Part shown: positions 1 to 64,000 of the stretch, in pieces | How positions within the stretch are numbered: the first letter of the stretch is position 1 | Layout: each line of letters begins with the position of its first letter | IMG/VR virus record: IMGVR_UViG_3300022699_000278 | Coordinates: 7,070-71,069 of that record | Source of the DNA: a virus | Length of the DNA stretch: 64,000 nucleotides | Reading direction: 5' to 3' (one strand) | The notes under the pieces: generated by a model | Databases searched by the model: none | What the model was told of the DNA's origin: nothing | Seen by the model: only the letters and a program-made list of their open reading frames with translations | Position numbers and translations under genes: made by a program

Positions 1-58
1 GGGCCGTTTCCGTTTGTACTTGCCGTGTTAGGCTATGTACTACGGCCTCTCCTCATTC

Positions 59-193
59 TTAGCGCGCTCGTTCTTCGGTTTTAATCATGCTTAATTGCCC
101 ACATGCTGCACCAGCTTTGATTTCTGCCTGTGTAGCAATGGCAACTGCATAGTCGTAACCTGCATTGTCAAGCGCCTGTTTAATAGTTTCCAT
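59..193 (-). CDS. 44-aa peptide carrying the RlmN/Cfr C-terminal AACGQL motif (not in the ORF track)
   Basis: Manual translation METIKQALDNAGYDYAVAIATQAEIKAGAACGQLSMIKTEERAR*; SD AAGGAG overlaps the upstream stop; different frame from the radical SAM gene. Confidence 0.8.
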   Translation of the reverse strand: METIKQALDNAGYDYAVAIATQAEIKAGAACGQLSMIKTEERAR

Positions 194-203
194 TACCGAC
201 TCC

Positions 204-989
204 TTAGATTAAATTTATTCCCTGTATTGCACCTTCACCCAACCCGTGCAATTCAGAGCATTCGTTTTTATTGATTGGGCTCAATTTGATAAAGAAACAT
301 TCTGGATCAAAGTATTCTTTTAGCTTCTCTATATCAAAATCGGATTCGTCAACTAAAGTCATATTGACGGTTGTTTTAAGCTTACTATCCGTTTTGATTA
401 GACCAAGTTCTTTGTAGGTTAATTTATTCTTGAATGGAATAAGCCAATTTCTTTTTTCTTCATTCAAACTATGGACACTTACCTGTAGAGTGATGTTGTC
501 TTTGACCCAAGAAAAATCAGAACCTTTAATTCCGATAGTGGACAGATAGTGGTGTGTGTCTGGAAACATAGTATCAAATAACCATATTGCCTGTTTCACT
601 TCTTCGACATTTAGGAACGGTTCACCCATTCGGGTATAATTAATTTTGTGTTCCTTTGCGTTTTGAAAACTATAGCATGGATTTTTGGATAACACAAACT
701 CAATCTGTTCCAGTATTTCAAACCTTGATAAATTGCGACACCTTTTCAATTTTCCTGTTGCACAAAATTTGCACCCGACAGGACAACCACTCATACACGA
801 TACACCAATCATCCAACGCTCTGACCTATCACCTGTAGAGGTGTAATCAAGAGCATTCTGCTTTCTTCCGATTGCGTCTTTTGTATAGTACGGAAGAAAG
901 GTATCTGTTACCTCGACCGGATAGCCATCTTCAGTTTCGAGAAGATAGACCGTTCCGTTTGTAAATGACTTGCTGTTTATTTCTTTCAT
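204..989 (-). CDS. RlmN/Cfr-like radical SAM protein lacking the C-terminal ACGQL segment
   Basis: VSCMSGCPVGCKFCATG (CxxxCxxC), RNLSxxEIxxQ, MGEP, STIG, VSVHS motifs; start placed at MKEINSK. Confidence 0.85.
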   Translation of the reverse strand: MKEINSKSFTNGTVYLLETEDGYPVEVTDTFLPYYTKDAIGRKQNALDYTSTGDRSERWMIGVSCMSGCPVGCKFCATGKLKRCRNLSRFEILEQIEFVLSKNPCYSFQNAKEHKINYTRMGEPFLNVEEVKQAIWLFDTMFPDTHHYLSTIGIKGSDFSWVKDNITLQVSVHSLNEEKRNWLIPFKNKLTYKELGLIKTDSKLKTTVNMTLVDESDFDIEKLKEYFDPECFFIKLSPINKNECSELHGLGEGAIQGINLI

Positions 990-1014
990 GGTTTTTGCCT
1001 TTCGAGCGCGCCTC

Positions 1015-1188
1015 TTATGTCTTGGGCCTGTTGTAAGATGTGCCTGCACTCAGTTTGGAAAACCAAGTAATCCCATCTTCTGATACGTATTCGCCTCCAC
1101 AATTATCAGTAAGAAGCCATTTTTTACCGTCAAATGATAATAAAGAAGCCATATATTCTGATCTACTCAATTCACCATAATTTGGCAT
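1015..1188 (-). CDS. 57-aa hypothetical protein (cassette A2)
   Basis: Manual translation MPNYGELSRSEY...SYNRPKT*; purine-rich leader; reads through an R''-like site at 1030-1041. Confidence 0.5.
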   Translation of the reverse strand: MPNYGELSRSEYMASLLSFDGKKWLLTDNCGGEYVSEDGITWFSKLSAGTSYNRPKT

Positions 1189-1247
1189 TTTAATTTTCCT
1201 TTTCCTTTTGTCTTCCGGCGGCGTTCCTCTGTATTCGGGGCAGGTTT

Positions 1248-1407
1248 ATTGCGCCCAACTCCCTCAGGCACCCGCCCGAAGTGGCTTTGTGAAACCCTCG
1301 CATTCATGCATTGTCCACTTGCCCTTATAAGGGATCTCGACACCACGACACCCTTCATTTTGGCACGTTTCACAAAGACATTTTGGGCTGCCTGTGTTGG
1401 TGGGCGT
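1248..1407 (-). repeat. attC-like hairpin A1 with a coding loop
   Basis: CACCAAC-A-CAGGCAGCCC ... GGGCGGGTGCCTG-AGGGA-GTTGGGCGCAAT; arms nearly identical to those at 15184-15355. Confidence 0.75.
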
Positions 1408-1548
1408 GTTTTCGCCATCCGCATTTTTCTGCCGGGCGGCGACCTTGCGAGTAACAACCTCTGTCAACATCGCGTGAGCCATCGTTACGAGTGCATCGTC
1501 TGGCGCTCCACTTACCGCGCTTATCAAGTTTTCTGCCACCTTATCCAC
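1264..1548 (-). CDS. Hypothetical protein (cassette A1), Cys-rich C-terminus encoded in the attC loop
   Basis: ORF with GAAGGTGG leader; shares NTGSPK and LRAGA* with ORF 15200-15517. Confidence 0.6.
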   Translation of the reverse strand: MDKVAENLISAVSGAPDDALVTMAHAMLTEVVTRKVAARQKNADGENTPTNTGSPKCLCETCQNEGCRGVEIPYKGKWTMHECEGFTKPLRAGA

Positions 1549-1594
1549 GATCTACCACCTTCCCCGCCCGGCCTACAATTCTCCAGGCGAAAAT

Positions 1595-1623
1595 ATGTAC
1601 ACCAACTATACGTTATATGTAAT
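1595..1623 (-). other. attI/dif-like recombination site A
   Basis: ATTACATATAAC-GTATA-GTTGGTGTACAT: inverted arms with a 5-nt spacer, heading cassette array A. Confidence 0.65.
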
Positions 1624-1646
1624 GTACATGAGATACACCATTATTA

Positions 1647-1871
1647 TCAATGTCTTATGTTTGGGTATAGTTTTTTTGTATCTATGCCTTTTCTCTGACT
1701 TGCGCGTAACGCCACAATCTGTATTCCATGGTTTATGGTAGCCTGATTATTTTTGTTACCGCCAACAGAAGCAGATACATCCTCATAATATCTTTTCATA
1801 AACCTTGTCAGATTTCCATTAAAACCTTCAAGGGTATGACCACATTTAATTACTCTTTTCTTTTTTTCCAT
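1647..1871 (-). CDS. Hypothetical protein
   Basis: 74-aa ORF downstream of a TTGCGC-N17-TATATT promoter-like sequence. Confidence 0.5.
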   Translation of the reverse strand: MEKKKRVIKCGHTLEGFNGNLTRFMKRYYEDVSASVGGNKNNQATINHGIQIVALRASQRKGIDTKKLYPNIRH

Positions 1872-1906
1872 AGTACAAATATATACTTGTACATAAGTAG
1901 GCGCAA

Positions 1907-2500
1907 CTATTTTTTTGCAAGGATTATATAAATGCCATTGTAGTCACGTTTTCCAGTAAGCTGCAGGTCTGACTCGTACCCGTGCTCTTTCAACATATAC
2001 TTTAATTTGCTGGTATTCCAATGTGGTAGCGGATTGGCTCCAATTTCATCATGACCATATTTGAAAGGATCGCCACTTCTGGTGTGTATAACAACCTTGT
2101 TGCAGCGTTCAAAGACCGTATTTAGTTTTTTTATTTCGTCATCATTTAAGTGGTGCAATACATAGCTTGCTAAAAACAGATCAAACTCAATTTTATCCAG
2201 ATCAACAAACTCGAACATTTCATTTATCAGGGTAACATCTTTTCCTTCAAGGGTTACCTTCGATTGCTTGTAGTACTTTCTGTTCACCTCAATTCCGGTA
2301 TACCCGGCAATTATTCTGTATAAACATAGCGCATACATCCCTGCATTAGAACCAAGCTCAAGAACTTTAGCGCCCTTAAAGAAATCAATATTGTTTTCTA
2401 TCATCGGCAGTCTTTTCTTCAGTTTGTTGTATTTCTGGTATACCTTATCGCCCTTCTTCCAGTTCTTTGATATTTGCCGGTATTCTTTTTCGGTGATCAT
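1907..2500 (-). CDS. Class I SAM-dependent methyltransferase
   Basis: VLELGSNAG motif I, GIE motif II, FDLFLASYVLHHL; paralog of 7358-8518; ATGA coupling to the upstream ORF. Confidence 0.85.
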   Translation of the reverse strand: MITEKEYRQISKNWKKGDKVYQKYNKLKKRLPMIENNIDFFKGAKVLELGSNAGMYALCLYRIIAGYTGIEVNRKYYKQSKVTLEGKDVTLINEMFEFVDLDKIEFDLFLASYVLHHLNDDEIKKLNTVFERCNKVVIHTRSGDPFKYGHDEIGANPLPHWNTSKLKYMLKEHGYESDLQLTGKRDYNGIYIILAKK

Positions 2501-2691
2501 TTTACAGTTCCTATAATACAAACCATATCGTCCGGAAAGTTACAATCAGCACTTTCAAAGCTTATTTTCTCCATACCAAAACATTTGTCATCAGCAGCTA
2601 TTAAGTACTTCCATCCTCCACGTTCTTCATAATGCATCGGCTCTTTTGGCCCATCTACGTATCCATACCTATACTGATACTCATCTTTCAT
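2497..2691 (-). CDS. Hypothetical protein
   Basis: 64-aa ORF with ATGA overlap to the methyltransferase. Confidence 0.5.
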   Translation of the reverse strand: MKDEYQYRYGYVDGPKEPMHYEERGGWKYLIAADDKCFGMEKISFESADCNFPDDMVCIIGTVK

Positions 2692-2788
2692 GGGTGAAAC
2701 CCTACCGATCTATCGTTTGGCCTTGTAGACGTACACCTGCTTAGTATTTCATCTTTTGTGTATTTTATATATATATTTGATTGACTCA

Positions 2789-3052
2789 TTACCCTATTAA
2801 ATACGACTTAGAAAATCTTTTTTTTAAAAGCTTTTCCCTTTTCTTACCCTCAGTAGTTTCCCACCAGTCCTTATCGTATTCTTTATTATACTCCAAAAGT
2901 TTATATGACATTTTCTTCGCCATACGCTCAGCTTCTACAAGCTTTTTACGCACCCTTCTGTCATGTTTTTTGTCACCTTGGTGAAGATCATTTATTTCTC
3001 TGAGGACTTCGCAAAGAGTTCTTACCTTAGTTGCTCTTCGTAACGACATCAC
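2789..3052 (-). CDS. Hypothetical basic protein
   Basis: Overlaps the GT4 stop, operon-like. Confidence 0.6.
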   Translation of the reverse strand: MMSLRRATKVRTLCEVLREINDLHQGDKKHDRRVRKKLVEAERMAKKMSYKLLEYNKEYDKDWWETTEGKKREKLLKKRFSKSYLIG

Positions 3053-4011
3053 AGCGCCACAGCACTTTCTTTTTTAACGTCAATCAACACACTTTCAAAT
3101 GCTTTCTTATACTGCCTGGCAATAGTATCTATATGGATGTGTGCTGGCACAATCATCGTCTTCCTATATGACAAAAGCCCATCAAGTGCTTTTTCAACCA
3201 ATTCAGTATCTATTGGGGGTGGGCTGTTTTTCTGCAACGTTGGCTTTATTGGCTTACTGTCCAGTGGAAGTATTGCACCATACTCTTTTACTATTTCGGC
3301 GTTGCCGCCGATATTGCCTGATATAACAGGTGTCCCGGCAGCAAGAGCTTCAACAACAGCATTGTCACACCATGAAAACCAGCAGATGCTTACCATCACA
3401 TCTGCCATAACCAAGTATCGGCGCAGCAGCTTTTCCGAAACATCTCCTACATATTTAATCTGTTCTTTTGATTTTCTTTCTTCTCTTATTTTGCCACAAA
3501 ACCAGAAACACACATCGGAGTGTTTTTTTATATAATTCTCAGCAATACGAATCATTTCTCTCATCCGCTTATGGGGCCTGACTTTGCTGGATACATATCT
3601 TCCTGAGACTATAACATTCTTTGGGTACTCCGAATCCATTGGCTCAACTTTATAATCTTCAGGATTAGCTCCGTTATATATAATAAACTCCTTTTTGCCC
3701 CTAACTCCAAGTATCTTGGTTACCATGTCGTATGCGAATTTTGTCTGGTAGATAACACCGTCACTAGTTTTTATCGTGTGCTTTATCATTTTCCTGCGCC
3801 AATCGTATTTCTTATCCTTTTCCAGATGAATCCCGTCTATTCGAATCACTTTTCTGCCTTTAGGCTTTTTCTTCCAGTACGACAGCCCAAGTGTCAAATC
3901 TGGCTTGCTGGTGACTATTTCAACACCATTTCTCTCAAGTGCAGGAATAAGCCGTTGTATAAACTTGCTTTTCCCGGTTGAATTCTTCTCGTATTGTATA
4001 GCTATTTTCAT
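3049..4011 (-). CDS. Glycosyltransferase family 4 (GT-B)
   Basis: IIYNG, HKR, NAVVEALAAGTPVISGNIGGNAE (EX7E-type region). Confidence 0.9.
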   Translation of the reverse strand: MKIAIQYEKNSTGKSKFIQRLIPALERNGVEIVTSKPDLTLGLSYWKKKPKGRKVIRIDGIHLEKDKKYDWRRKMIKHTIKTSDGVIYQTKFAYDMVTKILGVRGKKEFIIYNGANPEDYKVEPMDSEYPKNVIVSGRYVSSKVRPHKRMREMIRIAENYIKKHSDVCFWFCGKIREERKSKEQIKYVGDVSEKLLRRYLVMADVMVSICWFSWCDNAVVEALAAGTPVISGNIGGNAEIVKEYGAILPLDSKPIKPTLQKNSPPPIDTELVEKALDGLLSYRKTMIVPAHIHIDTIARQYKKAFESVLIDVKKESAVAL

Positions 4012-4129
4012 ATGTCTATGCTCGTGATAGATACTAAGTCACTAACCTCAAGGTCTTCAAAGGAAGGTGTGAGCATCTCCAAAAACTTACCTTTCCCAAA
4101 TTCATTTAACTTATATTGAATGTGAAGTT

Positions 4130-4846
4130 TCAAAGAATACGTTCCTTGTAATAATTATAAAGTTTATTCCATTTATCATGAACAGTTTTGTTTTTTCTAC
4201 TACAATGCCAAATAATAGAATCATCAGAAAATTGATTATCATTATATTTTTTACCAAGTTCCTGAAAATCTATTTGGTCCTTAAATTTATTGTAACATTT
4301 CCACAAATATTTCTGGTCGTCATACCATTCCAAATGTCGTTCAAGTTTTTCATTCAATCGTTTCAACAAAGCTCGTGTTATATTACTATTCCCTAAAACA
4401 AATACCCCTTTCTGTAATTTTCTTTTGTCCGACTGATCAGGTTTATACATAATCTTCATTGTATTCGCTTTAACATTTTCCCACAACTCGTCAAGATTTC
4501 CTCTTACTATAATATCGACATCCATATGAGCAACTTTTGAATATCCTTCATTTAATGCATCTACCATTGGTGCCGTTCTTTTTGACATTATTGAATTACC
4601 ATAAACATGATTTTTGTATGTAGAAATATTTTTTTCAGATAATATTGAATCTCCATAAACATGGATTCTGCGAACTGTTATATTTTTGTAAACATTTTTT
4701 ATTTTTATACATGATTCTTCAGATAAATCATATGCATATACCAACACTTTTTCATCAAGAGCATTCTCGGAGATTGATTTTAACATAACGCACAATTGTT
4801 CAACATAATTACCATAATTGTTTATTTCCACAGTAATTATATTCAT
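4130..4846 (-). CDS. GT-A fold glycosyltransferase (GT8/GT77-like)
   Basis: MDVDIIVRG DxD motif, DDQKYL, C-terminal KYND...IIWH. Confidence 0.75.
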   Translation of the reverse strand: MNIITVEINNYGNYVEQLCVMLKSISENALDEKVLVYAYDLSEESCIKIKNVYKNITVRRIHVYGDSILSEKNISTYKNHVYGNSIMSKRTAPMVDALNEGYSKVAHMDVDIIVRGNLDELWENVKANTMKIMYKPDQSDKRKLQKGVFVLGNSNITRALLKRLNEKLERHLEWYDDQKYLWKCYNKFKDQIDFQELGKKYNDNQFSDDSIIWHCSRKNKTVHDKWNKLYNYYKERIL

Positions 4847-4874
4847 AGTAATATTTCTACCTTATTTTTTAGGT

Positions 4875-5633
4875 TCATATCGGAAACATCGTGTTTTCTC
4901 TGGTAATGCCCTTTTTTTCCATCTGTCGCAACCGCTTCTTCTGCAATTGTTTCGTTTCTTTATACCATTTATTATCAGCTTTTCTCTTCTTATGTTTCTC
5001 CTCCGAATGCTTCCGATAGAAAGCAACCGGAATATCAATCTTTTTCTTTTTGACGTGATTAAACGGCGAATCTGGATGTATCCCGAGGCGCATGCTCATT
5101 TCCTTGTCTTCTCCTGATCGCAGCCCTTCGTACCAGCCGCCGAATCGCTCAAACACTCTTCTCCTGTACATAACTGTCTGCGGATTTACCTCTGAGGGAT
5201 GTACTCTCAGTTTACGCATCTTCTGGCATGCCTCATAGTACATCAAATCACCACGTACTTCGAGCGCCTTACCCCATACAACATCTATTTTCGGGTGTTT
5301 ATCGAGGTATATTTTCTGCAACCTCAAAGAACCTGGCACACGCATGTCATCGGCATCGAGAAATGTAATGTAGTCTCCTTTAGATATTTTAAGCCCTATA
5401 TTCCTCGCCACCGAAACACCACCGTTCACATTCAAGGGTATATAATGTATGTTTCGTTCGGGAAATTTAAAAGGCCGGAAGATGTCGTTTACCACGTCCT
5501 TTGTTTGGTCGGTACTTGCATCGTCAACTATTATTACCTCTAAGCTGTCTTTGTCGAGTTCCCACACTACCGAATGAAACGCGCTCATAATGTATCTGGC
5601 ATAGTTATATGTCGGTATTATTACGCTAATCAT
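4875..5633 (-). CDS. Glycosyltransferase family 2
   Basis: ISVIIPTYN, IIVDDASTD, NGGVSVARNIGL, FLDADD, GED. Confidence 0.95.
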   Translation of the reverse strand: MISVIIPTYNYARYIMSAFHSVVWELDKDSLEVIIVDDASTDQTKDVVNDIFRPFKFPERNIHYIPLNVNGGVSVARNIGLKISKGDYITFLDADDMRVPGSLRLQKIYLDKHPKIDVVWGKALEVRGDLMYYEACQKMRKLRVHPSEVNPQTVMYRRRVFERFGGWYEGLRSGEDKEMSMRLGIHPDSPFNHVKKKKIDIPVAFYRKHSEEKHKKRKADNKWYKETKQLQKKRLRQMEKKGITRENTMFPI

Positions 5634-6184
5634 AGCATTCCCATAACTTTCTTCTCAAATTTACCGCCCTTGTGCGATCCCGGCTTGTTGTCCTCTGCAA
5701 TCTGAACCGGCACAAACTCCATTCCAACAGCATACATGGCAGCACACCTTCTGCCGCCATGGTATATTTCATATCCTGTAAGCCAGTCGGCAAGGTATTC
5801 AAACCGCGTCTTCCACAATGGTTCTGCAAGCACCAGCACCGGCTGTGCTGCATTACGGCTTTTGCTGAAGCCACGCTTCTTTATACTCTTGAGTATTTTA
5901 TACCTGGACCCAAAGATATGCTCCTTAATAGCGCTTTCAGTCCACTTCTTCATACCAAGCTTATACCTCCACCTGCGGTCCTCTGCAAATCGGCAATGCT
6001 TTAATACCGTCCAGTTCCGCCCGTGTTTAAGAAGCATCTGCGCACACTCCACCTGCGGACTCTTCGGAAGGCTCATGTCGTATCCCCATATATCGTGGTT
6101 TATCAGCTTAGGGATAAACTGATATTTCAGTTCACGCAGTGGAAGGCTTACCGGTTTTCCTTCGAGGAGGGCGTATTCACTCAT
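5630..6184 (-). CDS. ParB/Srx-like domain protein
   Basis: KSIKKRGF...PVLV...YEIYHGGRRCAAMYAVGMEFVPV resembles the ParB N-terminal G-x-x-R motif. Confidence 0.6.
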   Translation of the reverse strand: MSEYALLEGKPVSLPLRELKYQFIPKLINHDIWGYDMSLPKSPQVECAQMLLKHGRNWTVLKHCRFAEDRRWRYKLGMKKWTESAIKEHIFGSRYKILKSIKKRGFSKSRNAAQPVLVLAEPLWKTRFEYLADWLTGYEIYHGGRRCAAMYAVGMEFVPVQIAEDNKPGSHKGGKFEKKVMGML

Positions 6185-7122
6185 ATCAGCGCCCTGAAGA
6201 AGGTTAAATACTGTTTGGCAATATTCTGAATGTATAATTCCTTAGCCAAGCCCTTATCGTAGTTCCATGTCAATGATTCTTTCATGGCCTTTATAAGGAC
6301 TTCCTGATTTATCTTTGGTGGCTTGTTGAGATTTACCGGTCTGTATTTAAACGGTTTATCTTTCAATACCTTCCCGAATACCAGCAACTCATGCGTACCA
6401 CCCTGATCTGTGCATATTACCGGGAGCCCGGCCACTTGTGCCTCAACAACACTGTTCGGACATGCGTCCACATAGGTAAGATGTATCATCGCGTGGCACG
6501 ATCTATAATAAACCGCCAGTTTGTCATCTTTTACATTGTCCTCAAATATTATGTTCCCGTTGTTACCGTACTTCTTATTATACCCCAGAGTGTCGCCGCA
6601 AACATAAAGCGTACTCTTTGGAATTCCAGCTTCAAGAAACGCTCGTATAATTTGATTCAGACGTTTTTGTTTCAACCATACTCTCGTGCTTGCTAAAAAT
6701 ATTACCCGCTCCGGATCGGTTTTTATAAGTGGCTCTACACCATAATTCCGTGGGTCGGCACCGTTGAGTATCACTGTCTCCGGTTTGTTCGGTTTGCATA
6801 CAAGCTTGTGATAAATCTTTTGGGCGTAGAAGGACTGATAAACAACGGCGTCAGCCTTTTTAACTGAAAGCGCCTTTTCGTTGTTTATCTTACGCCAGTT
6901 CATATTGGTGTCAATATTTGCTGGCCCAACGCGGATAACCTGTACCTTGGCTTTTGAACCATAGTTCATCCTACCGATATTAAGAGCAATGTCCGCTTTG
7001 GCCTTCGAATCAGGAGTAACGTTTATACCCATTTCATGCCATGCTTTAACAAGGCGTTGGCAAAATTTACCTTTCCCGGTTTTCCCACGGGCGTAGTATT
7101 TTGGATTTACATGTATCTTCAC
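6181..7122 (-). CDS. Glycosyltransferase family 4 (GT-B)
   Basis: VILNG, QKR, DACPNSVVEAQVAGLPVICTDQGGTHE; paralog of 3049-4011. Confidence 0.9.
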   Translation of the reverse strand: MKIHVNPKYYARGKTGKGKFCQRLVKAWHEMGINVTPDSKAKADIALNIGRMNYGSKAKVQVIRVGPANIDTNMNWRKINNEKALSVKKADAVVYQSFYAQKIYHKLVCKPNKPETVILNGADPRNYGVEPLIKTDPERVIFLASTRVWLKQKRLNQIIRAFLEAGIPKSTLYVCGDTLGYNKKYGNNGNIIFEDNVKDDKLAVYYRSCHAMIHLTYVDACPNSVVEAQVAGLPVICTDQGGTHELLVFGKVLKDKPFKYRPVNLNKPPKINQEVLIKAMKESLTWNYDKGLAKELYIQNIAKQYLTFFRALI

Positions 7123-7128
7123 ATTTCC

Positions 7129-7728
7129 TCAATCAATATCACAGAGATACCACCGCTTTTCCTTTGAGTGCCACATCATATCTCCTATTTTGTAACTGCC
7201 GAACGTTTTTACACCGTGTTTTGCCTGTGTTCTTTTCGCCCATTTAACAAACTTCTTGTACCCTTCCGGCGAGTGATCGAGGTGTGAGTCTGCACCCCAA
7301 TCATACGGTATTCCATACATGTAGTCCTGCCACGCCTTTTCCATGGCAGGAATGTGCTCAGTCTTTATCGCATAAGCCTTCGCCTTGTGCAATGTTCTTT
7401 TGAACAGAAGGTTTATGTTCACCTGTACTATTTTCATTGGCTTTGGTGCTACGCCGAGTTCGTGGAGCTTTTGCCACTTTTTGAATATCTTTTTCACGTA
7501 CCGGAGCTTTTGTGCTTTTTTCCATGACAGGCTGTAATACACCTTCATCCCCACTATCCTGCTTTTTTGTACGTAGATTCCGACCCGTCCCTTTGGCAAC
7601 ATCTTTCCTTTGAGTAGTACCGCGTGGCTTCCCTTCAGAAACCCGTCCTTGCCATTGACGTGTACTCCGTCCTCGGGAGCTTTCATCTTTTTCCTCTCGA
7701 TGAACTTCAGCACTCCCTTTATCTCCAT
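7129..7728 (-). CDS. Putative kinase-like protein (RIO/Bud32/Kdo-kinase type fold)
   Basis: VGMKVY (Lys), LHELGVAPKP, terminal WYLCDID; SD GGAGG before ATG. Confidence 0.5.
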   Translation of the reverse strand: MEIKGVLKFIERKKMKAPEDGVHVNGKDGFLKGSHAVLLKGKMLPKGRVGIYVQKSRIVGMKVYYSLSWKKAQKLRYVKKIFKKWQKLHELGVAPKPMKIVQVNINLLFKRTLHKAKAYAIKTEHIPAMEKAWQDYMYGIPYDWGADSHLDHSPEGYKKFVKWAKRTQAKHGVKTFGSYKIGDMMWHSKEKRWYLCDID

Positions 7729-8518
7729 CCAGAGCCTCCTTGGTTTCTGCGTCTATGCTTTCCTGCATTGCCTTTTCCTCAATGCTCCTCATCTCTTCTT
7801 TGGTTGTCCCATTTTCTGCAGCAGTTTTTTTTACCGCCTTGGCACCCTCGGCCAATTCCTCCGTGATTTCTTTTGTGTATGTCGTCTTTTCAGGCTCAAC
7901 AAACCCCGGCTTCGTTCCGATCACAATATGGAATTTTTTGTCAGGCCCGAACTCCCACTTTGTCTCGAAGCCGTTTTTCTGCAGGTAGTTTATCACGCTG
8001 TTGTAATGCCAGAATGCATGGTTGTTGTGCTTTCGGCGACCTTTTTTGTTTCTTTTGGCATATCGACTCATTACAATGATCACATCAACTTTCGGCAGCA
8101 CGTTCTTCTGAAACATGTCCACCTCTTTGTCACTGAAGTGATAGAGAACATACGAAAGGAAAACCGCATCAACCGGTCGCGAAATAGTCCCTCGTGCAGT
8201 TCTCCGCATAAACGTTTTAACGCTCATGTTCATGAACTCAACGTCCTTGTTTTTAATTTGCTTTTTGATTTCCAGGGCCTGGTTATAATACCCATTCTCG
8301 CCCTCAACACCGGTATACGATTTTGCAATCTGAGCAATATGATACCCGGCGAGCCCGGCATTTGAGCCAACTTCAAGCACATTTTTCCCGGTAAACAGGG
8401 TGATATGCTTCAGCAGCGTAGGAAATCGAACAGTATACCTGTCGTATTTTTGGTATACCGTTCCGTGCTTTTTCCAGTCCTTTGAAAGTTCGTTGTATTG
8501 CTTTTTAGTCAGCAACAT
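7358..8518 (-). CDS. SAM-dependent methyltransferase with a long charged C-terminal tail
   Basis: VLEVGSNAG, GVE, LSYVLYHF; SD GAGGAG; tail overlaps the kinase-like gene by 371 nt. Confidence 0.8.
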   Translation of the reverse strand: MLLTKKQYNELSKDWKKHGTVYQKYDRYTVRFPTLLKHITLFTGKNVLEVGSNAGLAGYHIAQIAKSYTGVEGENGYYNQALEIKKQIKNKDVEFMNMSVKTFMRRTARGTISRPVDAVFLSYVLYHFSDKEVDMFQKNVLPKVDVIIVMSRYAKRNKKGRRKHNNHAFWHYNSVINYLQKNGFETKWEFGPDKKFHIVIGTKPGFVEPEKTTYTKEITEELAEGAKAVKKTAAENGTTKEEMRSIEEKAMQESIDAETKEALDGDKGSAEVHREEKDESSRGRSTRQWQGRVSEGKPRGTTQRKDVAKGTGRNLRTKKQDSGDEGVLQPVMEKSTKAPVREKDIQKVAKAPRTRRSTKANENSTGEHKPSVQKNIAQGEGLCDKD

Positions 8519-8529
8519 TGTATTCTCCT

Positions 8530-9477
8530 CTATTTTAATATGTTTACCAACCACATCATAGCCTGTTCTCGATTGCCTATTTTGCTTTTTATAACTTTAA
8601 TGTGTTCCTCGTTATCTAAATATACTGCATTTTTTATGGTTTTAATCGCCGATTTAACATTCAATGCCTTGTATTTCAAAGCAGTTTTCCCTGGTATACA
8701 GTGGTCGCTGCAGCCAGCCAGTGGTGCATCCGGGTATATTACCTTACACCCGCACAGTGCAGCCTCTATCGGTGGGTTATGTAGCCCTTCCTTTGTGCTT
8801 GTGGATACCCATGTCCCTATAGTATTATACATTTTTATCAGCTGCGAGTGTGAAGGGTTTTTTATAAACAGAACGAACCTGTCGTCAACAAAACGCCATA
8901 TTTTTTTATTCAAGTCATACCCATACCCAAAGTAGTTGTATTTATCACCAAGATTTTTAATCAGCTTCATTGCAAAATCAAAGTTTTTGCGTGGCTTGGT
9001 TGAAACCAGAAAACCAAGGCTCTTCGGGTTCCTTGCACCATTGTTGCTCCACTTGTCTATATCAACACCCTGATGTGCGATAGCCGTTTTTATACCGTGA
9101 GCAAGAAACCAGTCGTACAGGTTTTCACTGTTTACTATGACGTGAACCCTTCTGGCCTTTCTCAGAATATTAGCTTTTGACATTTGATGACTTTCAAGAA
9201 GCCTACACCAATAGTAGGCCCTTGCATTTTTTGGCTTTGTTTTTAACATGGGGCCAATGTCGCTTATTGAACATGCTATGCAAACATCTGTATCCGGGGG
9301 AATTCTTTTTAATGGTGGCTTATGCTTAATCCAAGTGTGCCTATCAGAATGAGTAACAATATGCGTTCTGTGTCCAAGCTTATTCAGAGTCTGTGTACAT
9401 AATATTATAGTTCGGCTGCCGCCACACTGGTTTAATCCACCATAATATGGATGCTGTGCACAGAAAGCTATTTTCAT
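8530..9477 (-). CDS. Glycosyltransferase family 4 (GT-B)
   Basis: GGSR N-terminal motif, RKN, EGLHNPPIEAALCG. Confidence 0.85.
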   Translation of the reverse strand: MKIAFCAQHPYYGGLNQCGGSRTIILCTQTLNKLGHRTHIVTHSDRHTWIKHKPPLKRIPPDTDVCIACSISDIGPMLKTKPKNARAYYWCRLLESHQMSKANILRKARRVHVIVNSENLYDWFLAHGIKTAIAHQGVDIDKWSNNGARNPKSLGFLVSTKPRKNFDFAMKLIKNLGDKYNYFGYGYDLNKKIWRFVDDRFVLFIKNPSHSQLIKMYNTIGTWVSTSTKEGLHNPPIEAALCGCKVIYPDAPLAGCSDHCIPGKTALKYKALNVKSAIKTIKNAVYLDNEEHIKVIKSKIGNREQAMMWLVNILK

Positions 9478-10271
9478 TCAATGATCCTTCTAATTGCCTT
9501 GACAACCTTCTCAACCGGAGGATTCCATTTATGTTTATCAAGCACCTTGCATGGTGTATTAAATGGATTCCAAAGTCGTTTATACCTGTTGCGGTTAGTT
9601 CCTTTAATAATTTTCAAATACTCGTTTCCGGTAATTACTACATGGGGACATCCGCAAAGAGATGCGAGGTGCATGGGGCCGGAAGAAGTTCCAACACAAA
9701 CTTTGGCAATAATTAGGGTATTACACAATTCCTGCAATGACCTGTCCCGCAGATCAACAGTTCCTTTAACGTGATATGCCCCACTTTTAGTTCCAATAGA
9801 AGCACAATGTTTTGGATCAACACCGAGTAGCTTCATCACTTTTTCGTATCGTGCTGGTGGGAAATTCAATTTTGACTGTCTATACTTTTTCATATGTCGG
9901 GCATGAAAAACAACCTTATAGCCATACCTGTTTGTTGGCGAAGGTGCCGTCCCGTACATAACATATTCCCTCGGCCACATCATACAAACGTTACGGCGTG
10001 GTTCAATAACTTTGGCGTCCGGATACTTCCGCTTTATTTTGTCGGGCATGTGCGTCACCTTGCCATTCAGCAGCCACCGATCGGAGTCACCTTTTTTATC
10101 ATAGTGGTGTATTTTGTCAGCAAAGTCTTCGTATAAGTAGTCATTACCTGTTCTACAAACAATAACCGTTTTGCCATAGTTTCTGGAACGCTTACGTATT
10201 GCCGGTATCCATGTAGTAAGATTCCAACCAAATTCAAGCGCAGTGTCTGGTCCTGCAAGCAATTTTTTCAT
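9474..10271 (-). CDS. Glycosyltransferase family 9 (heptosyltransferase-like)
   Basis: VDLR..SLQEL, VCVGTSSGPMHLASLCGCPHVVI. Confidence 0.8.
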   Translation of the reverse strand: MKKLLAGPDTALEFGWNLTTWIPAIRKRSRNYGKTVIVCRTGNDYLYEDFADKIHHYDKKGDSDRWLLNGKVTHMPDKIKRKYPDAKVIEPRRNVCMMWPREYVMYGTAPSPTNRYGYKVVFHARHMKKYRQSKLNFPPARYEKVMKLLGVDPKHCASIGTKSGAYHVKGTVDLRDRSLQELCNTLIIAKVCVGTSSGPMHLASLCGCPHVVITGNEYLKIIKGTNRNRYKRLWNPFNTPCKVLDKHKWNPPVEKVVKAIRRIIE

Positions 10272-10301
10272 TCGTGCCTTCTATTTCCTCACAACGGATT
10301 G

Positions 10302-10700
10302 CTAATCGTCATTAAATCTTCTTTTGTACGATCCTCGCATTTTATACGGAAACATTTGAAATGTTACCGGGTGGTCCACCCAGCAAACACCGACGTATGC
10401 TGAGCCTTCCGGAAGGCTGTTCATCCAGTCCCTTTGATGTTTATCTAATCTTGAACATGGCATTGTATTTCCTTTTGCCTCTTTAACTTCACATGCGATA
10501 AATTTGCTGTTTCTACTAATATATCCGGTATAATCTGAAATACCATCTGACCGTTCGTAAACTACGGTTAGTTTGTTATTTATTTTTATGACCTTTGACC
10601 GTGGTTGATGTCGGAACATTGCTAAGCCGTTAGATTTGAAATACCACTCTGCAGCCTGTTCACCGGTTGTTCCATTGGATTGTTTTTTTATGGTTGTCAT
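10302..10700 (-). CDS. RecU-like Holliday junction resolvase (PD-(D/E)XK)
   Basis: SDYTG...FIACEVKE...SRLDKHQ. Confidence 0.75.
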   Translation of the reverse strand: MTTIKKQSNGTTGEQAAEWYFKSNGLAMFRHQPRSKVIKINNKLTVVYERSDGISDYTGYISRNSKFIACEVKEAKGNTMPCSRLDKHQRDWMNSLPEGSAYVGVCWVDHPVTFQMFPYKMRGSYKRRFNDD

Positions 10701-10809
10701 ATTAACAACATTTCCAATCTACAGAATTTTTATCGTTGTAGGCAATAAAATTTCGCCATTTTACTAAAACAAAAGACTGACAGACATTAAGAACAAAAGG
10801 AATTATAGT

Positions 10810-11076
10810 ATGACTGATGAACAATATTATAAAATTAAGTCCTTTGTTCTTTCTCTGTTTGAGAAAGAAGAACAGTTTTGGATTGAATCTCATAATTTTT
10901 CTGATTTATTTGACCTTTCTCACGGTTATTATCAAGAATTGATTGAACGTGTGACAAAAGAAGATCACCCCTTTTTGAATGACGCTCGTTGTAAAGACGA
11001 ATACGGCGACCCATCCGGCCAGATTCAGTTCTACCGGAAATTAGAAGAGGGTGGGAACCCTGTCCATTTACAATAG
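10810..11076 (+). CDS. Hypothetical protein, counter-oriented
   Basis: SD AAGGA; preceded by core-like GTTGTAGGCAAT at 10735; antisense to the distal part of ORF 10835-11182. Confidence 0.5.
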   Translation: MTDEQYYKIKSFVLSLFEKEEQFWIESHNFSDLFDLSHGYYQELIERVTKEDHPFLNDARCKDEYGDPSGQIQFYRKLEEGGNPVHLQ

Positions 11077-11362
11077 AATCTAAATCAAATTCAATACCAT
11101 TTAATTCAACATATACAGGAGCATCATCGTTCATAAATGTATCGAATTTATTTAATATCGATCTCAAAGTTCCATAGTTCATATAACAACTCCTAATGGC
11201 GGTACTTTCTATATGCGATCTCTGTTGACAAAAGTATTATGAACCCATTTTATCTAAAATCCAATTACCTATAATAGGTATAGCATATCCAATTGGGATA
11301 CAAATAATCATAGAAACAATAAATGGAACAAAAAACGCTATTAAATAAAGGATGATAACATT

Positions 11363-11857
11363 ATGAGTAGTAATACCCCAGAATGTGTAAATTTTCTCCC
11401 CATCATCAGCACATTTTTTGGTTCTTTCTTTGGTGTTATAATTGGTGCGATTTTGAACAATCGTTTTGTTATCAAGAGTACAGATTTGCATTTTTTTAAT
11501 ATCGCCGCTATTAAGTTTAGAAAAGAAATCCACCCTTTTTATAGTGAAGTTCGAGAAATGCTCTTGAAAGATAACAAAGGAATGATCGGCAACAATGAAA
11601 CATGGTCTTATAGAAGAATGCAACAAATCCTTCCCGAGCATAGAAAAATTATTGAAGAATTTATTTTCTCTATTCCTATTAACCATAGGCATAGCTTCGA
11701 CATAATTGCCGACACATACTGTCCCCAAAAAGAAACATATACAGAAGATGATATTAATGCGATGTATTGGTCTGGAGTTGATATGAAAGTTGAAATGTCT
11801 ATAAGAAATAAAATTAAAGAAAAAATTGAACAGATGATGAATTTTAAAATCACGTGA
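11363..11857 (+). CDS. Hypothetical protein with an N-terminal TM helix (inverted cassette)
   Basis: FLPIISTFFGSFFGVIIGAIL; AT-rich; followed by an attC-like site at 11921-12005. Confidence 0.7.
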   Translation: MSSNTPECVNFLPIISTFFGSFFGVIIGAILNNRFVIKSTDLHFFNIAAIKFRKEIHPFYSEVREMLLKDNKGMIGNNETWSYRRMQQILPEHRKIIEEFIFSIPINHRHSFDIIADTYCPQKETYTEDDINAMYWSGVDMKVEMSIRNKIKEKIEQMMNFKIT

Positions 11858-11920
11858 TCTTTTTATTTTGTTAATTCCAATGCTAATAAAGCATGACAAG
11901 AAGTAAAATGGCGAAAAATT

Positions 11921-12005
11921 ACAGCCTACAACACGCAAAGGCAGGCTCGAAGACTCGCCCAAACGCTGACGCGCTTCTGCATTTGCGGAACCGTTGTTAA
12001 GTAAT
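11921..12005 (+). repeat. attC-like hairpin, short and non-coding
   Basis: ACAGCCTACAAC-A-CGCAAAGGCAG ... CTGCATTTGCG-GAACC-GTTGTTAAGTAAT. Confidence 0.75.
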
Positions 12006-12089
12006 CTCCACATAGTATAATTCCATCCAATATTAAATTCAAAAACTTGTCGCTAACGCTAACTGTTCGCGGTTATGCGAATGTGACAG

Positions 12090-12335
12090 CTATATCAAAT
12101 CCCAAAAATTATCGTTAACCGCTTGCGTAAATTCAGACGGCACATTTTTCTGACTTGCAATAAACTCTGTTAACTTTTCCTTGATATCCGCTAGCATTAC
12201 GGACGAACCGCTGTCGGTGGATGTAACCTTTGCTGCCACTAGATCGGCGACTTCCGCTGCTGCCACTGATGCCGCTTCGTCCGTAATGCACTTGCCACGT
12301 ATAGCATAAAATATTTCGTTGAACAGTGTCGCCAT
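12090..12335 (-). CDS. Hypothetical protein (cassette B1)
   Basis: SD GGGGAG; reads through R''-like ACATCCACCGAC; arm GCGGTT pairs with AACCGC-GAACA-GTTAGCG at about 12057-12074. Confidence 0.6.
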   Translation of the reverse strand: MATLFNEIFYAIRGKCITDEAASVAAAEVADLVAAKVTSTDSGSSVMLADIKEKLTEFIASQKNVPSEFTQAVNDNFWDLI

Positions 12336-12357
12336 ATAACTCCCCAAAGCAAAGTTT

Positions 12358-12386
12358 ATTTACACCAACTTATTGTTATCAGAACC
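12358..12386 (-). other. attI/dif-like recombination site B
   Basis: GGTTCTGATAAC-AATAA-GTTGGTGTAAAT. Confidence 0.6.
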
Positions 12387-12389
12387 ATC

Positions 12390-12701
12390 TTTTTTTATAG
12401 TTTTTCTGTATGTGCCTACCAGACAACGGCTTATTTATTTTTACACCTCTTGGGTCTGGCAAAGAATCGTACAAAACTTTTCGCTTTCTCATCACAACAG
12501 CATCAACAATTCTGTCAAAAAAATTCAATACTATTCAATCCTGTTATCCTTTTCCACTTCCGGTAAACCGCGTGTTCATTATATGATATTGCAATTGTGG
12601 TGCTCATTTGTGTACCAGTTTTTTATAGGGTCCTACTTTTGTATATATTTCGAGAATATGCGATCAATCTTTATCTTCAGTTTATTGTAGTTCTAGTTCA
12701 T
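12390..12701 (-). pseudogene. Possible decayed NinG-like gene
   Basis: Frame from 12701 reads MN*NYNKLKIKIDRIFSKYIQK*DP, resembling NinG N-terminal KLDxxFSxYIRxRD; in-frame stops; directly downstream of ninB-like gene. Confidence 0.35.
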
Positions 12702-12736
12702 TTTCCCTGAAATTTATTAAGTAATATACAGTTGCC

Positions 12737-13153
12737 TTATCTGTTATAGTGTGCATAAAAATCATCCCAACTATCGTCTCCGGGTTCTGGAAGCTGCACA
12801 CCGTTTTCATTCATGAAAAGTTTAATGCTGTCCAGAAACATTGTAAACTGTTTTGAATCCAGTTTGGAGGTGCCGCTTGTTACCGTAACCCTATCACCAA
12901 ACAAATCTTCTTTAATCTCTGGAAGAAACTTTTGGCAAAAGTATTTGTACAGTGTATCCTTGTCATTCCCTGTTTCATCCTGTATGCATTGTAACCACAT
13001 CCACATAAGCCTATTTGATGCGATACTACGAACCTTGCGCTTTGCCTTTACCTCACCGATAAACGGACAGTTGAGCTTTATTGCCCTAACCTGTTGTACA
13101 AACCTCTCCCGATCGGACTCTGTGATAATGATTGTTCTCATCAGAACGGACAA
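12737..13153 (-). CDS. NinB/Orf-family recombination protein
   Basis: RSIASNRLMWMWL...TSKLDSKQFTMFLDSI. Confidence 0.75.
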   Translation of the reverse strand: MSVLMRTIIITESDRERFVQQVRAIKLNCPFIGEVKAKRKVRSIASNRLMWMWLQCIQDETGNDKDTLYKYFCQKFLPEIKEDLFGDRVTVTSGTSKLDSKQFTMFLDSIKLFMNENGVQLPEPGDDSWDDFYAHYNR

Positions 13154-13398
13154 CTATCTTCTGCTTGCGGCTGTTCTCTTTGAAGTGTTTGTGTTGGGGC
13201 ACCTCCATATTCAGGCGCATCTTCACCGATGTGGCCAGACCACCACTTCTTTCCCTCACCAGTGGTTTTTGTCCAGAGCACCACCGGTATTGATATGCCA
13301 AAAATACGAATTTTTCCCTTTAATGAAGGCAACCTCTTTCCCTCCTGTGGTGGCACGCTATTGAGTACAATTTGTCCATTGTTGAGTTTAAAAGCCAT
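13141..13398 (-). CDS. Hypothetical protein (small SSB-like, acidic C-terminus ending PF)
   Basis: Ends EDSCPF; sits in the recombination module. Confidence 0.5.
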   Translation of the reverse strand: MAFKLNNGQIVLNSVPPQEGKRLPSLKGKIRIFGISIPVVLWTKTTGEGKKWWSGHIGEDAPEYGGAPTQTLQREQPQAEDSCPF

Positions 13399-13407
13399 AG
13401 AACGCTC

Positions 13408-14001
13408 CTAAATATTTAGATTGTATCGATTAAGAATATTGTTTAACTTTGTCATAAACCCATTAAGTTTTTCTTCAATTTCGTTGAAGTTTATATCTTT
13501 TGCAAAAAACCTTTTTTCGTAATATGCAAGATCACCGGAAAGATCGGAACAATAACCGAAATAGTCCCAATATTCGCGACCGGTACAAAACAAATTCCAT
13601 TTAATTTGCCATGCATATTTTTTATCTATTTTATCTGTTAAGATAACTCGGATATGGTTATCGGGAAGTAAACATTTTATTTCGACCCCCCCGTTCTCTC
13701 CGATCAACCCGTCGGGAGAACAGCCACACATACTATATACTGGATGTTCAATGTATGCGATTTCTTTTACTGCTGTATTATGTACAATTTTATAATATTC
13801 GAGGGCCTCATTCTCCATTTCAATACCACGTTTCATTGCTTGTGTTAACGGAGTCGCCTTTCTCTGAGCCATAGCAATCTCTGATATTAATAATGCCATA
13901 AGGTTTTTTTGCGCCAACTCGGACCCCATTAAATCATCCGCACGGGTTCCGGTTATCTTCCCGAGCTTTTCCGCAAACCATTCTTCTGACCGCTGTTTCA
14001 T
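13408..14001 (-). CDS. YqaJ/lambda-type exonuclease
   Basis: QRSEEWF..KLGKITG, MKRGIEME, GCSPDGL, VEIKC. Confidence 0.92.
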   Translation of the reverse strand: MKQRSEEWFAEKLGKITGTRADDLMGSELAQKNLMALLISEIAMAQRKATPLTQAMKRGIEMENEALEYYKIVHNTAVKEIAYIEHPVYSMCGCSPDGLIGENGGVEIKCLLPDNHIRVILTDKIDKKYAWQIKWNLFCTGREYWDYFGYCSDLSGDLAYYEKRFFAKDINFNEIEEKLNGFMTKLNNILNRYNLNI

Positions 14002-14002
14002 A

Positions 14003-14563
14003 TTATGCCTCTTTCTTCTTGAGCATTCCGATCACAACAGCGGCAGCACGAAAACCAAGGTCTTCAACAGTTTCCCCCCATCCACGATTTTTGATAAAAT
14101 CGTTAATCTTTTCGGGATCAACTTTTTTTTCTGCTGAAAGGGTGTGTATTTTATTTTTTTGTTCTTCTGTTGCTGGCCTGGTTTCTGTATGCCCGTTCAA
14201 GCTACCGTCATCGTCGTAAGTGAGTACGTTGAGTATACAGCATAACGAATACCTTCGTGCATACGTCAGGGCACTTCCAAATCGTATGGCCTCTGGTTTT
14301 GGCATTAGTAGGGTTATATTTACAACAGATTCTAATTGGCTTTCGTCATCATACAGTATTGTCTTTAGAAGCTGTTGTCCATCTCCTACCGTAGGAATAT
14401 AACAAACAGAAAGCCCTAATTCTATTAGAATTGGCATTACCGCATTTGTTACATCTTCGAGGTTCGCATATTTTGATTTTGTAAATTCGTTATTGCGGGT
14501 TTTATTTACACCAGAAAAAAGCCTCTGAAATTCAGCTATTTTTGTTAACATTTTTTGATTCAT
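14003..14563 (-). CDS. ERF-family ssDNA annealing protein
   Basis: SKYANLEDV, GSALTYARRYSL, DDDG; SD GGGAGG. Confidence 0.92.
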   Translation of the reverse strand: MNQKMLTKIAEFQRLFSGVNKTRNNEFTKSKYANLEDVTNAVMPILIELGLSVCYIPTVGDGQQLLKTILYDDESQLESVVNITLLMPKPEAIRFGSALTYARRYSLCCILNVLTYDDDGSLNGHTETRPATEEQKNKIHTLSAEKKVDPEKINDFIKNRGWGETVEDLGFRAAAVVIGMLKKKEA

Positions 14564-14616
14564 TCTTACCTCCCATTCACTTTGGCATGCTTTGATTACT
14601 CTTAATGGAATCATTA

Positions 14617-14859
14617 TTATGTGCTGTTGCCAGCCGACTCCATATTATTACTTTGGCCAGCGGACATGTTCAGGCGCTCATCATCGCGCCGATAATACTT
14701 TTCGAAACTATCCCAACTGTGATATGCACCATAAAACTCCATTGATGCATTGTAAACCATAGTGCCGTCGTGAGTATCGAAGTAAATAAACTGGACAGGT
14801 ACACCAAGTTTGCTATGCAGCTTGTGAGCGCCAATTCGCGTTACACCACTGAGGTTCAT
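14617..14859 (-). CDS. Hypothetical protein enclosed in an inverted-repeat loop
   Basis: SD AGGAG; flanked by an imperfect IR of about 38 nt (14621-14658 vs 14874-14912; TTGCCAGCCGA/TCGGCTGGCAA). Confidence 0.55.
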   Translation of the reverse strand: MNLSGVTRIGAHKLHSKLGVPVQFIYFDTHDGTMVYNASMEFYGAYHSWDSFEKYYRRDDERLNMSAGQSNNMESAGNST

Positions 14860-14924
14860 TTTGTCTCCTATCCGGCCAACTATAATTATAGACTCGGCTG
14901 GCAATTTTGCACTGCTGCTATTGA

Positions 14925-15140
14925 TTACCATATTATTCTTTTGGCGAACGGGTTAATCGCTATAGCCTTGTGCTCAAAAGGATCAATAAAGCGCAACTCA
15001 CCACGATCTTTAATAAACTCCATAACTGGGTAACGGCACTCTCTACCATTCACCTTTGTAAATCCTACATTCCAACGCAAAAATCGAAATCCATTTTCAT
15101 GTGCGATACGTTTAGCATCTTTAATCAACGTTTTTACCAT
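14925..15140 (-). CDS. Hypothetical protein (cassette C2)
   Basis: SD GGGGGA; follows core GTTGATTGCAAT at 15195. Confidence 0.6.
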   Translation of the reverse strand: MVKTLIKDAKRIAHENGFRFLRWNVGFTKVNGRECRYPVMEFIKDRGELRFIDPFEHKAIAINPFAKRIIW

Positions 15141-15183
15141 TGTATCCCCCAGTGAGCCAACCTATAAAATAAAAATCAATTTA

Positions 15184-15355
15184 ATTGCAATCAACGTTCT
15201 CAGGCGCCCGCCCGAAGTTGCTGATATACAAATTTACAAAACTGTGATAATACGCGCATGTCTCGACCATCAGCACACGTTGACTTATCTTCCACATACT
15301 TGTGAACCATTTCCTTAACGTCAGGCAATTTTGGACTGCCTGTGTTGTTAGACGT
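15184..15355 (-). repeat. attC-like hairpin C1 with a coding loop
   Basis: ACGTCTAACAAC-A-CAGGCAGTCCAAAATTGC ... GCAACTTCGGGCGGGCGCCTG-AGAAC-GTTGATTGCAAT. Confidence 0.75.
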
Positions 15356-15517
15356 AACTGGACCCACCGCAACACCATGTGAGGCCAAAATGTTATTTAA
15401 TTCCACCATAAGACCGCCGAAACGATTACGAACAACCTGCGGACGTTCTAATATTTCGAATAATGATTCACCGATGATAGAGTATGTATCAAGTAATACT
15501 TTTACTTCTTTTTTCAT
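15200..15517 (-). CDS. Hypothetical protein (cassette C1)
   Basis: SD GGAGG; contains NNTGSPK and ends LRAGA*, both encoded by attC arms. Confidence 0.65.
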   Translation of the reverse strand: MKKEVKVLLDTYSIIGESLFEILERPQVVRNRFGGLMVELNNILASHGVAVGPVTSNNTGSPKLPDVKEMVHKYVEDKSTCADGRDMRVLSQFCKFVYQQLRAGA

Positions 15518-15547
15518 GGTCGAACCTCCAATATAAAAGGGCCAGTT

Positions 15548-15576
15548 ATGTTTTACAACTACTTGCTATGCGTAAT
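15548..15576 (-). other. attI/dif-like recombination site C
   Basis: ATTACGCATAGC-AAGTA-GTTGTAAAACAT; first 21 nt differ by 1 nt from site D at 30570. Confidence 0.7.
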
Positions 15577-15598
15577 GTACAATAGTAAGTCGTTGTAT

Positions 15599-15901
15599 TT
15601 ACAAATTTTCCTCTAATCGTGGTATCATCACTTTCCCATTAATCATTACACTGTGTACCATAAAACGAGGTTCTTTCTCAACGTACGATTTTACCACAAC
15701 AGAAGCCTTGCCGGGATCAATTTCGTACAACTGCTTTTTAATGGCTTTAAGTAGTGATGCCACCGTGAGCTTATTCGTTTCATCCATGGTTACTAATTCA
15801 CTTCTGTTTAACATGAAATGCATTGAATTGCAATGCATAGCCACAGCATCGACTATTTCGTGCTTATCTACAACAGTTGATGTCATCAGCGATTTAATCA
15901 T
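15599..15901 (-). CDS. Hypothetical protein
   Basis: 100-aa ORF overlapping the upstream RHH-like gene stop. Confidence 0.6.
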   Translation of the reverse strand: MIKSLMTSTVVDKHEIVDAVAMHCNSMHFMLNRSELVTMDETNKLTVASLLKAIKKQLYEIDPGKASVVVKSYVEKEPRFMVHSVMINGKVMIPRLEENL

Positions 15902-16061
15902 CAGCGTTTTCCTTTTTTCCCAGAATTAGATCACACTGTTCATCTATCCCGTTGCGTATTATTCTCGTTATTGGTATTCCGGATTTTTTTGCAGCCTTAA
16001 TGAGCCGTATTTTCATAGGTCTGAGAACTTTGAGATTTATTGATTTCCACTTATTTTTCAT
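15894..16061 (-). CDS. Small ribbon-helix-helix-like regulator (55 aa, not in the ORF track)
   Basis: MKNKWKSINLKVLRPMKIRLIKAAKKSGIPITRIIRNGIDEQ; first gene of the recombination operon. Confidence 0.6.
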   Translation of the reverse strand: MKNKWKSINLKVLRPMKIRLIKAAKKSGIPITRIIRNGIDEQCDLILGKKENADD

Positions 16062-16158
16062 AGAATATCTTTATGGTTGATTTTATACAACCAGTGATTT
16101 TATGTAACGGACAAGAGTTTTTATGTAACACTAATATACTACATGTGTAATATGAATG

Positions 16159-16950
16159 TTATTCTTTTTTCATATTTCTTAATATTTTTTCACATTTTTT
16201 TTCCAGTGCCTTTTTTTTGGCAGACGGGTTGTTATTCCAGTAATAAATTATGTCTTTCACATACCCTACATTTTTAAGTCCGGCTATTTCGATACACGGA
16301 AACATCAAGGCCATATCGCTTGCAGCTTCGAGCCATTTGCCCTTGTGCCTAAACCACTCAGGTTTTGCCATTTTTATTATCTTCCACTGAATGGTTTTCA
16401 GGTGGGAAAACCTCCATGGCATCTTTCTTATGTTCCCGGACGTGTGATGCATGCGGCTTATTTTTGTTCTGCGCCCCTTTGATCTTTTCTTATAGCTTCC
16501 ATGGGTAATCTTCCTGCCTTTTTTATAGTGGGGCACCACTTTTTTCAATGCGAGGCTGCTTATCCAGTCATCGGCATCTACTATTACTGCCACGTCCTTA
16601 TACCTTGGCCTCAATAGTTTTTCGGCCTGTTTAATGATGTTATACATATTGTGGCACAGTCCAAGCCACTTATAATTACATACTACTGTTATCCTATGAT
16701 CTTTCATTGCAGCCATTTCGGCCACCCATAGTGAGTTATCGGTAGGTTTGTCGAGGCATACAAGTGCCTTCCAGTGCGGGTATGTTTGTCGAGTAATCGA
16801 TCGCAAACACTTTTCGATTGAATTCGAGCAGTTTCTGCCACGTATCAAGAATATAAACGTTAACAGCTTTTTACGTGTCGTCTCACCCTTCTGAGCATGC
16901 TGCGTATTTTCGCGTTTTTCGTAGTCATCAAGGTGGATATCTTCTGCCAT
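16159..16950 (-). CDS. Glycosyltransferase family 2 (true start uncertain)
   Basis: IEKCLRSITRQTYPHW, LDKPTD, VIVDADDW, ASD. Confidence 0.85.
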   Translation of the reverse strand: MAEDIHLDDYEKRENTQHAQKGETTRKKLLTFIFLIRGRNCSNSIEKCLRSITRQTYPHWKALVCLDKPTDNSLWVAEMAAMKDHRITVVCNYKWLGLCHNMYNIIKQAEKLLRPRYKDVAVIVDADDWISSLALKKVVPHYKKGRKITHGSYKKRSKGRRTKISRMHHTSGNIRKMPWRFSHLKTIQWKIIKMAKPEWFRHKGKWLEAASDMALMFPCIEIAGLKNVGYVKDIIYYWNNNPSAKKKALEKKCEKILRNMKKE

Positions 16951-17762
16951 ACCGGCTCCTGTTCAAGGTGTATGAAATTTCGTACATTTTCATCAGACAT
17001 TCTTCTTGTCAGTCGGCGAAAACCGTGTTTCTTCTTACCGAAATCACCAAGGTGTATATCACGGTACATTTTTGGAACATGGTATCCGTGATATGTTTTC
17101 CCTTTTTTTCTTGGTGTTGGAAGTCCTGATTTTTTTATTATTCGATAGAGCATTACTTCATCGTATTCACGATACGAAGCCGGTTTATTGTTGTCGAATT
17201 TATCGACAAGCCCACGTTTTAGATTATGCCGGTATTCGTTCAGGGCTTTTTCTGTTTTTTTATACCATGCTTTAACGTTGAATGAAAAACTTCCTCCGGC
17301 AATTCTGGTGAAGTTACCTTTCCATCCGATGCGATTTACAGCATATCGTCTGGGGTGTCTGTAAGGACCTCTCACGCCGAAATACGGCAGGCCCTTCATT
17401 TTTTTTATAAAATATTCAGCATGGGTAGGTTTGTGGCTGAATATGAGGAAGTCAATGTCTTTAACAAGAACATAGTCATACCCTTTGTAGCTCTGCTTAG
17501 ACACAAGGAATCTCAGGCTGTTTGTCATTGATGTTTTATCAGGATAGGCAGAGAAGGTGTTTTCTTTTACCTCCCATCCGTCGTATGGTATGAGCGCGAG
17601 AGCGTTTTTCACATCCTGTTTCAGTGTACCGGTAACGAACACTTTTACCCCAACGTCCGGGTATGCCCGTTTAACGGTGTACACGAAAAGTGGTATATAA
17701 TAGGAATAGCTGTCAGCAGTACAGACTGACGTAAAACATACTTTGTGTTTGTATTTTATCAT
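16860..17762 (-). CDS. Putative GT-A-like protein
   Basis: YDYVLVKDIDFLI DxD motif, DEVMLY; coupled to the GT2 gene. Confidence 0.5.
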   Translation of the reverse strand: MIKYKHKVCFTSVCTADSYSYYIPLFVYTVKRAYPDVGVKVFVTGTLKQDVKNALALIPYDGWEVKENTFSAYPDKTSMTNSLRFLVSKQSYKGYDYVLVKDIDFLIFSHKPTHAEYFIKKMKGLPYFGVRGPYRHPRRYAVNRIGWKGNFTRIAGGSFSFNVKAWYKKTEKALNEYRHNLKRGLVDKFDNNKPASYREYDEVMLYRIIKKSGLPTPRKKGKTYHGYHVPKMYRDIHLGDFGKKKHGFRRLTRRMSDENVRNFIHLEQEPVWQKISTLMTTKNAKIRSMLRRVRRHVKSC

Positions 17763-18283
17763 ATCTTTGTACTCAGCTTGTACATTGGCACGGCTGTGAC
17801 AAGTCGACCATTCTGGTATAGCTCCACTATTTTATTGTATACTCGTCCGGTAGTATACTTATCTCCCTTAAATATTATTTCAACGCCCTGTTCAATATCG
17901 TCCTTTGTGTAGTGCTTCTTTTTCGTACATTTCGGCCCGATTCTTCTGATAAGATACAGCCCCGGCACTTTCCCATCATTCTTTTTTCTGATGTTGGCTA
18001 TTTTTTCTCTTTCCCTGTAATCTGGCTGGCCGATTGATATGAGATATTCGCTGCGTGTCGGGTCATCCATTCTTCTCTTTGTCGTCTTCACCCGCCATGT
18101 TCCCCTGTGGTTCAGCAGTACGGATGCTGCGTTTATATCCGGTTCTGACATGCAGAGTTCGATAGCCCGTTTTGTCATGCCAAGGGTTTTATGGTGTGTC
18201 TCCCACGGTTTTCCCGTTATCATCGCCATTGCTCCTCCAAACCAAGAATTTTTCTTTTCCGACCGTTTCCTGTTTAAATCCAT
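17759..18283 (-). CDS. Hypothetical protein
   Basis: Operonic ORF with ATGA overlap. Confidence 0.6.
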   Translation of the reverse strand: MDLNRKRSEKKNSWFGGAMAMITGKPWETHHKTLGMTKRAIELCMSEPDINAASVLLNHRGTWRVKTTKRRMDDPTRSEYLISIGQPDYREREKIANIRKKNDGKVPGLYLIRRIGPKCTKKKHYTKDDIEQGVEIIFKGDKYTTGRVYNKIVELYQNGRLVTAVPMYKLSTKI

Positions 18284-18617
18284 GCTTCAAACACAGCGAC
18301 CTGCCTGGCTCTGTTGAGATGCCGGTTACTACCGTATCAAACATGTCACTCGCCGTAATAAATCCCATAAGTTCGTTGCCAACGCCCTTTCCCCTGTCGT
18401 TCGGGTCATAAACAATAATATCGGTGAGCACCGTAACTACTTTCAGTTTTGTACTCCCATTATTTCCTAAGTGTTCATACTGGGTGGTAAGTATTGCCCT
18501 ACCGAGCACCTTTTTATTTTTGTCGATCACAGGAATATTTATCAACTGATCGACAAACACTGTTTCGACTTCAAGAAAATGGTCATTAACCTTGTACACT
18601 GATATGTTATTCATCAT
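18189..18617 (-). CDS. GNAT-family acetyltransferase-like protein
   Basis: DRGKGVGNELM acetyl-CoA motif A; LKHGFK motif B. Confidence 0.7.
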   Translation of the reverse strand: MMNNISVYKVNDHFLEVETVFVDQLINIPVIDKNKKVLGRAILTTQYEHLGNNGSTKLKVVTVLTDIIVYDPNDRGKGVGNELMGFITASDMFDTVVTGISTEPGRSLCLKHGFKQETVGKEKFLVWRSNGDDNGKTVGDTP

Positions 18618-20684
18618 TCACCTCCTCATCCACGCGGAATAATCCGGGCCTTCGGTAATAACTTTTCTTACGGGTCTGTAATCTCTTGGCCTCTGGATTA
18701 CCGGTTGTTGTTTTTTTCTTCTCCGTACTTCACTTAATATAAGCAGCAGGGCTTTTCCGAATCCATTTTTATCCGCTTCCGGTTTTCCGGCTTTCACTAC
18801 CCATAGTGCCACCGCTTTTCGTGCGTCTTCGAGGTTGGTGTGCATGATTATGTGTCCCTCGTTAAACATTTTCACGCCAATGGCGATAGCGCCGTATTCG
18901 TCGTATTTTTCGGGCTGTATAAGATACAATCCCTCTCTTGCTATCACATCCGCCAGAGGAGCGCGGTTTTCTTTCGAGGAGAATATTCTTTCGTTACCGT
19001 AAAACCGTATGTCTCTATCATCGTCGTACATTCCCTTGCGGGTTTGTGATTTTGCCACGATGGCCATAACATCAGGCTCCGGGTGTTCCCAATGGAATTG
19101 AGCATATACCCACAACTTATCCACATAATGTTGATAAACTGCGGCAAGCCCATCCACCGACAGATCGTCGTTCAAAACCAATGCTCCGAGGTGAAGTACG
19201 TCTATCATGAATACGCCGTTAAAGGTTGGGTCCATGAGTCTGTCATAGTTCCAATCTATTACGAATCTGGTGTTTATTTCCGTAGTCTGTTCCGACTGAT
19301 CCAGACTTTCGAATATTTTCTTAGGCCCGGCATAATACAACATGATGCAGCAGTCGGCTTCATCACATCCATTTCCAGTTCGTTCTTTATACTCTTTTTT
19401 CGGCTCAACTTTAAGCTTTCTTCCATTTCCAGGCCGCCATTCCCGTGTGGACAGTTGTTCTATGAGTTCTTCGTCATCCGGGAGTTCTATGGTTTCAATA
19501 ATGTCAGCCATATTAAACCACATTATTGTAGCTGAATCCTGGTATTGTTCATTTCCTGCACCGCCAAACAGACACGGAATAACCTCAATATTATCTTCCT
19601 CATTCAGCGCCAGCTCATCTCCAATGGGGCCACCGATTCCGTGATCATCGATCTTTATTTTCACCTTACTTTTTATTCCAGTTTTTCTCCGGTATTCTCT
19701 AAGCATTTTTAATGTGTGTCCAATAAGAACCGGTCCTTTTGTTTTCGGGAATTTCCTTATTTCGAGCGTTTTTAGCCCCTGTCTTATTCCAATGGTGGCT
19801 AAGTCGGTACCTTCTCGTGCCGGGTCTATTGCCATTTCGAGGTATTCTCCCGTAGGGACGTTTCTATCTTTCGCCGCGTGACAGTCAGCGAGAGTAATTA
19901 TAGCCTGCGGGTTACCGAGAGGTGGGAGCCCAAGAACATTAACCCGGAATATGTCCGATTCTCTCGGATGTCGGCACATTCTTTCGTACCACACCTTGTT
20001 TTTCCGGGCGCTGTCTTCCGTGGAAAGCCTTATACGGTGCCAGTATTTTTTATCCTTATAGTGTGTATCATAAAACGGGCCTGATGCGCGTGTGGGGTTC
20101 CCGGTCATTACAATTTTGTTCTCCGGGTCGTTCATTCCACCCAAAATGGCGTCAATAATTTCTTTTTCCATGTTTGAAGCTTCGTCCACAAGCCACAAAA
20201 CGTGTGTAGCATGCACTCCGCTGATATTTTCTTTGTCTTTCGTTGTCATCATCTGGCCGAAAGCATGCATTTCTTTGTCGGAGTTGTATATTCTTTCCCC
20301 GGTGAGGATCACTTTGTCTTTTACGTTGGAAAAATCGAGCCATTTTGCTATTTCGGCCCAGAGTGTCGCCTTCAAATTGTCGTATTTAGGTCCCGTGGCC
20401 ATTACTCTTGAATCGTTTCTGCTCCAGCACCACCAGATTGCGAGAAATGCGAGTGCCGTGGTCTTTGTTACACCCCTTCCAGAGTGAATGCTGATGTAAT
20501 CAAATCTGTTTACCGCATCGAGAATCAGCTTTGTCTGAGGCTCAAGTCGTTTATTTACCTTATCGGCCTTGATTTCTTCCGGAGTAAGCTTGAGAATCTG
20601 TTCCTGAACAAATTCTATGGGATGAAACATGTAATATGCGTATGCTTCGGGGGGGATTGTATCTGATACTCGTTTTTTAGGCAT
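18618..20684 (-). CDS. terL: Terminase large subunit with a C-terminal extension
   Basis: SGRGVTKT Walker A, LWLVDEA Walker B, MTGNP, AIDPAREGTD and DEAD nuclease motifs. Confidence 0.92.
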   Translation of the reverse strand: MPKKRVSDTIPPEAYAYYMFHPIEFVQEQILKLTPEEIKADKVNKRLEPQTKLILDAVNRFDYISIHSGRGVTKTTALAFLAIWWCWSRNDSRVMATGPKYDNLKATLWAEIAKWLDFSNVKDKVILTGERIYNSDKEMHAFGQMMTTKDKENISGVHATHVLWLVDEASNMEKEIIDAILGGMNDPENKIVMTGNPTRASGPFYDTHYKDKKYWHRIRLSTEDSARKNKVWYERMCRHPRESDIFRVNVLGLPPLGNPQAIITLADCHAAKDRNVPTGEYLEMAIDPAREGTDLATIGIRQGLKTLEIRKFPKTKGPVLIGHTLKMLREYRRKTGIKSKVKIKIDDHGIGGPIGDELALNEEDNIEVIPCLFGGAGNEQYQDSATIMWFNMADIIETIELPDDEELIEQLSTREWRPGNGRKLKVEPKKEYKERTGNGCDEADCCIMLYYAGPKKIFESLDQSEQTTEINTRFVIDWNYDRLMDPTFNGVFMIDVLHLGALVLNDDLSVDGLAAVYQHYVDKLWVYAQFHWEHPEPDVMAIVAKSQTRKGMYDDDRDIRFYGNERIFSSKENRAPLADVIAREGLYLIQPEKYDEYGAIAIGVKMFNEGHIIMHTNLEDARKAVALWVVKAGKPEADKNGFGKALLLILSEVRRRKKQQPVIQRPRDYRPVRKVITEGPDYSAWMRR

Positions 20685-21144
20685 TCAGTAGTCCTACATC
20701 GATGGTATTTATTTCGTCGATATTCCCCCCGTATACTTCAGCAACTTTGTCATTATACGCCTTGGCAGCGCTCATTTCTGCCACAAAATATCCTACAACC
20801 ATCCCCTTGAACTCTGTTTTCCACAGCCCATAGTACGCATCCCATTTTACGCCATTAAAATCACTTCTACCGTTACACCCATACCATTTAACCTGTTCTC
20901 CCCGCCAGTTCATCATTTTCATGTTGGCACGCTGCATATTGAGAGGATTGCCGTCCCTGAATGCCATTTTATAGTCTTCTGATATACCGGCAATCACATT
21001 GTGAAGATAGACAAACTCCTGAATCCCGGTTTGTGGACTGGACAGATGACGCCTGGCATACTTTAATCCACTGGTATTTGAAGTCAAAGTCCACTTATAT
21101 GGTGACAACCATGTATAAGAATCGTCATCCAAGAGAGCAAACAC
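20677..21144 (-). CDS. Degenerate HNH plus AP2-domain protein
   Basis: YLHNVI..FRDGNPLNMQRANM; SDFNGVKW...VGYF..EMSAAKAYN. Confidence 0.7.
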   Translation of the reverse strand: MFALLDDDSYTWLSPYKWTLTSNTSGLKYARRHLSSPQTGIQEFVYLHNVIAGISEDYKMAFRDGNPLNMQRANMKMMNWRGEQVKWYGCNGRSDFNGVKWDAYYGLWKTEFKGMVVGYFVAEMSAAKAYNDKVAEVYGGNIDEINTIDVGLLNA

Positions 21145-21248
21145 GTTCTGTGATAATAGTAGCGGCTTAATACTCGATTAACTCCTTACGACATTCTTTT
21201 GTTCAACGGCTACACCTTATGTGTAATGTACAAAAGGCTGAGCTATCC

Positions 21249-21524
21249 TTATTTATTTTTCCTTAAATTGTTCCGCCTGCAGTCCAGTGTATCTCCGTTC
21301 TTAAAATACACCCGTTCGCCACGCCCGGCTTTCGCTATAATCCTGTGAAGATACAGTTTCCTAACGGTACCACCCTTACGAATACCACACATAACATAAT
21401 AACCATAATTAAATTTTCCCCTATTAAGACACCACGTATGAGATTCAACAACCCTGCTATCCTCATCATCAATCTTAATCAGCTTCCCGCTTATGGTAAA
21501 AACTTTAATAATCACCACCCCCAC
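21249..21524 (-). CDS. Degenerate HNH endonuclease-like protein
   Basis: KIDDED, LYLHRII, YFKNGDTLDCRRNNLR. Confidence 0.7.
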   Translation of the reverse strand: MGVVIIKVFTISGKLIKIDDEDSRVVESHTWCLNRGKFNYGYYVMCGIRKGGTVRKLYLHRIIAKAGRGERVYFKNGDTLDCRRNNLRKNK

Positions 21525-21907
21525 ACACCAATCCTTCTACCAAACAATAACATACTATATGTTTCCATAAATATACAATAAAATGGGGCTGGCGTATTAT
21601 TTCTACCGGTCATTACCCATTGTAAAGTAATATTCTGTGGAAATTTAGACGCGGAGTTCGGAGAGGGTATATATATAAGTAAAAAGTTCCAGCGGTACAC
21701 CGGTAACCACCCCCCCCCGTACCCTCTAAGATAGGCAAATATTGCCTAGTAATAAACACCATAATAGTTGTAAGTTGTTGATATAATTGAGCTTTAGCGC
21801 TTAAGTTTACATAATGGTTTTTATGTGACATCTACATAAATATGCTGTTTTTGATACCATTTAGGCCACTTTTTAGAAGTTACAGATTATCCACATAGTT
21901 ATTAACA

Positions 21908-22633
21908 TTAATCTGTGTCTGGGGGGGTACTATTGGTACTAGTGTCAGCAGCGGGGGAAGCTCGATTGAGATTGTTATCTAATATCGTAACATCTGCTTG
22001 TACCTGGTTGCTCTGATGATGCTGCCAAGCTTTCGCAAATTCCGCTGCCGGGGATACCGTTATGTTGTTGTCAACTTCTACTTTATCACCATAAGCCTCA
22101 CGATTAATCTTACTCATTAACCACTCACGATGTCTCCACTTAATGTCAAACGCTCTGATCTTGTTACCTTGTTGTCTTGGATCACTGTCCTCGTCTGCTA
22201 CCGTGGTCTCTAAGTCCTTGATATCACTGCCCAATTTGTCAGCTATAGCGTGAGCCCGATGTGACATTGCTGCTTGCCACGACGTCAGCAACTCCGGAGA
22301 CAGCGACCTCCAATATCTCAAAGTTGCTGGTTTTACGCCATTTTTACTAATAATATCATCGACTGGCTCAGATGTAGTTGCTACTTGTAATATTATATTT
22401 TGCACTACATTTTGATCGTACGCTACGTGCGAGTTGTAATAATTAGAGACTGCTTGAGGTACGGAGAGATTTTTTATGTGCTGAGGTATATTGTCGTTGG
22501 TGTCGTTGGTGTCGTCGTTTTGACTATTGTTAGCGCTGATTTTTTTTTTATTTTTTTTAATTGTCATATAATTAATATACATATTATTACATAGTACGAT
22601 GTAATTTTTTGCAGTATCCCCCCAAACCCCCAC
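21908..22633 (-). CDS. terS: Terminase small subunit (Sf6-like); true start probably downstream of 22633
   Basis: HTH-like PATLRYW, DIKWRHREWLMSKINREAYGDKVEVD; upstream of terL. Confidence 0.75.
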   Translation of the reverse strand: MGVWGDTAKNYIVLCNNMYINYMTIKKNKKKISANNSQNDDTNDTNDNIPQHIKNLSVPQAVSNYYNSHVAYDQNVVQNIILQVATTSEPVDDIISKNGVKPATLRYWRSLSPELLTSWQAAMSHRAHAIADKLGSDIKDLETTVADEDSDPRQQGNKIRAFDIKWRHREWLMSKINREAYGDKVEVDNNITVSPAAEFAKAWQHHQSNQVQADVTILDNNLNRASPAADTSTNSTPPDTD

Positions 22634-22955
22634 AGTTTAAGCGTTAAAACTATGGTTATTTGGGCGGTATCCCCTGAGATTTTTCGCCACCCGCAGAAAG
22701 GCGGGACTGTGCCGTCGTGGCAACTCGACCCATCTGGTCTGTGGCGTGACGATCAACATCCCTGTTTTACGTCACTCAATGCTGCAGCCGTCGTGATTAT
22801 TGCCTGTTACTCAGCAATCCGGCTCGATGTACTATGATAACACCTGACAGCACCCGGTTATAATGTACTATAATTATCTGTGCTTGTCTATAGTTATTTA
22901 TAGACCTGTATTCTGACCTAGAATACACATTATCACACCTTGCAACATTTTGTTG

Positions 22956-22984
22956 TTGACAATGCAAGCGCTTGCGTGTATGTT
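22956..22984 (+). promoter_or_regulatory. Sigma70-type early promoter with a palindromic operator in the spacer
   Basis: TTGACA-N17-TATGTT; perfect palindrome GCAAGCGCTTGC at 22964-22975. Confidence 0.6.
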
Positions 22985-23045
22985 TAAGGTATAGCAAAAT
23001 CGGAAAAGCCGATAAATCACAATCACCACTAATCAGGAGGACAGT

Positions 23046-23633
23046 ATGAACAAATCAGCAACAAGGACAGTGACAATCAATGGTACAACTGACGTAACGA
23101 TATCCATATCCCGCAGTATTACAGATATTAAGGGCGATGGTTGGGAGACAGTTGACGACACTCTGTATATAGAGACGATCGCTGTCGATGCGACAAATCC
23201 TCAATCCGGCAAAATAGAGCACGGTACTGGTATAGATATCTTGCGCGAGGATAATAAGTTTGATGCAGAGTGGATAAAAAAAGGCGCATACGGGAGGATA
23301 AGCAATACTGGTATATATCTCGGCAAGACCTCTTATGATACAATTGCAGCTGCTTACAACAAGGTAAGCGTCGATGCAATGTATCCCGAGTGGCAAGATC
23401 ATATTGATAATGTCGCAACAGCGGCGCAAGCGATACAGATCAAACAAGCGGAGAAAGTCGTCAAAGCAGCGGAGAGGGAGATGCAGCATGGATCGCTCAT
23501 GAGCGATGCCGAGGTCATTTTGTGGCGTCGCAATTACAATAATGTACATAACGAGGGCGGTACGGGATATATACCTCATCACACATCAAGAGAGTCATAC
23601 GATATCGCTAAATCAGTGCTTGCATCTAGATAG
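23046..23633 (+). CDS. Hypothetical early protein
   Basis: Strong SD AGGAGG; C-terminal YNNVHNEGGTGY. Confidence 0.8.
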   Translation: MNKSATRTVTINGTTDVTISISRSITDIKGDGWETVDDTLYIETIAVDATNPQSGKIEHGTGIDILREDNKFDAEWIKKGAYGRISNTGIYLGKTSYDTIAAAYNKVSVDAMYPEWQDHIDNVATAAQAIQIKQAEKVVKAAEREMQHGSLMSDAEVILWRRNYNNVHNEGGTGYIPHHTSRESYDIAKSVLASR

Positions 23634-23681
23634 TATGTTGGAGTTACACGGCTAATCACAATCAACAAGGAGGACAGTATG
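23631..23681 (+). repeat. Early-region intergenic repeat, copy 1
   Basis: TAGTATGTTGGAGTTACACGGCTAATCACAATC...GGAGGACAGTATG; other copies at 24322-24379 and 25581-25605, 3' half at 23015-23048. Confidence 0.9.
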
Positions 23682-23999
23682 GACAACAACCTTAGATTAA
23701 GCACGATTGCTCTAAAAAATATAAATAATTTTATCGTCAAGAAAGTTTGTTCTGACGTAAAAAAAATCGGAGGAACAATATGGATGAAAGGAGGACACAA
23801 AAGAGCATACTTTCCAGATCTTTTTCCTACCGATTTAAATGTTGATCATATGCAACAAGCTTATAATCCGTACATTGATTTAATTTCCGGAAACTTTGTC
23901 TGTGATGTATCTAAAAGCGGTAATACTATGTCAGCAAGAGATTATTGGATTGCATATCGTGATTACATGACATCAACTCTAAATATTATGAGGCAATAA
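23679..23999 (+). CDS. Hypothetical early protein
   Basis: SD AAGGAGG; WMKGGHKRAYF motif. Confidence 0.75.
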   Translation: MDNNLRLSTIALKNINNFIVKKVCSDVKKIGGTIWMKGGHKRAYFPDLFPTDLNVDHMQQAYNPYIDLISGNFVCDVSKSGNTMSARDYWIAYRDYMTSTLNIMRQ

Positions 24000-24024
24000 C
24001 ACACAATTAACAAAGGAGGAGCTA

Positions 24025-24324
24025 ATGACAATCAGGATCAAAACTATAGAATCAGTCGAAAAAATAGGTGGCAGAATTATTGCTGATACAACTGTGTGGG
24101 ATTATCACAATAGCGGTCTAGGAGGCAAGGGATCAAATCTACGCAAAACAGTTAATGACATTTTTGCAAAAAATCCTGACATTACAACGATTTTGGCTAT
24201 ATGCGGTAAAAAAGGCAGGAGTCAACATAGCGCAACTAATGTACATGTTTTTGACGTTACCGATGTAGATACTGATAAGATATGGTTATACGACAAAAGT
24301 GCAAGACTTTTTCAACGGCAATAG
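24025..24324 (+). CDS. Hypothetical early protein
   Basis: SD AAGGAGG. Confidence 0.75.
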   Translation: MTIRIKTIESVEKIGGRIIADTTVWDYHNSGLGGKGSNLRKTVNDIFAKNPDITTILAICGKKGRSQHSATNVHVFDVTDVDTDKIWLYDKSARLFQRQ

Positions 24325-24379
24325 TATGTTGGAGTTACACAGCTAATCACAATCACAACAAAATCAGGAGGACAGTATG
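24322..24379 (+). repeat. Early-region intergenic repeat, copy 2
   Basis: TAGTATGTTGGAGTTACACAGCTAATCACAATC...CAGGAGGACAGTATG. Confidence 0.9.
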
Positions 24380-24853
24380 CGATCAGACAAACTAGGTAGA
24401 GCAATTGCACAGTATGATGGATTTAAGGGTCACGATACAGTAAGACACGTCATGAGCACCATCCCCGCTGATCTACAAGGGTCGGTCACAGGTAAGCAGC
24501 TCGGTATCATCATGTCGATCAGAAACGCAGCATACCAAGAGGGCAAATCTGCTGCAAATGACAATGACGGATGTGTATGGATTGATGAGGCTAATGACGG
24601 GGCTGGTGCATTGATCCCCAAATCGATACTGCCAATGATCAAAACGACGGAAACTGTTAAATATACAACCAAAAAAACTGACACACCCTCAAGCAGTTAT
24701 AATTTTAACGCACTGTATCGCGACGATGCGTGTACCGATCGAATAGTTGATTGTTTGGATGCACATTATATGCAAGAAAGAGGGGAGTGTGCATATTATC
24801 GTAACCAAGAGTCAATAATATCATATACTCTCAGCGCGGAAGAAAAGTTGTAG
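24377..24853 (+). CDS. Hypothetical early protein
   Basis: SD AGGAGG. Confidence 0.75.
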   Translation: MRSDKLGRAIAQYDGFKGHDTVRHVMSTIPADLQGSVTGKQLGIIMSIRNAAYQEGKSAANDNDGCVWIDEANDGAGALIPKSILPMIKTTETVKYTTKKTDTPSSSYNFNALYRDDACTDRIVDCLDAHYMQERGECAYYRNQESIISYTLSAEEKL

Positions 24854-24979
24854 AACAACAACCGGCTCCAGCCGGTTTGCTCTGCAGTGATCACCTCCAC
24901 GCGGTGCAGGGCGGGTAACGCTAACGATCACAGGTAACAATCCACAATAATTAATAATCTTACTCAAGGGAGGTGAAGG

Positions 24980-25207
24980 ATGTTTGATTTGATCCGAGAC
25001 GAAATACAGCAGGAAAATATACTCCTGCGTATCTACAAAACTGATAACGGCACTACTCCGTATCTGTTCCAGGCGCTGGATAACGATTGCGGTGAACGTA
25101 TCGAGTCATTACGTTGCCGCACTCTAGAACAGGCTGAACACCAGTATAATAAATACACGAGACTGTACAGCAGTCCCAGTCCCGTACTGCAGGGGGTACA
25201 ACAATGA
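24980..25207 (+). CDS. Hypothetical early protein
   Basis: SD GGAGGTG. Confidence 0.7.
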   Translation: MFDLIRDEIQQENILLRIYKTDNGTTPYLFQALDNDCGERIESLRCRTLEQAEHQYNKYTRLYSSPSPVLQGVQQ

Positions 25208-25422
25208 TACGCACGCTCAAAACAATAACACACAATGGTCACCTGGCTGTAGAGTATTGCAGAGACGGGGATCAGGTGGCAATAATCGTGACTAACCGAC
25301 CGCTGATTACCATGGCTGAATTGATCAAAATACTGGAAAACAATATACAGGATATTACCTGCATCAAAACAGCAATTGTATATAATAACGATAACCCGGT
25401 AGAGGTACAAAATGGTAGATAA
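25204..25422 (+). CDS. Hypothetical early protein
   Basis: ATGA coupling. Confidence 0.6.
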   Translation: MIRTLKTITHNGHLAVEYCRDGDQVAIIVTNRPLITMAELIKILENNIQDITCIKTAIVYNNDNPVEVQNGR

Positions 25423-25579
25423 CACCAACCCAAAAGACCCGGCAGCTATATCACTTGGACGGAAAGGCGGCAAAGCGGGCCGTGGGGACGACAAACGACG
25501 TTCCCCCGAACATTACCGCATGATGGTGGAGAGACGGGCTTTAAACCGCCTTAAAAAGCGTTTTTTGGATAACCAGTAA
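25412..25579 (+). CDS. Small basic protein with an AAxxLGRKGG motif (55 aa)
   Basis: MVDNTNPKDPAAISLGRKGGKAGRG...; SD GAGG. Confidence 0.6.
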   Translation: MVDNTNPKDPAAISLGRKGGKAGRGDDKRRSPEHYRMMVERRALNRLKKRFLDNQ

Positions 25580-25683
25580 ATAGTATGTTGGAGTTGCACG
25601 GCTAAATAGTATGAAAATGTATTTTTCTACGGGCTGGAACTAAATTGTTCCGGCCCTTTTGTTTTTATTATATATTACTTCGT

Positions 25684-26406
25684 ATGGAATCAAACATCAC
25701 CGCTGTAATACTCGCCGCTGGAATGGGAAAACGATTCGGGAGCGGGAATGATAAACCAAAAAGTATGTTGAAGGTGCACGGCAAAACGATCTTGGGTAAT
25801 ACTATCAATTTGCTTCACCGCCATTCAATTACAAACATCGTCGTTGTCGTCGGAGATAAACGGGATTACATTATCGACGAGTATGGCGATAATGTGCTGT
25901 TCGTTACAAATCCCAAGTACCGGACAACCAATACCGCTAAAAGTCTACTTAAAGCCCTTGAAAAACTTAACCTGAATTCTGATGTCATATGGATTAACGG
26001 TGATGTCATGATGGAATCCGCCGTTGTTGATCGTATAGTATCCTGCGGGGAAAATGCCGTCTGCGTGAACACATCCAAGTGCGGGCCTGAAGAAGTTAAG
26101 TACACCACCACCATCGATGGCGAGGGCAACTATATAAAACACCTGTCAAAGCATGTGAAAAAACCCGAAGGGGAAGCTGTCGGTGTCAATAGAATAAATG
26201 CACGCCACATCAGCAAGCTTATCTCTTTTCTGGAAAAATGTAAAAAACAGGACTATTTCGAAGCTGCTATAGAAAAGATAAGTCTTTCCGCTCTTACGGA
26301 CTCTCGATTTATTGCTCTGGATGTATCTGATTGTAATATTATCGAGATAGACTTCCACGAGGACCTGGTTGCCGCTGAAAAAATGTTTCGAGATTGCGAA
26401 AACTGA
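25684..26406 (+). CDS. LicC-like (phosphocholine/phospho-X) cytidylyltransferase
   Basis: AVILAAGMGKRF, KPKSML, NPKYRTTNTAKSL, INGDV, YFE, EIDFHEDL. Confidence 0.85.
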   Translation: MESNITAVILAAGMGKRFGSGNDKPKSMLKVHGKTILGNTINLLHRHSITNIVVVVGDKRDYIIDEYGDNVLFVTNPKYRTTNTAKSLLKALEKLNLNSDVIWINGDVMMESAVVDRIVSCGENAVCVNTSKCGPEEVKYTTTIDGEGNYIKHLSKHVKKPEGEAVGVNRINARHISKLISFLEKCKKQDYFEAAIEKISLSALTDSRFIALDVSDCNIIEIDFHEDLVAAEKMFRDCEN

Positions 26407-26536
26407 TTATCATCACCGGTATTTTATCTTGATACAGCAAAAGGAACGGAAGTTTCTCGTCCCTGTGATTAATAAAATCCTGAGGGGTTTGGATTCTATC
26501 CGCGCCAGTCGTCCACGACTGTCATTTTTCCGTTTC

Positions 26537-26797
26537 TCACAGTGTGGCTCCGTGTCGTTTGTTCAACCGCTGGATACGCTTTACAATTGCATCCAATTCA
26601 AAACCATATACCTTTATTTCCTGTTTTTTTAAATACTCACGCAGTTTTTTACGGAGTTCTGCAGTGTATGATCCAGGCGGTCCTTTTCTTTTCGGACTAA
26701 AATGCGTACAATCTTCTGCCCTAATACCTTTACCGTAACCAGCATAACCCGGACAATTATATTCTCTATAATGTATGCAATCGCGGTGAAGTTTCAT
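26537..26797 (-). CDS. Hypothetical protein
   Basis: ATGA-coupled to the XRE gene. Confidence 0.55.
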   Translation of the reverse strand: MKLHRDCIHYREYNCPGYAGYGKGIRAEDCTHFSPKRKGPPGSYTAELRKKLREYLKKQEIKVYGFELDAIVKRIQRLNKRHGATL

Positions 26798-27084
26798 TTT
26801 TTACACCCCGCAGCTTCCTTGATTTTGCGTTTTACATCCTCAAATTTATTCCCCGAAATAATCAGTGACCCGGAACAATTAATCCAGTCCGGATTTATGC
26901 CAAAGCCCTCCAGCATGTAACGATGAGGGGTAGTATATTTAGGCCCCTCTTTTTCCCAGTTGATAATGGTTGCCGGGCACACCCCGAAAGCGGTTGCAGC
27001 CTGAGTAATATTTAGATCGAATAGTTGCCGCATTATCCGGAACATCTCGGCTGGCGTTCCTGTTATTTGTTCTGTTGTTTCCAT
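26794..27084 (-). CDS. XRE/Cro-like HTH regulator
   Basis: LNITQAATAFGVCPATIINWEKE; FGINPDWI. Confidence 0.8.
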   Translation of the reverse strand: METTEQITGTPAEMFRIMRQLFDLNITQAATAFGVCPATIINWEKEGPKYTTPHRYMLEGFGINPDWINCSGSLIISGNKFEDVKRKIKEAAGCKK

Positions 27085-27455
27085 TGCTTTTTTCCTTTCC
27101 TACTAAATATATTCATTTTATTTTCATAATTCAAATTTTATTTTATTATTTTTATATGTTGAGTTTTTTGTTCAATTTGCGTATATTTAAGGGTAATGAA
27201 AAACGAACATTCCGACATGCTACTCGAAATAATAATCGGTATCATTTACGGCACTGTTATTTGCGGGGTGCTGTGGGTGATTTGTGAAAACAGATAAACA
27301 ATTCGTGCATTATCCATTATTTTATATTAAATTATTAGTATGCGTGCAACTAAACCTACATTTTTGATTATATAGTAGCCGGAAAAGATGCTCCCTAAAG
27401 CATCCCCTCGCGGTCGCCGGAGCACGCCCGGTGACCGGGGCCGGTTTTATTTATT

Positions 27456-28058
27456 ATGCATCGTGGATATATAAAACTTTGGCGACGGTTAATTGACTGG
27501 GAATGGTTCACCAGTTCAAACACTGTTCACCTGTTCTTATTTATGCTTTTAAGTGCAAATCATAAAGATGGAACATGGAGGGGGATATCGATAAAACGAG
27601 GTCAATTAATAACCGGAAGAAAATCGTTGTCTGAAAAAACCGGCCTTTCTGAGCGCTCAATACGTACATCTTTAAAAAGGCTAAAATCGACCAGCGAAGT
27701 GACCATCAGAACGACCAACAAGTTTAGTATCGTAACATTATGTAATTACGATATATACAACCCAGAATCAATAGAAGGTGACCAGCAAAACGCCAGCACA
27801 GCGCCAACAAACGACCAGCAAGCGACCACAAACAAGAATGATAAGAATGAAAAGAATATAATACCACCAATTTTTGAGCACGTTTCAAAATACTGTGAAC
27901 AGAGGAAGAATGATGTTGATGCTCGAAGATGGTATGATTTTTATGAATCTAAAAATTGGATGATTGGAAAAAATAAAATGAAAGATTGGCATGCAGCTGT
28001 AAGAACATGGGAAAAGAAAAAAAGGCCAACAAACAAACCCAAAAGAATAATACAATGA
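27456..28058 (+). CDS. Phage replication initiator (replisome organiser)
   Basis: GYIKLWRRLIDWEWF, IKRGQLITGRKSLS, C-terminal FYESKNWMIGKNKMKDWHAAVRTWE. Confidence 0.85.
   Translation: MHRGYIKLWRRLIDWEWFTSSNTVHLFLFMLLSANHKDGTWRGISIKRGQLITGRKSLSEKTGLSERSIRTSLKRLKSTSEVTIRTTNKFSIVTLCNYDIYNPESIEGDQQNASTAPTNDQQATTNKNDKNEKNIIPPIFEHVSKYCEQRKNDVDARRWYDFYESKNWMIGKNKMKDWHAAVRTWEKKKRPTNKPKRIIQ
27688..27833 (+). repeat. Iteron-like repeats (putative ori) inside the initiator gene
   Basis: Multiple (C/T)GACCA(G/A/T)C units followed by A-rich tract, as in lambdoid O-type origins. Confidence 0.55.
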
Positions 28059-29782
28059 ATATTTTTGATCAATATCTATCCTATGGGTTATCTGTAATTC
28101 CCTGTAATGACAAGAAACCGGCCATAAGCGGATGGAAACAGTTTCAGGCTACTCCACCTACCCCTGAACAAGCAAAAGCCTTTAATGGCCATCAAATCGC
28201 GTGTATTTGCGGATATGTATCGGGCGGCTTAATCTGTCTCGATTTCGATATAAAAAATGGGAACAAATATGATGACTGGATTTTGCTGGTAAATAATACG
28301 AAACCTGAAATACTCAGTGATATAGTATGTGAGAAGTCTCCGAGCGGTGGGTACCATATAATTTTCAGATCCAATAAAAAAATTCCGAACTTAAAGCTCG
28401 CTATAAATAAAACAGGGCAATGCACAATAGAAACCAGGGGAGAGGGTGGATATTTTATTTCATACCCTTCACCAAATTATCATCTGGAATTTGGTGATTT
28501 TGGGAAAATAAAAAAACTATCCGACGAAGATACAGAGCTACTCATAAACTGTGCAAAGGCGCAAACGGAAAAAAGTGAAGACGTCATTGTCACTCAAACA
28601 CAAACGATTTCAACAGGTTTATCACCCTTTGATGATTACGATTCAAGGGAAACACCAACATCGATTCTCGAAAACCACGGGTGGAGTACTGTAGCAAAAC
28701 GTGGAGAAACCATTTATCTATGTCGGCCAGGAAAAGATAAAAAGAATATTAGTGCATCATGGAATAATGTACCGGGCAGATTTTATTGTTTCTCGACATC
28801 AACGATATTCAAAAACAATACATCGTACAAGCCAAGCGCCGTATACTCCATTCTTGAACACAATGGAGATTTTTCTGCAGCTGCAAAAGAACTAATATCC
28901 AGGGGATACGGAAGCAAAACAGAAAAAAAGGTAACTGCTAAAATAATAAATCCATCAAATATCAGAAATAAAATATTTGACATAAAACAGTATGGGTATA
29001 AAAGAGGTAGAACAACAGGATGGCCAACACTCGACAAACTGTACTCAGTAACAAAAAGGCAGTTTACAGTTATTACCGGCGTTCCGTCTTCCGGTAAAAG
29101 TGAGTTCATGGATGCACTTGCAATAAATTTAATGATTAAGGAAGGGTGGAAGTTTGCTGTATTTTCCCCGGAAAACTACCCGGAAGAAATGCATTATCAC
29201 AAACTAATTGAAAAAATATGCGGGGATGAACTGCGGAATATACCAGATGAAAATATTGAAGTTGCCATAAAAACAATTGGAGAACACTTCTTTTTTATTG
29301 ACGCACTCGAAAGAGACATTGACTTAGATAGTATTCTGCAGCAAACAGAAGCGTTGATTGAAAAGAAAAAGGTTGACGCCCTTATAATAGACCCATGGAA
29401 CGAAATAGAATTATCTCGACCAACCAATGTAAATGATTCAGATTTTATCGGAAACTGTCTAAGAACATGCAGAAAGTTTGCCAGAAAATTTAACATTCAT
29501 TTATTTATCATTGCACATCCGACAAAATTGCAAAAAGGCAAAGACGGCAAATATCCAATACCTGAACTATGGGATATCGCCGGAACTGCTCACTGGAGAA
29601 ATAAAGCCGATAACGGAATTTGCATTCACCGAGACTTTGAAGAAGATAGAACGTACATCTATGTTCAAAAAATAAAATTTAAATATTGCGGACGGCAAGG
29701 GGAAACATGGTTTACATATGAAGAAAAAAGTGGTAGGTATATTGATGGTGGCGGAACTGTTTCTGATCACTGGTCTGGTTGA
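28055..29782 (+). CDS. Bifunctional Prim-Pol fused to a DnaB/Twinkle-like SF4 helicase
   Basis: GLSVIPC..KKPA, CLDFD, SPSGGYH, IETRGEGGY; TGVPSSGKS, IIDPWN, AHPTK. Confidence 0.92.
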   Translation: MNIFDQYLSYGLSVIPCNDKKPAISGWKQFQATPPTPEQAKAFNGHQIACICGYVSGGLICLDFDIKNGNKYDDWILLVNNTKPEILSDIVCEKSPSGGYHIIFRSNKKIPNLKLAINKTGQCTIETRGEGGYFISYPSPNYHLEFGDFGKIKKLSDEDTELLINCAKAQTEKSEDVIVTQTQTISTGLSPFDDYDSRETPTSILENHGWSTVAKRGETIYLCRPGKDKKNISASWNNVPGRFYCFSTSTIFKNNTSYKPSAVYSILEHNGDFSAAAKELISRGYGSKTEKKVTAKIINPSNIRNKIFDIKQYGYKRGRTTGWPTLDKLYSVTKRQFTVITGVPSSGKSEFMDALAINLMIKEGWKFAVFSPENYPEEMHYHKLIEKICGDELRNIPDENIEVAIKTIGEHFFFIDALERDIDLDSILQQTEALIEKKKVDALIIDPWNEIELSRPTNVNDSDFIGNCLRTCRKFARKFNIHLFIIAHPTKLQKGKDGKYPIPELWDIAGTAHWRNKADNGICIHRDFEEDRTYIYVQKIKFKYCGRQGETWFTYEEKSGRYIDGGGTVSDHWSG

Positions 29783-29994
29783 TAAAATTATTATAATTCT
29801 GAAGGTAATAACAAGAATGGTAACCAAAAAAGAAGCACAATGGTAGAGTTAGCTGATATTTTAAGCAAGGCTGAACACCTTAAAAAGAGAGATTACTCTG
29901 TGTATAATTCGTTAAAGCAGGAAATAAGCAAAATGAATTTACCGGCAGATAGTTACGAATATGCAATAATGAAACTTTCTGAAATATTGGAGGT

Positions 29995-30198
29995 GTGATG
30001 AATAAAACAAACATCTTAGATTTCCCGGAAAAAACCGACTGGCTTCCGATTGTATCCGATTACGTCGTTACCTACAGGGATGGCGACAATTTCAAGGCTG
30101 TCAAACTCACCGCAGAGTCAATTGCGGAAATACCGGAAATGTTTTATTCGTTAGAAAAGACCTGTAAAAATATTATTTCGATTGTTTTGGTGAAATAG
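29995..30198 (+). CDS. Hypothetical protein
   Basis: SD GGAGG. Confidence 0.55.
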   Translation: MMNKTNILDFPEKTDWLPIVSDYVVTYRDGDNFKAVKLTAESIAEIPEMFYSLEKTCKNIISIVLVK

Positions 30199-30248
30199 GC
30201 TGCATTGTCGGGAATTATGTGTTATATTACTTATCATGATAGGGATAA

Positions 30249-30512
30249 TTGAAATTTATAAATGTGAATGCGATAAATGCGGTCACGAGTGGACATCCAG
30301 ATCGGGAAAAATCCCGGTCGCGTGTCCGGTGTGTAAATCGAGAAAATGGAACGAATTATCAAAAGGTTCTACTCGCAAGAAACAGAATAAAGTTGCAGCA
30401 TAAAACGTATCTGTATGAAGGTATGAAAAATATTATTCTAGCAAATGATTTTACCGTATCGCAATTCATGTTCGGGTGCACTGCGATGGCAATTGAAGCA
30501 ATGAATAAATGA
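30249..30512 (+). CDS. Hypothetical protein
   Basis: ORF co-oriented with the replication operon. Confidence 0.45.
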   Translation: MKFINVNAINAVTSGHPDREKSRSRVRCVNRENGTNYQKVLLARNRIKLQHKTYLYEGMKNIILANDFTVSQFMFGCTAMAIEAMNK

Positions 30513-30569
30513 CATCTCGAATACATTACCAACAAGGACAGGTTGATTTTATTTAACTTACGCAGGGCC

Positions 30570-30598
30570 ATTGCGCATAGCAAGTAGTTGGCCAAAAT
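30570..30598 (+). other. attI/dif-like recombination site D
   Basis: ATTGCGCATAGC-AAGTA-GTTGGCCAAAAT; heads the largest array. Confidence 0.7.
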
Positions 30599-30644
30599 AA
30601 ACCGCGCTGAGATTGTAGTTCGGCGCATACAGAACGGAGCGTTT

Positions 30645-30830
30645 ATGTCTGAATTACAGTTTCACAAGTGCGGCGAAGATATGGTACGTATCGGAAATTA
30701 TACATATTTCAACAAGCATCTCGAAAGTAAGCAGCCATCAAACGTTGTAGGGTTACAGCGGTACAATCGTCGAACAGAACAGTACGAAACATACAACCCA
30801 CATACGGAAGGGCCGTGCGCCGAAAGATAA
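30645..30830 (+). CDS. Hypothetical protein (cassette D1)
   Basis: SD GGAG; bounded by complementary cassette ends. Confidence 0.55.
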   Translation: MSELQFHKCGEDMVRIGNYTYFNKHLESKQPSNVVGLQRYNRRTEQYETYNPHTEGPCAER

Positions 30831-30940
30831 TTATGATGCGCGGTTTACATCGGCTAACAGGCCAAGGCGTACATGCCCAAAGCTGCACGCCCGCCGTTGG
30901 CCAACCCGTTGTACGCAATTAAGCCGGAGAGCAATATTAT

Positions 30941-31564
30941 ATGTGCGCCCGTAAATACAACATCATCTATGCAGACCCGCCGTGGAACGGATTGGGTTGG
31001 AATAATGGTTCAGGCAAAAAGTGTCCAGCTAACCATTACGCAGTGCAAGATATCGCGTGGATAAAATCTCTGCCGGTTTCAGAATTGGCCCAAGACACCA
31101 GCGCACTTTTCTTGTGGGTAACTTTTCCGAATCTAACAGGCGGGCTTGCTGTTATGGAGTCTTGGGGTTTTAAGTACGCAACGTGCGCTTTTACGTGGGT
31201 CAAGCGTAATCGATGTTCAGATGGTCGGTTTATGGGTTGTGGTAACTATACAAGGGCCAATTCTGAACTGTGCTTGCTTGGCACTCGTGGGAGTTGTCAG
31301 TCTTTGCGGAAGTCTCGTTCGGTTCGTCAGATTTGTGATGCTCCGGTTGGTAAACACAGCGAAAAACCGGCAGAGATACGCGACCGCATTGTGCAGCTTT
31401 TTGGCGATTTGCCGAGGGTAGAACTTTTTGCCAGAACAATCACGGCGGGTTGGGATGTGTGGGGTAACGAAGTTTCATCATCAATAGAGCTGGGCGCACA
31501 GAACACTATGGAATCCGGCTCAACAGCGTATAACACAGGTTGGGTGCAATGCCGCCCTTTTTGA
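30941..31564 (+). CDS. MT-A70 family adenine methyltransferase (cassette D2)
   Basis: YNIIYADPPW, LFLWVT, FTWVK, GNYTRANSELCL, HSEKP, VELFAR, GWDVWGNE. Confidence 0.93.
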   Translation: MCARKYNIIYADPPWNGLGWNNGSGKKCPANHYAVQDIAWIKSLPVSELAQDTSALFLWVTFPNLTGGLAVMESWGFKYATCAFTWVKRNRCSDGRFMGCGNYTRANSELCLLGTRGSCQSLRKSRSVRQICDAPVGKHSEKPAEIRDRIVQLFGDLPRVELFARTITAGWDVWGNEVSSSIELGAQNTMESGSTAYNTGWVQCRPF

Positions 31565-31581
31565 GATTATAGGAGCGCCGA

Positions 31582-31899
31582 ATGAAAGTAACTCTTGAGT
31601 ATTTACGTAAGGTCTGTAATCAAATGGCAGAAGCGAAGGTGGCACCTTTGCCGGTGTACATTGCCATTATTGGTGACAAAAAGTACATGTGTCCAGTGTC
31701 GTCGTTGCCGGAAGGTCTTGCCCCGTTACCGTGCGAGATCGTCGGCGCTCAGTTTTCTGAGGAAGCGGGCGGCACAGACACACAACACTGCCATGTTGCA
31801 AGCTCCGAGGGAGACATTTGCCCTAATTGCGGTGCCGGAAATACATGGAACAAACGTTACGGCAGACACTTGTGTGGTACGTGTGAATACGAATGGTGA
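31582..31899 (+). CDS. Hypothetical protein with a C-terminal Zn ribbon (cassette D3)
   Basis: SD AGGAG; CPNC...CGTC lies in the attC loop. Confidence 0.65.
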   Translation: MKVTLEYLRKVCNQMAEAKVAPLPVYIAIIGDKKYMCPVSSLPEGLAPLPCEIVGAQFSEEAGGTDTQHCHVASSEGDICPNCGAGNTWNKRYGRHLCGTCEYEW

Positions 31900-31960
31900 T
31901 CGGGCAAACGTCAACATGCCTGAGAGTGTTGGTAAAATATAATTTTCTATTGGAGATTAT

Positions 31961-32212
31961 ATGAGCAACAAATGTAATATATATCTTGCTAAAAGTGTTT
32001 CTATAACTCAAATAGACTCTCCTTCGTGTAAAGAGTTTTTACTGGTGGTAGAAAAATTACAGCCTGTAACACAGGTTAAATGCTCCACTGGCGCTACGGT
32101 GGTACAAATTTGCCCTTCATGTGAAGGTACTGGTAATCTATATCCGATAAAGTTAGAAAAACCAATCGTTTGTTCACGCTGTAAGGGTACGGGCAAACTT
32201 CTTTTAACCTAA
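31961..32212 (+). CDS. Hypothetical protein with a DnaJ-type CxxCxGxG finger (cassette D4)
   Basis: CPSCEGTG...CSRCKGTG encoded in the attC loop. Confidence 0.65.
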   Translation: MSNKCNIYLAKSVSITQIDSPSCKEFLLVVEKLQPVTQVKCSTGATVVQICPSCEGTGNLYPIKLEKPIVCSRCKGTGKLLLT

Positions 32213-32257
32213 ACCGTTATAGACAATAGTCTTCTTAAATTTATTATAGGCAGTGCT

Positions 32258-32671
32258 ATGAAACAAGCTTTTGAAAAGTACCAAAATGAATGCATGTTTT
32301 ACAAATTGGTTGCAAATATGTTTCAAATAGTTGCAAATAACCGTCTTTCATGTCAAGATATTTTGAGTGCTGCAATGCTGGCTGTGCTATTTTACGAACG
32401 TGATGTTCGCACCGCGGAATTTGTAGGGACTCAGCCTGCCGCCAATAACGGAGGTTATGTGCGCGGCTATAAAGCGATTAGTTTTGATGATTTTGTGAAG
32501 ATTCGTGATTGTCAAGGTACGAAAATGTATGATGGTTCTAATGCGATTATTTGCAAGCCACGCCTTGGCGGTAGGTGGTTTTGTGATTTTACAAGCTGTT
32601 CTATTTGGCGAAAGTTGGGGCGGCGCGCTGATATTAAGGTGGTAAAAATTTCATCGCACAACAAGTGCTAA
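32258..32671 (+). CDS. Hypothetical protein spanning two cassette units (D5)
   Basis: Reads through the AAC-GGAG-GTT junction at 32447-32456. Confidence 0.55.
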   Translation: MKQAFEKYQNECMFYKLVANMFQIVANNRLSCQDILSAAMLAVLFYERDVRTAEFVGTQPAANNGGYVRGYKAISFDDFVKIRDCQGTKMYDGSNAIICKPRLGGRWFCDFTSCSIWRKLGRRADIKVVKISSHNKC

Positions 32672-32733
32672 AAGTAAGGGCTAAAGCCACATTGCGGAGC
32701 AACGTCTTTTAGCACTGCTCCGTTGGTGTAAAT
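32651..32733 (+). repeat. attC-like hairpin, short
   Basis: CATCGCACAAC-A-AGTGCTAAAAG ... CTTTTAGCACT-GCTCC-GTTGGTGTAAAT; 11-bp perfect arms. Confidence 0.8.
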
Positions 32734-32780
32734 AGCGTTTGCCTTTATATTATAGGCGGCGCACAAAGAAAGGATTTATC

Positions 32781-32936
32781 ATGATAGAGAAAATTGGCAA
32801 TGTCAAATGTTCGCGTTGTGGTCGGGAGTGGACTGCTGCGTGCGAGTCTATTGAAACCAAGTCTGTTGAATGTCCTGACTGTGGGTTTATGCAGCCAATA
32901 TCCTCAAATGACATAACTGGCCGGGACGTTGTGTGA
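32781..32936 (+). CDS. Small Zn-ribbon protein
   Basis: CSRC...CPDC; SD AAGGA. Confidence 0.6.
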   Translation: MIEKIGNVKCSRCGREWTAACESIETKSVECPDCGFMQPISSNDITGRDVV

Positions 32937-32971
32937 AATATCATTGACTCTTTATGATCCCGATGAGAGAA

Positions 32972-33002
32972 AACCCCGACCCTTGTGGTCGGGGTAGTTG
33001 AC
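32972..33002 (-). mobile_element. Solitary IS200/IS605-family terminal hairpin
   Basis: Minus strand GTCAACTACCCCGACCACAAGGGTCGGGGTT, typical GTCAACTACCCC...GGGG end; no tnpA, tnpB or iscB nearby. Confidence 0.6.
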
Positions 33003-33080
33003 AGACGTTTCTAGTAGTATGAGTTGGGACAAGGAACGCTAAGGTGATTTCCAGAGTTGTAATTCGAACGGCTGATAAAA

Positions 33081-33542
33081 ATGGTAACATTCGTACGTGA
33101 TAATCTGATTAATATGAACGTTGATGCCGTAGCAATAATGGGAACCTGCTGCGGACAGGCCGAAAAAGGCATGCAGCAGCGGTTCTATGAGATGTATCCG
33201 TACTACAAAGATTATTACCAGATGACTTGTAACCAGAAACTCGTTCAGCACAAAAAATGCTTGGCGTTTTGGGCCAAGGACATTTACGGCATAGATATTA
33301 TCACAATGCCGATAAAGCGGAAGCGGTGTACAATGTTTTACTGGAAGAACGTGGTGAAAACATTGGAAAATCTACGAGAAACCATGGTGTTTAACAGATA
33401 TCAAAGCATATCTGTCCAAGCCGTAGCCTACAACACCACTCATTGGAATAAAATCAGAAAAACTTATCTTGATCTGGATATCGATAGAATGAATATTAAA
33501 GTAGTTTTTCCAAAATCGGCGAACAAGAAATTTCTAAGGTAG
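33081..33542 (+). CDS. Divergent macrodomain-like protein
   Basis: VTFVRDNLI..DAV...CCGQAEKGMQQRFYEMYP, IITMPIK...W, SISVQA; Poa1p/DarG-like layout. Confidence 0.55.
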   Translation: MVTFVRDNLINMNVDAVAIMGTCCGQAEKGMQQRFYEMYPYYKDYYQMTCNQKLVQHKKCLAFWAKDIYGIDIITMPIKRKRCTMFYWKNVVKTLENLRETMVFNRYQSISVQAVAYNTTHWNKIRKTYLDLDIDRMNIKVVFPKSANKKFLR

Positions 33543-36500
33543 TGCTTTTCTCTGCTTCATCTCTTTTACATACCGTTCCCGTCCGGTTTTCGGAACTTGT
33601 TTCATGTACTGAGCCTGCGTTCCGGACAATAACTCTTTCTTCCTGGTTCTAAGTTCTCTTCTTTTGGCCTGATCTGTTGTCTTCCTCAGTTCGGCGTCTA
33701 TAATTTTCCTCTGTGCTGTCAGGTTGGATATCCAGCTACCATAAGCAAGCCCGGTAAACCCGTTGTCTTTAGCACTCTGCGTCAGGCTCTCAATCTTTGC
33801 GACAGCTTTCTGCTGGTTGTCGGTTAAAGCAGTACCAGATTGTGTTGCCTTCAAACCATTCAGTATGTCATCACCATACTCATCGAGTATGTCGTAAAAT
33901 TTTACCCTGTAATAATCGGATGCAGCATCTATCGGCCCGGCAACTTTAAAGTGTTCAGACAAGTCCTGTGTAATAGGGTCAATATCATAAAAGCCAAAAG
34001 CCTTTGGCACATTTACAGGCCCGTTTTTCAAATAATCAAGTATCGGGTGTTCCAGCGGTTCGTCTCCTCGCTTTGTTCTCGTATACTGAGCAACGGGTGT
34101 AATAATCTTCTCCATCATATACTCGAGAGCATACTTTTTGCCGTATTTACTAAAAACTCCCTGCTTGTGTATAGACTTTGGCATTATTTGGCGGTGTGTA
34201 AATGGATCCTCATTTGTTGATAATCCCTGCCACATCTGAATAAACGGGTTCATAAGCGTCTGTATATTCTCTACCGCACCAGTACCAGCCGCCCCTACAA
34301 ATTCTTCCGCAGCCTGCTTTGGGGTAATTCTCTTGTCTTTTAAATCAGAAGAAATGCGGTTAAGCTTATCAAGGCCAAGCCATGACATGGCCATATCCAC
34401 TGGCTGCTGCGGTGCCCATATTTTAATGTTTCCATCTGAAGTTTTACCGAGATTTATGTGAAATCGCTCCCTCATGTAGTCCGGAAGCTGCATTTCCATT
34501 TCTTTCCGATCCTCATCAAGGTTGTTATACGCCCACTGTGCAGCATAAGCTGACACAATCGGGGTCAACGTATTTAAAGCCCTGTGTGTTCCCTTGTTTT
34601 TGCTTACAGCACGCCCATAGTTTCTAAAGTTGCCCTCATGAAACCGCACAAACGGCATTAGCCCACGGCTTAAAAACAACTGATACGAACGAGGAATTGC
34701 CAAATAGTCTATCAAAACCTCTCTTGAAACCTTACCGGCAGCCGATTCCGGGTCCAACCCGTTCAGGTCAATTGCAGCAAGATTCTGCACATCTTTTCCC
34801 TGGGAAATCCTGTCAAGTTGATGGGCGAGAACAGACAGCCGCATCAGCGATTCCCTGTATTCAGACGCTGTATTATACTTTTCAAGTATCCCTTTTACCG
34901 GCCCCATTCTCAATTCAGCCGTCATTCCACTGCTGGCAACGTCTTTTTCCGTTGCTACGTCATACAACTTCTGCTCTGTCTCAGATAAATTAACCTTTTT
35001 GCCAATACTGTTCGGGTAAAACATTTTTGCCGCTACCCGTGTCGCTTTAGGCAGATACGTCATGGCAAACGGATCAAATATAGCAACATTTATTGCGTCA
35101 CCTATCGCATTTCCCACCTGATATGGAAGAAACGCCGTACCAAGAGTGAACCCTTTCCATTTTTGAGTAATATGCCCGGCCCTGTATATCAAATCAAACA
35201 CAGCCGGACTTTTCTCAATCATATTATCAAGGTCCTGTGCAATTTCTTTCGGAAGCAGGTACATTTGAGGTTTTCCGGTAGCAATCGCTTCTCTTACCGG
35301 CTCTCCTCCTTTTGGTCCTTTAGTATCAAGCCAGTCCTTTACCAGCATATCCTTTGCCAAAGCTTTTTCAAGCATATTTTCATTCAAAGCCTTTACCCTG
35401 TAACGCACTTTCTTCCACTCAAGAGCCTTATATTTTTTGCCGTCAATATCTACTTCTGCGCCTTTATACAGTTTCTTTCTCTGTTCCGGGGTTATTTTAT
35501 TCGTTGCATCGTATTTAATTGCCTGCCTGGTAAACCAGTCTTCCTGTGCGTTATCCGCAAGCACCTTGGCAATGTGTGTCCATATCACACTGTCGTCAGA
35601 AGCTATAATACGCTTCGATCCAAGCGCCTTTTTTGTGTACGGTCTGTATGGTTCACCAAACTTCCGGTTCATCGGAGTAGCCATCTTCTGCATGAAATCC
35701 GGTAAATACTCAAGTACTTTATGCGGAAAATAGTCTTCTTCAAGAGATTCTGCGGTAAGTTTTCCCCGCGCAACCAATTCTTCTCCGATCCCACGCATTA
35801 TTGTTCGCATGTCGTTTGCCGCTTCAATAACCTCCGAAGAAGCAGTTTTTTCAAGCCAGTCAAGGTGCTTTGTCACTTCATCAACAGTCAGATTGTTCTC
35901 AAGTGTCTGCCCTTTCTGTCCGCGCAGCTTCAAATTTCTCAACAAAAGAATATCAGTCGCAGCTCGAATGCCTTTTTTCCCATCTTTGGCAACAACCTTG
36001 CCGAGAGAACCTTTGCGATATTTGGCAACGGCATTGAACAAAGCCCTTCTCATAGGAACAAATTGAGTTCGCTTGTTATCTTTATACTGAGGAAATTCAT
36101 CTAATTTACTTTCATATCTGGTGAAATTGTCTTTAATGGACTGTACTGTTCCTCCTATATACTGAGCTATTTTAGCAGGAGCACTCAGCGGGGCAAACCG
36201 CCCAGCCTCAAGCGTTTCACCTACTTTTTTGACCCCGCCCTCAGGGGCCACTTCTTCACCCGGAAGTTTTAGAAATCCAGCCTCTCCAGCTTTTTTCTGT
36301 TCCATCTGCGCTTCCGGCACCTTGGCAGATATCTGTTCATCGGCATCTTTCATGCCCTCTGACTTGAAGGTAAGGATATTCTCATTAGCAGGAGCCGGTT
36401 GCGAAACAACCGGCTCTTTTACTGTTTGTTCACCTGGAACATCAGCTACTTGTTTTTTCGCTTGAAATACTCCACCTGCCGGAGCCTCTTCTTCGCCTGT

Positions 36501-37961
36501 GATTTCGACAGGTTTGGTTTCGACAGGTTCTTTCCCGACTCGCTCTTCACCCGGTAACCTCTGGATGTTTTCCGTATCACCTTTTGTTCCTTCTATTGCG
36601 GCTTTGGCACGGCTTTCAACCTGCTCGATCTGTTCTTTTGATACAGCCACTCCAAGTGGCCTTACACTCTCCGGTTCCGGATCAGCAGTTTTTACCGCTT
36701 TCTGCATGGTATTTATAACATTTTTGCTCTTTACATCAACACCTTTTATGTCAGCAAGCCCGAACGTCGCCCCCATTATTGTAGATGCGATTGTGTTTAC
36801 CAGATTTTCCCTGCTGAATGCATTGTCTCCGGCAAAAGCTTGCCCTACCGTCTCGACAAGCAAATCCGTTGCCCCCTGAGCAACCGGCTGAATCAATCCT
36901 CTTGGCAGAAACTGCTCCGGTGCCGGGGATGCACCGGCAGCAGCCATGTTTATCACCATGTTTTTTATGGCTTCGCCCCTTACCTCATTATCTTCTGAAA
37001 ATAACTGGTCGTTGTTTCTGGCAAGATAGTCCATGGTTGCTGTGGTCATTCTTGCTATTCCATCAAATGCAGCCTTCCCCGCTTTTCCTGCTTTGGCCAA
37101 TTGAGCAAACTTTGGAACTGCTGACATAGTTTTTATTATACCGGTTCCTCCGGCAATCATCGGAGCCAGAGTTCCTGCAATCTGCCCGGTAATCGCCGCT
37201 GCAGGGTGCTCAGTTTTTCTGTAAGGAGAAACAGGGCTTTTGCTATAGGTGAGTGCAAGTCCAGCCTCTTTCAAACCAGCTTCGAGTGGTGTTTCCGACT
37301 CCGCAACAGCCATAAGCTTCTTTTCAGTAACCTCTTCAGGCTCTGTTGGAATAGCAGTGGTACTGGGTACGGCAAAATCCTCTTCCTTTTTTTGCTCAAC
37401 CTTACCAATCGCTGGCCCTATGGTAGCTTCAGGCAGTTTTTCTTCAGGAACAGACAATCGTGTACGTGTGTCAATAGCAGTTGTGCTCGCAGGCGCTGGT
37501 TGTGCTTTTAGGGTGCCTTCAATCGATTCTACGCTCCTGTCCTGTTCTGGCACGTCTGGCACGTCTTGGGGTGGGTTAAAGGATTTTACAAGCCCCTGGG
37601 CCGCTCCTACGCTTTTTTTTGCTATGTTGCCGATTGCAGAAGCCGCTCCGCCAACCAATTCTTTACCTTTTTCAAGGAGAGATGGTCCCTTCCACTGATC
37701 TTTCAGCTCCGGTCGCAGCTTAATCGCATTATCTACCAGAGTTTCGTCATCCATGTCCTCATACTCAGGGTACTGCGCTTTTATCTCGGCAGCCAATTCG
37801 GAAGTGGAGTACTTTTCAACTTCAGGGGCTTCCATACTTACAGATGCACGAAGCTCTGGCCGGAGTTTGATTGCGTTGTTCACGAGGGTCTGGTTATCCA
37901 TGTCCCCGTATTCCGGGTATTGAGATTTTAACTCTGCTGCAAGCTCGTCAACAGTATACAT
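33534..37961 (-). CDS. Large internal virion/ejection protein (large polyvalent protein-like)
   Basis: 1475 aa, last gene of the virion operon; duplicated N-terminal YPEYxDMDxxTL unit; LPD38-like C-terminal region. Confidence 0.65.
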   Translation of the reverse strand: MYTVDELAAELKSQYPEYGDMDNQTLVNNAIKLRPELRASVSMEAPEVEKYSTSELAAEIKAQYPEYEDMDDETLVDNAIKLRPELKDQWKGPSLLEKGKELVGGAASAIGNIAKKSVGAAQGLVKSFNPPQDVPDVPEQDRSVESIEGTLKAQPAPASTTAIDTRTRLSVPEEKLPEATIGPAIGKVEQKKEEDFAVPSTTAIPTEPEEVTEKKLMAVAESETPLEAGLKEAGLALTYSKSPVSPYRKTEHPAAAITGQIAGTLAPMIAGGTGIIKTMSAVPKFAQLAKAGKAGKAAFDGIARMTTATMDYLARNNDQLFSEDNEVRGEAIKNMVINMAAAGASPAPEQFLPRGLIQPVAQGATDLLVETVGQAFAGDNAFSRENLVNTIASTIMGATFGLADIKGVDVKSKNVINTMQKAVKTADPEPESVRPLGVAVSKEQIEQVESRAKAAIEGTKGDTENIQRLPGEERVGKEPVETKPVEITGEEEAPAGGVFQAKKQVADVPGEQTVKEPVVSQPAPANENILTFKSEGMKDADEQISAKVPEAQMEQKKAGEAGFLKLPGEEVAPEGGVKKVGETLEAGRFAPLSAPAKIAQYIGGTVQSIKDNFTRYESKLDEFPQYKDNKRTQFVPMRRALFNAVAKYRKGSLGKVVAKDGKKGIRAATDILLLRNLKLRGQKGQTLENNLTVDEVTKHLDWLEKTASSEVIEAANDMRTIMRGIGEELVARGKLTAESLEEDYFPHKVLEYLPDFMQKMATPMNRKFGEPYRPYTKKALGSKRIIASDDSVIWTHIAKVLADNAQEDWFTRQAIKYDATNKITPEQRKKLYKGAEVDIDGKKYKALEWKKVRYRVKALNENMLEKALAKDMLVKDWLDTKGPKGGEPVREAIATGKPQMYLLPKEIAQDLDNMIEKSPAVFDLIYRAGHITQKWKGFTLGTAFLPYQVGNAIGDAINVAIFDPFAMTYLPKATRVAAKMFYPNSIGKKVNLSETEQKLYDVATEKDVASSGMTAELRMGPVKGILEKYNTASEYRESLMRLSVLAHQLDRISQGKDVQNLAAIDLNGLDPESAAGKVSREVLIDYLAIPRSYQLFLSRGLMPFVRFHEGNFRNYGRAVSKNKGTHRALNTLTPIVSAYAAQWAYNNLDEDRKEMEMQLPDYMRERFHINLGKTSDGNIKIWAPQQPVDMAMSWLGLDKLNRISSDLKDKRITPKQAAEEFVGAAGTGAVENIQTLMNPFIQMWQGLSTNEDPFTHRQIMPKSIHKQGVFSKYGKKYALEYMMEKIITPVAQYTRTKRGDEPLEHPILDYLKNGPVNVPKAFGFYDIDPITQDLSEHFKVAGPIDAASDYYRVKFYDILDEYGDDILNGLKATQSGTALTDNQQKAVAKIESLTQSAKDNGFTGLAYGSWISNLTAQRKIIDAELRKTTDQAKRRELRTRKKELLSGTQAQYMKQVPKTGRERYVKEMKQRKALP

Positions 37962-39472
37962 TACCTTAGCGCTCCCCCGCCGAGTCCGGAGAAATCAAGG
38001 GACTCTTGCTGTGCTTTGCCACCAATTTTTGCTCCGGGCTGATTAATAATTCCGTACATTCGGTCCTGAAGGGCTTTTAATTCCTGTTGCACCGCGTCAA
38101 TTTCCTGTTGCGAAGGACGTGGAATTCCAGCCAACTGTGCGGTATTACCTAAGTTATATGCATACGCAAGGGCAGCCCTCTTGTTGGGATTCTCTGCAAT
38201 CTGTCTTCCTGCCTCAACAATCCCATTTACCTTTTTCATTGTCTGAACGTTGTATTCTCCTGGAATAACATTATACAAATCCGGAAAACTCTGCTTCAGC
38301 TTCTGGTCAACGGCATCCTGCAGCTTGATTTCAGCATTGCTTATAGCCGCAGATGTAGGTGGTTTTGGAGCAGTTTTCCTTCGGGATTCTTCTTTTAATC
38401 TTTCCTGTGTTAATTTATAACTTTCATCCAGATTCTTTTGGTATTCTTTCTCTCCCTGAACAAGTGTGTTAATTTTGTCACTCATTCTACCAAGAAAGTC
38501 AGTATTTGTTGCCAGGTTAGAAGGTATGCCAAGTTCTTGTGATAGAGCCTCAACCTCAATCCCAAGCTTTGATTCCGTTCCATCAACTATTTGCCGTGGT
38601 GATGCTTCAGGATTTTCGGCGGCCATTTTGGCAACGGTATCAATTAGCTTATTTAATGTTTTTTGCTTCGCTTGTAGCGTTTTTTCGATTATCTTACTGT
38701 CACCAATACCAGCCTGAATTGCAGCCCCCTTGTCAGCAGATGCCAATGTCTTTATTCTGGATTGTTGCTCTTTTCTCTTTTTATCTATCTGTTCCTCATA
38801 TATTTTCATCGGATTCTGGAATATCTCTTCAGTCTGCTTCACTTGGGAACCAAGACCTTCCGGAACCATTTCTCTGGCCTCCGGCGTGAGTCCCGCCATA
38901 CCCTCTTCATACTCAGACGCTCTCGGTGGCCTGCTGAATCTTTGCTCCTCCATCGGAACCTCACCGGTTCTGGCACCAGCCTGCATCGGAACTTCCCCAA
39001 ACCTTTCTCCGGTTTGAATCGGCGGTCCCTCTGCTCGTTCTCCCTGAATCGGCGGTCCCTCTGCCTGTATCTGCCTCGTACCGGTAATCGGCTGCCGCAT
39101 TTCTGATGTGAACTGTGATGCTGAGGATTCGGCTTTGAGGTTATCAACATATTTCTGTGCTATGGGCGCACTGTTCAGAAGATTTTTTAGATTTGCTTCA
39201 GGACCAAGCTCTTCCATCGGTTGTGGAATATACTTTCGTTTCAGTATTTCCATTTTTACCTTATCAATAGATGGGTCGGCGGCTTTTACCTCTGTCTCAA
39301 AATCAGAAAGTATTTGCTTATAAGTAGTGTCGATTTTATCATTGATATTTTTTTGCCTTATAAATTCAGGTATCCTGGAAGCCACATCGGTAAGCGCTTT
39401 GCTTATATCGGCTGTCATCCCACCAATTACATTGGCTCTCGCCATAGCATACTGTCTCGGATAATCATTCAT
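37961..39472 (-). CDS. Putative internal virion (ejection) protein
   Basis: Helical, Q/A/E-rich; short AEGPPIQ and GEVPM repeats; operon position. Confidence 0.55.
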   Translation of the reverse strand: MNDYPRQYAMARANVIGGMTADISKALTDVASRIPEFIRQKNINDKIDTTYKQILSDFETEVKAADPSIDKVKMEILKRKYIPQPMEELGPEANLKNLLNSAPIAQKYVDNLKAESSASQFTSEMRQPITGTRQIQAEGPPIQGERAEGPPIQTGERFGEVPMQAGARTGEVPMEEQRFSRPPRASEYEEGMAGLTPEAREMVPEGLGSQVKQTEEIFQNPMKIYEEQIDKKRKEQQSRIKTLASADKGAAIQAGIGDSKIIEKTLQAKQKTLNKLIDTVAKMAAENPEASPRQIVDGTESKLGIEVEALSQELGIPSNLATNTDFLGRMSDKINTLVQGEKEYQKNLDESYKLTQERLKEESRRKTAPKPPTSAAISNAEIKLQDAVDQKLKQSFPDLYNVIPGEYNVQTMKKVNGIVEAGRQIAENPNKRAALAYAYNLGNTAQLAGIPRPSQQEIDAVQQELKALQDRMYGIINQPGAKIGGKAQQESLDFSGLGGGALR

Positions 39473-39843
39473 ACTCTACCCCGCAATCCATTTACCCTAC
39501 CCACATACAGATTTTTCAGGTTTTCGTTTTTATTGAGTATCTGCGTTAGCCTGCTTACCTGATTGTGAAATGCATCAGACGCCATTCCCTGCAACTCCAG
39601 TCCTAACGCTTGTTTCTGTATTCCTGCTGAAACATTAAATTGCCGCTTCTGCTCAGCAAGCTGTGCCCGTGACAGTTTTTCACTAGAAATTCGTTCTGCC
39701 CTCGATTCGGCAAGCTCAGTCTGGTAAATCTGCCTTGACGCTTTTTCGCCCCTGTCGAGGGCTTTTTTTTGAGCAAATCCGGTAGCTATTGATCCGCCGA
39801 TTGCTCCGATTGCAGATATAATCGCCGCCGCTAATAATTGCAT
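39469..39843 (-). CDS. Putative DNA pilot/ejection protein
   Basis: Gly/Ala hydrophobic N-terminus followed by coiled coil (EQKRQF). Confidence 0.55.
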   Translation of the reverse strand: MQLLAAAIISAIGAIGGSIATGFAQKKALDRGEKASRQIYQTELAESRAERISSEKLSRAQLAEQKRQFNVSAGIQKQALGLELQGMASDAFHNQVSRLTQILNKNENLKNLYVGRVNGLRGRV

Positions 39844-39850
39844 GTTTTAC

Positions 39851-42800
39851 CTACCTCTTTTTAATGTTTTCAGTGCTCAGGCCCTTCTTAATAATATCGT
39901 CAACACTTATTTGTTTATAGTCCTTGTTTGTAACATCGTATAGCTGAACAGAGTTCCCGTCGTAGCCCTGTATTACATACGGTAACTCGCTGATGGAAAT
40001 GAGTTTACCAACACTATCATTGAAGGCATCGTCAACATTGTCATATTGATTTGCATACGCGATATTTTTTTGCTTTTGTTCAACCTTGGGTCTATCGATT
40101 GCCGACTCATAATTTTTATTCGCGCTACTAATGTTATTTGTGTCAGTATCTGTTACAAAGTAATTTGTTGCTCTTGCATCACCACCAGATTTGGCCTCAA
40201 CAAGGCTGTTTACGTCGGCTAACGATATATTTGGTTTTTCCCCACCAATTGTTATATATCCTTCTGGATAGTTGGTATCCATCCTGTCCCAAAACGATAT
40301 ATCGTGCCGCCCCTCATCCCACTTATCCATATCTTCTATCGTGGTTGGCAGCTTGCCTTTTTCATCTTGATACGCCTGTACATCATCAACAGTTCCCTCG
40401 TATCCCTTACTTTGTAACAACCCAAATGTGGTTTCTACCGTTTCTTTTCCGTCTCCAGTTCCAGGGTTTATCACATCTCCGGCATTATTCACCGTTACAC
40501 TATTTCCGGTAAGAACGTTTTTATAAACGTAGTTCTCATCAGCCTCAATATTGAATCCTGCTTCTTTCCCCCCCATCTCTGAATACTTTTTACCAGCATC
40601 AACCATATTATCAAAAGAGGCGATAAAATTACCATACTGGTCAACAACGTTATAAACAGGTGTTATATCAAACTCAAGCTCTCCGGTGAGCCCTGCTGTT
40701 AAGGTATCTTTAATAAGTTGTGCAGAGTCCGGGTCAGTTTCAAGCAGTCCCTTATAAAAGTCAGACTCACTAATTGCATTCCATTCTTCGTCGAGGGCGT
40801 TAACCTGCAGCCCTTCAAACATGCTCTTGGCATTGCCAATGGATGTCTTAAGATCAAGATATTCTTGTTTAGTCAAGTCTATTCCAAGTGTCTTATTCAG
40901 CTCGTCCACATTGGTTATGTCTTCCCTGGCTATATTCTTCATTATCCGCGCAAGAGTATTGTCTCCATAGCGATCAAGCAGCTCCTGGTTTTTCAACATG
41001 CCAAGATCGGTTATCATGTTAAGTCCAGCCACAGACCTTGCCGCCTCTTCCCACGAAGAGTATGTCTGTGCCAGCGTATTAATATCTGCCATGCTTGCAG
41101 CGAATCTATCGGCACCTATATCTGTTATCATCTGGCCAAAATCAAAGGATACACTCGGAAAAAGGTCATTGAGAACACCCTGCGCCTGTGTAATATTGTT
41201 TGCATCGCCGGTTTCAATCAGCATGCTTGCAGCAGACATTTGCTTATCAAATTCATACTTTCCGGTTTCAGTTGTAGCCTTCATGGCAACAAACTCATCT
41301 GGTGTTAACGTGCCTGCCATCTCCGGATACCGTTCAAGTAACTGGTCCAGAGACGCACCTGAATTTATCATATCCATAGTGGAATTAAATTTTTCATCAC
41401 CAAAGGTATTCCTTGCAGACTCCAGAACCACTTTGTCGTATGCCGTCTTGGTCAGATATGATTCTGCCATCTTTGCAAACTCAATTCCACTTATGTCTGT
41501 TCCCAAAACATCCTTGATCGTGGTATATGTTGCACCGCTGTTAATAGCATTGATTGTGTCAAACAGCTGGTCGGCATTAACATTGTTCTGTGCAGCAAGA
41601 TTAGAAATCTCCCCTGCTGTTACCTGCTGCGTTTCTATTGTCCTGCTGTATTCAAGGTCTTTTTCATACTGTTCAGGAGTTATATCAAGGCCCGCTGCAT
41701 TCTTCATATAATTAGCATATCCATTATAATCCTTTGCAGCGAGAAATTGGTTGCCGATATTGATTATATTTTGATCGGTAATACCCTGAAGCGTGGCTTC
41801 CCCTATTTCCCGTTCAACATCCATTCCCTGCATCTGTCGAACTTTGTATTCTCTGGCTATTGACCAGTCCGATCTTGTTGCATCTGGATACTTTTGCTGC
41901 CATGTATCAAAAGAGGTTGTCTGAGCATCATCTGCCATTCTGGCAAATTTCTGGTCTCCGTATTTCTGTTTCGCGAAGTCCATATTTTCACGGAATTTTT
42001 CTTCTTCAAAATCCAGGGACTGCTCAAACTGTCGCCCGATCCTCTCTTCAGAAGCAGCTGCGGTAGCCGCACTCGGTAGCTGTATCGCTGCACCATACGC
42101 CTGTTCACTCTCCTGTTTCCTCAGATTGCTCATAAGCTGGCTTTCCTGTGCGCCTATCTGTCTGCCAAGCCTAGTCTGTTCCGTAGCGGCCTCTCTGCCG
42201 GTAATGTCAGCCTGCGCAAGCTCCTGAGACAACGCACCCTTTGCACTCGCAGCCTCACCAGCAAACCTTTCACGTTCTCCCTCACGTATGGCCTGGTTCA
42301 TTGGGCTGTCATAATCGGCATACCTCTCAAGTCTCTGCAGTCCGCGTGTCTGGTATGGCTTGAATGTATTTTCCGGCATCGTTGTATCGGGAATAGTATC
42401 GTCCTGCTTGTCTGGCGTACCAATCTCGTATCCCTCAATACCATACATTTTTTCCATGGACGCAAGGTTCTCTTGTCCGCCCATCTGGGACGCGGGGGTA
42501 ACGGAAAAGTTACCTCCGGACTGAATGTCAACCCTTTCGCCCTCATGTACAGTTTTCGGGCCTTTGTTGGTGTTCAGGATGCCGGTTGGCCTCTCTTCCT
42601 GCAGTTTGTTGTCATTACCATATCCTGTAAAAAACGACCTTCCCTGCCCTACACCAATAGCTCCAAGCTGGCTCCATAGAGAATCAATATTTTCCCGCTG
42701 ACGATCTTCCTCTGTTTTCTGGTTTCGCTCCAGAAACGGATAATTACTTGCAGACATTTGTGTATCCTTTTTAATATCCCATAAACCAGAATTTTTCCAC

Positions 42801-42856
42801 TTCTGTACCATCCCTGTATATCCTGCGGTATATTTCTTCGTGAATACGACCACCAA
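39851..42856 (-). CDS. Putative internal virion protein
   Basis: 1001-aa acidic helical protein in the ejection-gene position. Confidence 0.55.
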   Translation of the reverse strand: MVVVFTKKYTAGYTGMVQKWKNSGLWDIKKDTQMSASNYPFLERNQKTEEDRQRENIDSLWSQLGAIGVGQGRSFFTGYGNDNKLQEERPTGILNTNKGPKTVHEGERVDIQSGGNFSVTPASQMGGQENLASMEKMYGIEGYEIGTPDKQDDTIPDTTMPENTFKPYQTRGLQRLERYADYDSPMNQAIREGERERFAGEAASAKGALSQELAQADITGREAATEQTRLGRQIGAQESQLMSNLRKQESEQAYGAAIQLPSAATAAASEERIGRQFEQSLDFEEEKFRENMDFAKQKYGDQKFARMADDAQTTSFDTWQQKYPDATRSDWSIAREYKVRQMQGMDVEREIGEATLQGITDQNIINIGNQFLAAKDYNGYANYMKNAAGLDITPEQYEKDLEYSRTIETQQVTAGEISNLAAQNNVNADQLFDTINAINSGATYTTIKDVLGTDISGIEFAKMAESYLTKTAYDKVVLESARNTFGDEKFNSTMDMINSGASLDQLLERYPEMAGTLTPDEFVAMKATTETGKYEFDKQMSAASMLIETGDANNITQAQGVLNDLFPSVSFDFGQMITDIGADRFAASMADINTLAQTYSSWEEAARSVAGLNMITDLGMLKNQELLDRYGDNTLARIMKNIAREDITNVDELNKTLGIDLTKQEYLDLKTSIGNAKSMFEGLQVNALDEEWNAISESDFYKGLLETDPDSAQLIKDTLTAGLTGELEFDITPVYNVVDQYGNFIASFDNMVDAGKKYSEMGGKEAGFNIEADENYVYKNVLTGNSVTVNNAGDVINPGTGDGKETVETTFGLLQSKGYEGTVDDVQAYQDEKGKLPTTIEDMDKWDEGRHDISFWDRMDTNYPEGYITIGGEKPNISLADVNSLVEAKSGGDARATNYFVTDTDTNNISSANKNYESAIDRPKVEQKQKNIAYANQYDNVDDAFNDSVGKLISISELPYVIQGYDGNSVQLYDVTNKDYKQISVDDIIKKGLSTENIKKR

Positions 42857-43205
42857 GATATTCTCCTACGGTAATTACCGTAGCGTCTTTTAAAACGCCC
42901 TCAATATTATTTCCATTATCAGTATCACCAACGCGAATGCATCTGTCATTAAATCGTGCGGCAATAACATGGTCCATTCGCGTTGGAGTGCTTCCATCCA
43001 GCCTGGTAAATACATCCGGATCATTTGCAAGAACCCATGTAAGGTATGCGCTCTGCGGATATTTCGTTGGCTGATTAAGAAACCCATCAGGTTGCAGCTG
43101 GTTCCCGGTAGGCTCGTTTCGTATTTCTTCTATGTCACAGTATTCCGGTGCAGATGCATCTTGTGTCTTGAGCCATTTATCACTTATCGGATAACACTTA
43201 TACAT
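42771..43205 (-). CDS. Hypothetical protein
   Basis: SD GGAGG. Confidence 0.6.
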   Translation of the reverse strand: MYKCYPISDKWLKTQDASAPEYCDIEEIRNEPTGNQLQPDGFLNQPTKYPQSAYLTWVLANDPDVFTRLDGSTPTRMDHVIAARFNDRCIRVGDTDNGNNIEGVLKDATVITVGEYLGGRIHEEIYRRIYRDGTEVEKFWFMGY

Positions 43206-43236
43206 AATTCCTCCTTTTTTTCAAATATAACATTGG

Positions 43237-44013
43237 CTATATTTTGGCATTATATCTATTTTGTATATAACTTACCTCATTCCACTTTCCGCGATTAACA
43301 TAATACATCATTAACGCCTCGTATACCGATGAGTACGCATGGCCGCCTGCAAACCATCCTATTATCGGTATAGTGTTAAGCCATGTTCTGGCAAAAGGCA
43401 GGTTCCTTTTTTGGCCTACATGGACAAGCAAGAAAAAGCCAAGATTATCAACGATATCCCTTTTATTAAATATATTCAAATTATAGAGACCCTTTTCTTT
43501 CCATCTCTTCTTTCCTCTGCGTGTATATGCGGGCGGACCATTAAACGAATAGCATGGTATTCTCACCCCTGTTTTATCATAGAACTTTTCAGCCGCTATT
43601 ATTCCTCTCGCACATCCCCTTGAATGCGAAACAAACTCAACCGGTTTTTTGTTATTAAACAAATACTCCATAAGCGAAAAACATAACTCGTGTCCTGCAT
43701 CATTAAACCCATCGTGCCGTCCGTCATTAAATAATGGCCAAAATCGTATGTTTTCACCCCATGCTTTTAGTCTTCCGCTGGTTCCCAGATTAACAATAAT
43801 TATGCGACTCGGCAAATCAAGAAGATAAGTGAAATCGCATGATGTATAAATACGTTTTACTCGTACCATATCGGGATGCCATATACGCAGTGTGTCCTCG
43901 ATCTTATCACATAATTCAACATCGCCGTCTCCGGAATCTTCTCGGTGAAACGCTGCAAGAGAAACGTAAGGAAATAATCGGGCTGGCGGGTCAAGCAAAT
44001 CATATCGAATCAT
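43237..44013 (-). CDS. Lipase class 3-like alpha/beta hydrolase
   Basis: LGT lid region, HDGF, VSHSRG nucleophile elbow, YSFNGP, DIV, GGHA. Confidence 0.75.
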   Translation of the reverse strand: MIRYDLLDPPARLFPYVSLAAFHREDSGDGDVELCDKIEDTLRIWHPDMVRVKRIYTSCDFTYLLDLPSRIIIVNLGTSGRLKAWGENIRFWPLFNDGRHDGFNDAGHELCFSLMEYLFNNKKPVEFVSHSRGCARGIIAAEKFYDKTGVRIPCYSFNGPPAYTRRGKKRWKEKGLYNLNIFNKRDIVDNLGFFLLVHVGQKRNLPFARTWLNTIPIIGWFAGGHAYSSVYEALMMYYVNRGKWNEVSYIQNRYNAKI

Positions 44014-44469
44014 TTAATATCTCCAACGTTTATTTTTTGTAGTACCCATATTGCCGTTATCATCCAGATGTAAAATGTTTTTGTAGTCAAACACAGGACA
44101 TTCCTTGTCAGGGCCAACTTCACAGTGACCTCGAAATCTGATGCTGCAATTATACTGTGAATTAATTTCATGACATAAATTATAGAGACTTCTCATCTGT
44201 ATAACAGGAAACATTTTCAACCCGCCACAGCAAATTGCAATTGTTCCAGAATTATGTCCATACTGTGCTGCTGGCTTTAGTTCGATATCCCTGCCTGTTT
44301 CAATTAGTCCGGACTTCCTGATATAATAATGATATCCGATACAGTTATACCCGCGATCTCTGTGCCATTCATCAACAACACGCCTTTTGTCATGTGACTT
44401 ATAATCAGATGCGCTGCAATGGATAAAAACAGTATGTACCCTGCGATTTGGCTTTAAAAAAATAATCAT
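44014..44469 (-). CDS. N-acetylmuramoyl-L-alanine amidase endolysin (T7 lysozyme-like)
   Basis: FIHCSAS, WHRDRG, IGYHYYI, GHN..IAIC, GHCE..KECP. Confidence 0.92.
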   Translation of the reverse strand: MIIFLKPNRRVHTVFIHCSASDYKSHDKRRVVDEWHRDRGYNCIGYHYYIRKSGLIETGRDIELKPAAQYGHNSGTIAICCGGLKMFPVIQMRSLYNLCHEINSQYNCSIRFRGHCEVGPDKECPVFDYKNILHLDDNGNMGTTKNKRWRY

Positions 44470-44600
44470 GTTACTATTTCATCAGTTGCTTTATTATTTC
44501 AATGGTTATTTTCCCATAAAACACAATTAGGGCGCTTCCATAACAGCAATAAACCACCATGCGCCAGCTAAACCTATCGATGTATTTAATTAACATACAC

Positions 44601-44834
44601 TTATCCTTTTAATAACATATAAAGAAGGTTCATTGCAAGCCCAGCCAGAGTTATTATAAGTAAACTCATGCTTGCCCGCTGGTTTTTCTTTATTTCATCA
44701 ATACCTTTTCCCCAAACCTCTTTCACCGCATCCCTTCTATCTGCCTCCTCTTTGTCAACTTTTTTTTCAATCCGATTGAATTCTTCCTTTATCCCTTCAC
44801 GGTATTCTCTGCATCTGCTTTCATATTCAATCAT
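44601..44834 (-). CDS. Putative holin-like membrane protein
   Basis: Coiled coil plus C-terminal TM helix, upstream of the amidase. Confidence 0.5.
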   Translation of the reverse strand: MIEYESRCREYREGIKEEFNRIEKKVDKEEADRRDAVKEVWGKGIDEIKKNQRASMSLLIITLAGLAMNLLYMLLKG

Positions 44835-45029
44835 TTTTGATCTCTATTCCTTGCCAGGGAACTATCCCGATCTGATTATCTGGGATATACCCAGGCGTTC
44901 AATTTATCTATTTGGCGTTGCAGCTCTTTCTGTCTGGCTGAAGTCTGTTTCGCCCATTCAATAAGCTGTATCCATGACTTCGGATCATCCGGACTAAGTA
45001 TATCAAGCTGTATGTCCTGTATCTGCAGC

Positions 45030-45296
45030 TCACCCTTCTGGTTCATTCTGCTTTTTCTCCCCGCTATTCGTGGAAGATGCTTTCATCTGAAGTTTCGCCA
45101 GTTCATTTTCAATGCTTCGTATCATGGCTTGCAATTTACTCAATTGGAAAACCGCTTTTCCATATTGCGCATATAACTGTTGGATATATAACTGTTCATG
45201 GGTTGCATGCTTCTGCCTATCCACACCTTGGGTGTTTTCATTTAATTCAACAGGTATTTTTTTACTTCGCTGTTCAGATGGTTTCTTTGCAGTCAT
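45030..45296 (-). CDS. Hypothetical coiled-coil protein
   Basis: SD AAGGAG. Confidence 0.6.
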   Translation of the reverse strand: MTAKKPSEQRSKKIPVELNENTQGVDRQKHATHEQLYIQQLYAQYGKAVFQLSKLQAMIRSIENELAKLQMKASSTNSGEKKQNEPEG

Positions 45297-45307
45297 CGTT
45301 CACTCCT

Positions 45308-45571
45308 TTAGTTGGAAATGTCTATGTTTACAACCGAAAGATATGCTTCTTTCAGCTTGTTTACTATAACCGTATGCATGCTGGTTAAGCTAATCAGCTT
45401 GTCATGTATTTCTTTTGGCGTCCACGGTGTTTCTTTCCCCTGACCAACGTAAACCGGTGTTGTGCTAAAATTAACCACTGCATTTTCTCCAGTTGCCTTC
45501 ATCATAATTCTGAAATCAGCAGCATGATAATAACCCGTAATACGATCCTGAGCGCCTATGCCAATACGCAC
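45308..45571 (-). CDS. Hypothetical protein
   Basis: Operonic ORF. Confidence 0.5.
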   Translation of the reverse strand: MRIGIGAQDRITGYYHAADFRIMMKATGENAVVNFSTTPVYVGQGKETPWTPKEIHDKLISLTSMHTVIVNKLKEAYLSVVNIDISN

Positions 45572-45642
45572 ACTTGGTAAATTAACATTTGATATTGTTT
45601 AATCTTTTGCCAATTTAAACCCCTGTCATGAAAACGTTTTTT

Positions 45643-46107
45643 TTACCGTTTTTGTTTCAGCCCACTCCATCTGGCATGATAATAATTCCCTTTGATTTGC
45701 TTTATTTTGTCTTCATGGGAAAGCAGCATTTTACGTATCCATCCATACATCTGGTCAGATATTCCCCTACGATCTCGTTCTTTGATCAACTCCTGCCAAA
45801 ATACCGCTTCAGGAGAATATATAATCGAATAATCTGGTGTGCCTTTTAAGAAATTAGTCATAACCATTGTTTTATCGAGAAACAAACGGCCACTAAGAAA
45901 CACATCCCAGTCAATATACAGAATATTATCATACTTACACAGTATATCGGCACGAAAGTTGTCACTATCAATAACGGCATTGTCATTCTTTGGATATCTA
46001 TATACTTTTGTTTGAGGATAATAATACTTTACACTATTTACACATGGCACAAGTTCTTCCGGTATGTGTCCGTAAACAACCATGAATACTTTCATTTGAT
46101 CTACCAT
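45643..46107 (-). CDS. Small DxD glycosyltransferase-like protein (GT32-like)
   Basis: CVNSVK, SDNFRADIL, LYIDWDV, YYH. Confidence 0.6.
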   Translation of the reverse strand: MVDQMKVFMVVYGHIPEELVPCVNSVKYYYPQTKVYRYPKNDNAVIDSDNFRADILCKYDNILYIDWDVFLSGRLFLDKTMVMTNFLKGTPDYSIIYSPEAVFWQELIKERDRRGISDQMYGWIRKMLLSHEDKIKQIKGNYYHARWSGLKQKR

Positions 46108-46123
46108 GATATCACCTTCTATC

Positions 46124-49100
46124 CTATTGTCCTAGCATTACTACTCCGTCGGGTAATGTTGCGTGTCCGGATGTCACCCAGAACTCACTTTCACTTGCAC
46201 CAGCATTTGCTTGTGTTGTCCCTTCTTTAAGATTATACCCATATAGCCCCCCGTCTGATGCAATCGAAAAGGCATTGCTTCCCGTTGTGGTAGTGTTGGT
46301 GGCACCAACATAAAAATTATGTCTGGTAACGGTGTTTTTACTAAATAGTCCACCTCCATAGTTGGCTGTATTGGAAGTATCGGTGCTGTTCAGCACAAGT
46401 ACGGAAATATCTTCTTCGTCAGTGTCGTAATGAGGGAAGTCTATTTTCGCTGCTTTAATAGTATTATCGGTCCTGGTGTCGCCACCATTGTCTGCCCCAA
46501 GGATAATTGCATCACTATTTAGTATATCAAGATAATTACATTTTATTGTATCGTCAAACGTACCGCTTCCTGCAACGTGTAGCTTTGTATCAGGACTATC
46601 AGTCCCGATACCTACATCTCCTCCATCGTTATACAACGGACTGTCATCCCACGAAGTTGCTCCGTCAGCATACGGTATATACCCTGTTGTAACACCATGA
46701 GCAGCAGACGCACCACCTATGTCACTCAGCACCTCTGCTCCTGTACGGAAATCCACGTTATCCGATGCATCGAGCACCAGAAACTTATCCGTATCGGTTC
46801 CTGCGTTAGCACAGGTAGTTATATTAAGCGTACCGTCTGATGCTATCTCTAACTTGGCCGTACCGTTTGTGCGAAATTGCATGGCATTATCTGAGTGATC
46901 GTATCGTATATACCCGACATCCGCTGACTCTGGATCACCGAAGAATATATATTGACGTTGGGTATTCGGTGTTAAGAACTGTAGTCCCGTATGAGTGTTA
47001 TCCTCAATAACCGATAATGCATCACTATGCGATGTAGCTCCACTGTTACCAGCATAAACGTGTAGCTTTGTATCAGGACTATCAGTCCCGATACCTACAT
47101 TGCCATCTTGACCTATTCTAAGTCTTTCGACTAAGCTCTCTTCATTTTCATCATACGTTTTAAATGCCAGAACCCCAAGTGGAGGGTCTCCTGTACCTTC
47201 TGGATAAAAGACTAACGATTCAATCGTTGAAAGTACATATATGTTTCCATATTTAGCCTGTTGCTCAAATTCTATTCCAACACCTGACTCTGATCCTGCC
47301 TCTTCTGTCGTCTCATGTGTTATCCTAAGTGGATATGTTACATCGTTTACGACATTGTCCTCTACGCTTACATGTAATTTATTATCCGGACTAGCTGTCC
47401 CGATACCTACATCTCCTCCATCGTTATACAGCGGACTGTCATCCCACGAAGTTGCTCCGTCAGCATACGGTATATACCCTGTTGTAACGCCGTGAGCAGC
47501 AGACGCACCACCAATGTCACTCAGTACCTCTGCCCCTGTACGGAAATCCACGTTATCCGATGCATCAAGTACCAGAAACTTATCCGTATCGGTTCCGGCG
47601 TTAGCACAGGTGGCAATATTAAGCGTACCGTCTGATGCTATCTCTAGCTTGGCCGTACCGTTTGTGCGAAATTGCATGGCATTATCTGAGTGATCATATC
47701 GTATATACCCGATTTCCGCCGACTCTGGATCACCGAAGAATATATATTGACGGTTGGTATTCGGTGTTAAAAACTGTAGTCCCGTATGAGTGTTATTTTC
47801 GATAGTTACTAATGCGTCGCTATGTGATGCTGCCCCACTGTTAGCTTCGTAAATATGCAATAGATCGTCAGGACTAGCTGTCCCGATGCCAACATTGCCA
47901 GAGCTATCTATACGCATTGCTTCAACACCATCATCTGAATGTATTACAAATTCTCCGCCTGAAATCGATGTTCCTAAAACAAATTCTAAATCAGTATAAT
48001 CCCATCTTAAAAAAGATGCATAAGCATCTGAAGGTGTTCCAAAAACAAATCTTCCTTCGGATGCATCGGGACATATTATACTCATACCTGTATTGGCACC
48101 ATTTTCAATTATCAATTCGTCAGCATTGCCATTAGCAACAACCGCACCTGCAGAACCATTATAAACATGTAATTTACCGTCAGGACTATCTGTCCCTATG
48201 CCAACATCTCCTCCATCGTTATACAACGGACTGTCATCCCACGAAGTTGCTCCATCTGCATACGGTATATACCCTGTTGTAACACCATGAGCAGCAGACG
48301 CACCACCTATGTCACTCAGCACCTCTGCCCCTGTACGGTGATCCACGTTATCCGATGCATCTAGCACCAGAAACTTATCCGTATCGGTTCCGGCGTTAGC
48401 ACAGGTGGCAATATTAAGGTTGCCACCTGTAAAACAATGATTACCAGCGCCTACCTCCTGAGAATTATATATAAGGTCAGAACCATCGGCATATATTTTC
48501 GCCATCTGATCGTCACCGAAAACCACACCATAAGAATCGGTATCAAAATACAGGTCGTGTATTAATAATGAAGGGGCGGCATGTTCCGAATAAATACACC
48601 AGTCACTTGTAACACTTCCGCCGGTAGAAATATCTTCGATCTTCAAGTCAGCATACCAGTCTTCTGTTGCTGCCTGTCTGTAATGTCGGATAGTAATACC
48701 GGTTAACTCGTTCCATGTCCCGGCTTCGTCTAAATCTCCTGTGTAAGCACAGATTCCCATTCCGTTAGAAACCGTCCCGACATCATCAAGAAGCGCCGCT
48801 CCGTTAATACCTTGACATGTGCCGGTATTGGTAACCCCGGCATCAGGCTTTGCTCGTGCATACCCGTAAAACCCGATACAAGAATGGTCTCCGTTGACAG
48901 AAGATGAACTAATAGGCAACCCATATAAACCGTAATTTTGCTCATTTGTCGTTGAATTATATACACTTAATTTTCCGGGAGAGGTAGGCGTATATGGTCC
49001 TATGCCAACATTGTTGTCAGAATCAATAATTATACCGTTGTTTCCAAGCGATGTGCCGGATCGTATATTAAATTTATCGCTGTTGCTGTTATCTATACCA

Positions 49101-50122
49101 ATAGCATAAGACTGTCCGCCGGTAAGAGTAAAAGTCTGAGATGCGTCTCCGGTACCATCCTGTTGTATTTGAGCCATAGATGTAGTCGAAGCGTCATCAC
49201 GATAAAGTTTTAATATTGTAGTTGCATCGGGTGCAATTCCCAAACCAAGGCTTGTCGCCTGCATAGTGCCTATATTGGTAAGATTTTGTGCATTCCAACT
49301 AAATGCACCGGCAGCATCACCGGAAACATCTGCAAGCAGATCAGCTCCGGTGCGGTAATCAATAATGCCCCCGGCATCCCGAACAAGAAACGCATTAACA
49401 TCCGCACCGGCATCGGCACAAACATCAAGATAAACGCTGCTGTTCAAGTCTATCTGGGTGTCCGCTTCAAGATCAAGGTGCCCGTCATTTAAAGATGCCA
49501 TGTATATAGCATTGTCCCTGAACTGCAGCTGCATGTCATCGTTCAATAACAGGCCGGTGTCTGGAATGTGGGTAAGTGTAACATCCTGATCATCACCGAG
49601 ATACATAACCCCGCCATCAGCAAGATACAAATCAGAAAATTCCAGCGCCGCCGTCCCGAGTGAAGCACCATCTGCAGCTGTTGGGGTAAAATCTGTAACC
49701 GCCTGAAAATGATCTGTGGTAAGTGTATTGGTAGTATCATTGTACGTGAAATCAGCTTCAGCACCCATTATTCCACCATCATTGTACTGTACCTGTGTGT
49801 CGGCTCCTGCTGCAGCTGCAGCCCCTGGAGCAACCCATCCAAGATTCCCGTCTCCATCTGTATAAAGAATTTCGTTTGCGGCTCCATCTGCAGCCGGAAG
49901 CTGCCATTGAGAGTCAATAAGCATACTTAAACTTTCATCCCATACAAGCAGCTGGTTGTCAGTCGGCTGAGTAATAGAAGCCTTTGCGGTTCCCAGACGT
50001 CTCAAAGACACGGCAACCTCATCCATTAGCTTTTCAAGGCCACGAACAACGTTCGTTAAATCCCGTGAGTTGTTTATTATGCTTTTAGCCATATTAATAC
50101 ATAGCACACGTTGAATTACCAT
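46124..50122 (-). CDS. Tail fibre/receptor-binding protein with internal duplications
   Basis: GNVGIGT(D/A)SP repeats, LYTDGDGNLGW, GADTQVQYNDGG; three near-identical DNA repeats. Confidence 0.85.
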   Translation of the reverse strand: MVIQRVLCINMAKSIINNSRDLTNVVRGLEKLMDEVAVSLRRLGTAKASITQPTDNQLLVWDESLSMLIDSQWQLPAADGAANEILYTDGDGNLGWVAPGAAAAAGADTQVQYNDGGIMGAEADFTYNDTTNTLTTDHFQAVTDFTPTAADGASLGTAALEFSDLYLADGGVMYLGDDQDVTLTHIPDTGLLLNDDMQLQFRDNAIYMASLNDGHLDLEADTQIDLNSSVYLDVCADAGADVNAFLVRDAGGIIDYRTGADLLADVSGDAAGAFSWNAQNLTNIGTMQATSLGLGIAPDATTILKLYRDDASTTSMAQIQQDGTGDASQTFTLTGGQSYAIGIDNSNSDKFNIRSGTSLGNNGIIIDSDNNVGIGPYTPTSPGKLSVYNSTTNEQNYGLYGLPISSSSVNGDHSCIGFYGYARAKPDAGVTNTGTCQGINGAALLDDVGTVSNGMGICAYTGDLDEAGTWNELTGITIRHYRQAATEDWYADLKIEDISTGGSVTSDWCIYSEHAAPSLLIHDLYFDTDSYGVVFGDDQMAKIYADGSDLIYNSQEVGAGNHCFTGGNLNIATCANAGTDTDKFLVLDASDNVDHRTGAEVLSDIGGASAAHGVTTGYIPYADGATSWDDSPLYNDGGDVGIGTDSPDGKLHVYNGSAGAVVANGNADELIIENGANTGMSIICPDASEGRFVFGTPSDAYASFLRWDYTDLEFVLGTSISGGEFVIHSDDGVEAMRIDSSGNVGIGTASPDDLLHIYEANSGAASHSDALVTIENNTHTGLQFLTPNTNRQYIFFGDPESAEIGYIRYDHSDNAMQFRTNGTAKLEIASDGTLNIATCANAGTDTDKFLVLDASDNVDFRTGAEVLSDIGGASAAHGVTTGYIPYADGATSWDDSPLYNDGGDVGIGTASPDNKLHVSVEDNVVNDVTYPLRITHETTEEAGSESGVGIEFEQQAKYGNIYVLSTIESLVFYPEGTGDPPLGVLAFKTYDENEESLVERLRIGQDGNVGIGTDSPDTKLHVYAGNSGATSHSDALSVIEDNTHTGLQFLTPNTQRQYIFFGDPESADVGYIRYDHSDNAMQFRTNGTAKLEIASDGTLNITTCANAGTDTDKFLVLDASDNVDFRTGAEVLSDIGGASAAHGVTTGYIPYADGATSWDDSPLYNDGGDVGIGTDSPDTKLHVAGSGTFDDTIKCNYLDILNSDAIILGADNGGDTRTDNTIKAAKIDFPHYDTDEEDISVLVLNSTDTSNTANYGGGLFSKNTVTRHNFYVGATNTTTTGSNAFSIASDGGLYGYNLKEGTTQANAGASESEFWVTSGHATLPDGVVMLGQ

Positions 50123-51551
50123 TGTTTTCGGTAACGTCTTTATACATCCACTTCACACTATTACTGCTAATCTGGGTAGCAACTATCCTCGGTTCGAACC
50201 CGGTAATCGCCCCACCGTATAAAGTAATCGGGCCTGAGTATGTAAGATTACGGTCAAGGTGCCGTGAATTAGCAAATGCATCATTTTCATATACTTCAAT
50301 AGTATTTCCAGACCGTGTTATAGTAAGCATCGTCCACTGTGTCAGCGCCGCACTCAAAGGTACCGCCCATGAATTTTCCGAGTCATCCCAGTTCAGGTTC
50401 CATCCGTCACCATCTTCAATAAGCCTGATTCTCAAGCTCCCAACACTGAGTATGGTACAGTCAGCTGACGGCGATCTTACCCACATAACTATGCTCAAAT
50501 CTCCCGCAGGCATGTCAGTATCCACAACCATGTTGTCGGACGCCTCAAATACAATTGCTGACCGCACCTTCCCATCCGGACCGGTCGTTACCCCGGCAAA
50601 ACTTCCGGTTGTGCGCTGGTTGCTTCCTTTGTCCCATGGCATTGTATGCGATCCATCGGCAAGACTTACCAACTCAATACTTCTTCCCACCCATATAATG
50701 GTATCAGATATCATCTCAGCCCATGTTTTTTCGCTCATTTGTTTCTGTGCCGGTGCTGCTGCAGTGTCAATTTCCTCATTGTACTGCTGTATATCGGTAA
50801 GTCTCCACGGTGCGCCAGTAATTCGCACACCTGTTTGGAGGGCCTCGCTTTCTATGTGTCTATCAGACACTATCTGTGCCCTTTGAGAAAAATATTTTAC
50901 TTCAGCCTTGTCGTTGGGGCTTGACTCTTCCCTAAAATACATGCTGGATTTATAAGGTTCCCGAAATCCATACTGATTATAGTCGCTTGTATTCCGCCGC
51001 GATTTCAACCATGGCTTCAGATTGACTTCGCTTTCAGAATGACGTAATTTTTTTGTTGCTTCTGCGGTAAGCTCTCTAAACAGTATATCGGATTCTATTT
51101 CAGACCCGCCGTATTCATCGTTTCCGCCGTCAACCCAGTGGTCTTCTTTTCCAAGCCAGTAGTGCTTAAAAGAGTTGCAGTCAGTAACAATTATTCTTTC
51201 TTCATCAAAATCATTAAAGATTCTGCATGTTCCTACTAGTCCTATTGCATTCGGATAATCAGCGCCTTGGTATTCGCTCCAACTTATCCCCTGTTTTTTT
51301 TCCTGTGGAACGCCTAAGCGATAAATCCTATCTGATTTTGTAATATTCCTACCGTTGGGAACACCATAACTGTTTTCATAGACATATATATAATCATATT
51401 TGGTTTCAGAAAAAAGAAGGCCGACGTCATCCCATACTTCAAGTTTTACCGTATATGTTCCAGGCATCCGATATACATGTACCGGTTCTTTTTCTTCGGA
51501 CGTTTCACCATCTCCGAAAGTCCATAGATATCTTACAATTGTTCCACTCAT
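50094..51551 (-). CDS. Tail protein: partial PKD N-terminus and LamG/ConA-like C-terminus
   Basis: YLWTFGDGETS...PVHVY..PGTYTVKL; LSIVMWVR, QWTMLTITRSGNTIEVYEN. Confidence 0.7.
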   Translation of the reverse strand: MSGTIVRYLWTFGDGETSEEKEPVHVYRMPGTYTVKLEVWDDVGLLFSETKYDYIYVYENSYGVPNGRNITKSDRIYRLGVPQEKKQGISWSEYQGADYPNAIGLVGTCRIFNDFDEERIIVTDCNSFKHYWLGKEDHWVDGGNDEYGGSEIESDILFRELTAEATKKLRHSESEVNLKPWLKSRRNTSDYNQYGFREPYKSSMYFREESSPNDKAEVKYFSQRAQIVSDRHIESEALQTGVRITGAPWRLTDIQQYNEEIDTAAAPAQKQMSEKTWAEMISDTIIWVGRSIELVSLADGSHTMPWDKGSNQRTTGSFAGVTTGPDGKVRSAIVFEASDNMVVDTDMPAGDLSIVMWVRSPSADCTILSVGSLRIRLIEDGDGWNLNWDDSENSWAVPLSAALTQWTMLTITRSGNTIEVYENDAFANSRHLDRNLTYSGPITLYGGAITGFEPRIVATQISSNSVKWMYKDVTENNGNSTCAMY

Positions 51552-52774
51552 AATTTAAACGACACCTCAAGAGGACAACAACCACTTCTAGGTATCCCGG
51601 TAAAATTAAGTGTTACGATAACATAATTCTCTTTTGTCTCTGTATATGATCCATTGACATTTGTTACCGTTAAAGAAACCGTATATGTTCCCGGAGCATT
51701 ATATTGATGTGTCGGGTTTTCTTTAGTAGATGTTTCACCGTCACCGAAATTCCATAAATAAGATGTCGGGGAACCAGCCTCTTCCGATGTAAATTCAACG
51801 GAGAGCGGATATACGCCGCTTAACAGATTCCCGGTAAAGTCACAATATAAATCATAATCAGAGCACCACACATCTCCAAGATATGTTACATAATCCGATG
51901 CTATACCACCAATAATAAATGTCTTGCCATTCATGTTCACCAGACCGAAGTCACTCCTGGCCGTATATTCGTTTAGCTGTGTTATTTCAGTCCAATTAAT
52001 ACCATCAGTTGTGCTCCATACATCATTAATAACGTCATCGGCATTGTCGTATCCACCAACTATGGCTATCTCATCTTTGGCAATGCTCATAACAGACTGA
52101 TGCTCCCTTCTTTCAGACCAGTCTGCATTTCCCCTATTTGTCCAGTCCACTCCATTTGGAGAACTATATATTCTATTCATCCTTCCTGTTATTGGTGGCC
52201 ATGGTGTTGCCATATCGCCACCATATAACCACAAAGTACCTAAAAATTCAGCAGAACAGTGCTCCCTTGGGCCTCCCCATCCTGTTCCGTCAATGGCCAC
52301 AGCGTCATTTGTCCAGTTTTCGCCGTCTTCAGAACTCCAAACATCATTAACCATACGCCCATCAAATCCACCTGTTATAACCATTTTTCCGTTAAATTCA
52401 CAAAGGCCAAATTCATGTCTTGCATCCCAGGGAGCATTGGCAACAACCTGTTCCCATGTTATACAATCATCACTTACCCATACATCATTCAAAAAGCCTC
52501 CGCCACTATATCCGCCCATTATCCAGAATCTATTGTTGTAATAAATAAACCCGTGACCACTTCTTCTCCCATACCCACCATCAGCAGTTAACTGTTCCCA
52601 CGTTATTCCGTCAGCCGAACGCCATGCGTCAGAAAAACGAGATGGCGTTAAATCACCATTATACCCACCAGTTAAATACATATACGTTCCATCAGTAACA
52701 ACACGTAGCAAGTTCCTTGCAGCCCAGGGAGCATTTGCAAGTATCTGCGTCCAATCGTTTAAAATAAGTGGCAT
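51548..52774 (-). CDS. Kelch-like beta-propeller plus PKD domain virion protein
   Basis: About 6 repeats of W..R..H..(W/M)xxGG...NDVW.S.DG..W; YLWNFGDG...PGTYTVSL. Confidence 0.8.
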   Translation of the reverse strand: MPLILNDWTQILANAPWAARNLLRVVTDGTYMYLTGGYNGDLTPSRFSDAWRSADGITWEQLTADGGYGRRSGHGFIYYNNRFWIMGGYSGGGFLNDVWVSDDCITWEQVVANAPWDARHEFGLCEFNGKMVITGGFDGRMVNDVWSSEDGENWTNDAVAIDGTGWGGPREHCSAEFLGTLWLYGGDMATPWPPITGRMNRIYSSPNGVDWTNRGNADWSERREHQSVMSIAKDEIAIVGGYDNADDVINDVWSTTDGINWTEITQLNEYTARSDFGLVNMNGKTFIIGGIASDYVTYLGDVWCSDYDLYCDFTGNLLSGVYPLSVEFTSEEAGSPTSYLWNFGDGETSTKENPTHQYNAPGTYTVSLTVTNVNGSYTETKENYVIVTLNFTGIPRSGCCPLEVSFKL

Positions 52775-52777
52775 AAA

Positions 52778-55309
52778 TTATTTCCTCGTTCTCCAAAAAA
52801 CATGCCCGAGTGTTCTCCCATAAGCACTCGTTCCGATATTCCAGCATTCTTTGAAATCAGTTGCTATTATATCCTGTTCAAGCGAATTAAACATCAGGTC
52901 ATCACTATATGTCCTGTTGGCAACCTGACGCACGCTCATATCATGGCAGAGAAGTTCGTATGTTCCCTTGTTGATTTCTTGTATGCTTCCCCAATCAACA
53001 GTTCCCAAATATTCATCAACCACGTCAGCATGCAGAATACCATAATATTCACCAAATTCAGGCAGTTCTTCAATATCAGGATTATTGGTTGGAATGCTCC
53101 ACAAACTGTCGATACACCAGACAAGTATATAGTTGGGAGCCTTGCGAATAAGCTGTATTGAACCTTCGATTTTGTCAATAATCTGTCTCGTCGCCAAATA
53201 ATAACCGGCATTATATTTCATGTTGTTGGCAAGATCGCAATAATGAATCAACGAATCGTCACGACGCGCTGTCACCATAAAACCGGGAACTATTCGTAAA
53301 ATGTTGCAGTTCGGCATTGCTTCTTTATATCGCATATTCAATAAGCCGATGTGCTTTTCATCCATGCGGTTCCGTAATGTTTCGTCTGTTGTAATATCTG
53401 TAATAACCCTGCATTCAGGATCAACAGTAATTCCCTGGATATCTTTTGAAAGGTTTTCATGGACTCTTACCTGATTGCTTGAAAGCACTTCAACAATTAT
53501 CGATTCATATCCAGTTGACCAGAAAATTGTTTTCCGTTCATCGCATTCGGTTTTCGAAAAAAAATCATTTGTGTATACATTGTGCAAGGTAACTATGTAA
53601 CCATTTTGTGAAGCACGCATAACCCTGCCTCCACCTATAGCACAGGCCTGCAATGGTTTTGGTCCACCATAATAACTGATTCCTACTCGCACCTTTTTGG
53701 GAGTTAAATATTCTATTATTGTTTCAGTGTCGCCATCCTCCCATTTAAGCGGAGTTCCCTCATCGGCCTTTTCAAATATGCCATATTCTGCGGTAACAAT
53801 ACCATGATTTTTACTTGCATAAAAAGCACCTGCAACACGAAAGTCACCGCACCATGTGAATTTAAGCGGTGGAAGCTCTTCTCCATCATCAGTAGTACGA
53901 GGATCAGGACCGCTTTCACTTATATTGGTAGTACGCCATTTCGTATAGTGCGTCCAATGCCATTCATAGTGATCCTGATCAAGCGGAATATAAAACACTC
54001 CTACCTGATTGGGTTTCGTATATTCCCATGAATCATTTATTTTCGCACCATTCGCTTCAGTCCCTTTTATTATTTCAGAAATGTCGGTTCCAGTAGTACC
54101 CGCTCCCAGATAACCTATCGATGCATTTTTTTCACGTCCTGTGTCAAATGTAAAGTAACCGTCGTCTTTATATTTGACGACAATCCACGGAAACAACGTA
54201 TTAATACTTTTCTGCAACGAATCGGCAACCTCGTGCATGCTCTGCACATTGGTTCCAGTCGTGCTCATATCAACGATGAATTCAGCTTCGTATTCGTTAT
54301 GGGTTAATTTAAAAGAGGCTCCCGGAGCCGCTATTGTCCGGTAATAAGCAGGGTCTTTGTTGGTGTCAGACATTTTAGCACATTTAAGACGACAACCATA
54401 TTTAACACTACTATCATTGTTCCCTATCGGTTTTTCTCTCCAATATGTCGAATAATCCCTGTTGGGGACTATACTGGTATTTAATTGCGTCGTTCCGCTT
54501 TGCTGCAATAATTTTGAATTTGTCCTATCTCTTATCCCAGTCCCGGAGATTCTTGCCATGGAATAAAGATAATCGTAACGATAACTATGTTCTTTTCTTC
54601 TTTGCCTTCCACTAAGCAGTATGTGCGGAACCGGTCCGTTCGCACGCCAGAAAATGCCAACACTTTCATAAAAGCTCAATTTGAATATTCCATTCGAATT
54701 TCCTAAAACTCCATCATTATCGGAATTATCCCAATCTGATATGACATTCGACGGCATTCTTCTTGAAACGCAAAGACACTCATTGTATTCGCTGTATTTA
54801 TAACTGCTGGTATATACCCTTTTACCGTACTGCCATATTTTTATTCTTTGTATTTTATGCCAACCATTAATATTCAATCGACCATGGATATAACACCCGT
54901 CAGATAACCGGTCTTCTCCCGGCAAAGCCATTCTTACTTGAGTGGAAGATATGTATTCTGAAATTTCATCATGATAATATTCACCATTATATGTTGGCCA
55001 TGCTATATAACAACTTACACTGTCATAATTGAAAACCTCTTCATCGCATGTAACGATATTGTTTATCTTGCTCATATGAAGATTATTCAATTCGTTTCCG
55101 CAATCACTTCTCCATGCCGGTGGCTGAAGGTCGGACCACAACCATGAAGCTAATCGCGGCTGTATCTCAGTGTCGTACGCATGAGCATTAATTAAACCAG
55201 CTACAGCTCTAGAGGGTATATCGTCGTGCGGCGCGTTCTTTACCAGCCCGTCACCGAACTCGCTTTGTTTCCAGCTGTTTAAATTGTCGTCTGTCTGTCT
55301 GCTCATCAA
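52778..55309 (-). CDS. Putative tail nozzle/tubular protein B-like
   Basis: 843-aa beta-rich protein after the adaptor gene, podovirus synteny. Confidence 0.55.
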   Translation of the reverse strand: MMSRQTDDNLNSWKQSEFGDGLVKNAPHDDIPSRAVAGLINAHAYDTEIQPRLASWLWSDLQPPAWRSDCGNELNNLHMSKINNIVTCDEEVFNYDSVSCYIAWPTYNGEYYHDEISEYISSTQVRMALPGEDRLSDGCYIHGRLNINGWHKIQRIKIWQYGKRVYTSSYKYSEYNECLCVSRRMPSNVISDWDNSDNDGVLGNSNGIFKLSFYESVGIFWRANGPVPHILLSGRQRRKEHSYRYDYLYSMARISGTGIRDRTNSKLLQQSGTTQLNTSIVPNRDYSTYWREKPIGNNDSSVKYGCRLKCAKMSDTNKDPAYYRTIAAPGASFKLTHNEYEAEFIVDMSTTGTNVQSMHEVADSLQKSINTLFPWIVVKYKDDGYFTFDTGREKNASIGYLGAGTTGTDISEIIKGTEANGAKINDSWEYTKPNQVGVFYIPLDQDHYEWHWTHYTKWRTTNISESGPDPRTTDDGEELPPLKFTWCGDFRVAGAFYASKNHGIVTAEYGIFEKADEGTPLKWEDGDTETIIEYLTPKKVRVGISYYGGPKPLQACAIGGGRVMRASQNGYIVTLHNVYTNDFFSKTECDERKTIFWSTGYESIIVEVLSSNQVRVHENLSKDIQGITVDPECRVITDITTDETLRNRMDEKHIGLLNMRYKEAMPNCNILRIVPGFMVTARRDDSLIHYCDLANNMKYNAGYYLATRQIIDKIEGSIQLIRKAPNYILVWCIDSLWSIPTNNPDIEELPEFGEYYGILHADVVDEYLGTVDWGSIQEINKGTYELLCHDMSVRQVANRTYSDDLMFNSLEQDIIATDFKECWNIGTSAYGRTLGHVFWRTRK

Positions 55310-55989
55310 TACTGCCTTTTAACACAAAAATCAGGCACACCCTGTTCACCATTATCAAGCTCCGCCCAATATTTGGGCTTTAAAACGTTTTCTATATAGT
55401 TCGTAACGGCAAGCTGTTTTTTGTGATCGTTCACAGCGTCAATAAGGCTCATTGTGGCCTGCATGAGTATCTGTTCCGCTTCCGGGCTCGGGCACTCATG
55501 CTGCACTCTCTGCGAAGCTATTTCCGTAGGTAATTTATATGATATTCTTTTAAATACCGAAGTCGTTGCTCCGGGATTAATTCCCCTGAAAAAAATAGTG
55601 GCCGGGGTGATGTTGCCACTCCCGGCCATCCTTGCTGTTGTTGTTTTTATGTTAAGAATCCGAAGAAGCTCTATTCCTTCGAACTGCAGGCGTTCCGTTT
55701 TCCATACCTGTGACGTTGAATCAGGCAAATCGGCATCAAGATCGGTAACTACATACTTAACAAGCCAAACCGTGTCCGGGCAATCATATTTATATGTCGA
55801 GTCAGCAGTGGTTATTAATGGAAAATTACCGGTAGCCTCATCATAAATAAGATTCTGTTCCCGCTCACAGGTGTTGAGTATTCGGTGGGCCTGATTATAA
55901 AGAGGAAGTATCCCCTTCTCTGAACCTTCAGGTTGCCACCCGTGACACTCAAGCGCTATCCACGTCAGATGTTGGCTTGTTGACGCCAT
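55306..55989 (-). CDS. Putative head-tail adaptor (tail tubular A-like)
   Basis: Size and position two genes after the capsid; LYNQAHR helix, YKYDCP. Confidence 0.5.
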   Translation of the reverse strand: MASTSQHLTWIALECHGWQPEGSEKGILPLYNQAHRILNTCEREQNLIYDEATGNFPLITTADSTYKYDCPDTVWLVKYVVTDLDADLPDSTSQVWKTERLQFEGIELLRILNIKTTTARMAGSGNITPATIFFRGINPGATTSVFKRISYKLPTEIASQRVQHECPSPEAEQILMQATMSLIDAVNDHKKQLAVTNYIENVLKPKYWAELDNGEQGVPDFCVKRQY

Positions 55990-56509
55990 TTTTATTCCTT
56001 CCGCTCTTTTTCTCCGCCTTTTCCTGCTCTACAATTTCATCAAGCTCTTTTACTCTCGCCGCGATTTCACGCTCAAGCTCTTCTTTGTGGGAAAGCTCAG
56101 CCTTGAATGGCCGTTTTCTTTCCTCGCTGATTTCCTCTCTCATGTTTTCGTCAACAACAACCAATTCCGGGTGCGTTGAAAGGAAGTGTCTGTTTTTGCG
56201 GCCGGGATCATCCCACACATCAGCCTCGATATCACCGGTAGATGACTGGTGAAACAGAAGAGCACGGGCTCCTTTTCGTGTTCCCCACCCATGCTTTCCG
56301 GTGTTCTGGTCAATATATTCATACGCCTCAATGTCTTCCAACCCGTGTATCCGAATGTTAAAAACAAGCCCTTCGCTGTCAATCTGCGGAATTTGTGTTC
56401 CTTCATAACGTATCCGGATAAACCGTTCACCCTTTCTTCTTAACTGCTCAACACGTTTGAGCTTTTCGCGCTCTTCCGGTGCCTTAAGATAATCAACAAT
56501 CGGGTTCAT
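55949..56509 (-). CDS. Hypothetical protein
   Basis: SD AAGGA; downstream of the capsid gene. Confidence 0.65.
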   Translation of the reverse strand: MNPIVDYLKAPEEREKLKRVEQLRRKGERFIRIRYEGTQIPQIDSEGLVFNIRIHGLEDIEAYEYIDQNTGKHGWGTRKGARALLFHQSSTGDIEADVWDDPGRKNRHFLSTHPELVVVDENMREEISEERKRPFKAELSHKEELEREIAARVKELDEIVEQEKAEKKSGRNKNGVNKPTSDVDSA

Positions 56510-56535
56510 ACCAATCCTTTCTTATAATGGATACA

Positions 56536-56560
56536 AGAGAGGGGTATTACCCCCTCCCCC
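56536..56560 (-). terminator. Stem-loop downstream of the capsid gene
   Basis: GGGAGGGGGTAATACCCCTCTC followed by a weak U tract. Confidence 0.4.
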
Positions 56561-56577
56561 AAACTTTATACTTCAGA

Positions 56578-57864
56578 TCAAACGTTCTCAGCACGGCCAA
56601 GAACAACAAGAACTGATCCAAAATATTCGCGTGCAGCACCGGTTGGATCAACCGGAGTATTGTCAAACTGCATATGCTGGTATCCACGGACACCTGCATA
56701 GCCGACACCGTTACGAACATTATAGTCCCAGTCCTGACTGATCATGTGCATCTTTTCAGGCTCCAGTAGATACAGCGCACCGGCACCATGAAGAACAGAC
56801 GCATCCCGAATAAGTGGATTGTCCAGATTGCGCTGATCATTGTCGGTCGGCCACATATACCCGGCTGAAAGCCCATAAGGCTCTGCCGTTCCACTCGGAA
56901 GCAGCGTTGCAAGCCTGTCGTCACGAACTATGTAAATGGTTGCGCCACCGGCACTTTCCCATTTACCGATCATTCCGAACCAATTCTGTACCGTGTTGTT
57001 TTTGATGTCGTCAACCCTGGTATAACGACTTCCAAGGGTGTCAACAAACCTCGGGTTCGAGAACCGTGTTGCCTGAAGCTGGGAAACAGTCAAAACAAAC
57101 GCCTGCTGTCCTCCAATCATCAGGGGCCATATTCTTCGCTGGAACGCAAACCGGACGAGGTCATCCATAACCCTGCCTGTAAGCATCTGCGCAGCTGTCT
57201 GCGGAAACGTCCCGGTTCCACCGGATGCAGTGTCAATTGCGTTGACGATCCGGTTGGTGTACGTGGCCCAGTTTGGACAGAACGCGGGCTGCTGCCAAAT
57301 CGTTCCTGCGTTGGCCACATAGCAATGACGATTCCACTGCGCAGGACAAACGTTCTGGGTTGTACCCGCCTGCAGGTTCCAGCCGTTCGTTTCAACAAGG
57401 CCCATATGTATCTCAAGGTCTTCCTCGGCTGCTGCATGGGGAGCCAGGTCTTTTGCGTGCTGTTCATACAGATTGAAGAACTCCGCATCAAGCTTGTGTT
57501 CTCCATAGCCCGGTTTGTCCTGAAACACAATCCGATAATTATTACGATACAACGTACCGCTTTTCACAATCGGTGCAATTTCAGTACCCATCGCAACACC
57601 ATTACCACGAATGATATTGGCATTGGCAGGCATTTTCAGCCCGACACGGACATTGTTCGCTCCACCAACTTCATCCGGTGAAAGACGTTCAATAACCGCT
57701 GACGGCATCGGAAGCTCCTGCCGCTTATAAATAATACGCTCTCCGGTAATATTAGCGTAAATGGACTTAGGAATAGCTTTCCGCCGAAGAGTATTGCTGA
57801 ACTTACGAACAACAAGACTTCCACCGGAAAGAGTATTCAGGCTGTTGTAATTCCTTACACCCAT
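56578..57864 (-). CDS. Major capsid protein (N4-gp56/DUF4043-like)
   Basis: 428 aa after portal and scaffold; GNGVAMGTE, FVLTVS..Q, LHGAGAL, WDY; SD AAGGAG. Confidence 0.75.
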   Translation of the reverse strand: MGVRNYNSLNTLSGGSLVVRKFSNTLRRKAIPKSIYANITGERIIYKRQELPMPSAVIERLSPDEVGGANNVRVGLKMPANANIIRGNGVAMGTEIAPIVKSGTLYRNNYRIVFQDKPGYGEHKLDAEFFNLYEQHAKDLAPHAAAEEDLEIHMGLVETNGWNLQAGTTQNVCPAQWNRHCYVANAGTIWQQPAFCPNWATYTNRIVNAIDTASGGTGTFPQTAAQMLTGRVMDDLVRFAFQRRIWPLMIGGQQAFVLTVSQLQATRFSNPRFVDTLGSRYTRVDDIKNNTVQNWFGMIGKWESAGGATIYIVRDDRLATLLPSGTAEPYGLSAGYMWPTDNDQRNLDNPLIRDASVLHGAGALYLLEPEKMHMISQDWDYNVRNGVGYAGVRGYQHMQFDNTPVDPTGAAREYFGSVLVVLGRAENV

Positions 57865-57924
57865 AGTATTACTCCTTTGGTTTCATGTTTTGTTGCGTTC
57901 TTATTCCGCGTTTCACCTGATAAA

Positions 57925-59508
57925 TCAGGCAGGTGTTCTCCAGTGAGGCTCAGGCTTAGGCTCGGGCATTTCAAGTGCTTCATGCGCACGTTTGAGTGCA
58001 TCAAACATATCCCAACCCCGCTTATCACCTGCCCGGCATAGTACTTCCATTTTTTCCTCATCAACGGTGTACCGTCCCGGATTCTCACCTATCACTTCAA
58101 GTGCGGCTTCCTCACTCAGTCCCGTCCCTTCGGGCGGTGACCCGGTAGGCTCAAGTATTGGAGTCGAAGTATCTCTCTTCCTCAAAGAAGAATCCAGCGT
58201 CTGCTGCCCCCTCTTCTCGGCCTCAATAAGCTTCATCTCCTGTTCGGCCTGAGTAATTCCACCTTTTTGTTTCATGTTGTTAAAGGCTGCTTCAAAGTCC
58301 GGAAAGATTACTTTCTTTCCTCGCCAGTCCTTTACATCAACCCGCTTGCCTGATTGTTGGTCTATTCTTTCACCCCGCTGATTCCAGTAAATATTCATCA
58401 GAATACCGTAATTGCGTATATCTGATTCTGTTATCCCGAAGTCAGCAGGCGAAATACCTTCAACCTCACACAGTCGTACAAGCTCAGGGTCTTTCGTATT
58501 AAAGGCACCAACAAGGCGGTTAACCTCATCAAAGCTGTACGGCCTTCTTCCATATACCCTTCTGGCCATATCAACAATCGATGTTTCCAGATCGTTGCGG
58601 TCGTCAGAATACAGTGGCTTCGTTGTCTTCAGCTCCGGGTGGTCTTCCTGTAGCCTCGCCAAACCCATCTCAGCGTCCTTGTGTTCCTTTTCAATTCTGC
58701 GTCTGCGTTCAGCCTGTTCGGTAGATTCGGAAACGTTGTTAATTCGCTCTTCAAGGGTTTTATACCGCTTTTCCTGCTCAGTGCGGTATATGGTGAACTC
58801 GTTCTGAACACTGTCGAGTTCCGCCAGTGTGTCCTTGAAGGTGTCAACTGTTCCCGTCATTGCAGATTGTAATGCGGCAGCATCATCCCCGCCGTATTCA
58901 TTCAACTTGGAAATCTGAGCGTTTATCGCGTCGAGCTTGGCATTGAACTCAGTTCTCTGCTTTCTGCTTATCTGCGGACCAGAATCAACGCTTTTTCGTG
59001 CAGAATCAGACGCTTTTTTGATTTCGTCCAATTGTTTCTGAAGTTCGGGTACCGTCTTGGCAGTAGACTCAAGCTTTACAATCTTCTCTTCGTATTCTTT
59101 TAACCTGGCATCCGCCTTGTTAGCGAACCGTCGAGCATGCTCCGCCTGTTTAAGTATCTCCTGTCCGTTTTTGTACCCTCTCAGCGCTTCCGGCAGTTCG
59201 CTCCTTTTAACTTTTCCAAGCTGAGAAAAATCTACAAAATCATCTTCCCCGACTTCCGCTGTCGGCTGCGACGGCCCTTCCTCTTTCTTTGTTGCGGGTG
59301 GCTCTTCCGGTTTCGTCTTGGGAACTTCCCCGGAATCCGCTTCCTCAGAAATCGGTGCGTCCATTATCTGCTGGACTTTTTCTTCCTGCTCTCTCTGCCA
59401 CTCTTCGATGTCTACCCCTTGGGGGGGTTCATCCGGAATAGCGAGTAAAGCATTCTCCTTTTCTTCTTCGCTCTTGAAAGCGAGTGCGGCTTCATCTGCC
59501 ATGTTCAA
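57925..59508 (-). CDS. Putative scaffolding protein
   Basis: Acidic N-terminus and long coiled coil between portal and capsid. Confidence 0.65.
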   Translation of the reverse strand: MNMADEAALAFKSEEEKENALLAIPDEPPQGVDIEEWQREQEEKVQQIMDAPISEEADSGEVPKTKPEEPPATKKEEGPSQPTAEVGEDDFVDFSQLGKVKRSELPEALRGYKNGQEILKQAEHARRFANKADARLKEYEEKIVKLESTAKTVPELQKQLDEIKKASDSARKSVDSGPQISRKQRTEFNAKLDAINAQISKLNEYGGDDAAALQSAMTGTVDTFKDTLAELDSVQNEFTIYRTEQEKRYKTLEERINNVSESTEQAERRRRIEKEHKDAEMGLARLQEDHPELKTTKPLYSDDRNDLETSIVDMARRVYGRRPYSFDEVNRLVGAFNTKDPELVRLCEVEGISPADFGITESDIRNYGILMNIYWNQRGERIDQQSGKRVDVKDWRGKKVIFPDFEAAFNNMKQKGGITQAEQEMKLIEAEKRGQQTLDSSLRKRDTSTPILEPTGSPPEGTGLSEEAALEVIGENPGRYTVDEEKMEVLCRAGDKRGWDMFDALKRAHEALEMPEPKPEPHWRTPA

Positions 59509-59739
59509 TCGTCCTTTCCGGTTGCAGGTGGGTCCTTCATAGTAATTTGGTTACTACTCAGGCTGCTTTCCTTCAAACAACCATGTATATGAATAAAAAC
59601 TACCCATTTATTGTTATTGAAATATTGACCGTCATTACAGTTTTCCTTATTTTTCTTATCGTATCACTAATATCATATTATCATGAAACCAATGCCGTAC
59701 TCTTCGTATGGTTCCGGCTCACTATTATATGTGTTTTTC

Positions 59740-61890
59740 TCACATCCCTGCAGGGTTTTGTCCCGTCTGTCTAGGTTGTCCTGTATTTTGGTTGGCTGCT
59801 GCTTGATTTCCTTCATTCGGTACTCCTTCCGGTATCTGTCTGTTTGCCGGGGTAAACTGCTCAGTAGGTTGCCCCTGCTGTGGCGCTTGCGCCTTATTCG
59901 CCATATTCTGCACCATGCCCTGAAGCTGCTGCTGCATTGCCTGTGCTTCCATTCCCTGCGCTTTCAGCTGCTCAATCTGAGTAAATACTTCAAGCACATC
60001 CCTCATTTCCTGCAACGATTGCATGCGTTCAAGCTTAATCTGCTCTTCCGGATCACGCTCTATGGTAGAAATAAGATCATTCGTGAGAATCCTGATTTCA
60101 TTTTTGAACAACTCCGGATGTGCGCTGAGCATTTTTGTCGTATCAAACAGTTCAAGCCTGCGTGCCATACGCTTTGTAGGAGAAGCTTTGGAAAGCTTCA
60201 CAACTACTCTGGCCCGTGGAAGATCACTAATCGAGTTTATGTAAACTTTCTGCCTTGAACCATCCGACATTGTTCTGAATGCAGGGGAGTTGAATTCTAT
60301 AAATCCATTGCCGCCACTCGTGGGTATCTTCCTGTAAACACCTTTATACAGAACCTGGGCCATGTTATACCAGGCTTCGGCCTTGTCCATCTGAAACCGT
60401 TGCCAGTTATTTATAAGACGTAGAGTTCCAAGCTTGGTTATCTCGTGCCGCATTTCAAGCAAAATCCCGGATTCGTCCTTCGGCCCTGTTCCCTCAAGAG
60501 CCGGTGTCACCGGAGTAACTCTGTCAAACAAATCTAAAAGCGAGTTATTAACATCAGTGAACATTCGTTCCGGGATTGTGCTCACCGGGAATAGTTCCGC
60601 AACACCTTTTGGCGACCCCTCAACACCATGCACATAATCAGGTCGCGTCTTATTCTGCATAAGCTTACGCACTCCGGCATCTCCACCTACCTTTGTTTTA
60701 TCCACAAGGGCCATTCCAGCTGCAGTCGATGCCATAATGTCATCAATTTTCGAGTGACGGTAGTTGAACATCCGGTTTATGTCGAGCATGTACTCAAACA
60801 CACCCTTATCAATACCGAATATTCTATTTGTAGAGTATTTGAACAGTCCGATACCACCACACTGTACCGGATGTTTCCCGCGAACAAATATCAAATCAGG
60901 CGAAATACCTGTCAGGTCAGGAGATATAATCCCATAATAAAGAATGTTGTCCTCATACGGAAACTCACGCACATCCGCCCACGATATTTCCATCTTTTCG
61001 ATAAAATTCCGCACCTGAGACTCGGTTACCTTTAGCGGAAATGCGAACCAGTCACCGTCCTGAAGCTGCGCGTGAAGCCTCGTGGTTTTTAGCGTTTCCA
61101 TCCATCTGTATTCTGTCACCAAAAAACGGGACCCCTGTCTTCTTGGCAAGTCCTCCCACGCACGAACGTTTTCTTCGTCTTCATAGGTGTCACCTATATA
61201 AAAATCGGCATCAGCAAGCTTTTTTATTGCAGGGTCACCAGTGTCAAACTTCTCAATCATTTGAGACGGAGTAAGATACCCGTCAATCATTGCTTCGCGC
61301 CACGTTCCATTATCACAATCCTGGTGAAATGGATCTTCCAATACCGTTCCGTCGGTATAATGCTTGAATCCAATTCCACCTGTCTTACGAACAGAATAAT
61401 CTATCGTCATGCCCTGTATACCGGCATGAATTATTCCGGACATGTTTGTTTGGGAATCGTGAAGATCGTACTTATATAAATCCTTGTCTGAGTAATACCA
61501 GTGTTTTGTACTCTCAACACCTTGATTCTCCTCAATATCCAGCGGCTTAAAATCAAAATCAAGTTTTTCGTTCATTATAGAGCCATGTAATGACTCAGCC
61601 TTCTGCTTGGCAATGTTAACGCTTACGGCATGCCTACCCTGAGAAATAATGTTGTCTCGTTGTGTTTTCGGCCACATTCCACCGTCTATATCAAGAACAG
61701 CTTCAAGGGCATCGTACATTCGTTTGCGCGATTTGGCATGATAGCTTACCCAATGTCGGTGCCTATCCTCAACATAACGAACGAATTCACCATCAGACGA
61801 TCTCATTCTGCGGGATGTCTTGGTACTAATGTTAGCCATTTCGGTAGGAAACTTCTCTTTTGAAACCATACTAATCGGGTATTGCATCAC
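59740..61890 (-). CDS. Portal protein (P22-like)
   Basis: GGMWP, GRHAVSVN, ESGILL, Q-rich C-terminal tail; 716 aa; synteny. Confidence 0.8.
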   Translation of the reverse strand: MMQYPISMVSKEKFPTEMANISTKTSRRMRSSDGEFVRYVEDRHRHWVSYHAKSRKRMYDALEAVLDIDGGMWPKTQRDNIISQGRHAVSVNIAKQKAESLHGSIMNEKLDFDFKPLDIEENQGVESTKHWYYSDKDLYKYDLHDSQTNMSGIIHAGIQGMTIDYSVRKTGGIGFKHYTDGTVLEDPFHQDCDNGTWREAMIDGYLTPSQMIEKFDTGDPAIKKLADADFYIGDTYEDEENVRAWEDLPRRQGSRFLVTEYRWMETLKTTRLHAQLQDGDWFAFPLKVTESQVRNFIEKMEISWADVREFPYEDNILYYGIISPDLTGISPDLIFVRGKHPVQCGGIGLFKYSTNRIFGIDKGVFEYMLDINRMFNYRHSKIDDIMASTAAGMALVDKTKVGGDAGVRKLMQNKTRPDYVHGVEGSPKGVAELFPVSTIPERMFTDVNNSLLDLFDRVTPVTPALEGTGPKDESGILLEMRHEITKLGTLRLINNWQRFQMDKAEAWYNMAQVLYKGVYRKIPTSGGNGFIEFNSPAFRTMSDGSRQKVYINSISDLPRARVVVKLSKASPTKRMARRLELFDTTKMLSAHPELFKNEIRILTNDLISTIERDPEEQIKLERMQSLQEMRDVLEVFTQIEQLKAQGMEAQAMQQQLQGMVQNMANKAQAPQQGQPTEQFTPANRQIPEGVPNEGNQAAANQNTGQPRQTGQNPAGM

Positions 61891-62105
61891 GTTTCCTTCA
61901 CCAGTATCGGCTGTTTTTCAAAATCAAAGTGATAATTTTTTGGCATAAGCGTTGTGGTTATACCACCATTATCATTAATATCAACCTGAACCCACCGCTT
62001 GCACCTGTGATCATCACAATACACCCAGTATCGCTTACGGTCAGTTTCAAAGGCCATTAAAATCTTGCCATAGCCATGATTAGGACATAAAACCTTGACC
62101 TTCAT
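61887..62105 (-). CDS. Small Cys-containing protein
   Basis: CPNH...CDDHRC; coupled to the portal gene. Confidence 0.6.
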   Translation of the reverse strand: MKVKVLCPNHGYGKILMAFETDRKRYWVYCDDHRCKRWVQVDINDNGGITTTLMPKNYHFDFEKQPILVKET

Positions 62106-62143
62106 ACCATATATATAGAATGTGGAGAGAATATTTTATATGC

Positions 62144-62211
62144 GTGCTACTGTTGGCGTAGCACTATTTGAGGAGGGAGGGTACAACTGTGACTACGTGA
62201 TCACGTAGTCA
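62144..62211. promoter_or_regulatory. Palindromes upstream of the late operon
   Basis: Perfect 22-bp TGACTACGTGATCACGTAGTCA at 62190-62211; hairpin GTGCTAC-N7-GTAGCAC. Confidence 0.5.
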
Positions 62212-62235
62212 TTTATCACATTTCATACATTATCC

Positions 62236-62910
62236 TCACATTAAAGGGTTTGCTAGTTTTATCTTCCAGGTACGCTTATCATCCCATCGTTCAATTATCA
62301 TTCCTACCTGCTTTCTGCTGCTGCCGCTCTGTGGTATTAGCCAACCAGGGTATTCCCAATCCAGCACAGAGCCTTTGCGCTCTGGTATCTGTACATTTAT
62401 TCCCCTGAACTTTACCCATATTAGCCTCTGTACATTCTCTGCAAGAATCCCTAGAGCTATGGCCTGAGTTTCTGGGCCATACTCCCAAAAATGTCGACCA
62501 AACTTGCTTTGGTGTACCCATCGTCCGCCCTTTGACCACCACCAATAGTTTTTATGCTCGAACCCCCACCAGTGGCAGAACTTAGCTCGCTCTTTTCTGC
62601 GTCTCAAGGTAAACCACGTTGCCATTCCAGTGTCACTTCTTCTGGAAACCCTTTCTCTGGCAAAAAACATGCCTTTCTTACGAAGCTCTTCTATATAACA
62701 GTCCTGCTGGTCCTTGGTTATCCCGTCAGTATGAACCGACATATCCACATCATCGTCACCACGGATAAAGTCACCGTCACGTACAATACCAAGCAGCACA
62801 CCGAAATTGATAAACAACCTGTCTTTTATCCCAGCCTTTTCGGCGCACTCATAGCAGATAGCTATATCCTCAGTGGCCCAGCGTTTTCTGTCGTAGTTAA
62901 AATATGCCAT
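62236..62910 (-). CDS. LicD-family nucleotidyltransferase-fold phosphotransferase
   Basis: FGVLLGIVRDGDFIRGDDDVDMSV; FRGINVQIP...LDWEYPGWLIP. Confidence 0.85.
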   Translation of the reverse strand: MAYFNYDRKRWATEDIAICYECAEKAGIKDRLFINFGVLLGIVRDGDFIRGDDDVDMSVHTDGITKDQQDCYIEELRKKGMFFARERVSRRSDTGMATWFTLRRRKERAKFCHWWGFEHKNYWWWSKGGRWVHQSKFGRHFWEYGPETQAIALGILAENVQRLIWVKFRGINVQIPERKGSVLDWEYPGWLIPQSGSSRKQVGMIIERWDDKRTWKIKLANPLM

Positions 62911-62978
62911 GGTTACTCGGTTCTATTGCGTTCAACCACATTACCTGTTTAACCAGCAGAATATTTAATGCATTTAAA

Positions 62979-63320
62979 CTAATCTTTTTTCAATACAGTG
63001 TTCAAGTAGTCTGGCTCTCTTTCGATCAAGATTACCCTTATTAATATATATACAACATCATTCAAAATCGAATTGATATATTCATCCCGTTCTAACAATT
63101 CAGCTAGAATAGTATGATTATAATTTAATTTATATTCACCTGTTTTTATTTTGTTTAAAAACAATGTATCAGAAACCGTAACCTTAATAATGTTATTTCC
63201 TGAGTCACATTTTTTAAAAAACCATATATTTGTGTTGTTATCTATTTGCTCTGGTTGCAAATAGCAAACCCATTTAATATCAACAGTATATTTATTATTC
63301 GTCATCGACAACTTTTCCAC
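62979..63320 (-). CDS. Hypothetical AT-rich gene
   Basis: 113-aa ORF with SD GGGAG. Confidence 0.5.
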   Translation of the reverse strand: MEKLSMTNNKYTVDIKWVCYLQPEQIDNNTNIWFFKKCDSGNNIIKVTVSDTLFLNKIKTGEYKLNYNHTILAELLERDEYINSILNDVVYILIRVILIEREPDYLNTVLKKD

Positions 63321-63721
63321 CGAGAGATATAACCACTCCCCCTGACTGATGAGAGGAATACGACTATTTAATAAAAAGATATATTGTTACGATATAATAT
63401 CCTTTTCAGGAACAATTTTTTCGAAAATCACATCTTCGTGATCTCCGCGACCTTCTTCTCTTGTGCAGCATTTGTCCGTACATTCCACTGAACTGAAACC
63501 GCAATCTTTACATTTTCCTTCTATTGCCCGGTATCCTTTTGGAGCTTCGTTTGGATTTATCATTTTTCACCTTTCGCTTCATTGTTTCACCGCAACCTGG
63601 ACAAATCTTCCCCACCGAGCCGTACTTTTTTGTATAGTCGGTATTTATTGGATATTCAAATCCGCAGCTACGGCATTGGTATATTAATTTCATTTTCATT
63701 TCATCCAGTACGTTATTGTTT

Positions 63722-64000
63722 TCATATTGTGTGTTGTACCACTGTGCCACCGCAAGGTATAACATCTCCTCCTGACCGCTTAGTGGAATTGACGGTGGAA
63801 GTGTCGTATACCCACACCCATCCCCCCGACTGTCGGGAGGAATTGACGGTGGATTTGCCGTTTGCCCGCACCCATCCCCCCGACTGTCGGGAGGAATTGA
63901 CGGTGGATGTGCCGTATACCCACACCCCTCCCCCCGACTGTCGGGAAGAATTGACGGTGGAAGTGTCGTATACCCACACCCATCCCCCCGACTGTCGGGA
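63722..64000 (-). CDS. C-terminal part of a repeat protein (truncated by the window edge)
   Basis: 18-aa repeats VWVYDTSTVNSSRQSGGW. Confidence 0.6.
   Translation of the reverse strand, partial: SRQSGGWVWVYDTSTVNSSRQSGGGVWVYGTSTVNSSRQSGGWVRANGKSTVNSSRQSGGWVWVYDTSTVNSTKRSGGDVIPCGGTVVQHTI
63786..64000. repeat. 54-nt tandem repeat, at least 4 copies
   Basis: GAATTGACGGTGG starts at 63786, 63840, 63894 and 63948. Confidence 0.95.

What the first reader, a model, noticed from the sequence alone, without database searches (positions are those of the whole stretch)
27..32936. Phage-borne integron-like cassette system: four arrays, no integrase in the window
Seen: the small accessory genes sit in four arrays (A about 27-1623 minus, B about 12050-12386 minus, C about 14620-15576 minus, D 30570-32936 plus) plus an inverted unit at 11224-12005. 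They share one grammar. Units begin GTT-N6-A(A/C)T (1606, 1259, 12369, 15559, 15195, 30587, 30908, 31539, 32216, 32722). Most end ACA(T/G)C-N4-AAC or a close variant. An attC-like hairpin follows: AAC-A-[arm]...[arm']-5 nt-GTT, e.g. GGCCAA/TTGGCC at 30860-30902 and AGTGCTAAAAG/CTTTTAGCACT at 32664-32716. Established: GTT cores, AAC inverse cores and imperfect palindromes are the hallmarks of integron attC/attI sites recombined by IntI tyrosine recombinases. Inference: this phage gains and shuffles accessory genes (MT-A70, RlmN-like, Zn-finger ORFs) as site-specific cassettes, using a host or off-window recombinase. The 1-nt/5-nt asymmetry differs from classical attC geometry.
Basis: partly seen in the sequence, partly recalled or inferred. 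Interest (0 to 1): 0.92.

Follow-up and report, generated by a model that had tools for sequence, protein, structure and literature searches.

The report
Hairpin-ended gene cassettes in a phage
The small accessory genes of this phage sit in self-contained modules, each closed by its own matching inverted ends, and related phages swap these modules whole, which works like a bacterial integron but shows no integron enzyme.

Summary

What is there is a composite module in front of small genes. It consists of a 5' arm (C)GTT-N6-AAT-N10, then box B ATTATAGG about 15 nt on, then an SD-like sequence and the start codon. Further downstream lies a 3' arm, N10'-ACA-N6'-AAC, that is the reverse complement of the same unit's 5' arm.

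- **Own-end pairing:** in 68 non-redundant units from this phage and other IMG/VR phages, the unit's first 9 nt recur as a reverse complement inside the same unit in 49 (≤1 mismatch). Swapped partners give 13%.
- **Block boundaries:** homologous blocks shared between unrelated phages start at GTT, and in 4 of 5 comparisons end at AAC.
- **No enzyme found:** no tyrosine recombinase in this 71-kb record or in 10 other array-bearing records.
- **Canonical attC features are not met.**

Best reading (about 0.5): integron-like, structure-defined cassettes moved by an unidentified enzyme. Main rival: PeSL-like regulatory cassettes shuffled by homologous recombination.

Earlier notes of this scan report the same kind of element on other DNA, in at least 79 genomes.

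The parts
30587..30608 (+). Unit D1, 5' arm (GTT-N6-AAT-N10). Box B-like ATTGTAGT lies at 30612-30619; the ORF at 30646-30830 (61 aa).
30838..30858 (+). Unit D1, 3' arm (GCGCGGTTTACATCGGCTAAC), reverse complement of 30587-30608 in 17 of 21 positions.
   Evidence: z 3.8; 0 of 200 shuffled probes reach the score
30860..30902 (+). Linker hairpin between D1 and D2 (GGCCAA...TTGGCC), 49 nt between AAC and the next GTT.
   Evidence: In other phages a linker of 44-74 nt is the commonest AAC-to-GTT spacing.
30908..30929 (+). Unit D2, 5' arm. Box B ATTATATG at 30936-30943 holds the start codon of the MT-A70 methyltransferase gene (30941-31564).
   Evidence: (PF05063, E 1.3e-22)
31514..31534 (+). Unit D2, 3' arm, inside the 29-codon C-terminal extension of MT-A70. 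It shows compensatory changes against the orthologous unit of L011.
   Evidence: duplex -28.3 kcal/mol; z 4.1
31539..31573 (+). Unit D3, 5' arm plus box B (31566-31573). The arm overlaps the end of the MT-A70 ORF. The unit's ORF is 31582-31899, and its 3' arm at 31767-31786 lies inside that ORF.
   Evidence: z 2.4
31929..31963 (+). Unit D4: box A one base short (GTTGGTAAAAT) plus ATTATATG. ORF 31961-32212. No 3' arm detected.
32216..32250 (+). Unit D5: box A plus box B. ORF 32258-32671. No 3' arm detected. The module is 77% identical over 65 nt to L011 14003-14067, which precedes a different ORF.
32664..32716 (+). Hairpin upstream of unit D6 (11-bp arms). An alternative 8-bp hairpin, GCGGAGCA/TGCTCCGT, abuts the GTT.
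32722..32756 (+). Unit D6: box A plus box B, the best match to the family profile. ORF ends at 32936. No 3' arm detected.
   Evidence: (E 8.7e-06)
1572..1606 (-). Unit A1: 5' arm plus box B (1579-1572). ORF 1548-1264. The 3' arm at 1416-1396 lies inside the ORF.
   Evidence: z 3.0
1225..1259 (-). Unit A2: box A with a weak box B. It precedes ORF 1188-1015 and the radical SAM gene (1049-204). No 3' arm detected.
   Evidence: z 0.7
12333..12369 (-). Unit B1: 5' arm plus GTTATATG. 3' arm at 12234-12213.
   Evidence: z 2.2
15525..15559 (-). Unit C1: 5' arm plus ATTGGAGG. ORF 15517-15200. The 3' arm at 15364-15344 lies inside the ORF.
   Evidence: z 2.5
15161..15195 (-). Unit C2: box A plus box B. 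ORF 15140-14925. No 3' arm detected.
10735..11932 (+). Counter-oriented unit in the minus-strand block. The 5' arm at 10735-10764 pairs with the 3' arm at 11903-11932 in 26 of 30 positions, the best-paired arms in the window.
   Evidence: z 10.3
13408..14614 (-). The phage's own homologous-recombination genes: YqaJ-like exonuclease (13408-14001) and ERF single-strand annealing protein (14003-14614). A RecU/VRR-NUC-like nuclease lies at 10302-10700.

Best explanation
The accessory genes are packaged as self-contained cassettes.

Each cassette runs from (C)GTT to AAC(A). It opens with a 5' arm (GTT-N6-AAT-N10), followed by a promoter-like box B (ATTATAGG), an SD-like sequence and the gene. It closes with a 3' arm (N10'-ACA-N6'-AAC) that is the reverse complement of its own 5' arm, apart from a conserved 2x2 mismatch (AA opposite CA).

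The two arms are best read as the halves of one palindromic, folded-DNA site. That site is contiguous only when the cassette is circular or permuted (...AAC|GTT...). This is the logic of integron cassettes, but with much longer, cassette-specific arms.

Cassettes are exchanged whole between very different phages by breakage and joining at the foot of this stem. The enzyme is not encoded in this phage, so it is presumably a host recombinase or an unrecognised one.

Shown here: the arms, their covariation, their unit specificity, the block boundaries and the absence of known recombinases.

Inferred: the circular intermediate, single-strand folding and the site-specific enzyme. That box B acts as a promoter is also inferred.
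For: 1. **Own-arm complementarity.** Of 68 non-redundant units, the reverse complement of the first 9 nt recurs in the same unit exactly in 18 and with ≤1 mismatch in 49. Probes tried on other units give 1.3% and 12.9%. Reversed, uncomplemented probes give 2 and 6 of 68.
2. **Regular architecture.** The layout is 9 bp, then the AA/CA mismatch, then about 10 bp. Arms are ≥17 long in 30 of 49 units.
3. **Pairing is with the own partner, not the neighbour.** A local palindrome lies upstream in 1 of 68 units. The 3' arm fits the next unit in 6 of 49. Joined own arms fold at -12.8/-13.7 kcal/mol, against -4.3±2.2 for permuted partners.
4. **Bottom strand favoured.** It is the more stable in 32 of 49 units (paired t, p 3e-5). 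The recurrent top-strand mismatch is A·C, in 26 of 30 units at position 11.
5. **No sign of RNA-level pairing.** G·T pairs are not in excess over A·C (32 against 33; 7 against 14). The ORF reads through the 3' arm in 37 of 49 units and past the next box A in 2 more.
6. **Block boundaries.** The left edge lies at (C)GTT in all five comparisons: L093/L098, G001/L091, L002/L100, window/L011 and the four-way set. The right edge lies at AAC plus 1-5 nt in four of the five. The neighbours are unrelated.
7. **Compensatory changes** occur in orthologous arms.
8. **Distribution.** The same grammar occurs in many IMG/VR phage contigs that share almost no proteins, including complete genomes of 168 and 254 kb.
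9. **Cultured phage.** Polaribacter phage P12002L has GTT-N6...N6'-AAC pairs around single genes and a local AAC-hairpin-GTT site. In that phage, Qi et al. 2023 (PMC9892861, section 3.4 read) report attC sites recombined by IntI1.
Against: - No recombinase of any searched family is present. PF00589 is absent from all 11 array-bearing records. PF00239, PF01797 and PF01548 are absent from this record.
- In integrons the whole attC travels with the cassette. Here the linker hairpin does not.
- In two cases the same arms hold unrelated cargo, so exchange also happens inside the arms: MT-A70 against an N6_N4-type methylase, and a 1.4-kb against a 0.5-kb insert.
- 5 of the 12 window units have box A and box B but no detectable 3' arm. 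The conserved 5' module therefore has a function of its own, probably regulatory.
- No circle junction, empty site or presence/absence polymorphism was observed, and no close relatives were available.
- The 5' module was not found in the 151 Flavobacteriaceae genomes searched, so no host array or host enzyme is tied to it.
Confidence: 0.5

Rival explanations
1. PeSL-like regulatory cassettes. Box A-N15-box B is a phage early promoter and the hairpins are attenuators. The repeated modules act as short homologies for homologous or microhomology recombination by the phage's ERF/YqaJ system, and that recombination shuffles ORFans. On this reading there is no site-specific enzyme.
For: - The bipartite motif has fixed spacing (14-17 nt in 68 of 70 sites). 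It always lies upstream of and co-oriented with a small ORF, 0-30 nt before an SD-like sequence and the start codon.
- The motif is kept in units that lack arms.
- It is absent from the virion operon.
- The phage encodes ERF, YqaJ and a RecU-like nuclease.
- Whole modules, non-consensus spacer included, are conserved in front of different genes.
- Cargo swaps occur inside conserved 60-nt ends.
- PeSLs have the same make-up: promoter, stem-loop, SD, next to ORFans, with mini-circles (Arbiol et al. 2010, PMC2839356; abstract and the PeSL results section read).
Against: - It does not explain why each unit's 5' arm is complementary to its own 3' arm, with a conserved mismatch.
- It does not explain why breakpoints fall at the 5-nt CGTT rather than in the longer conserved box B.
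- Neither box matches a sigma-70 consensus or, from recall, the Bacteroidota -33/-7 consensus.
- No sigma factor was found. The search for a T7-like RNA polymerase found none either, but its control failed.
- No transcript data were available.
Confidence: 0.25
2. Long-range RNA stems. The arms pair in the transcript and flank each cistron, either as RNase III-type processing or stability elements or as a translational coupling device.
For: - The helix is 9 + 10 bp around an internal loop, about two turns, the size of RNase III substrates (from recall).
- The arms are always co-oriented with the gene.
Against: - There is no excess of G·U-compatible pairs on the sense strand: G·T 32 against A·C 33, and 7 against 14 in the best 30 units.
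- The antisense strand folds better.
- The 3' arm lies inside the translated ORF in 37 of 49 units.
- Block boundaries at GTT and AAC are DNA-level events.
Confidence: 0.07
3. Transposon-like or invertible elements. The arms are terminal inverted repeats of MITE-like cargo elements, or the inverted repeats of gene-sized invertons acted on by a transposase or invertase.
For: - Elements are bounded exactly by inverted repeats.
- The same ends carry different cargo in different contexts.
- One counter-oriented unit lies in the window at 10735-11932.
Against: - The repeats are unit-specific and covary instead of sharing one protein-binding sequence.
- There is no target-site duplication: C stands before GTT in 45 of 49 units and A after AAC in 44 of 49.
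- No transposase or invertase family was found.
- No pair of relatives with opposite orientation of the same unit was seen.
Confidence: 0.08
4. A true integron remnant (CALIN): canonical attC sites recombined by an IntI integrase of the host.
For: - The sites have GTT and AAC cores, and the bottom strand is favoured.
- Qi et al. 2023 report CALINs in virulent phages, with IntI1 activity on phage attC sites (PMC9892861, section 3.4 read).
Against: - By eye, only 2 of the 10 listed sites fit GTTRRRY; the family consensus is GTTGTAC.
- The arms enclose the gene rather than forming a compact site of 57-141 nt.
- No IntI is present.
- The cassettes carry their own promoter-like box.
Confidence: 0.03

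Closest known systems
Integron gene cassettes and attC sites, including integrase-less clusters (CALINs) reported in virulent phages (Qi et al. 2023, PMC9892861; abstract, methods passages and section 3.4 read)
   Same: - Single-gene cassettes lie in co-oriented arrays.
- The sites are defined by structure rather than sequence, with AAC and GTT cores and conserved unpaired bases.
- A cassette's 5' end is complementary to its own 3' site, the signature of circular permutation.
- The bottom strand pairs better.
- Methyltransferases are among the cargo.
   Different: - There is no IntI.
- The arms are 20-30 nt, not 7.
- The core is GTTGTAC-like, not GTTRRRY.
- The arms flank the gene and are never adjacent in the array.
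- The exchanged block ends at AAC, not at the next G|TT.
- Each cassette has its own promoter-like box and SD-like sequence.
- ORFs commonly read through the 3' arm.
PeSLs, promoter-early stem-loops of T4-type phages (Arbiol et al. 2010, PMC2839356, abstract and PeSL results read; Comeau et al. 2014, PMC4122927, search listing only)
   Same: - Composite repeats combine a promoter-like motif, a stem-loop and an SD-like sequence.
- They lie in front of ORFans in hyperplastic regions.
- Insertions, deletions and replacements are bounded by the repeats.
- The phage has its own recombination genes.
   Different: - PeSL promoters match sigma-70; these do not.
- PeSLs have no gene-flanking, unit-specific complementary arms.
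- PeSL shuffling is homologous recombination between direct repeats.
rAID-1 arrays of gut Bacteroidales (Ross et al., bioRxiv 10.1101/471110; passages read)
   Same: Arrays of small co-oriented genes with repetitive intergenic sequences, which the authors call reminiscent of integrons. They occur in Bacteroidota and are headed by a XerD-family tyrosine recombinase, not an IntI.
   Different: - They are chromosomal and recombinase-headed, with immunity-gene cargo.
- I could not compare their repeats with these arms. The figure is not held and no rAID sequence was fetched.
- This record has no such recombinase.
Polaribacter phage P12002L (NC_028924), a cultured Bacteroidota phage with a reported CALIN
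   Same: - GTT-N6...N6'-AAC pairs surround single genes: methyltransferase gp35, gp37, and the lone counter-oriented gp24.
- A local CTAAC-hairpin-GTTAGG site is present.
   Different: - The genome is AT-rich (29% G+C).
- The arm carrying AAT sits at the 3' side of the gene.
- The window's 5'-module profile does not match: best E 0.64.
- About 1 of the 6 pairs is expected by chance (my own estimate).

Membership tests
Integron (IntI + attI + attC cassettes) | IntI-type tyrosine recombinase at the head of the array | tested here: not met
   PF00589 is absent from the whole 71,069-base record and from 10 other array-bearing virus records, two of them 100% and one 95% complete. The control rang in 14 of 14 genomes.
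Integron (IntI + attI + attC cassettes) | attC cores R'' RYYYAAC and R' GTTRRRY | tested here: not met
   GTT and AAC are present, but by eye only 2 of the 10 listed window sites fit GTTRRRY. The family consensus is CGTTGTNNGCAAT.
Integron (IntI + attI + attC cassettes) | Compact local attC hairpin (about 57-141 nt) after each ORF, with R and L boxes and extrahelical bases | tested here: inconclusive
   Local hairpins of 8-12 bp lie between AAC and the next GTT, and the spacing clusters at 44-74 nt. However, the long arms pair across the gene: a local palindrome occurs in 1 of 68 units. Site-specific pairing inside the linker is weak (-5.89 against -5.17 kcal/mol; 5 of 2000 permutations).
Integron (IntI + attI + attC cassettes) | A cassette's 5' end is complementary to its own 3' site (circular-permutation signature) | tested here: met
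   49 of 68 units at ≤1 mismatch in 9 nt, against 12.9% in controls. The 3' arm fits the next unit in 6 of 49.
Integron (IntI + attI + attC cassettes) | Exchange of whole cassettes by crossover at G|TT | tested here: inconclusive
   The left edge of shared blocks lies at (C)GTT in 5 of 5 comparisons. The right edge lies at AAC, not at the next GTT, in 4 of 5. No circles or empty sites were seen.
Integron (IntI + attI + attC cassettes) | Promoterless cassettes expressed from a common Pc | tested here: not met
   Each unit has a conserved box B and an SD-like sequence at fixed spacing. Promoter activity itself was not tested.
Integron (IntI + attI + attC cassettes) | Score above threshold with the attC covariance model (IntegronFinder, HattCI) | not testable with these tools
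   No attC model is on hand. Rfam gave no match on the window at gathering thresholds, and only 3 weak sub-threshold snoRNA/sRNA hits (E 0.37-0.84) on 30200-33300 at E ≤1.
PeSL regulatory cassettes (T4-type phages) | Sigma-70-like early promoter plus stem-loop in front of ORFans in plastic regions | tested here: inconclusive
   A bipartite motif, hairpins and an SD-like sequence are present and confined to the accessory regions. The boxes do not match sigma-70, and function was not tested.
rAID-1 / Xer-headed cassette arrays of Bacteroidota | XerD-like tyrosine recombinase at the 5' end of the array | tested here: not met
   No PF00589 domain in this record or in the other 10 records. The 5' module was not found in the 151 Flavobacteriaceae genomes searched.
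TIR transposons / MITEs | Family-wide identical terminal repeats and a target-site duplication | tested here: not met
   The arms are unit-specific. The flanks are C...A and show no duplication.

The most novel reading that the evidence does not exclude
Phages that share almost no genes, from 30 kb to 250 kb, draw on a common pool of single-gene cassettes. Each cassette carries half of a private palindrome at either end. The palindrome becomes whole, and recombinogenic as folded bottom-strand DNA, only in the excised circle. A host enzyme that reads structure rather than sequence, for instance a Xer-like recombinase, cuts at the foot of the stem. That would be a second, integrase-independent lineage of integron-like gene capture, one that operates in virulent phages.
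Probability: 0.4. Interest if true: 0.9.

Novelty: new variant of a known kind. Interest (0 to 1): 0.8.

Why it matters
If the cassettes are truly mobile, this is a general route by which virulent phages acquire and swap host-takeover and anti-defence genes. The cargo here includes methyltransferases and zinc-ribbon proteins. No integrase is involved, and the route crosses between phage families that share no other genes.

It would also extend the integron principle in two ways. Structure-addressed recombination of single genes would reach a new site geometry and a new enzyme, and a bacterial group in which classical integrons are rare (from recall).

Even on the conservative reading, regulatory cassettes shuffled by homologous recombination, the modules define the plastic part of these genomes. 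They give a ready search key for accessory genes in metagenomic phages.

Tried and rejected
- **Motif as written.** GTT-N6-AMT is not enriched.
- **Promoter-only reading.** This was my first view. I dropped it as the sole explanation after the own-arm test.
- **Hairpin between the spacer and the sequence after box B.** The effect is weak, -6.05 against -5.44 kcal/mol, with 24 of 2000 permutations as low. A subset of 14-16 of 70 sites is strong.
- **First long-range test by duplex energy.** Modest: z -3.0, with 7 of 5000 permutations as low. The conserved cores pair generically.
- **Close relatives.**
  - DNA searches of GenBank phages found nothing.
  - A portal protein search found nothing.
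  - The primase finds only distant Cellulophaga and Flavobacterium phages, at 28% identity.
  - A single-protein locus search found none.
  - An alignment-based search gave L001-L080, of which only L002 and L011 carry the modules.
- **Unit-specific arm pattern.** It found only L011's own contig.
- **MT-A70 relatives.** In 0 of 80 loci do arms surround the gene.
- **Known RNA families.** None fits. There was nothing on the window at gathering thresholds; L111 holds a tmRNA and a tRNA. Only 3 weak sub-threshold hits appeared on 30200-33300.
- **Sequencing runs.** None was listed, and no RNA holder was listed.
- **Prokaryote genomes.** Only L262, a 2-kb contig of a bin, has real modules.
- **Model R1 of the 5' module.** 0 of 5 Bacteroidota genomes and 0 of 151 Flavobacteriaceae genomes matched. 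The answer itself warns that an empty result shows little.
- **T7-like RNA polymerase.** None found, but the control rang nowhere, so this is uninformative.
- **Shared proteins among six array-bearing records.** Only one window protein, the 258-aa product of 43237-44013 next to the amidase, is shared with three of the others. It has no Pfam family, so it gives no candidate enzyme.
- **Supplements of Qi et al. 2023.** I cannot say whether their P12002L attC sites are the ones I describe.
- **Not used:** structure prediction, protein atlas, complex prediction and the metagenome-contig scan.

Full report
**Setting**

The window is bases 7070-71069 of a 71,069-base IMG/VR virus record that CheckV rates 93% complete. 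It is a tailed phage. It has a large terminase, portal, major head protein and tail fibres, a primase-helicase and a DnaD-like loader, and ERF, YqaJ and a RecU-like nuclease. It also carries a long block of glycosyl- and methyltransferases.

The nearest GenBank phages are only distant. The primase is 28% identical to that of Cellulophaga phages, and 172 of the 237 matching records are Flavobacterium phages. A Bacteroidota host is therefore likely but not shown.

Eight of the ten listed sites match GTT-N6-A(A/C)T; the other two read ...CAT. The motif as written is no more frequent than in shuffles: 105 matches against 93.4±8.4.

Aligning the sites shows much more. There is a box A, (C)GTT-N6-AAT. 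A box B, ATTATAGG, follows 14-17 nt downstream in 68 of 70 sites. Then comes a G+C-rich stretch, an SD-like sequence and the start codon of a small ORF on the same strand.

The stricter pattern gives 9 matches against 3.2±1.8 expected. A profile of 18 sites finds nothing at E<1 in the virion operon. It does find unseeded sites in two relatives, 8 in L011 and 7 in L002.

An exact-pattern scan of IMG/VR returned 33 loci, about the number expected by chance (my estimate). The profile then showed dense arrays in many of them: L100 with 16 sites in 12 kb, L111 with 11, L093 with 10 and L098 with 9. The grammar therefore belongs to a large set of uncultivated phages.

**First reading, and why it changed**

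The fixed spacing, the co-orientation and the position just upstream of start codons look like a promoter. The make-up is that of the PeSLs of T4-type phages: promoter, stem-loop and SD in front of ORFans (PMC2839356, abstract and PeSL results section read).

I tested this on 68 non-redundant units, defined as GTT to the next GTT, 150-1500 nt apart. They come from this record, L011's record, and L085-L117.

- The reverse complement of a unit's first 9 nt recurs within the same unit exactly in 18 units and with at most one mismatch in 49.
- The same probes tried on other units succeed in 1.3% and 12.9% of trials.
- Reversed but uncomplemented probes succeed in 2 and 6 of 68.

The architecture is regular. 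The 5' arm is GTT-N6-AA-T-N10 and the 3' arm is N10'-A-CA-N6'-AAC. This gives 9 bp, a conserved 2x2 mismatch (A·A in 23 of 30 units, A·C in 26 of 30), then about 10 bp. Arms reach 17 nt or more in 30 of 49 units.

In the window itself the arms are more decayed. Seven of 12 units have one at z 2.2-10.3 and five have none.

**RNA or DNA?**

- In 37 of 49 units the ORF reads through the 3' arm, and in 2 more it reads past the next box A. It stops before the arm in 8.
- G·T pairs are not in excess over A·C: 32 against 33 overall, and 7 against 14 in the 30 best units.
- When the two arms of a unit are joined in silico and folded with DNA parameters, they give -12.8 kcal/mol on the top strand and -13.7 on the bottom, against -4.3±2.2 for permuted partners.
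- The bottom strand is the more stable in 32 of 49 units (paired t, p 3e-5).

This argues against a sense-RNA structure. It fits folded bottom-strand DNA, as at attC sites.

The arms pair with their own partner, not with the neighbour. A local palindrome lies upstream of a GTT in 1 of 68 units, and the 3' arm fits the next unit in 6 of 49.

**Do units move?**

The array-bearing phages share almost no proteins, yet single units recur among them. I made five comparisons.

1. L093 against L098: about 80% identity runs exactly from CGTT to AAC(+A). The flanks are unrelated, and there is one compensatory change in the arms.
2. L002 against L100: a block bounded by GTT and AAC(+5).
3. L011's record against L091: the same 60-nt 5' end and 58-nt 3' end at 93-96% identity. 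The cargo is unrelated (1.4 kb against 0.5 kb), and so are the flanks outside GTT and AAC.
4. Window unit D2 against L011: the arms are conserved with compensatory changes (AGCCGGA/TCCGGCT against CACCGGA/TCCGGTG). The window holds MT-A70 and L011 an N6_N4-type methylase.
5. One unit present in four contigs: homology starts at GTT and fades about 20 nt after AAC.

The MT-A70 core has homologues of 73-76% identity elsewhere that lack arms and have their own stop codon. In the window it reads on for 29 codons through the 3' arm.

The left edge is thus at GTT in 5 of 5 comparisons and the right edge at AAC in 4 of 5. In two cases the cargo changed inside conserved ends, which is not an event at GTT.

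The linker between AAC and the next GTT clusters at 44-74 nt and is often a local hairpin. It is not part of the shared block.

**Enzymes**

- No tyrosine recombinase in this record or in ten other array-bearing records, two of them 100% and one 95% complete.
- No serine recombinase, Y1 HUH transposase or IS110-type transposase here.
- No Sigma70_r2 domain.
- The search for a T7-like RNA polymerase had a failed control.

**Comparison with the known**

The circular-permutation signature, the structure-defined sites, the AAC/GTT cores, the conserved unpaired bases and the bottom-strand bias are those of integron cassettes. The defining features are not met:

- no IntI;
- no GTTRRRY core;
- no compact attC;
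- the cassettes carry their own expression signals.

I therefore do not file this as an integron.

Qi et al. 2023 report integrase-less attC clusters in virulent phages, including Polaribacter phage P12002L, and IntI1 activity on five of six sites tested (PMC9892861, section 3.4 read; supplements not seen). In P12002L I find six GTT-N6-AAT sites with their own 9-mer complement downstream. Some surround single genes, and there is a local CTAAC-hairpin-GTTAGG site. By my own estimate about one of the six is expected by chance.

The rAID-1 arrays of Bacteroidales pair a XerD-like recombinase with integron-like intergenic repeats (10.1101/471110, passages read). I could not compare their repeats with these arms.

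Earlier notes of this scan describe the same kind of element in at least 79 other genomes. They also claim Xer-like recombinases next to such arrays in some phages and in Flavobacteriaceae chromosomes. I did not confirm that:

- 0 of my 11 phage records has such an enzyme;
- the 5'-module model matched 0 of the 151 Flavobacteriaceae genomes searched;
- a scan of prokaryote genomes, capped at 120 rows, found real modules only on one 2-kb contig of a bin.

**Verdict**

The finding is real and richer than stated. The best-supported reading, at about 0.5, is an integron-like, structure-addressed cassette system with split private palindromes, internal expression signals and an unknown enzyme. PeSL-like regulatory cassettes shuffled by the phage's own recombination system remain a serious rival at about 0.25. 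The two readings are not exclusive, since the 5' module probably also serves expression.

No paper in my four searches describes gene-flanking, unit-specific GTT...AAC arms in phages. That is a statement about those searches only.

Noticed in passing
window 1907-10271, also 16159-16950 and L081 3811-4755: A long run of glycosyltransferases (GT1, GT2, GT8 families), SAM methyltransferases and a weak sulfotransferase-like hit on the minus strand. This is an unusually large glycan-building block for a 71-kb phage.
   Followed up: partly
window 204-1049 and 59-193: A radical SAM protein (weak Pfam hit, E 5e-05) is followed by a 44-aa ORF. I did not test that.
   Followed up: no
window 46697-47010, 47492-47805 and 48196-48306: Internal tandem repeats of about 800 nt period inside the 1332-aa tail-fibre gene. 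The repeat copies are 83-97% identical at protein level.
   Followed up: no
record 486-1253 (L081) and window 63722-63979: Related protein segments (72% identity) are encoded near both ends of the linear record. They may be paralogues or a sign of terminal redundancy or incomplete assembly.
   Followed up: no
window 32960-33000: A strong G+C-rich hairpin (ACCCCGACC...GGTCGGGGT) closes array D. On the minus strand it is followed by a T-run, so it is terminator-like.
   Followed up: no
window 43237-44013: A 258-aa protein with no Pfam family lies next to the amidase (44014-44469). It is the only window protein shared with three other array-bearing phage records (30-35% identity). It may be a host-specific lysis protein.
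   Followed up: partly
L111 1065-1414 and 6669-6743: A 219-kb virus record with cassette arrays carries a tmRNA gene (74.8 bits) and a tRNA gene beside the array.
   Followed up: no
L111 about 3680-3780: A tandem duplication of a 49-nt segment that begins with a unit's 3' arm (ACAAACAACAG...). It may be a footprint of slippage or recombination at the arm.
   Followed up: no
L118 (NC_028924) 14630-15197: In Polaribacter phage P12002L, gp24 is the only counter-oriented gene in the tail-gene block. It is bracketed by GTTGTGTAC...GTACACAAC, like an inserted cassette.
   Followed up: partly
window 21249-21524 and L081 6615-7058: Two weak HNH endonuclease hits (E 1.5e-04 and 7e-03). They could be free-standing homing-type nucleases.
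   Followed up: no
many units, e.g. L100, L111, L096, L097; window 1264-1290 and 15200-15225: ORFs of unrelated cassettes share short C-terminal tails (for example ...LRAGA*...SAVR*, WQTLKTAVLAQQTNN). They read through conserved arm or linker DNA, in different frames in different units.
   Followed up: partly

Follow-up and report, generated by a model that had tools for sequence, protein, structure and literature searches.

Introduction

RlmN, the C2 methyl synthase of E. coli for A2503 of 23S rRNA and A37 of tRNA, and Cfr, the C8 methyl synthase for A2503 of 23S rRNA, use a mechanism that depends on two cysteines within one chain, and to our knowledge no other class A radical SAM methylases have been characterised. 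A 64,000-nt stretch of viral DNA (positions 7,070 to 71,069 of IMG/VR record IMGVR_UViG_3300022699_000278), here called the window, raises the question of whether two neighboring phage genes, one for an RlmN/Cfr-like radical SAM core and one for a peptide of 44 amino acids with an RlmN-type cysteine loop, form a natural pair, and what their products might do together. Literature searches turned up no publication describing an RlmN-like enzyme that is split or encoded by a phage.

Results

The radical SAM core gene

The first gene encodes an RlmN/Cfr-like radical SAM core of 261 aa on the minus strand (204..989), running from an ATG at position 989 to the stop codon at 206-204. The longest version of this ORF reaches a GTG at 1049; the ATG at 989 was preferred on the basis of homologue lengths, which were 260-267 aa in 113 of the 120 best matches, while the remaining seven were longer solely by N-terminal extensions. 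In agreement with the initial annotation, which had described a core ORF with CxxxCxxC and MGEP motifs that ends without ACGQL, the minus-strand translation contains CPVGCKFC as the [4Fe-4S]/SAM cluster motif (C69-x3-C73-x2-C76; codons at 762..785, minus strand) and RMGEP at residues 120-124, and it terminates in ...GAIQGINLI without an ACGQL motif. The cysteines conserved throughout the family were those of the cluster set only (C73 and C76 in 121/121 sequences, C69 in 120/121); no auxiliary-cluster set of cysteines was conserved in these 121 sequences, and no SPASM family of Pfam or NCBIfam matched the core.

As references we used TIGR00048 and PDB entries 3RF9, 3RFA, 4PL1, 4PL2, 5HR6, 5HR7 and also 6FZ6 for RlmN, and TIGR04432, NF000424 and PDB entry 9P0P for Cfr. 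The core scored 66.7 bits with TIGR00048, whose cut-off is 290 bits, over profile positions 102-242 of 355; it reached 44-48 bits with the Cfr models (cut-offs 468-550) and 24.1 with Pfam Radical_SAM (threshold 29.5). The structure predicted for the core folded alone had a pLDDT of 89.9, and in fold comparisons this model was closest to RlmN (Z 20.6-22.3 over 223-228 residues) and Cfr (15.5), the next best match being an unrelated radical SAM enzyme (12.2). On E. coli RlmN the core spans residues 80-346 at most, and 80-324 to 80-328 in six of seven RlmN-type rows; since residue 1 of the model aligns to RlmN residue 80, the N-terminal (HhH2-type) domain of RlmN (residues 1-79) is absent. An alignment of 60 enzyme sequences contained 72 invariant columns. 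Invariant residues are also held by an insertion of about 25 residues after the first sheet, which was modelled with low pLDDT (36-45).

The junction and the 44-residue peptide

On the minus strand, the junction of the two genes (194..206) comprises the TAA stop of the core (206-204), an AAGGAG that overlaps this stop (205-200) and a 10-nt spacer to the ATG of the peptide. It reads ATC TAA GGAGTCGGTA ATG, and the frame of the peptide differs from that of the enzyme; a 44-aa ORF 10 nt downstream of the core, in another frame and with its own AAGGAG and ATG, as initially described, was thereby read directly from the sequence. The peptide gene (59..193, minus strand; stop 59-61) encodes METIKQALDNAGYDYAVAIATQAEIKAGAACGQLSMIKTEERAR, which carries AACGQLS and is predicted to form a helix, a strand and a Cys loop (A30-C31-G32-Q33-L34-S35), and all six loop residues are among the 11 invariant columns of 15 aligned peptides. 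Comparison of its codons with those of a second locus, L002, revealed 13 synonymous and 14 non-synonymous differences, with third positions varying most.

In E. coli RlmN, translated from NC_000913, C118 lies in ATLCVSSQVGC and C355 in DIDAACGQLAGDV, which bears out the earlier placement of C355 in ACGQL. Alignment with hhalign placed the peptide on RlmN residues 327-364 (E 3.4e-4, probability 38%), colinear with the end of the core, with AACGQL on AACGQL and an otherwise weak match. Searches of the PDB with the peptide alone and with its profile returned no RlmN chain at E<=10, and no family of Pfam, NCBIfam or PHROGs matched the peptide. Judged by its sequence, the peptide is the counterpart of the C-terminal segment of RlmN including the methyl-carrier Cys355, and its Cys31 (codon at 101..103, minus strand) is the presumed methyl acceptor.

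Distribution of the split

A search of 1.84 billion protein representatives with the peptide profile yielded 128 matches at E<=1e-3, including 82 at E<=1e-10, and no C-terminal fusion of core and peptide was found among the 128. Of 56 non-redundant loci, 54 have a separate peptide ORF near the enzyme; over all 58 loci inspected, the count is 56. A recurrence of this extent goes well beyond chance. The ORF is adjacent in 29 loci, begins 0.3-2.7 kb downstream in 24 and precedes the enzyme gene in one; spacers vary between -17 nt and 2.7 kb, and all three frame offsets (0, 1 and 2) are represented. Carriers in culture include phages of Bacteroides (Kehishuvirus tikkala, WEU69814/WEU69813), Moorella (Moorella phage MTATph1) and Pectobacterium (phages Wc4 and Arno); the enzymes of three cultured phages are 38-63% identical to the window's core, and in the Bacteroides and Moorella phages just named, enzyme and peptide are annotated as separate ORFs. 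One natural fusion, P0228, which occurs on two contigs, is permuted, with the peptide at the N-terminus. In its AlphaFold model, for which the enzyme rows of the folding alignment begin at residue 21, the predicted peptide helix (2-10) and strand (14-17) had pLDDT values of 81-89 and the Cys loop 58-61.

On these comparative grounds the split is natural and old. The initial annotation had argued against a sequencing frameshift and had named consistently fused homologues as an observation that would speak against its reading; we found the split and the peptide ORF kept in 56 of 58 loci with varying spacers and frames, and fusion limited to relatives with about 27-36% identity. That such relatives are single proteins is the sole point in favor of a sequencing frameshift, a pseudogene or a programmed frameshift restoring one protein, an explanation that is hardly credible and is refuted by the comparative data, including the variable arrangement of the two ORFs, the locus with the peptide gene upstream, the separate annotation in two cultured phages and the lack of a C-terminal fusion among the profile matches. 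The split was likewise not attributable to an inserted homing endonuclease: no endonuclease gene lies between the halves here, the HNH gene is downstream of both parts with a sequence that matches only one other locus, and in 16 separated loci the intervening ORFs encode radical SAM proteins, methyltransferase-like proteins or products that match no family.

Active-site residues

In an HMMER alignment to 6fz6, G62 of the core occupies the site of the resolving Cys118 of RlmN (codons of G62-V-S-C65 at 795..806, minus strand), and this position is Gly in 121/121 aligned family members as well as in 53/53 loci with a readable motif. Position 65, three residues after G62, is variable (C in 104, T in 11 and V in 6 of 121 sequences; C in 30, T in 15 and V in 8 of the 53 readable loci), and its cysteine is replaced by T or V in all three cultured phages. 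RlmN turnover requires Cys118, and the C118A variant traps a covalent enzyme-RNA complex (PMC5130265). M176 of RlmN lines the 5'-dA pocket and is also kept in Cfr (Cfr preprint); its counterpart in the family alignment of the phage enzymes is Thr. The sites within 5 Å of the target adenine, as listed in the Cfr preprint, are mostly unlike those of both RlmN and Cfr (E111>R55, T116>M60, N172>K115, V174>N117), the Cfr-specific near-base residues M95, Y97, W101, S103, D150, S151 and S153 are not reproduced in the phage family, and the basic stretch R344-K345-T346-R347 of RlmN corresponds in the hhalign alignment to a neutral A-I-A-T in the peptide. Many polar residues on the barrel strands, for example H146, H147, Y148, K115 and N117, are invariant in the family. 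Because the second catalytic cysteine of RlmN is missing, the chemistry or the target of the two-piece enzyme probably differs from that of every studied relative.

Genomic context

In this phage, which is 93% complete, searches for a second radical SAM gene, NAMPT and tRNA genes were negative. In 24/56 loci, further genes separate enzyme and peptide, and in 18/56 the interposed genes encode a second radical SAM protein and a methyltransferase-like protein; additional radical SAM genes occur in the operon in 24/56 loci, some with small Cys-tailed partners. With such interposed genes, the peptide could play a different role in a more elaborate pathway. A 204-aa methyltransferase of the window was considered as a partner and rejected, as it is unlike the 146-150-aa methyltransferase-like protein of the operon (E 0.40) and is found in no other locus. 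An obligatory link to NAD salvage was also rejected, given that PF04095 is absent from this phage and from 7/16 other carrier records, among them two complete genomes of cultured phages and three records with a completeness rating of 100%; PF04095 is present in 9/16 other carrier records and in the flanks of 5/56 loci by tblastn and 6/13 by Pfam, and a looser association of the pair with NAD salvage is possible. A megablast search with window positions 1-3000 against phages gave no match, and a promoter and terminator scan found nothing exceeding shuffled expectation.

Discussion

The explanation that we favor, with a probability of roughly 0.55, is that the two genes together encode a methyl synthase of two subunits, one of them a methyl-carrier peptide that can be exchanged. 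By homology with RlmN and Cfr, the 261-aa core would bind the [4Fe-4S] cluster and SAM, and the helix and strand of the peptide would dock at the site of RlmN's own C-terminal segment, so that the AACGQLS loop would be put into the active site. Cys31 of the peptide would be methylated first by SAM, as in RlmN and Cfr; a second SAM would then give rise to a 5'-deoxyadenosyl radical that abstracts hydrogen from the S-methyl group, and the resulting S-CH2 radical would add to an sp2 carbon of the substrate. As there is no equivalent of Cys118, a different general base would have to resolve the adduct, for which H146, H147, Y148, K115 and N117 are candidates, and completion of the reaction is for the same reason an assumption. 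More speculatively, free peptide could be made in excess and swapped between turnovers. Since the target-base residues are unlike those of RlmN and Cfr, the expected target would be either an adenine-type carbon of an RNA that is bound in a novel manner or a free adenine nucleotide, the two being about equally likely. The lack of a second radical SAM gene, NAMPT or tRNA gene in this phage supports, at the level of gene content, a self-contained unit. As an analogy for a non-cysteine base we suggest the class C methylases NosN and NocN, for which a carboxylate rather than a cysteine has been proposed as the likely base completing methyl transfer (PMC12871812). This is the kind of solution that the phage family would need, although these enzymes differ from the phage pair in having an unrelated architecture and a second SAM, not a cysteine, as methyl carrier.

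The phage pair has in common with RlmN the core fold, the CX3CX2C, GEP and (S/T)(T/S)xG motifs and an AACGQL loop colinear with the core end. It is unlike RlmN in that the Cys loop is on its own 44-aa product, Cys118 is replaced by Gly and RlmN residues 1-79 are missing, as well as in the insertion of about 25 residues, the replaced target-base residues and the TIGR00048 score far under the cut-off. The initial annotation had proposed a naturally two-part class A methyltransferase; the natural split and the counterpart of the Cys355 segment hold, whereas the description as a whole is too simple because Cys118 and the N-terminal domain are absent. With Cfr the pair would share, by analogy, the enzyme class and the two-SAM methyl-cysteine logic, while the fold similarity is weaker than to RlmN and Cfr, unlike the phage pair, has C105 and C338 in a single chain. 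Compact fused RlmN-like proteins are also encoded by Salmonella phage Arash (gp133c, 309 aa) and Stenotrophomonas phage BUCTxx99 (WPH68542, 319 aa). Their identity to the window's core is 31-36%, and they likewise lack the RlmN N-terminal domain, but unlike the window's pair they are single chains with a Cys at the Cys118 position (seven before the cluster motif) and a C-terminal GGGCGQL. The gene of BUCTxx99 sits within a tRNA gene cluster. WPH68542 is annotated as 'prohibitin family protein'. The phage-encoded protein WAK79139 of Bacteroides phage Versailles (335 aa, 27% identical) lacks a cysteine at the site of Cys118, as does the window's family, but is fused and has ITCGNA instead of AACGQL as its Cys loop.

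The absence of Cys118 could also mean that the S-CH2 bridge is never broken, so that the peptide stays on the target or is otherwise consumed with every turnover: in each turnover a methylene bridge would then link the peptide to a carbon of adenine, either in a host RNA or in a nucleotide, or the peptide would be spent as a sacrificial donor. We regard this as unlikely. It would be in line with the Gly at the Cys118 position in 121/121 sequences and 53/53 loci, with the replacement of Cys65 by T or V in 17/121 and 23/53, including all three cultured phages, and with the peptide's own strong ribosome-binding site, and being split off would make the consumed part cheap; the complex trapped with RlmN C118A (PMC5130265) points in the same direction. 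However, one of the many invariant polar barrel-strand residues might act as base, a carboxylate has been proposed as the likely base in a class C methylase (PMC12871812), and in Versailles, also without a Cys at the Cys118 position, the Cys loop is fused, so that the attached enzyme would be lost with every turnover. Similarly improbable is that the pair merely divides an ordinary RlmN/Cfr activity, methylating A2503 of the host 23S rRNA at C2 or C8, or A37 of tRNA. All of the nearest structures and sequence models belong to RlmN or Cfr, and the compact fused phage relatives keep both cysteines, with that of BUCTxx99 lying among tRNA genes; the median pI of the enzyme family equals that of the RlmN core (both 8.2), although this equality makes charge uninformative as a test of RNA binding. 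Scores far under the cut-offs of TIGR00048 and the Cfr models argue against an unchanged activity, as do the lack of both the N-terminal domain and Cys118, the divergence of most positions near the target adenine, the neutral A-I-A-T in place of the basic RlmN stretch and the lack of tRNA genes in this phage.

A pair of enzyme and peptide substrate, the modified peptide being the product as in RiPP pathways, is less likely than a two-subunit enzyme, and we consider it quite doubtful. A small conserved peptide encoded next to a radical SAM enzyme would fit such a pathway, as would the further radical SAM genes in 24/56 operons, some with small Cys-tailed partners. The peptide, however, retains the helix, the strand and the AACGQL loop of the RlmN structural C-terminus and is fused to the enzyme in P0228, the enzyme has only the three conserved cluster cysteines and no auxiliary-cluster set, and no protease or exporter was found next to the pair in this window, where many neighbors match no family.

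Taken together, our analysis describes a widespread phage family in which one RlmN cysteine is placed on a separate 44-residue protein and the other has been dropped. It offers a natural system for studying how a methyl-cysteine loop is delivered, how the adduct is released without Cys118 and how phages benefit from this chemistry, and since cultured carriers exist, these three questions are directly testable. Should the peptide be used only once, the phage would tag or inactivate a host molecule with a peptide; we know of no radical-SAM-driven ligation of a peptide to a nucleic acid or nucleotide in nature. Were the pair to act on a host RNA, or on a nucleotide of the immune or NAD type, it would be a new kind of phage enzyme for host takeover or counter-defence.

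The split enzyme and peptide genes

The virus record (71,069 bp, rated 93% complete), of which the window covers positions 7070-71069, belongs to a tailed phage with genes for terminase, portal, head protein, tail fibre, primase-helicase and Erf/RecE-type recombination proteins in the window. On the minus strand, the RlmN/Cfr-like radical SAM enzyme gene (989..204) encodes 261 aa counted from the ATG at 989. ORF calling allows extension of this frame to a GTG at 1049, but of the 120 best homologues 113 have 260-267 aa, the other seven being longer by N-terminal extensions only. The enzyme carries the cluster motif CPVGCKFC (C69, C73 and C76) as well as RMGEP, and ends in ...GAIQGINLI. At the junction, ATC TAA GGAGTCGGTA ATG, a 10-nt spacer with an AAGGAG overlapping the enzyme stop codon leads, with a change of frame, into the peptide ORF (193..59, minus strand; 44 aa, METIKQALDNAGYDYAVAIATQAEIKAGAACGQLSMIKTEERAR). 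Reading of the sequence confirmed what the initial annotation had described here, namely the enzyme ORF and its motifs, the 10-nt gap, the frame change, the Shine-Dalgarno sequence and the 44-aa ORF.

At E<=1e-3 the enzyme has 2484 homologues; the top 120 share 65-93% identity with it and are 260-298 aa long. We examined 58 loci, comprising the window's own, 15 from IMG/VR (two duplicating another), three from cultured phages and 39 from assemblies of bacterial and archaeal genomes, most of them contigs of gut MAGs and including isolates of Segatella copri, Bacteroides congonensis, Lepagella muris and a Muribaculaceae bacterium. In 56 of the 58 the peptide has a small ORF of its own, with the pattern ..GYDYAVAIAT.AEI.AGAACGQLS..; none was found in L029, where the contig stops 721 nt past the enzyme, or in L064, which holds an enzyme fragment only. 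Of the 56 non-redundant loci, 29 have the peptide gene next to the enzyme (spacers -17 to 77 nt) and 24 have it farther downstream, at 285 nt to 2.7 kb and on the same strand; in one (L032) it lies about 1 kb upstream, and in the two just named it was not found. Frame offsets of 0, 1 and 2 all occur. The varied spacers and positions, together with all three frame offsets, leave no room for a frameshift, whether from sequencing or programmed, or for a pseudogene. The split is therefore real, as the initial annotation had proposed, and it is conserved among homologues; an artefact has a negligible chance of accounting for it.

The pair is also present in Kehishuvirus 'tikkala' (Crassvirales, host Bacteroides cellulosilyticus; 63% identity) and Moorella phage MTATph1 (43%), annotated in both as two hypothetical proteins, and in Pectobacterium phage Wc4 (38%), with a 92-codon gene between the parts. 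The upstream peptide gene of L032 (3995-4126) terminates in ...GAACGM and lacks the usual QLS tail. In a 353-kb viral contig (L018, 3001-3563) the enzyme gene is broken by an internal deletion into two short ORFs, the downstream peptide ORF being intact.

Relationship of the core and the peptide to RlmN

The enzyme matched the NCBIfam RlmN model TIGR00048 over profile positions 102-242 of 355 with E 1.8e-18 and 66.7 bits, the cut-off being 290, and the Cfr models with 44-48 bits against cut-offs of 468-550. An AlphaFold model built from 60 sequences (pLDDT 89.9, pTM 0.88) had RlmN as its best structural match, with Z 20.6-22.3 and 2.4-2.7 Å over 223-228 residues for E. coli RlmN and 6FZ6, compared with Z 15.5 and 3.2 Å over 207 residues for Cfr and Z 12.2 and 4.0 Å over 220 residues for the best other radical SAM enzyme. 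Residues 1-259 of the model are matched to RlmN 80-346, so that the enzyme represents a core without RlmN 1-79 and without the final 40-55 residues. The peptide was aligned by hhalign to RlmN 327-364, AACGQL on AACGQL (E 3.4e-4, probability 38%), a placement colinear with the end of the core. The E. coli RlmN sequence, as translated from NC_000913, has C118 within ATLCVSSQVGC and C355 within DIDAACGQLAGDV, in agreement with the C355 numbering given earlier.

The initial annotation overlooked that the Cys118 position is Gly, both in all 121 family members aligned with E. coli RlmN and in all 53 loci with a readable motif. Three residues further on, position 65 (C65 in the window) is C in 104, T in 11 and V in six members of the alignment, and C in 30, T in 15 and V in eight of the 53 loci, each of the three cultured phages having T or V there; conserved cysteines are limited to the three cluster ligands and peptide Cys31. 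According to the mechanistic literature, Cys355 of RlmN is methylated by SAM, the 5'-dA radical takes a hydrogen from this methyl group, the resulting methylene radical attacks the adenine carbon, and completion needs Cys118, a C118A exchange trapping the covalent enzyme-RNA complex (PMC5130265, PMC12871812). With Gly in place of this residue, either another base finishes the reaction in the phage family or the peptide stays attached.

Residues within 5 Å of the target adenine, as given in a Cfr preprint (10.1101/2025.09.18.677109), were carried onto the phage family through the alignment of 121 members and E. coli RlmN. RlmN R114 is kept as R58, and E111, T116, C118, N172, V174 and M176 (5'-dA pocket) correspond to R55, M60, G62, K115, N117 and T119, all of these being invariant or nearly so in the family. 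Other family-invariant polar residues on barrel strands are H146, H147, Y148, Q169, N209 and K235. In the peptide, neutral A18-I19-A20-T21 is the counterpart of the basic R344-K345-T346-R347 of RlmN (hhalign; register uncertain by about two residues), the stretch being neutral throughout in the window's peptide. The altered base-side residues and the invariant polar residues suggest a substrate, or a mode of substrate binding, that differs from those of RlmN and Cfr.

Fused forms

A profile of 15 peptides, run without length filter against 1.84 billion representative proteins, gave 128 matches at E<=1e-3, of which 121 are at most 120 aa long. The 16 matches retrieved, including six of the seven above 120 aa, mostly carry unrelated sequence ahead of the peptide; P0146 is the operon's methyltransferase-like protein in frame with it. 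The seventh long match, P0247 (422 aa), judged from its first 120 residues, appears to be an unrelated repeat protein. The enzyme is part of one match only, P0228 (315 aa), which has the Cys peptide N-terminal, a linker of about 20 residues and then the core, with T in place of C65. Its order is thus permuted relative to RlmN, making it a natural circularly permuted fusion; its cluster has no other members (two sequences, two contigs). In the P0228 model (pLDDT 79.1) the peptide part forms a helix (2-10) and a strand (14-17) at pLDDT 81-89 and the Cys loop has pLDDT 58-61, which is consistent with docking of the strand and mobility of the catalytic loop. Consistent fusion of homologues at this point, which the initial annotation had set against its own reading, was thus not found among the retrieved proteins.

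True single-chain relatives occur only at about 27-36% identity. In the proteins of Salmonella phage Arash (309 aa) and Stenotrophomonas phage BUCTxx99 (319 aa) the Cys118 position is still a cysteine and the C-terminal loop is GGGCGQL, whereas the protein of Bacteroides phage Versailles (335 aa) has no Cys there and its loop reads ITCGNA. The compact BUCTxx99 gene (record 96510-97469), with both catalytic cysteines kept, is annotated as 'prohibitin family protein' and sits in a cluster of five phage tRNA genes, a position that hints at action of the fused phage forms on tRNA.

Genomic context

Directly downstream of the peptide gene, just outside the window, lies a minus-strand HNH endonuclease gene (record 6615-7058; phrog_1571, E 1.8e-27). 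In tikkala, L003 and L008, too, HNH genes lie no more than 3 kb from the pair, and the two genes may spread as a module together with homing endonucleases. The pair and the HNH gene are embedded in a minus-strand accessory block (window 3049-10271 and record 3129-5983) with at least six glycosyltransferase genes of families GT1/4, GT2 and GT8. The block also includes a clearly matched 204-aa methyltransferase gene (1907-2521), a more weakly matched second methyltransferase-like ORF (7358-8554) and a weakly matched sulfotransferase-like ORF (9474-10271), and as a whole looks like a phage-encoded glycan-modification cluster. At the left end of the record, two overlapping near-identical ORFs (1-1253; 271 and 255 aa), with long common stretches and short proline/serine-rich repeats, indicate a direct repeat of about 700 bp.

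In 18 of the 56 loci (L003, L026-L028, L030, L031, L033-L040, L043, L056, L058 and L061), a MoaA/viperin-like radical SAM gene (243-268 aa; motif CNM..NCYFC) and a 146-150-aa methyltransferase-like gene stand, in this order, between enzyme and peptide. Six of the 56 have a different radical SAM gene (295-310 aa) nearby, with a small Cys-tailed partner beside it in the loci inspected (L007, L051). NAMPT was found in the flanks of five of the 56 loci by tblastn and of six of 13 IMG/VR loci by Pfam. Among 16 other carrier records, PF04095 occurs somewhere in nine; three records with a completeness rating of 100% lack it, as do the genomes of tikkala and the Moorella phage. Neither a second radical SAM gene nor NAMPT nor a tRNA gene was found in the window's phage (record 93% complete), suggesting that the two genes are a sufficient unit. 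An obligatory NAD-salvage link was rejected on these absences; the patchy occurrence makes such a link facultative at most.

Possible function of the two-gene system

We favor, with a probability of roughly 0.55, a two-subunit RlmN-like methyl synthase in which the 44-aa peptide would serve the core as an exchangeable methyl-carrier subunit and a non-cysteine base would release the product. A possible precedent for such a base is a class C methylase, for which PMC12871812 proposes a carboxylate as the likely base. The missing Cys118 also leaves room for a single-use peptide that remains attached, which we consider unlikely. An activity of the ordinary RlmN or Cfr kind, directed at rRNA or tRNA, for which the structural match to RlmN might speak and the altered base-side residues would not, appears similarly improbable. 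Poorer still are the prospects of a RiPP-like peptide substrate, the enzyme and peptide-substrate pair of the initial annotation, given a peptide that aligns with the RlmN C-terminus. As targets, a free adenine nucleotide and RNA bound in a novel manner seem about equally probable, DNA being less likely.

Our literature search, with subscription-only papers outside its reach, found no account of a split or phage RlmN-like enzyme. The window contributes the pair in its barest form, in a phage that has neither NAMPT nor tRNA genes nor a second radical SAM gene, and to this are added the 56-locus tally, the permuted fusion P0228 and the fused phage relatives.

Follow-up and report, generated by a model that had tools for sequence, protein, structure and literature searches.

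Two short open reading frames (ORFs) of the viral DNA shown above end inside copies of a conserved element that we lean towards reading as a phage family of gene-boundary recombination sites, making up an integron-like cassette system of the Xer type whose sites have a coding, foldable center. The element occurs in more than 100 uncultured phage contigs. It has a defined hairpin structure and reads as coding sequence; the modules on its two sides reassort, with breakpoints at its borders, and in some contigs it adjoins a recombinase gene. The window analyzed here is the whole 64,000-nucleotide stretch taken from the IMG/VR record, and its sites and neighboring genes are collected in Table 1.

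Table 1. Sites, ORFs and associated genes in the window.
Feature	Position	Strand	Description
ORF A (P0001, 94 aa)	1264..1548	-	N-module, NTGSPK, Cys/His-rich C-module, LRAGA*; RBS-like AAGGTGG upstream
Site copy 1	1248..1409	-	R1 95.8 bits; folds as family hairpin; order: left flank, CAAC-A, 5' arm, coding loop, 3' arm with TGA stop, spacer, then GTTG + right flank
ORF B (P0002, 105 aa)	15200..15517	-	N-module, NTGSPK, KLP...QQLRAGA* C-module; GGAGG RBS upstream
Site copy 2	15184..15357	-	R1 95.8 bits
Diverged site, 3' half of ORF 31961-32212	32057..32227	+	R1 18.5 bits, E 0.004-0.018; right box CGTTATAGACAAT
Short non-coding variant	30845..30919	+	stems GGCCAA/TTGGCC and GGCG/CGCC; 3'-arm bulge; borders CTAACA and CGTTGTACGCAAT
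Hairpin-less dif-like site	31521..31550	+	ACAGCGTATAA CACAGG TTGGGTGCAAT; at the 3' end of gene 30941-31564 (MT-A70 methyltransferase, 81 bits), hence the protein terminus ...YNTGWVQCRPF*
Variant site after ORF 32258-32671	32649..32733	+	perfect 11-bp stem AGTGCTAAAAG/CTTTTAGCACT; borders CGCACAACA and CGTTGGTGTAAAT
Short site, end of ORF 32739-32936	32899..32939	+	GACATAA C...CG TTGTGTGAAAT; 8.9 bits, weak
Hairpin-less site	12358..12388	-	GGTTCTGATAA CAATAAG TTGGTGTAAAT; 9.6 bits, weak; right arm identical to that of many metagenomic copies
Degenerate site, end of Zn-ribbon ORF 31582-31899	31775..31930	+	ACAACAC...GCCTGAGAGTGTTGGTAAAAT; by eye, R1 not significant
ERF-family single-strand annealing protein	14003..14614	-	PF04404, E 2.6e-18; in operon with ORF B at its head
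YqaJ-type exonuclease	13408..14001	-	PF09588, E 8.5e-20
RecU-like Holliday-junction resolvase	10302..10700	-	PF03838, 28.4 bits vs cut-off 25
Promoter-like repeat TGTACATTAC... upstream of ORF B	15546..15585	-	putative, repeat family D6; sister copy at 1593-1632, upstream of ORF A

ORF A and ORF B share only two short stretches, as a sequence-only reading of the window had noted; both translations run ...NTGSPK...LRAGA*, and the same holds for the DNA. The NTGSPK-encoding DNA, AACACAGGCAGYCCAAAA, lies at 1381-1398 and 15329-15346 on the minus strand. These are its only two matches in the window at up to three mismatches (expected 0.15), and two or more matches occurred in 0/100 shuffles. The LRAGA*-encoding DNA, CTTCGGGCGGGYGCCTGAG, lies at 1263-1281 and 15199-15217, also on the minus strand (expected 0.00), and the whole 71-kb record likewise contains two copies only. 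A BLASTP alignment of ORF A with ORF B is confined to 22 residues around NTGSPK (10/22 identical, E 0.004). The loops between the motifs, described earlier as unrelated and about 100 nt long, have lengths of 99 and 111 nt and show no alignment to each other.

The two motifs base-pair, CAGGCA with TGCCTG and GCCC with GGGC, to form a hairpin that has two A.C mismatches and, in its 3' arm, a bulged GGG triplet. This family hairpin is the minimum-energy structure of copy 1 (DNA z -2.4 and -4.7), whose antisense strand gives the best fold, with A.C replaced by G.U. Copy 2 on its own has a minimum-energy fold other than the family hairpin (z -1.1 and -0.4), and its upper stem is weak. The sequence-only reading also assigned loop-encoded modules to two ORFs of its array D. 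The CxxCxGxG finger of ORF 31961-32212 is present as two motifs and overlaps a diverged site, and the Zn ribbon of ORF 31582-31899 displays a CxxC...CxxC pattern and ends in a site recognized by eye only (model R1, 7.6 bits, E 3.5); for both ORFs, Pfam support for the fold is below threshold.

Because small ORFs run into the site, its arms are translated, as NTGSPK and LRAGA*, and the loop would be a genuine C-terminal module. In 82/91 copies the frame runs on to a stop codon within the 3' arm, and TGA to TAA replacements preserve this stop. Differences within loops fall mainly at third codon positions (107 third, 32 first, 18 second), with 87 synonymous versus 39 non-synonymous codon differences, which argues that the loops are translated protein sequence and agrees with the earlier proposal that ORFs read through the site. 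The arms follow other rules: four copies read them in the -1 frame, giving QHRQPKI, others leave them untranslated, and their nucleotide sequence is kept even when the frame differs. Arm substitutions show no bias to synonymous changes. NTGSPK and LRAGA would be conserved protein motifs, with nucleotide identity a side effect, if the single reading frame of the 82 copies were decisive; the QHRQPKI frame, the untranslated arms, the lack of synonymous bias and compensatory changes that maintain pairing contradict this, and we consider it almost certainly wrong. The data instead support a conserved nucleic-acid element of which the two peptides are by-products.

A pattern search returned 170 left-arm matches from 146 sources; a right arm accompanies 120 of these matches, which reduce to 91 unique copies. 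Because the pattern itself contained AAC, the AAC border is not independent evidence. In the species genomes scanned, the motif is confined to phage-like contigs. The hairpin insert spans 30-190 nt, is imperfect, and carries its bulge in the 3' arm. In an alignment of 72 copies, pairing extends to 94.3% of cells, compared with 83.1% after shuffling and 25-36% in slid controls, and 194 cells carry double changes versus 57.6 ± 6.9 in shuffles. Covariation is strong in the 8-bp upper stem, which uses all four kinds of Watson-Crick pair. Only 5 G.T and 13 A.C occur in its 728 cells, a rarity that fits pairing as DNA, not RNA.

An RNA-level element, such as an mRNA 3' stabilizer, an RNase III-type processing site or a translation-linked switch with incidental breakpoints, is very unlikely. 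It would explain why the site is oriented with the gene in 23/23 model matches, why the position of the stop codon within the 3' arm is fixed and why copy 1 folds best as its antisense strand. However, wobble pairs are not enriched in the covarying stem on either strand, the whole stem is translated in 82/91 copies, and no Rfam family matches, attC included; dif-like flanks, hairpin-less versions and the concentration of breakpoints would be left unexplained.

The sequence-only reading identified the two motifs as the arms of an attC site. They are indeed the arms of an imperfect hairpin, but on our preferred reading the element is not a classical attC. Its unpaired spacer is 1-2 nt long 5' of the hairpin and 4-6 nt long, ending in C-G, 3' of it, whereas attC as described in PMC5027507 leaves 5-6 central nt unpaired in both arms. 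In the canonical copies, where it reads GGG, and in the variants examined, the bulge is carried by the distal 3' arm, opposite to the extra-helical bases of attC on the ORF-proximal L'' arm. The R box of attC is a 7-bp duplex of R'' and R'; the flanks of 79 phage copies do not pair with each other beyond ~5 bp and exceed expectation only at positions 4-6 (67 vs 61.5, 48 vs 36.5 and 26 vs 19.7 of 79). Phage ORFs run through the whole site, unlike those at attC. What the two have in common would fit classical integron sites (CALIN) whose folded bottom strand is a substrate of a bacterial IntI: the borders are AAC...GTT, the hairpin is imperfect and variable in its terminal structure, and small ORFs are arrayed with one site per cassette. 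Integrase-less attC clusters are reported from virulent phages (PMC9892861). Given the different architecture, linked recombinases that score far under the TIGR02249 cut-off, and the restriction to phage-like contigs among the species genomes scanned, this origin is extremely improbable.

The hairpin is bordered by two flanks conserved over 11-12 nt, with the consensus ACATCnnAYAA on the left and TTGKnnGMAAT on the right, where outer conservation is stronger (GMAAT), just as the XerD arm is the better conserved one in dif-type sites. GTT follows the hairpin in 80/80 copies with a scorable flank. Identity of the flanks to published dif arms averages 6.1-7.0 of 11 positions, compared with 2.7-2.9 for random 11-mers, and 11-13 of 80 flanks reach at least 9/11; the best right flanks match a XerD arm, and the best left flanks XerC arms, at up to 10/11. 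With the hairpin looped out, the remaining center measures 7-8 nt in 79/80 copies, compared with a central region of 6-8 bp in dif-type sites. The window also contains hairpin-less sites with 6 or 7 nt between 11-nt arms, and over all hairpin-less sites this center has 5-7 nt. Across 80 copies, the left inner motif YAA has C 71 times and T 9 times, and the right motif TTR has G 68 times and A 12 times. The inner motif is thus mostly ACAA...TTGT, not the ATAA...TTAT described as required by XerCD in PMC11705084; one published dif site (Shewanella) has CACAA. A search for dif-like patterns in one candidate host phylum gave 10 matches versus 8 control matches.

Like dif and xrs (pdif) sites, the element has two ~11-nt arms that form imperfect inverted repeats. 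The xrs sites of Acinetobacter plasmids are described as bounding exchangeable gene modules (PMC11705084), an arrangement shared by the phage element. It differs from dif by the 30-190-nt foldable, often coding insert in the center of most copies and by lying inside ORFs, as direct repeats along the accessory region, whereas chromosomal dif sites are presented as non-coding in PMC2731167. A palindromic selfish insert of the MITE or dif-targeting IS type, the latter being a known class, could have entered the center of a dif-like site and been co-opted later for coding, with no role in exchange. The same flanks are found on hairpin-less and hairpin-bearing sites, AAC stands at both ends of most copies (AAC-ACAGG...GAG-AAC-GTT), and the same hairpin unit can stand between different flanks (as in L078 and L081). 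Conserved arms around unrelated loops are nevertheless the reverse of what recent spread would leave, covariation of the stems extends over long divergence, and no transposase is associated with the sites, making such an insert quite improbable.

Reassortment of N- and C-halves among homologues, which the sequence-only reading proposed as a check on its idea of swappable modules, is seen at the protein and DNA levels. P0003 combines an ORF B-type N-module (55/63 identical) with an ORF A-like C-module, and the C-module of ORF A is found with at least five unrelated N-modules. The loop part is a swappable protein module, as had been suggested, and module boundaries coincide with the site. Identity of the downstream module begins at -8..+2 of GTT in 23/23 distinct junction pairs and at -1..0 in 11 of them, over 9 different modules and often behind unrelated hairpin types, while identity of the upstream module stops 0..+8 past AAC in 12 pairs, counts that come from loci picked up by their left arm and that include non-independent events and BLAST alignments extending into the conserved boxes. 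Breakpoints of homology between contigs concentrate at YAACA and CGTTR: 172/513 internal homology ends lie within 6 nt of CGTTR, compared with 17.1 ± 3.8 at random positions. The end triplets of attC are also AAC/GTT, with crossover at G|TT, and phage junctions likewise map at C/GTT.

The sites form direct repeats at almost all gene ends of the phage accessory region, with an RBS and a start codon 30-60 nt further on. This placement would suit a PeSL-like regulatory element, in which the hairpin would act as terminator or attenuator, the right flank would belong to the next gene's promoter, and Erf/YqaJ homologous recombination would shuffle modules at the arms with no site-specific enzyme. 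Both are conserved stem-loops that flank small accessory genes and mark crossover points in integrase-less phages, and shuffling of this kind is described for PeSLs of T4-like phages (PMC2839356; PMC4122927). The phage encodes Erf, YqaJ and RecU-like proteins (Table 1), and some breakpoints map within the long arms or to their end. PeSLs, however, are intergenic and have a consensus sigma-70 early promoter and terminator activity, whereas the phage element lies mostly within coding sequence, lacks a U-tract behind the hairpin, and has TANNNT at sigma-70 spacing (16-18 nt from TTG) in only 8/80 copies. Many junctions join unrelated hairpin types that share CGTTG alone, too short for homologous recombination. 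Together with the dif-arm-like flanks and a Xer-like recombinase adjoining three arrays, these features make a PeSL-like origin unlikely.

Three contigs encode mutually homologous recombinases (27-43% identity) directly upstream of a site array. In each, a hairpin-less site lies within ~40 nt of the recombinase gene and is followed by 3-5 sites, all in the same orientation; this simple double-stranded-type site after the recombinase is analogous to integron attI. The best NCBIfam matches of the linked recombinases are XerA/integron integrase, XerC and XerD, all below every NCBIfam cut-off, and TIGR02249 matches in two stretches at 114-125 bits (cut-off 265). Judged by these profiles, the enzyme appears to be a tyrosine recombinase of the Xer/IntI clade; unlike in integrons, it is co-oriented with the array and lacks an IntI-level score. 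A recombinase is found at 4/32 loci with at least 2 kb of upstream sequence, which correspond to the three contigs. Searches of the window's record (93% complete) and of G001, G003 and G005 detected no tyrosine recombinase, PF00589 has no match in G000, and the distant recombinase homologue L171 has no sites.

In the Xer-type system that we favor, the XerC-like left flank, C-A, the hairpin, the unpaired nucleotides ending in C-G and the XerD-like right flank would constitute one site. Looping out the hairpin would bring the flanks to within 7-8 nt of each other, the size of a tyrosine-recombinase central region. A Xer/IntI-clade enzyme, encoded beside some arrays and elsewhere supplied in trans or by the host, would exchange strands at both borders, YAA|C and G|TT; we infer catalysis by the linked recombinase, the folded state of the site and the acting strand. 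Units of the form GTT...gene...AAC, as well as hairpin units, would themselves travel between phages as cassettes. With the loop serving as a C-terminal module, crossover at the left border would generate in-frame N/C chimeras.

To our knowledge, no described Xer site has a 100-nt insert in its center, and forcing a hairpin of this kind out of duplex DNA should come at a high cost. The attP of CTX-type phages is used by XerCD as a folded single strand whose active form needs a ~100-nt hairpin. There, the hairpin stem itself forms the Xer arms, whereas the arms of the phage element lie outside the hairpin. XerC and XerD are reported to recombine single-stranded substrates too (PMC5027507).

More broadly, and as a tentative proposal, tailed environmental phages may own an integron-like cassette system with a protein-coding site center, served by a small Xer-like recombinase or by the host Xer proteins. 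If this is true, one border of the site would move whole genes and the other would swap C-terminal domains in frame, providing a built-in generator of chimeric small proteins that acts below the level of the gene.

The window's record is a 71-kb IMG/VR virus with an estimated completeness of 93%, assigned to the tailed phages by its portal, large terminase, major head, tail fibre and primase-helicase genes. Two of its minus-strand ORFs, ORF A (protein P0001) and ORF B (protein P0002), both translate as ...NTGSPK...LRAGA*, and the proposal that these motifs are their sole likeness holds: P0001 and P0002 are otherwise unalignable as DNA or protein. The 18-nt and 19-nt stretches under NTGSPK and LRAGA* are each present in two copies, in the window and in the whole record, with expected counts of 0.15 and 0.00, respectively. 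They form imperfect inverted repeats that pair CAGGCA with TGCCTG and GCCC with GGGC; the helix is interrupted by two A·C mismatches and, on the 3′ side, by a GGG bulge. The complete site runs from a left flank through CAAC-A, the 5′ arm, a coding loop, a 3′ arm with the stop codon and a spacer to GTTG and a right flank. The long hairpin is the minimum-energy fold of copy 1 (in ORF A) on both strands; copy 2 (in ORF B), folded alone, does not adopt it. An antisense ORF over ORF A probably results from the palindrome and base composition.

Features of the window (coordinates in nt unless stated)
Feature	Coordinates	Strand	Remarks
ORF A (P0001)	1264-1548	minus	contains copy 1 (1248-1409)
ORF B (P0002)	15200-15517	minus	contains copy 2 (15184-15357)
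Antisense ORF	1249-1698	plus	149 aa; spans all of ORF A
Gene cluster, array D	30.8-33.0 kb	plus	six consecutive genes, each with a site of the hairpin family at its end
Array D ORF	31582-31899	plus	following site recognisable by eye only
Hairpin-less 11-6/7-11 site	31521-31550		end of MT-A70 gene
Hairpin-less 11-6/7-11 site	12358-12388
Hairpin-less 11-6/7-11 site, weak	22933-22963		in divergent intergenic region; overlaps TTGACA-17-TATGTT promoter-like sequence
Short or variant hairpin sites	30845-30919, 32057-32227, 32649-32733, 32899-32939
Sf6-type small terminase	21908-22633	minus	at leftward/rightward gene-block divergence point
Large terminase	18618-20684	minus	at the same divergence point
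Sugar/methyl-modification gene set	204-8554, 16159-16950	minus	sixth glycosyltransferase at 16159-16950
Tail-fibre ORF	46124-50122		three 300-nt direct repeats (46574-48464), spacing 795 nt, 82-93% identical; nested 28-44 nt repeats within them
54-nt tandem repeat	63767-63982		three overlapping 108-nt copies, 82-83% identity; at window edge, inside open-ended ORF
Upstream repeat family 1	1593-1632, 15546-15585, 16078-16117, 21197-21236	minus-strand genes	precedes both hairpin-bearing ORFs
Upstream repeat family 2	23630-23664, 24321-24355, 25580-25614, 25760-25794	plus-strand genes	precedes genes with RBS AGGAGGACAGTATG
TATAGG box, examples	32749-32757, 15137-15145

Pattern scans revealed that the arm pair recurs in IMG/VR, metagenome and species-genome collections, with at least 170 left-arm matches in at least 146 sources; at least 120 of the left-arm matches listed have the right arm within 260 nt, and reduction leaves at least 91 unique copies. 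Having been used as the search pattern, the left arm owes part of its conservation to the way the copies were collected; the metagenome scan was keyed without the right arm or the GTT box, and an earlier scan that started from the right arm also brought back canonical left arms. Adjoining the conserved arms is an 8-bp stem extension whose sequence varies among copies while complementarity is kept, with Watson-Crick pairs of all four kinds in 658 of 728 cells and a mean pairing over the first nine positions of 7.6 versus 4.5 with shuffled partners. In a 72-sequence alignment, 94.3% of the cells of the named structure are paired (83.1% in shuffles, 25–36% in slid controls), and double-change cells number 194 compared with 57.6 ± 6.9 in shuffles. 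Even the conserved stems of diverged copies carry compensatory changes (GGCGCA/TGCGCC, GCCGCA/TGCGGC, GGCCAA/TTGGCC). An RNA element was considered as the bearer of this pairing; because neither strand favours wobble pairs (5 G·T, 13 A·C), the covariation points to pairing of DNA rather than to an RNA helix. Known ribozymes and an invertible segment were also tested as the identity of the element and dropped.

Database searches returned no match to the element in Rfam, either at the gathering threshold or at E-values up to 10, none to P0001 or P0002 in Pfam or PHROGs, and none among the INPHARED cultured-phage records by megablast, blastn or tblastn; leads from the ESM Atlas all stayed below 0.9, and our literature searches found no description of the family. 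Even on the most modest reading, the element represents a large and well-supported family of structured DNA that has apparently gone undescribed.

Of the 91 unique copies listed, 82 have an upstream ORF that spans the hairpin from end to end, with the TGA of the 3′ arm as its stop codon; where this triplet varies it becomes TAA. Among the remaining copies listed, four have these arms in the -1 frame (QHRQPKI...LRAGA*), another four have a stop ahead of the right arm, and one has the right arm in another frame. A pure protein motif was considered as an explanation of the shared peptides, but since the arms also occur in other frames or beyond a stop, their conservation acts at the nucleotide level. 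A -1 frameshift at C_CCA_AAA was discarded, as the upstream ORF of the four out-of-frame copies is already in that frame. Each of the 23 examined matches of R1, our model of the element, is located where an ORF of 35–207 aa in sense orientation has its 3′ end. Judged by codon pattern, the loops are under protein-level selection: 15 related loop pairs, which are non-independent comparisons, differ at 107, 32 and 18 sites in codon positions 3, 1 and 2, respectively, with 87 synonymous versus 39 non-synonymous codon differences. We also weighed a selfish palindromic insert as a rival reading.

The sequence-only reading had proposed testing whether N- and C-terminal halves occur in different combinations, and comparisons with proteins P0003–P0012 show that they do. 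The N-terminus of P0003 has 55 of 63 residues in common with P0002, and its C-terminal part is Cys-rich and homologous to the P0001 C-half (23/59 identical, E = 3e-12). P0005 joins the N-half of P0001 to a different C-half, and the C-half of P0001 recurs in P0004 and P0006–P0012, where it is joined to five or more unrelated N-halves; the NTGSPK/LRAGA arms are missing from some of these proteins. At the DNA level, four pairs have the upstream 150 nt in common (at least 80% identity) and different loops, five have a common loop and different upstream regions, and five have both in common. In the locus pairs L042/L049 and L035/L108, near-perfect identity extends from the GTTG of the preceding site up to ...CCCAAAAT.

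The borders of exchange were mapped by comparing all loci against each other, keeping matches of at least 90% identity over at least 70 nt. Identity of the downstream module starts within -8 to +2 of the G of GTT in 23 of 23 distinct junction pairs, a count that takes in related events, and at -1 to 0 in 11 of them; nine different downstream modules are represented, and ahead of the junction the members of a pair often carry hairpins of clearly different types, with only CGTTR in common. Upstream-module identity stops 0–8 nt past AAC in 12 distinct pairs. More broadly, 172 of 513 unique internal homology ends have CGTTR no more than 6 nt away, compared with 17.1 ± 3.8 for random positions, and a further 64 are near YAACA (24.6 ± 5.0 for random positions). 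PeSL-like homologous shuffling would draw on sequence common to the recombining copies, and some breaks do fall elsewhere, either at the left arm's inner end or where the right arm gives way to its spacer, so homologous exchange within the arms also occurs alongside the breaks at the two borders.

Outside the hairpin lie conserved 11-mers with the consensus sequences ACATCCCACAA and TTGTGTGAAAT. These flanks share on average 6.1–7.0 of 11 positions with the XerC/XerD arms printed in PMC2731167, as compared with 2.7–2.9 for random 11-mers; 11–13 of 80 flanks reach at least 9/11 identity, and removal of the hairpin leaves a centre of 7–8 nt in 79 of 80 copies. A classical attC, as the sites had been named from sequence, would have these 11-mers paired as an R box; they are conserved, but because they show no covariation beyond about 5 bp, they are not a paired attC R box, and that assignment is unlikely. 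The best-supported reading is instead a Xer-type, integron-like cassette system, in which putative dif-like sites would enclose a foldable centre traversed by ORFs. Strand exchange would take place at one border only, and the junction would then be resolved by replication or a resolvase, a route that would generate exactly the two observed breakpoint classes. The window's phage encodes Erf, a YqaJ exonuclease and a RecU-like resolvase, and the first two genes sit in an operon headed by ORF B.

No tyrosine recombinase was found in the window's record or in three other element-bearing genomes (G001, G003 and G005). Genomes G004 and G002 and contig L022 display a recurring arrangement: a recombinase gene of 268–298 aa (27–43% mutual identity), a hairpin-less dif-like site within about 40 nt of it, and then three to five sites in the same orientation as the gene. 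The best NCBIfam matches of these recombinases are XerA/integron integrase, the integron-integrase subfamily, XerC and XerD, all below cut-offs. From its gene order, we interpret this arrangement as an integron-like platform. Among 32 loci with 2 kb or more upstream of the element, four have it, corresponding to three contigs, and the recombinase query against IMG/VR recovered only the two known contigs and one distant homologue without sites.

A factor common to all element-bearing phages was sought and dropped, with no protein family found in all five genomes even by loose BLASTP. A guess at the host dif, in the phylum of one MAG with phage-like contigs, was also abandoned (10 matches versus 8 for the control in 201 genomes), as were elements inside MAGs, which are confined to single small or phage-like contigs. 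A 168-kb contig binned in an archaeal MAG (G006 contig C2, L026) has elements at both ends (282–3770 and 167790–167971) and is probably a mis-binned, circularly permuted large phage genome.

At many sites a TATAGG box lies 28–35 nt past GTT, just ahead of the RBS of the next gene (22 of 80 metagenomic copies), and could be a phage-specific promoter or processing signal. A sigma-70 promoter with its -35 box at GTTG fits only 8 of 80 copies and was rejected, and a search run without a positive control found no T7-type RNA polymerase. Both upstream repeat families resemble phage promoter or operator sequences. The window also holds a sugar/methyl-modification gene set, unusually large for a phage. 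Five of its glycosyltransferases, from families 1, 2 and 8, pass the Pfam cut-off, and it further includes a sixth, a radical-SAM-like protein (below cut-off) and SAM methyltransferases; it may serve DNA or surface-glycan modification. The tail-fibre repeats look like a repeated domain array.

If the proposed mechanism is true, site-specific cassette exchange would reach virulent-type phages that lack an integrase, and one element would join Xer-type sites with attC-like folding. Since the recombination site would at the same time be coding sequence, recombination would shuffle protein domains as well as genes, offering a concrete mechanism for part of the mosaicism in phage accessory regions. 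The sites may also provide a search handle for small phage proteins that evolve quickly and are likely to act in host takeover or counter-defence.
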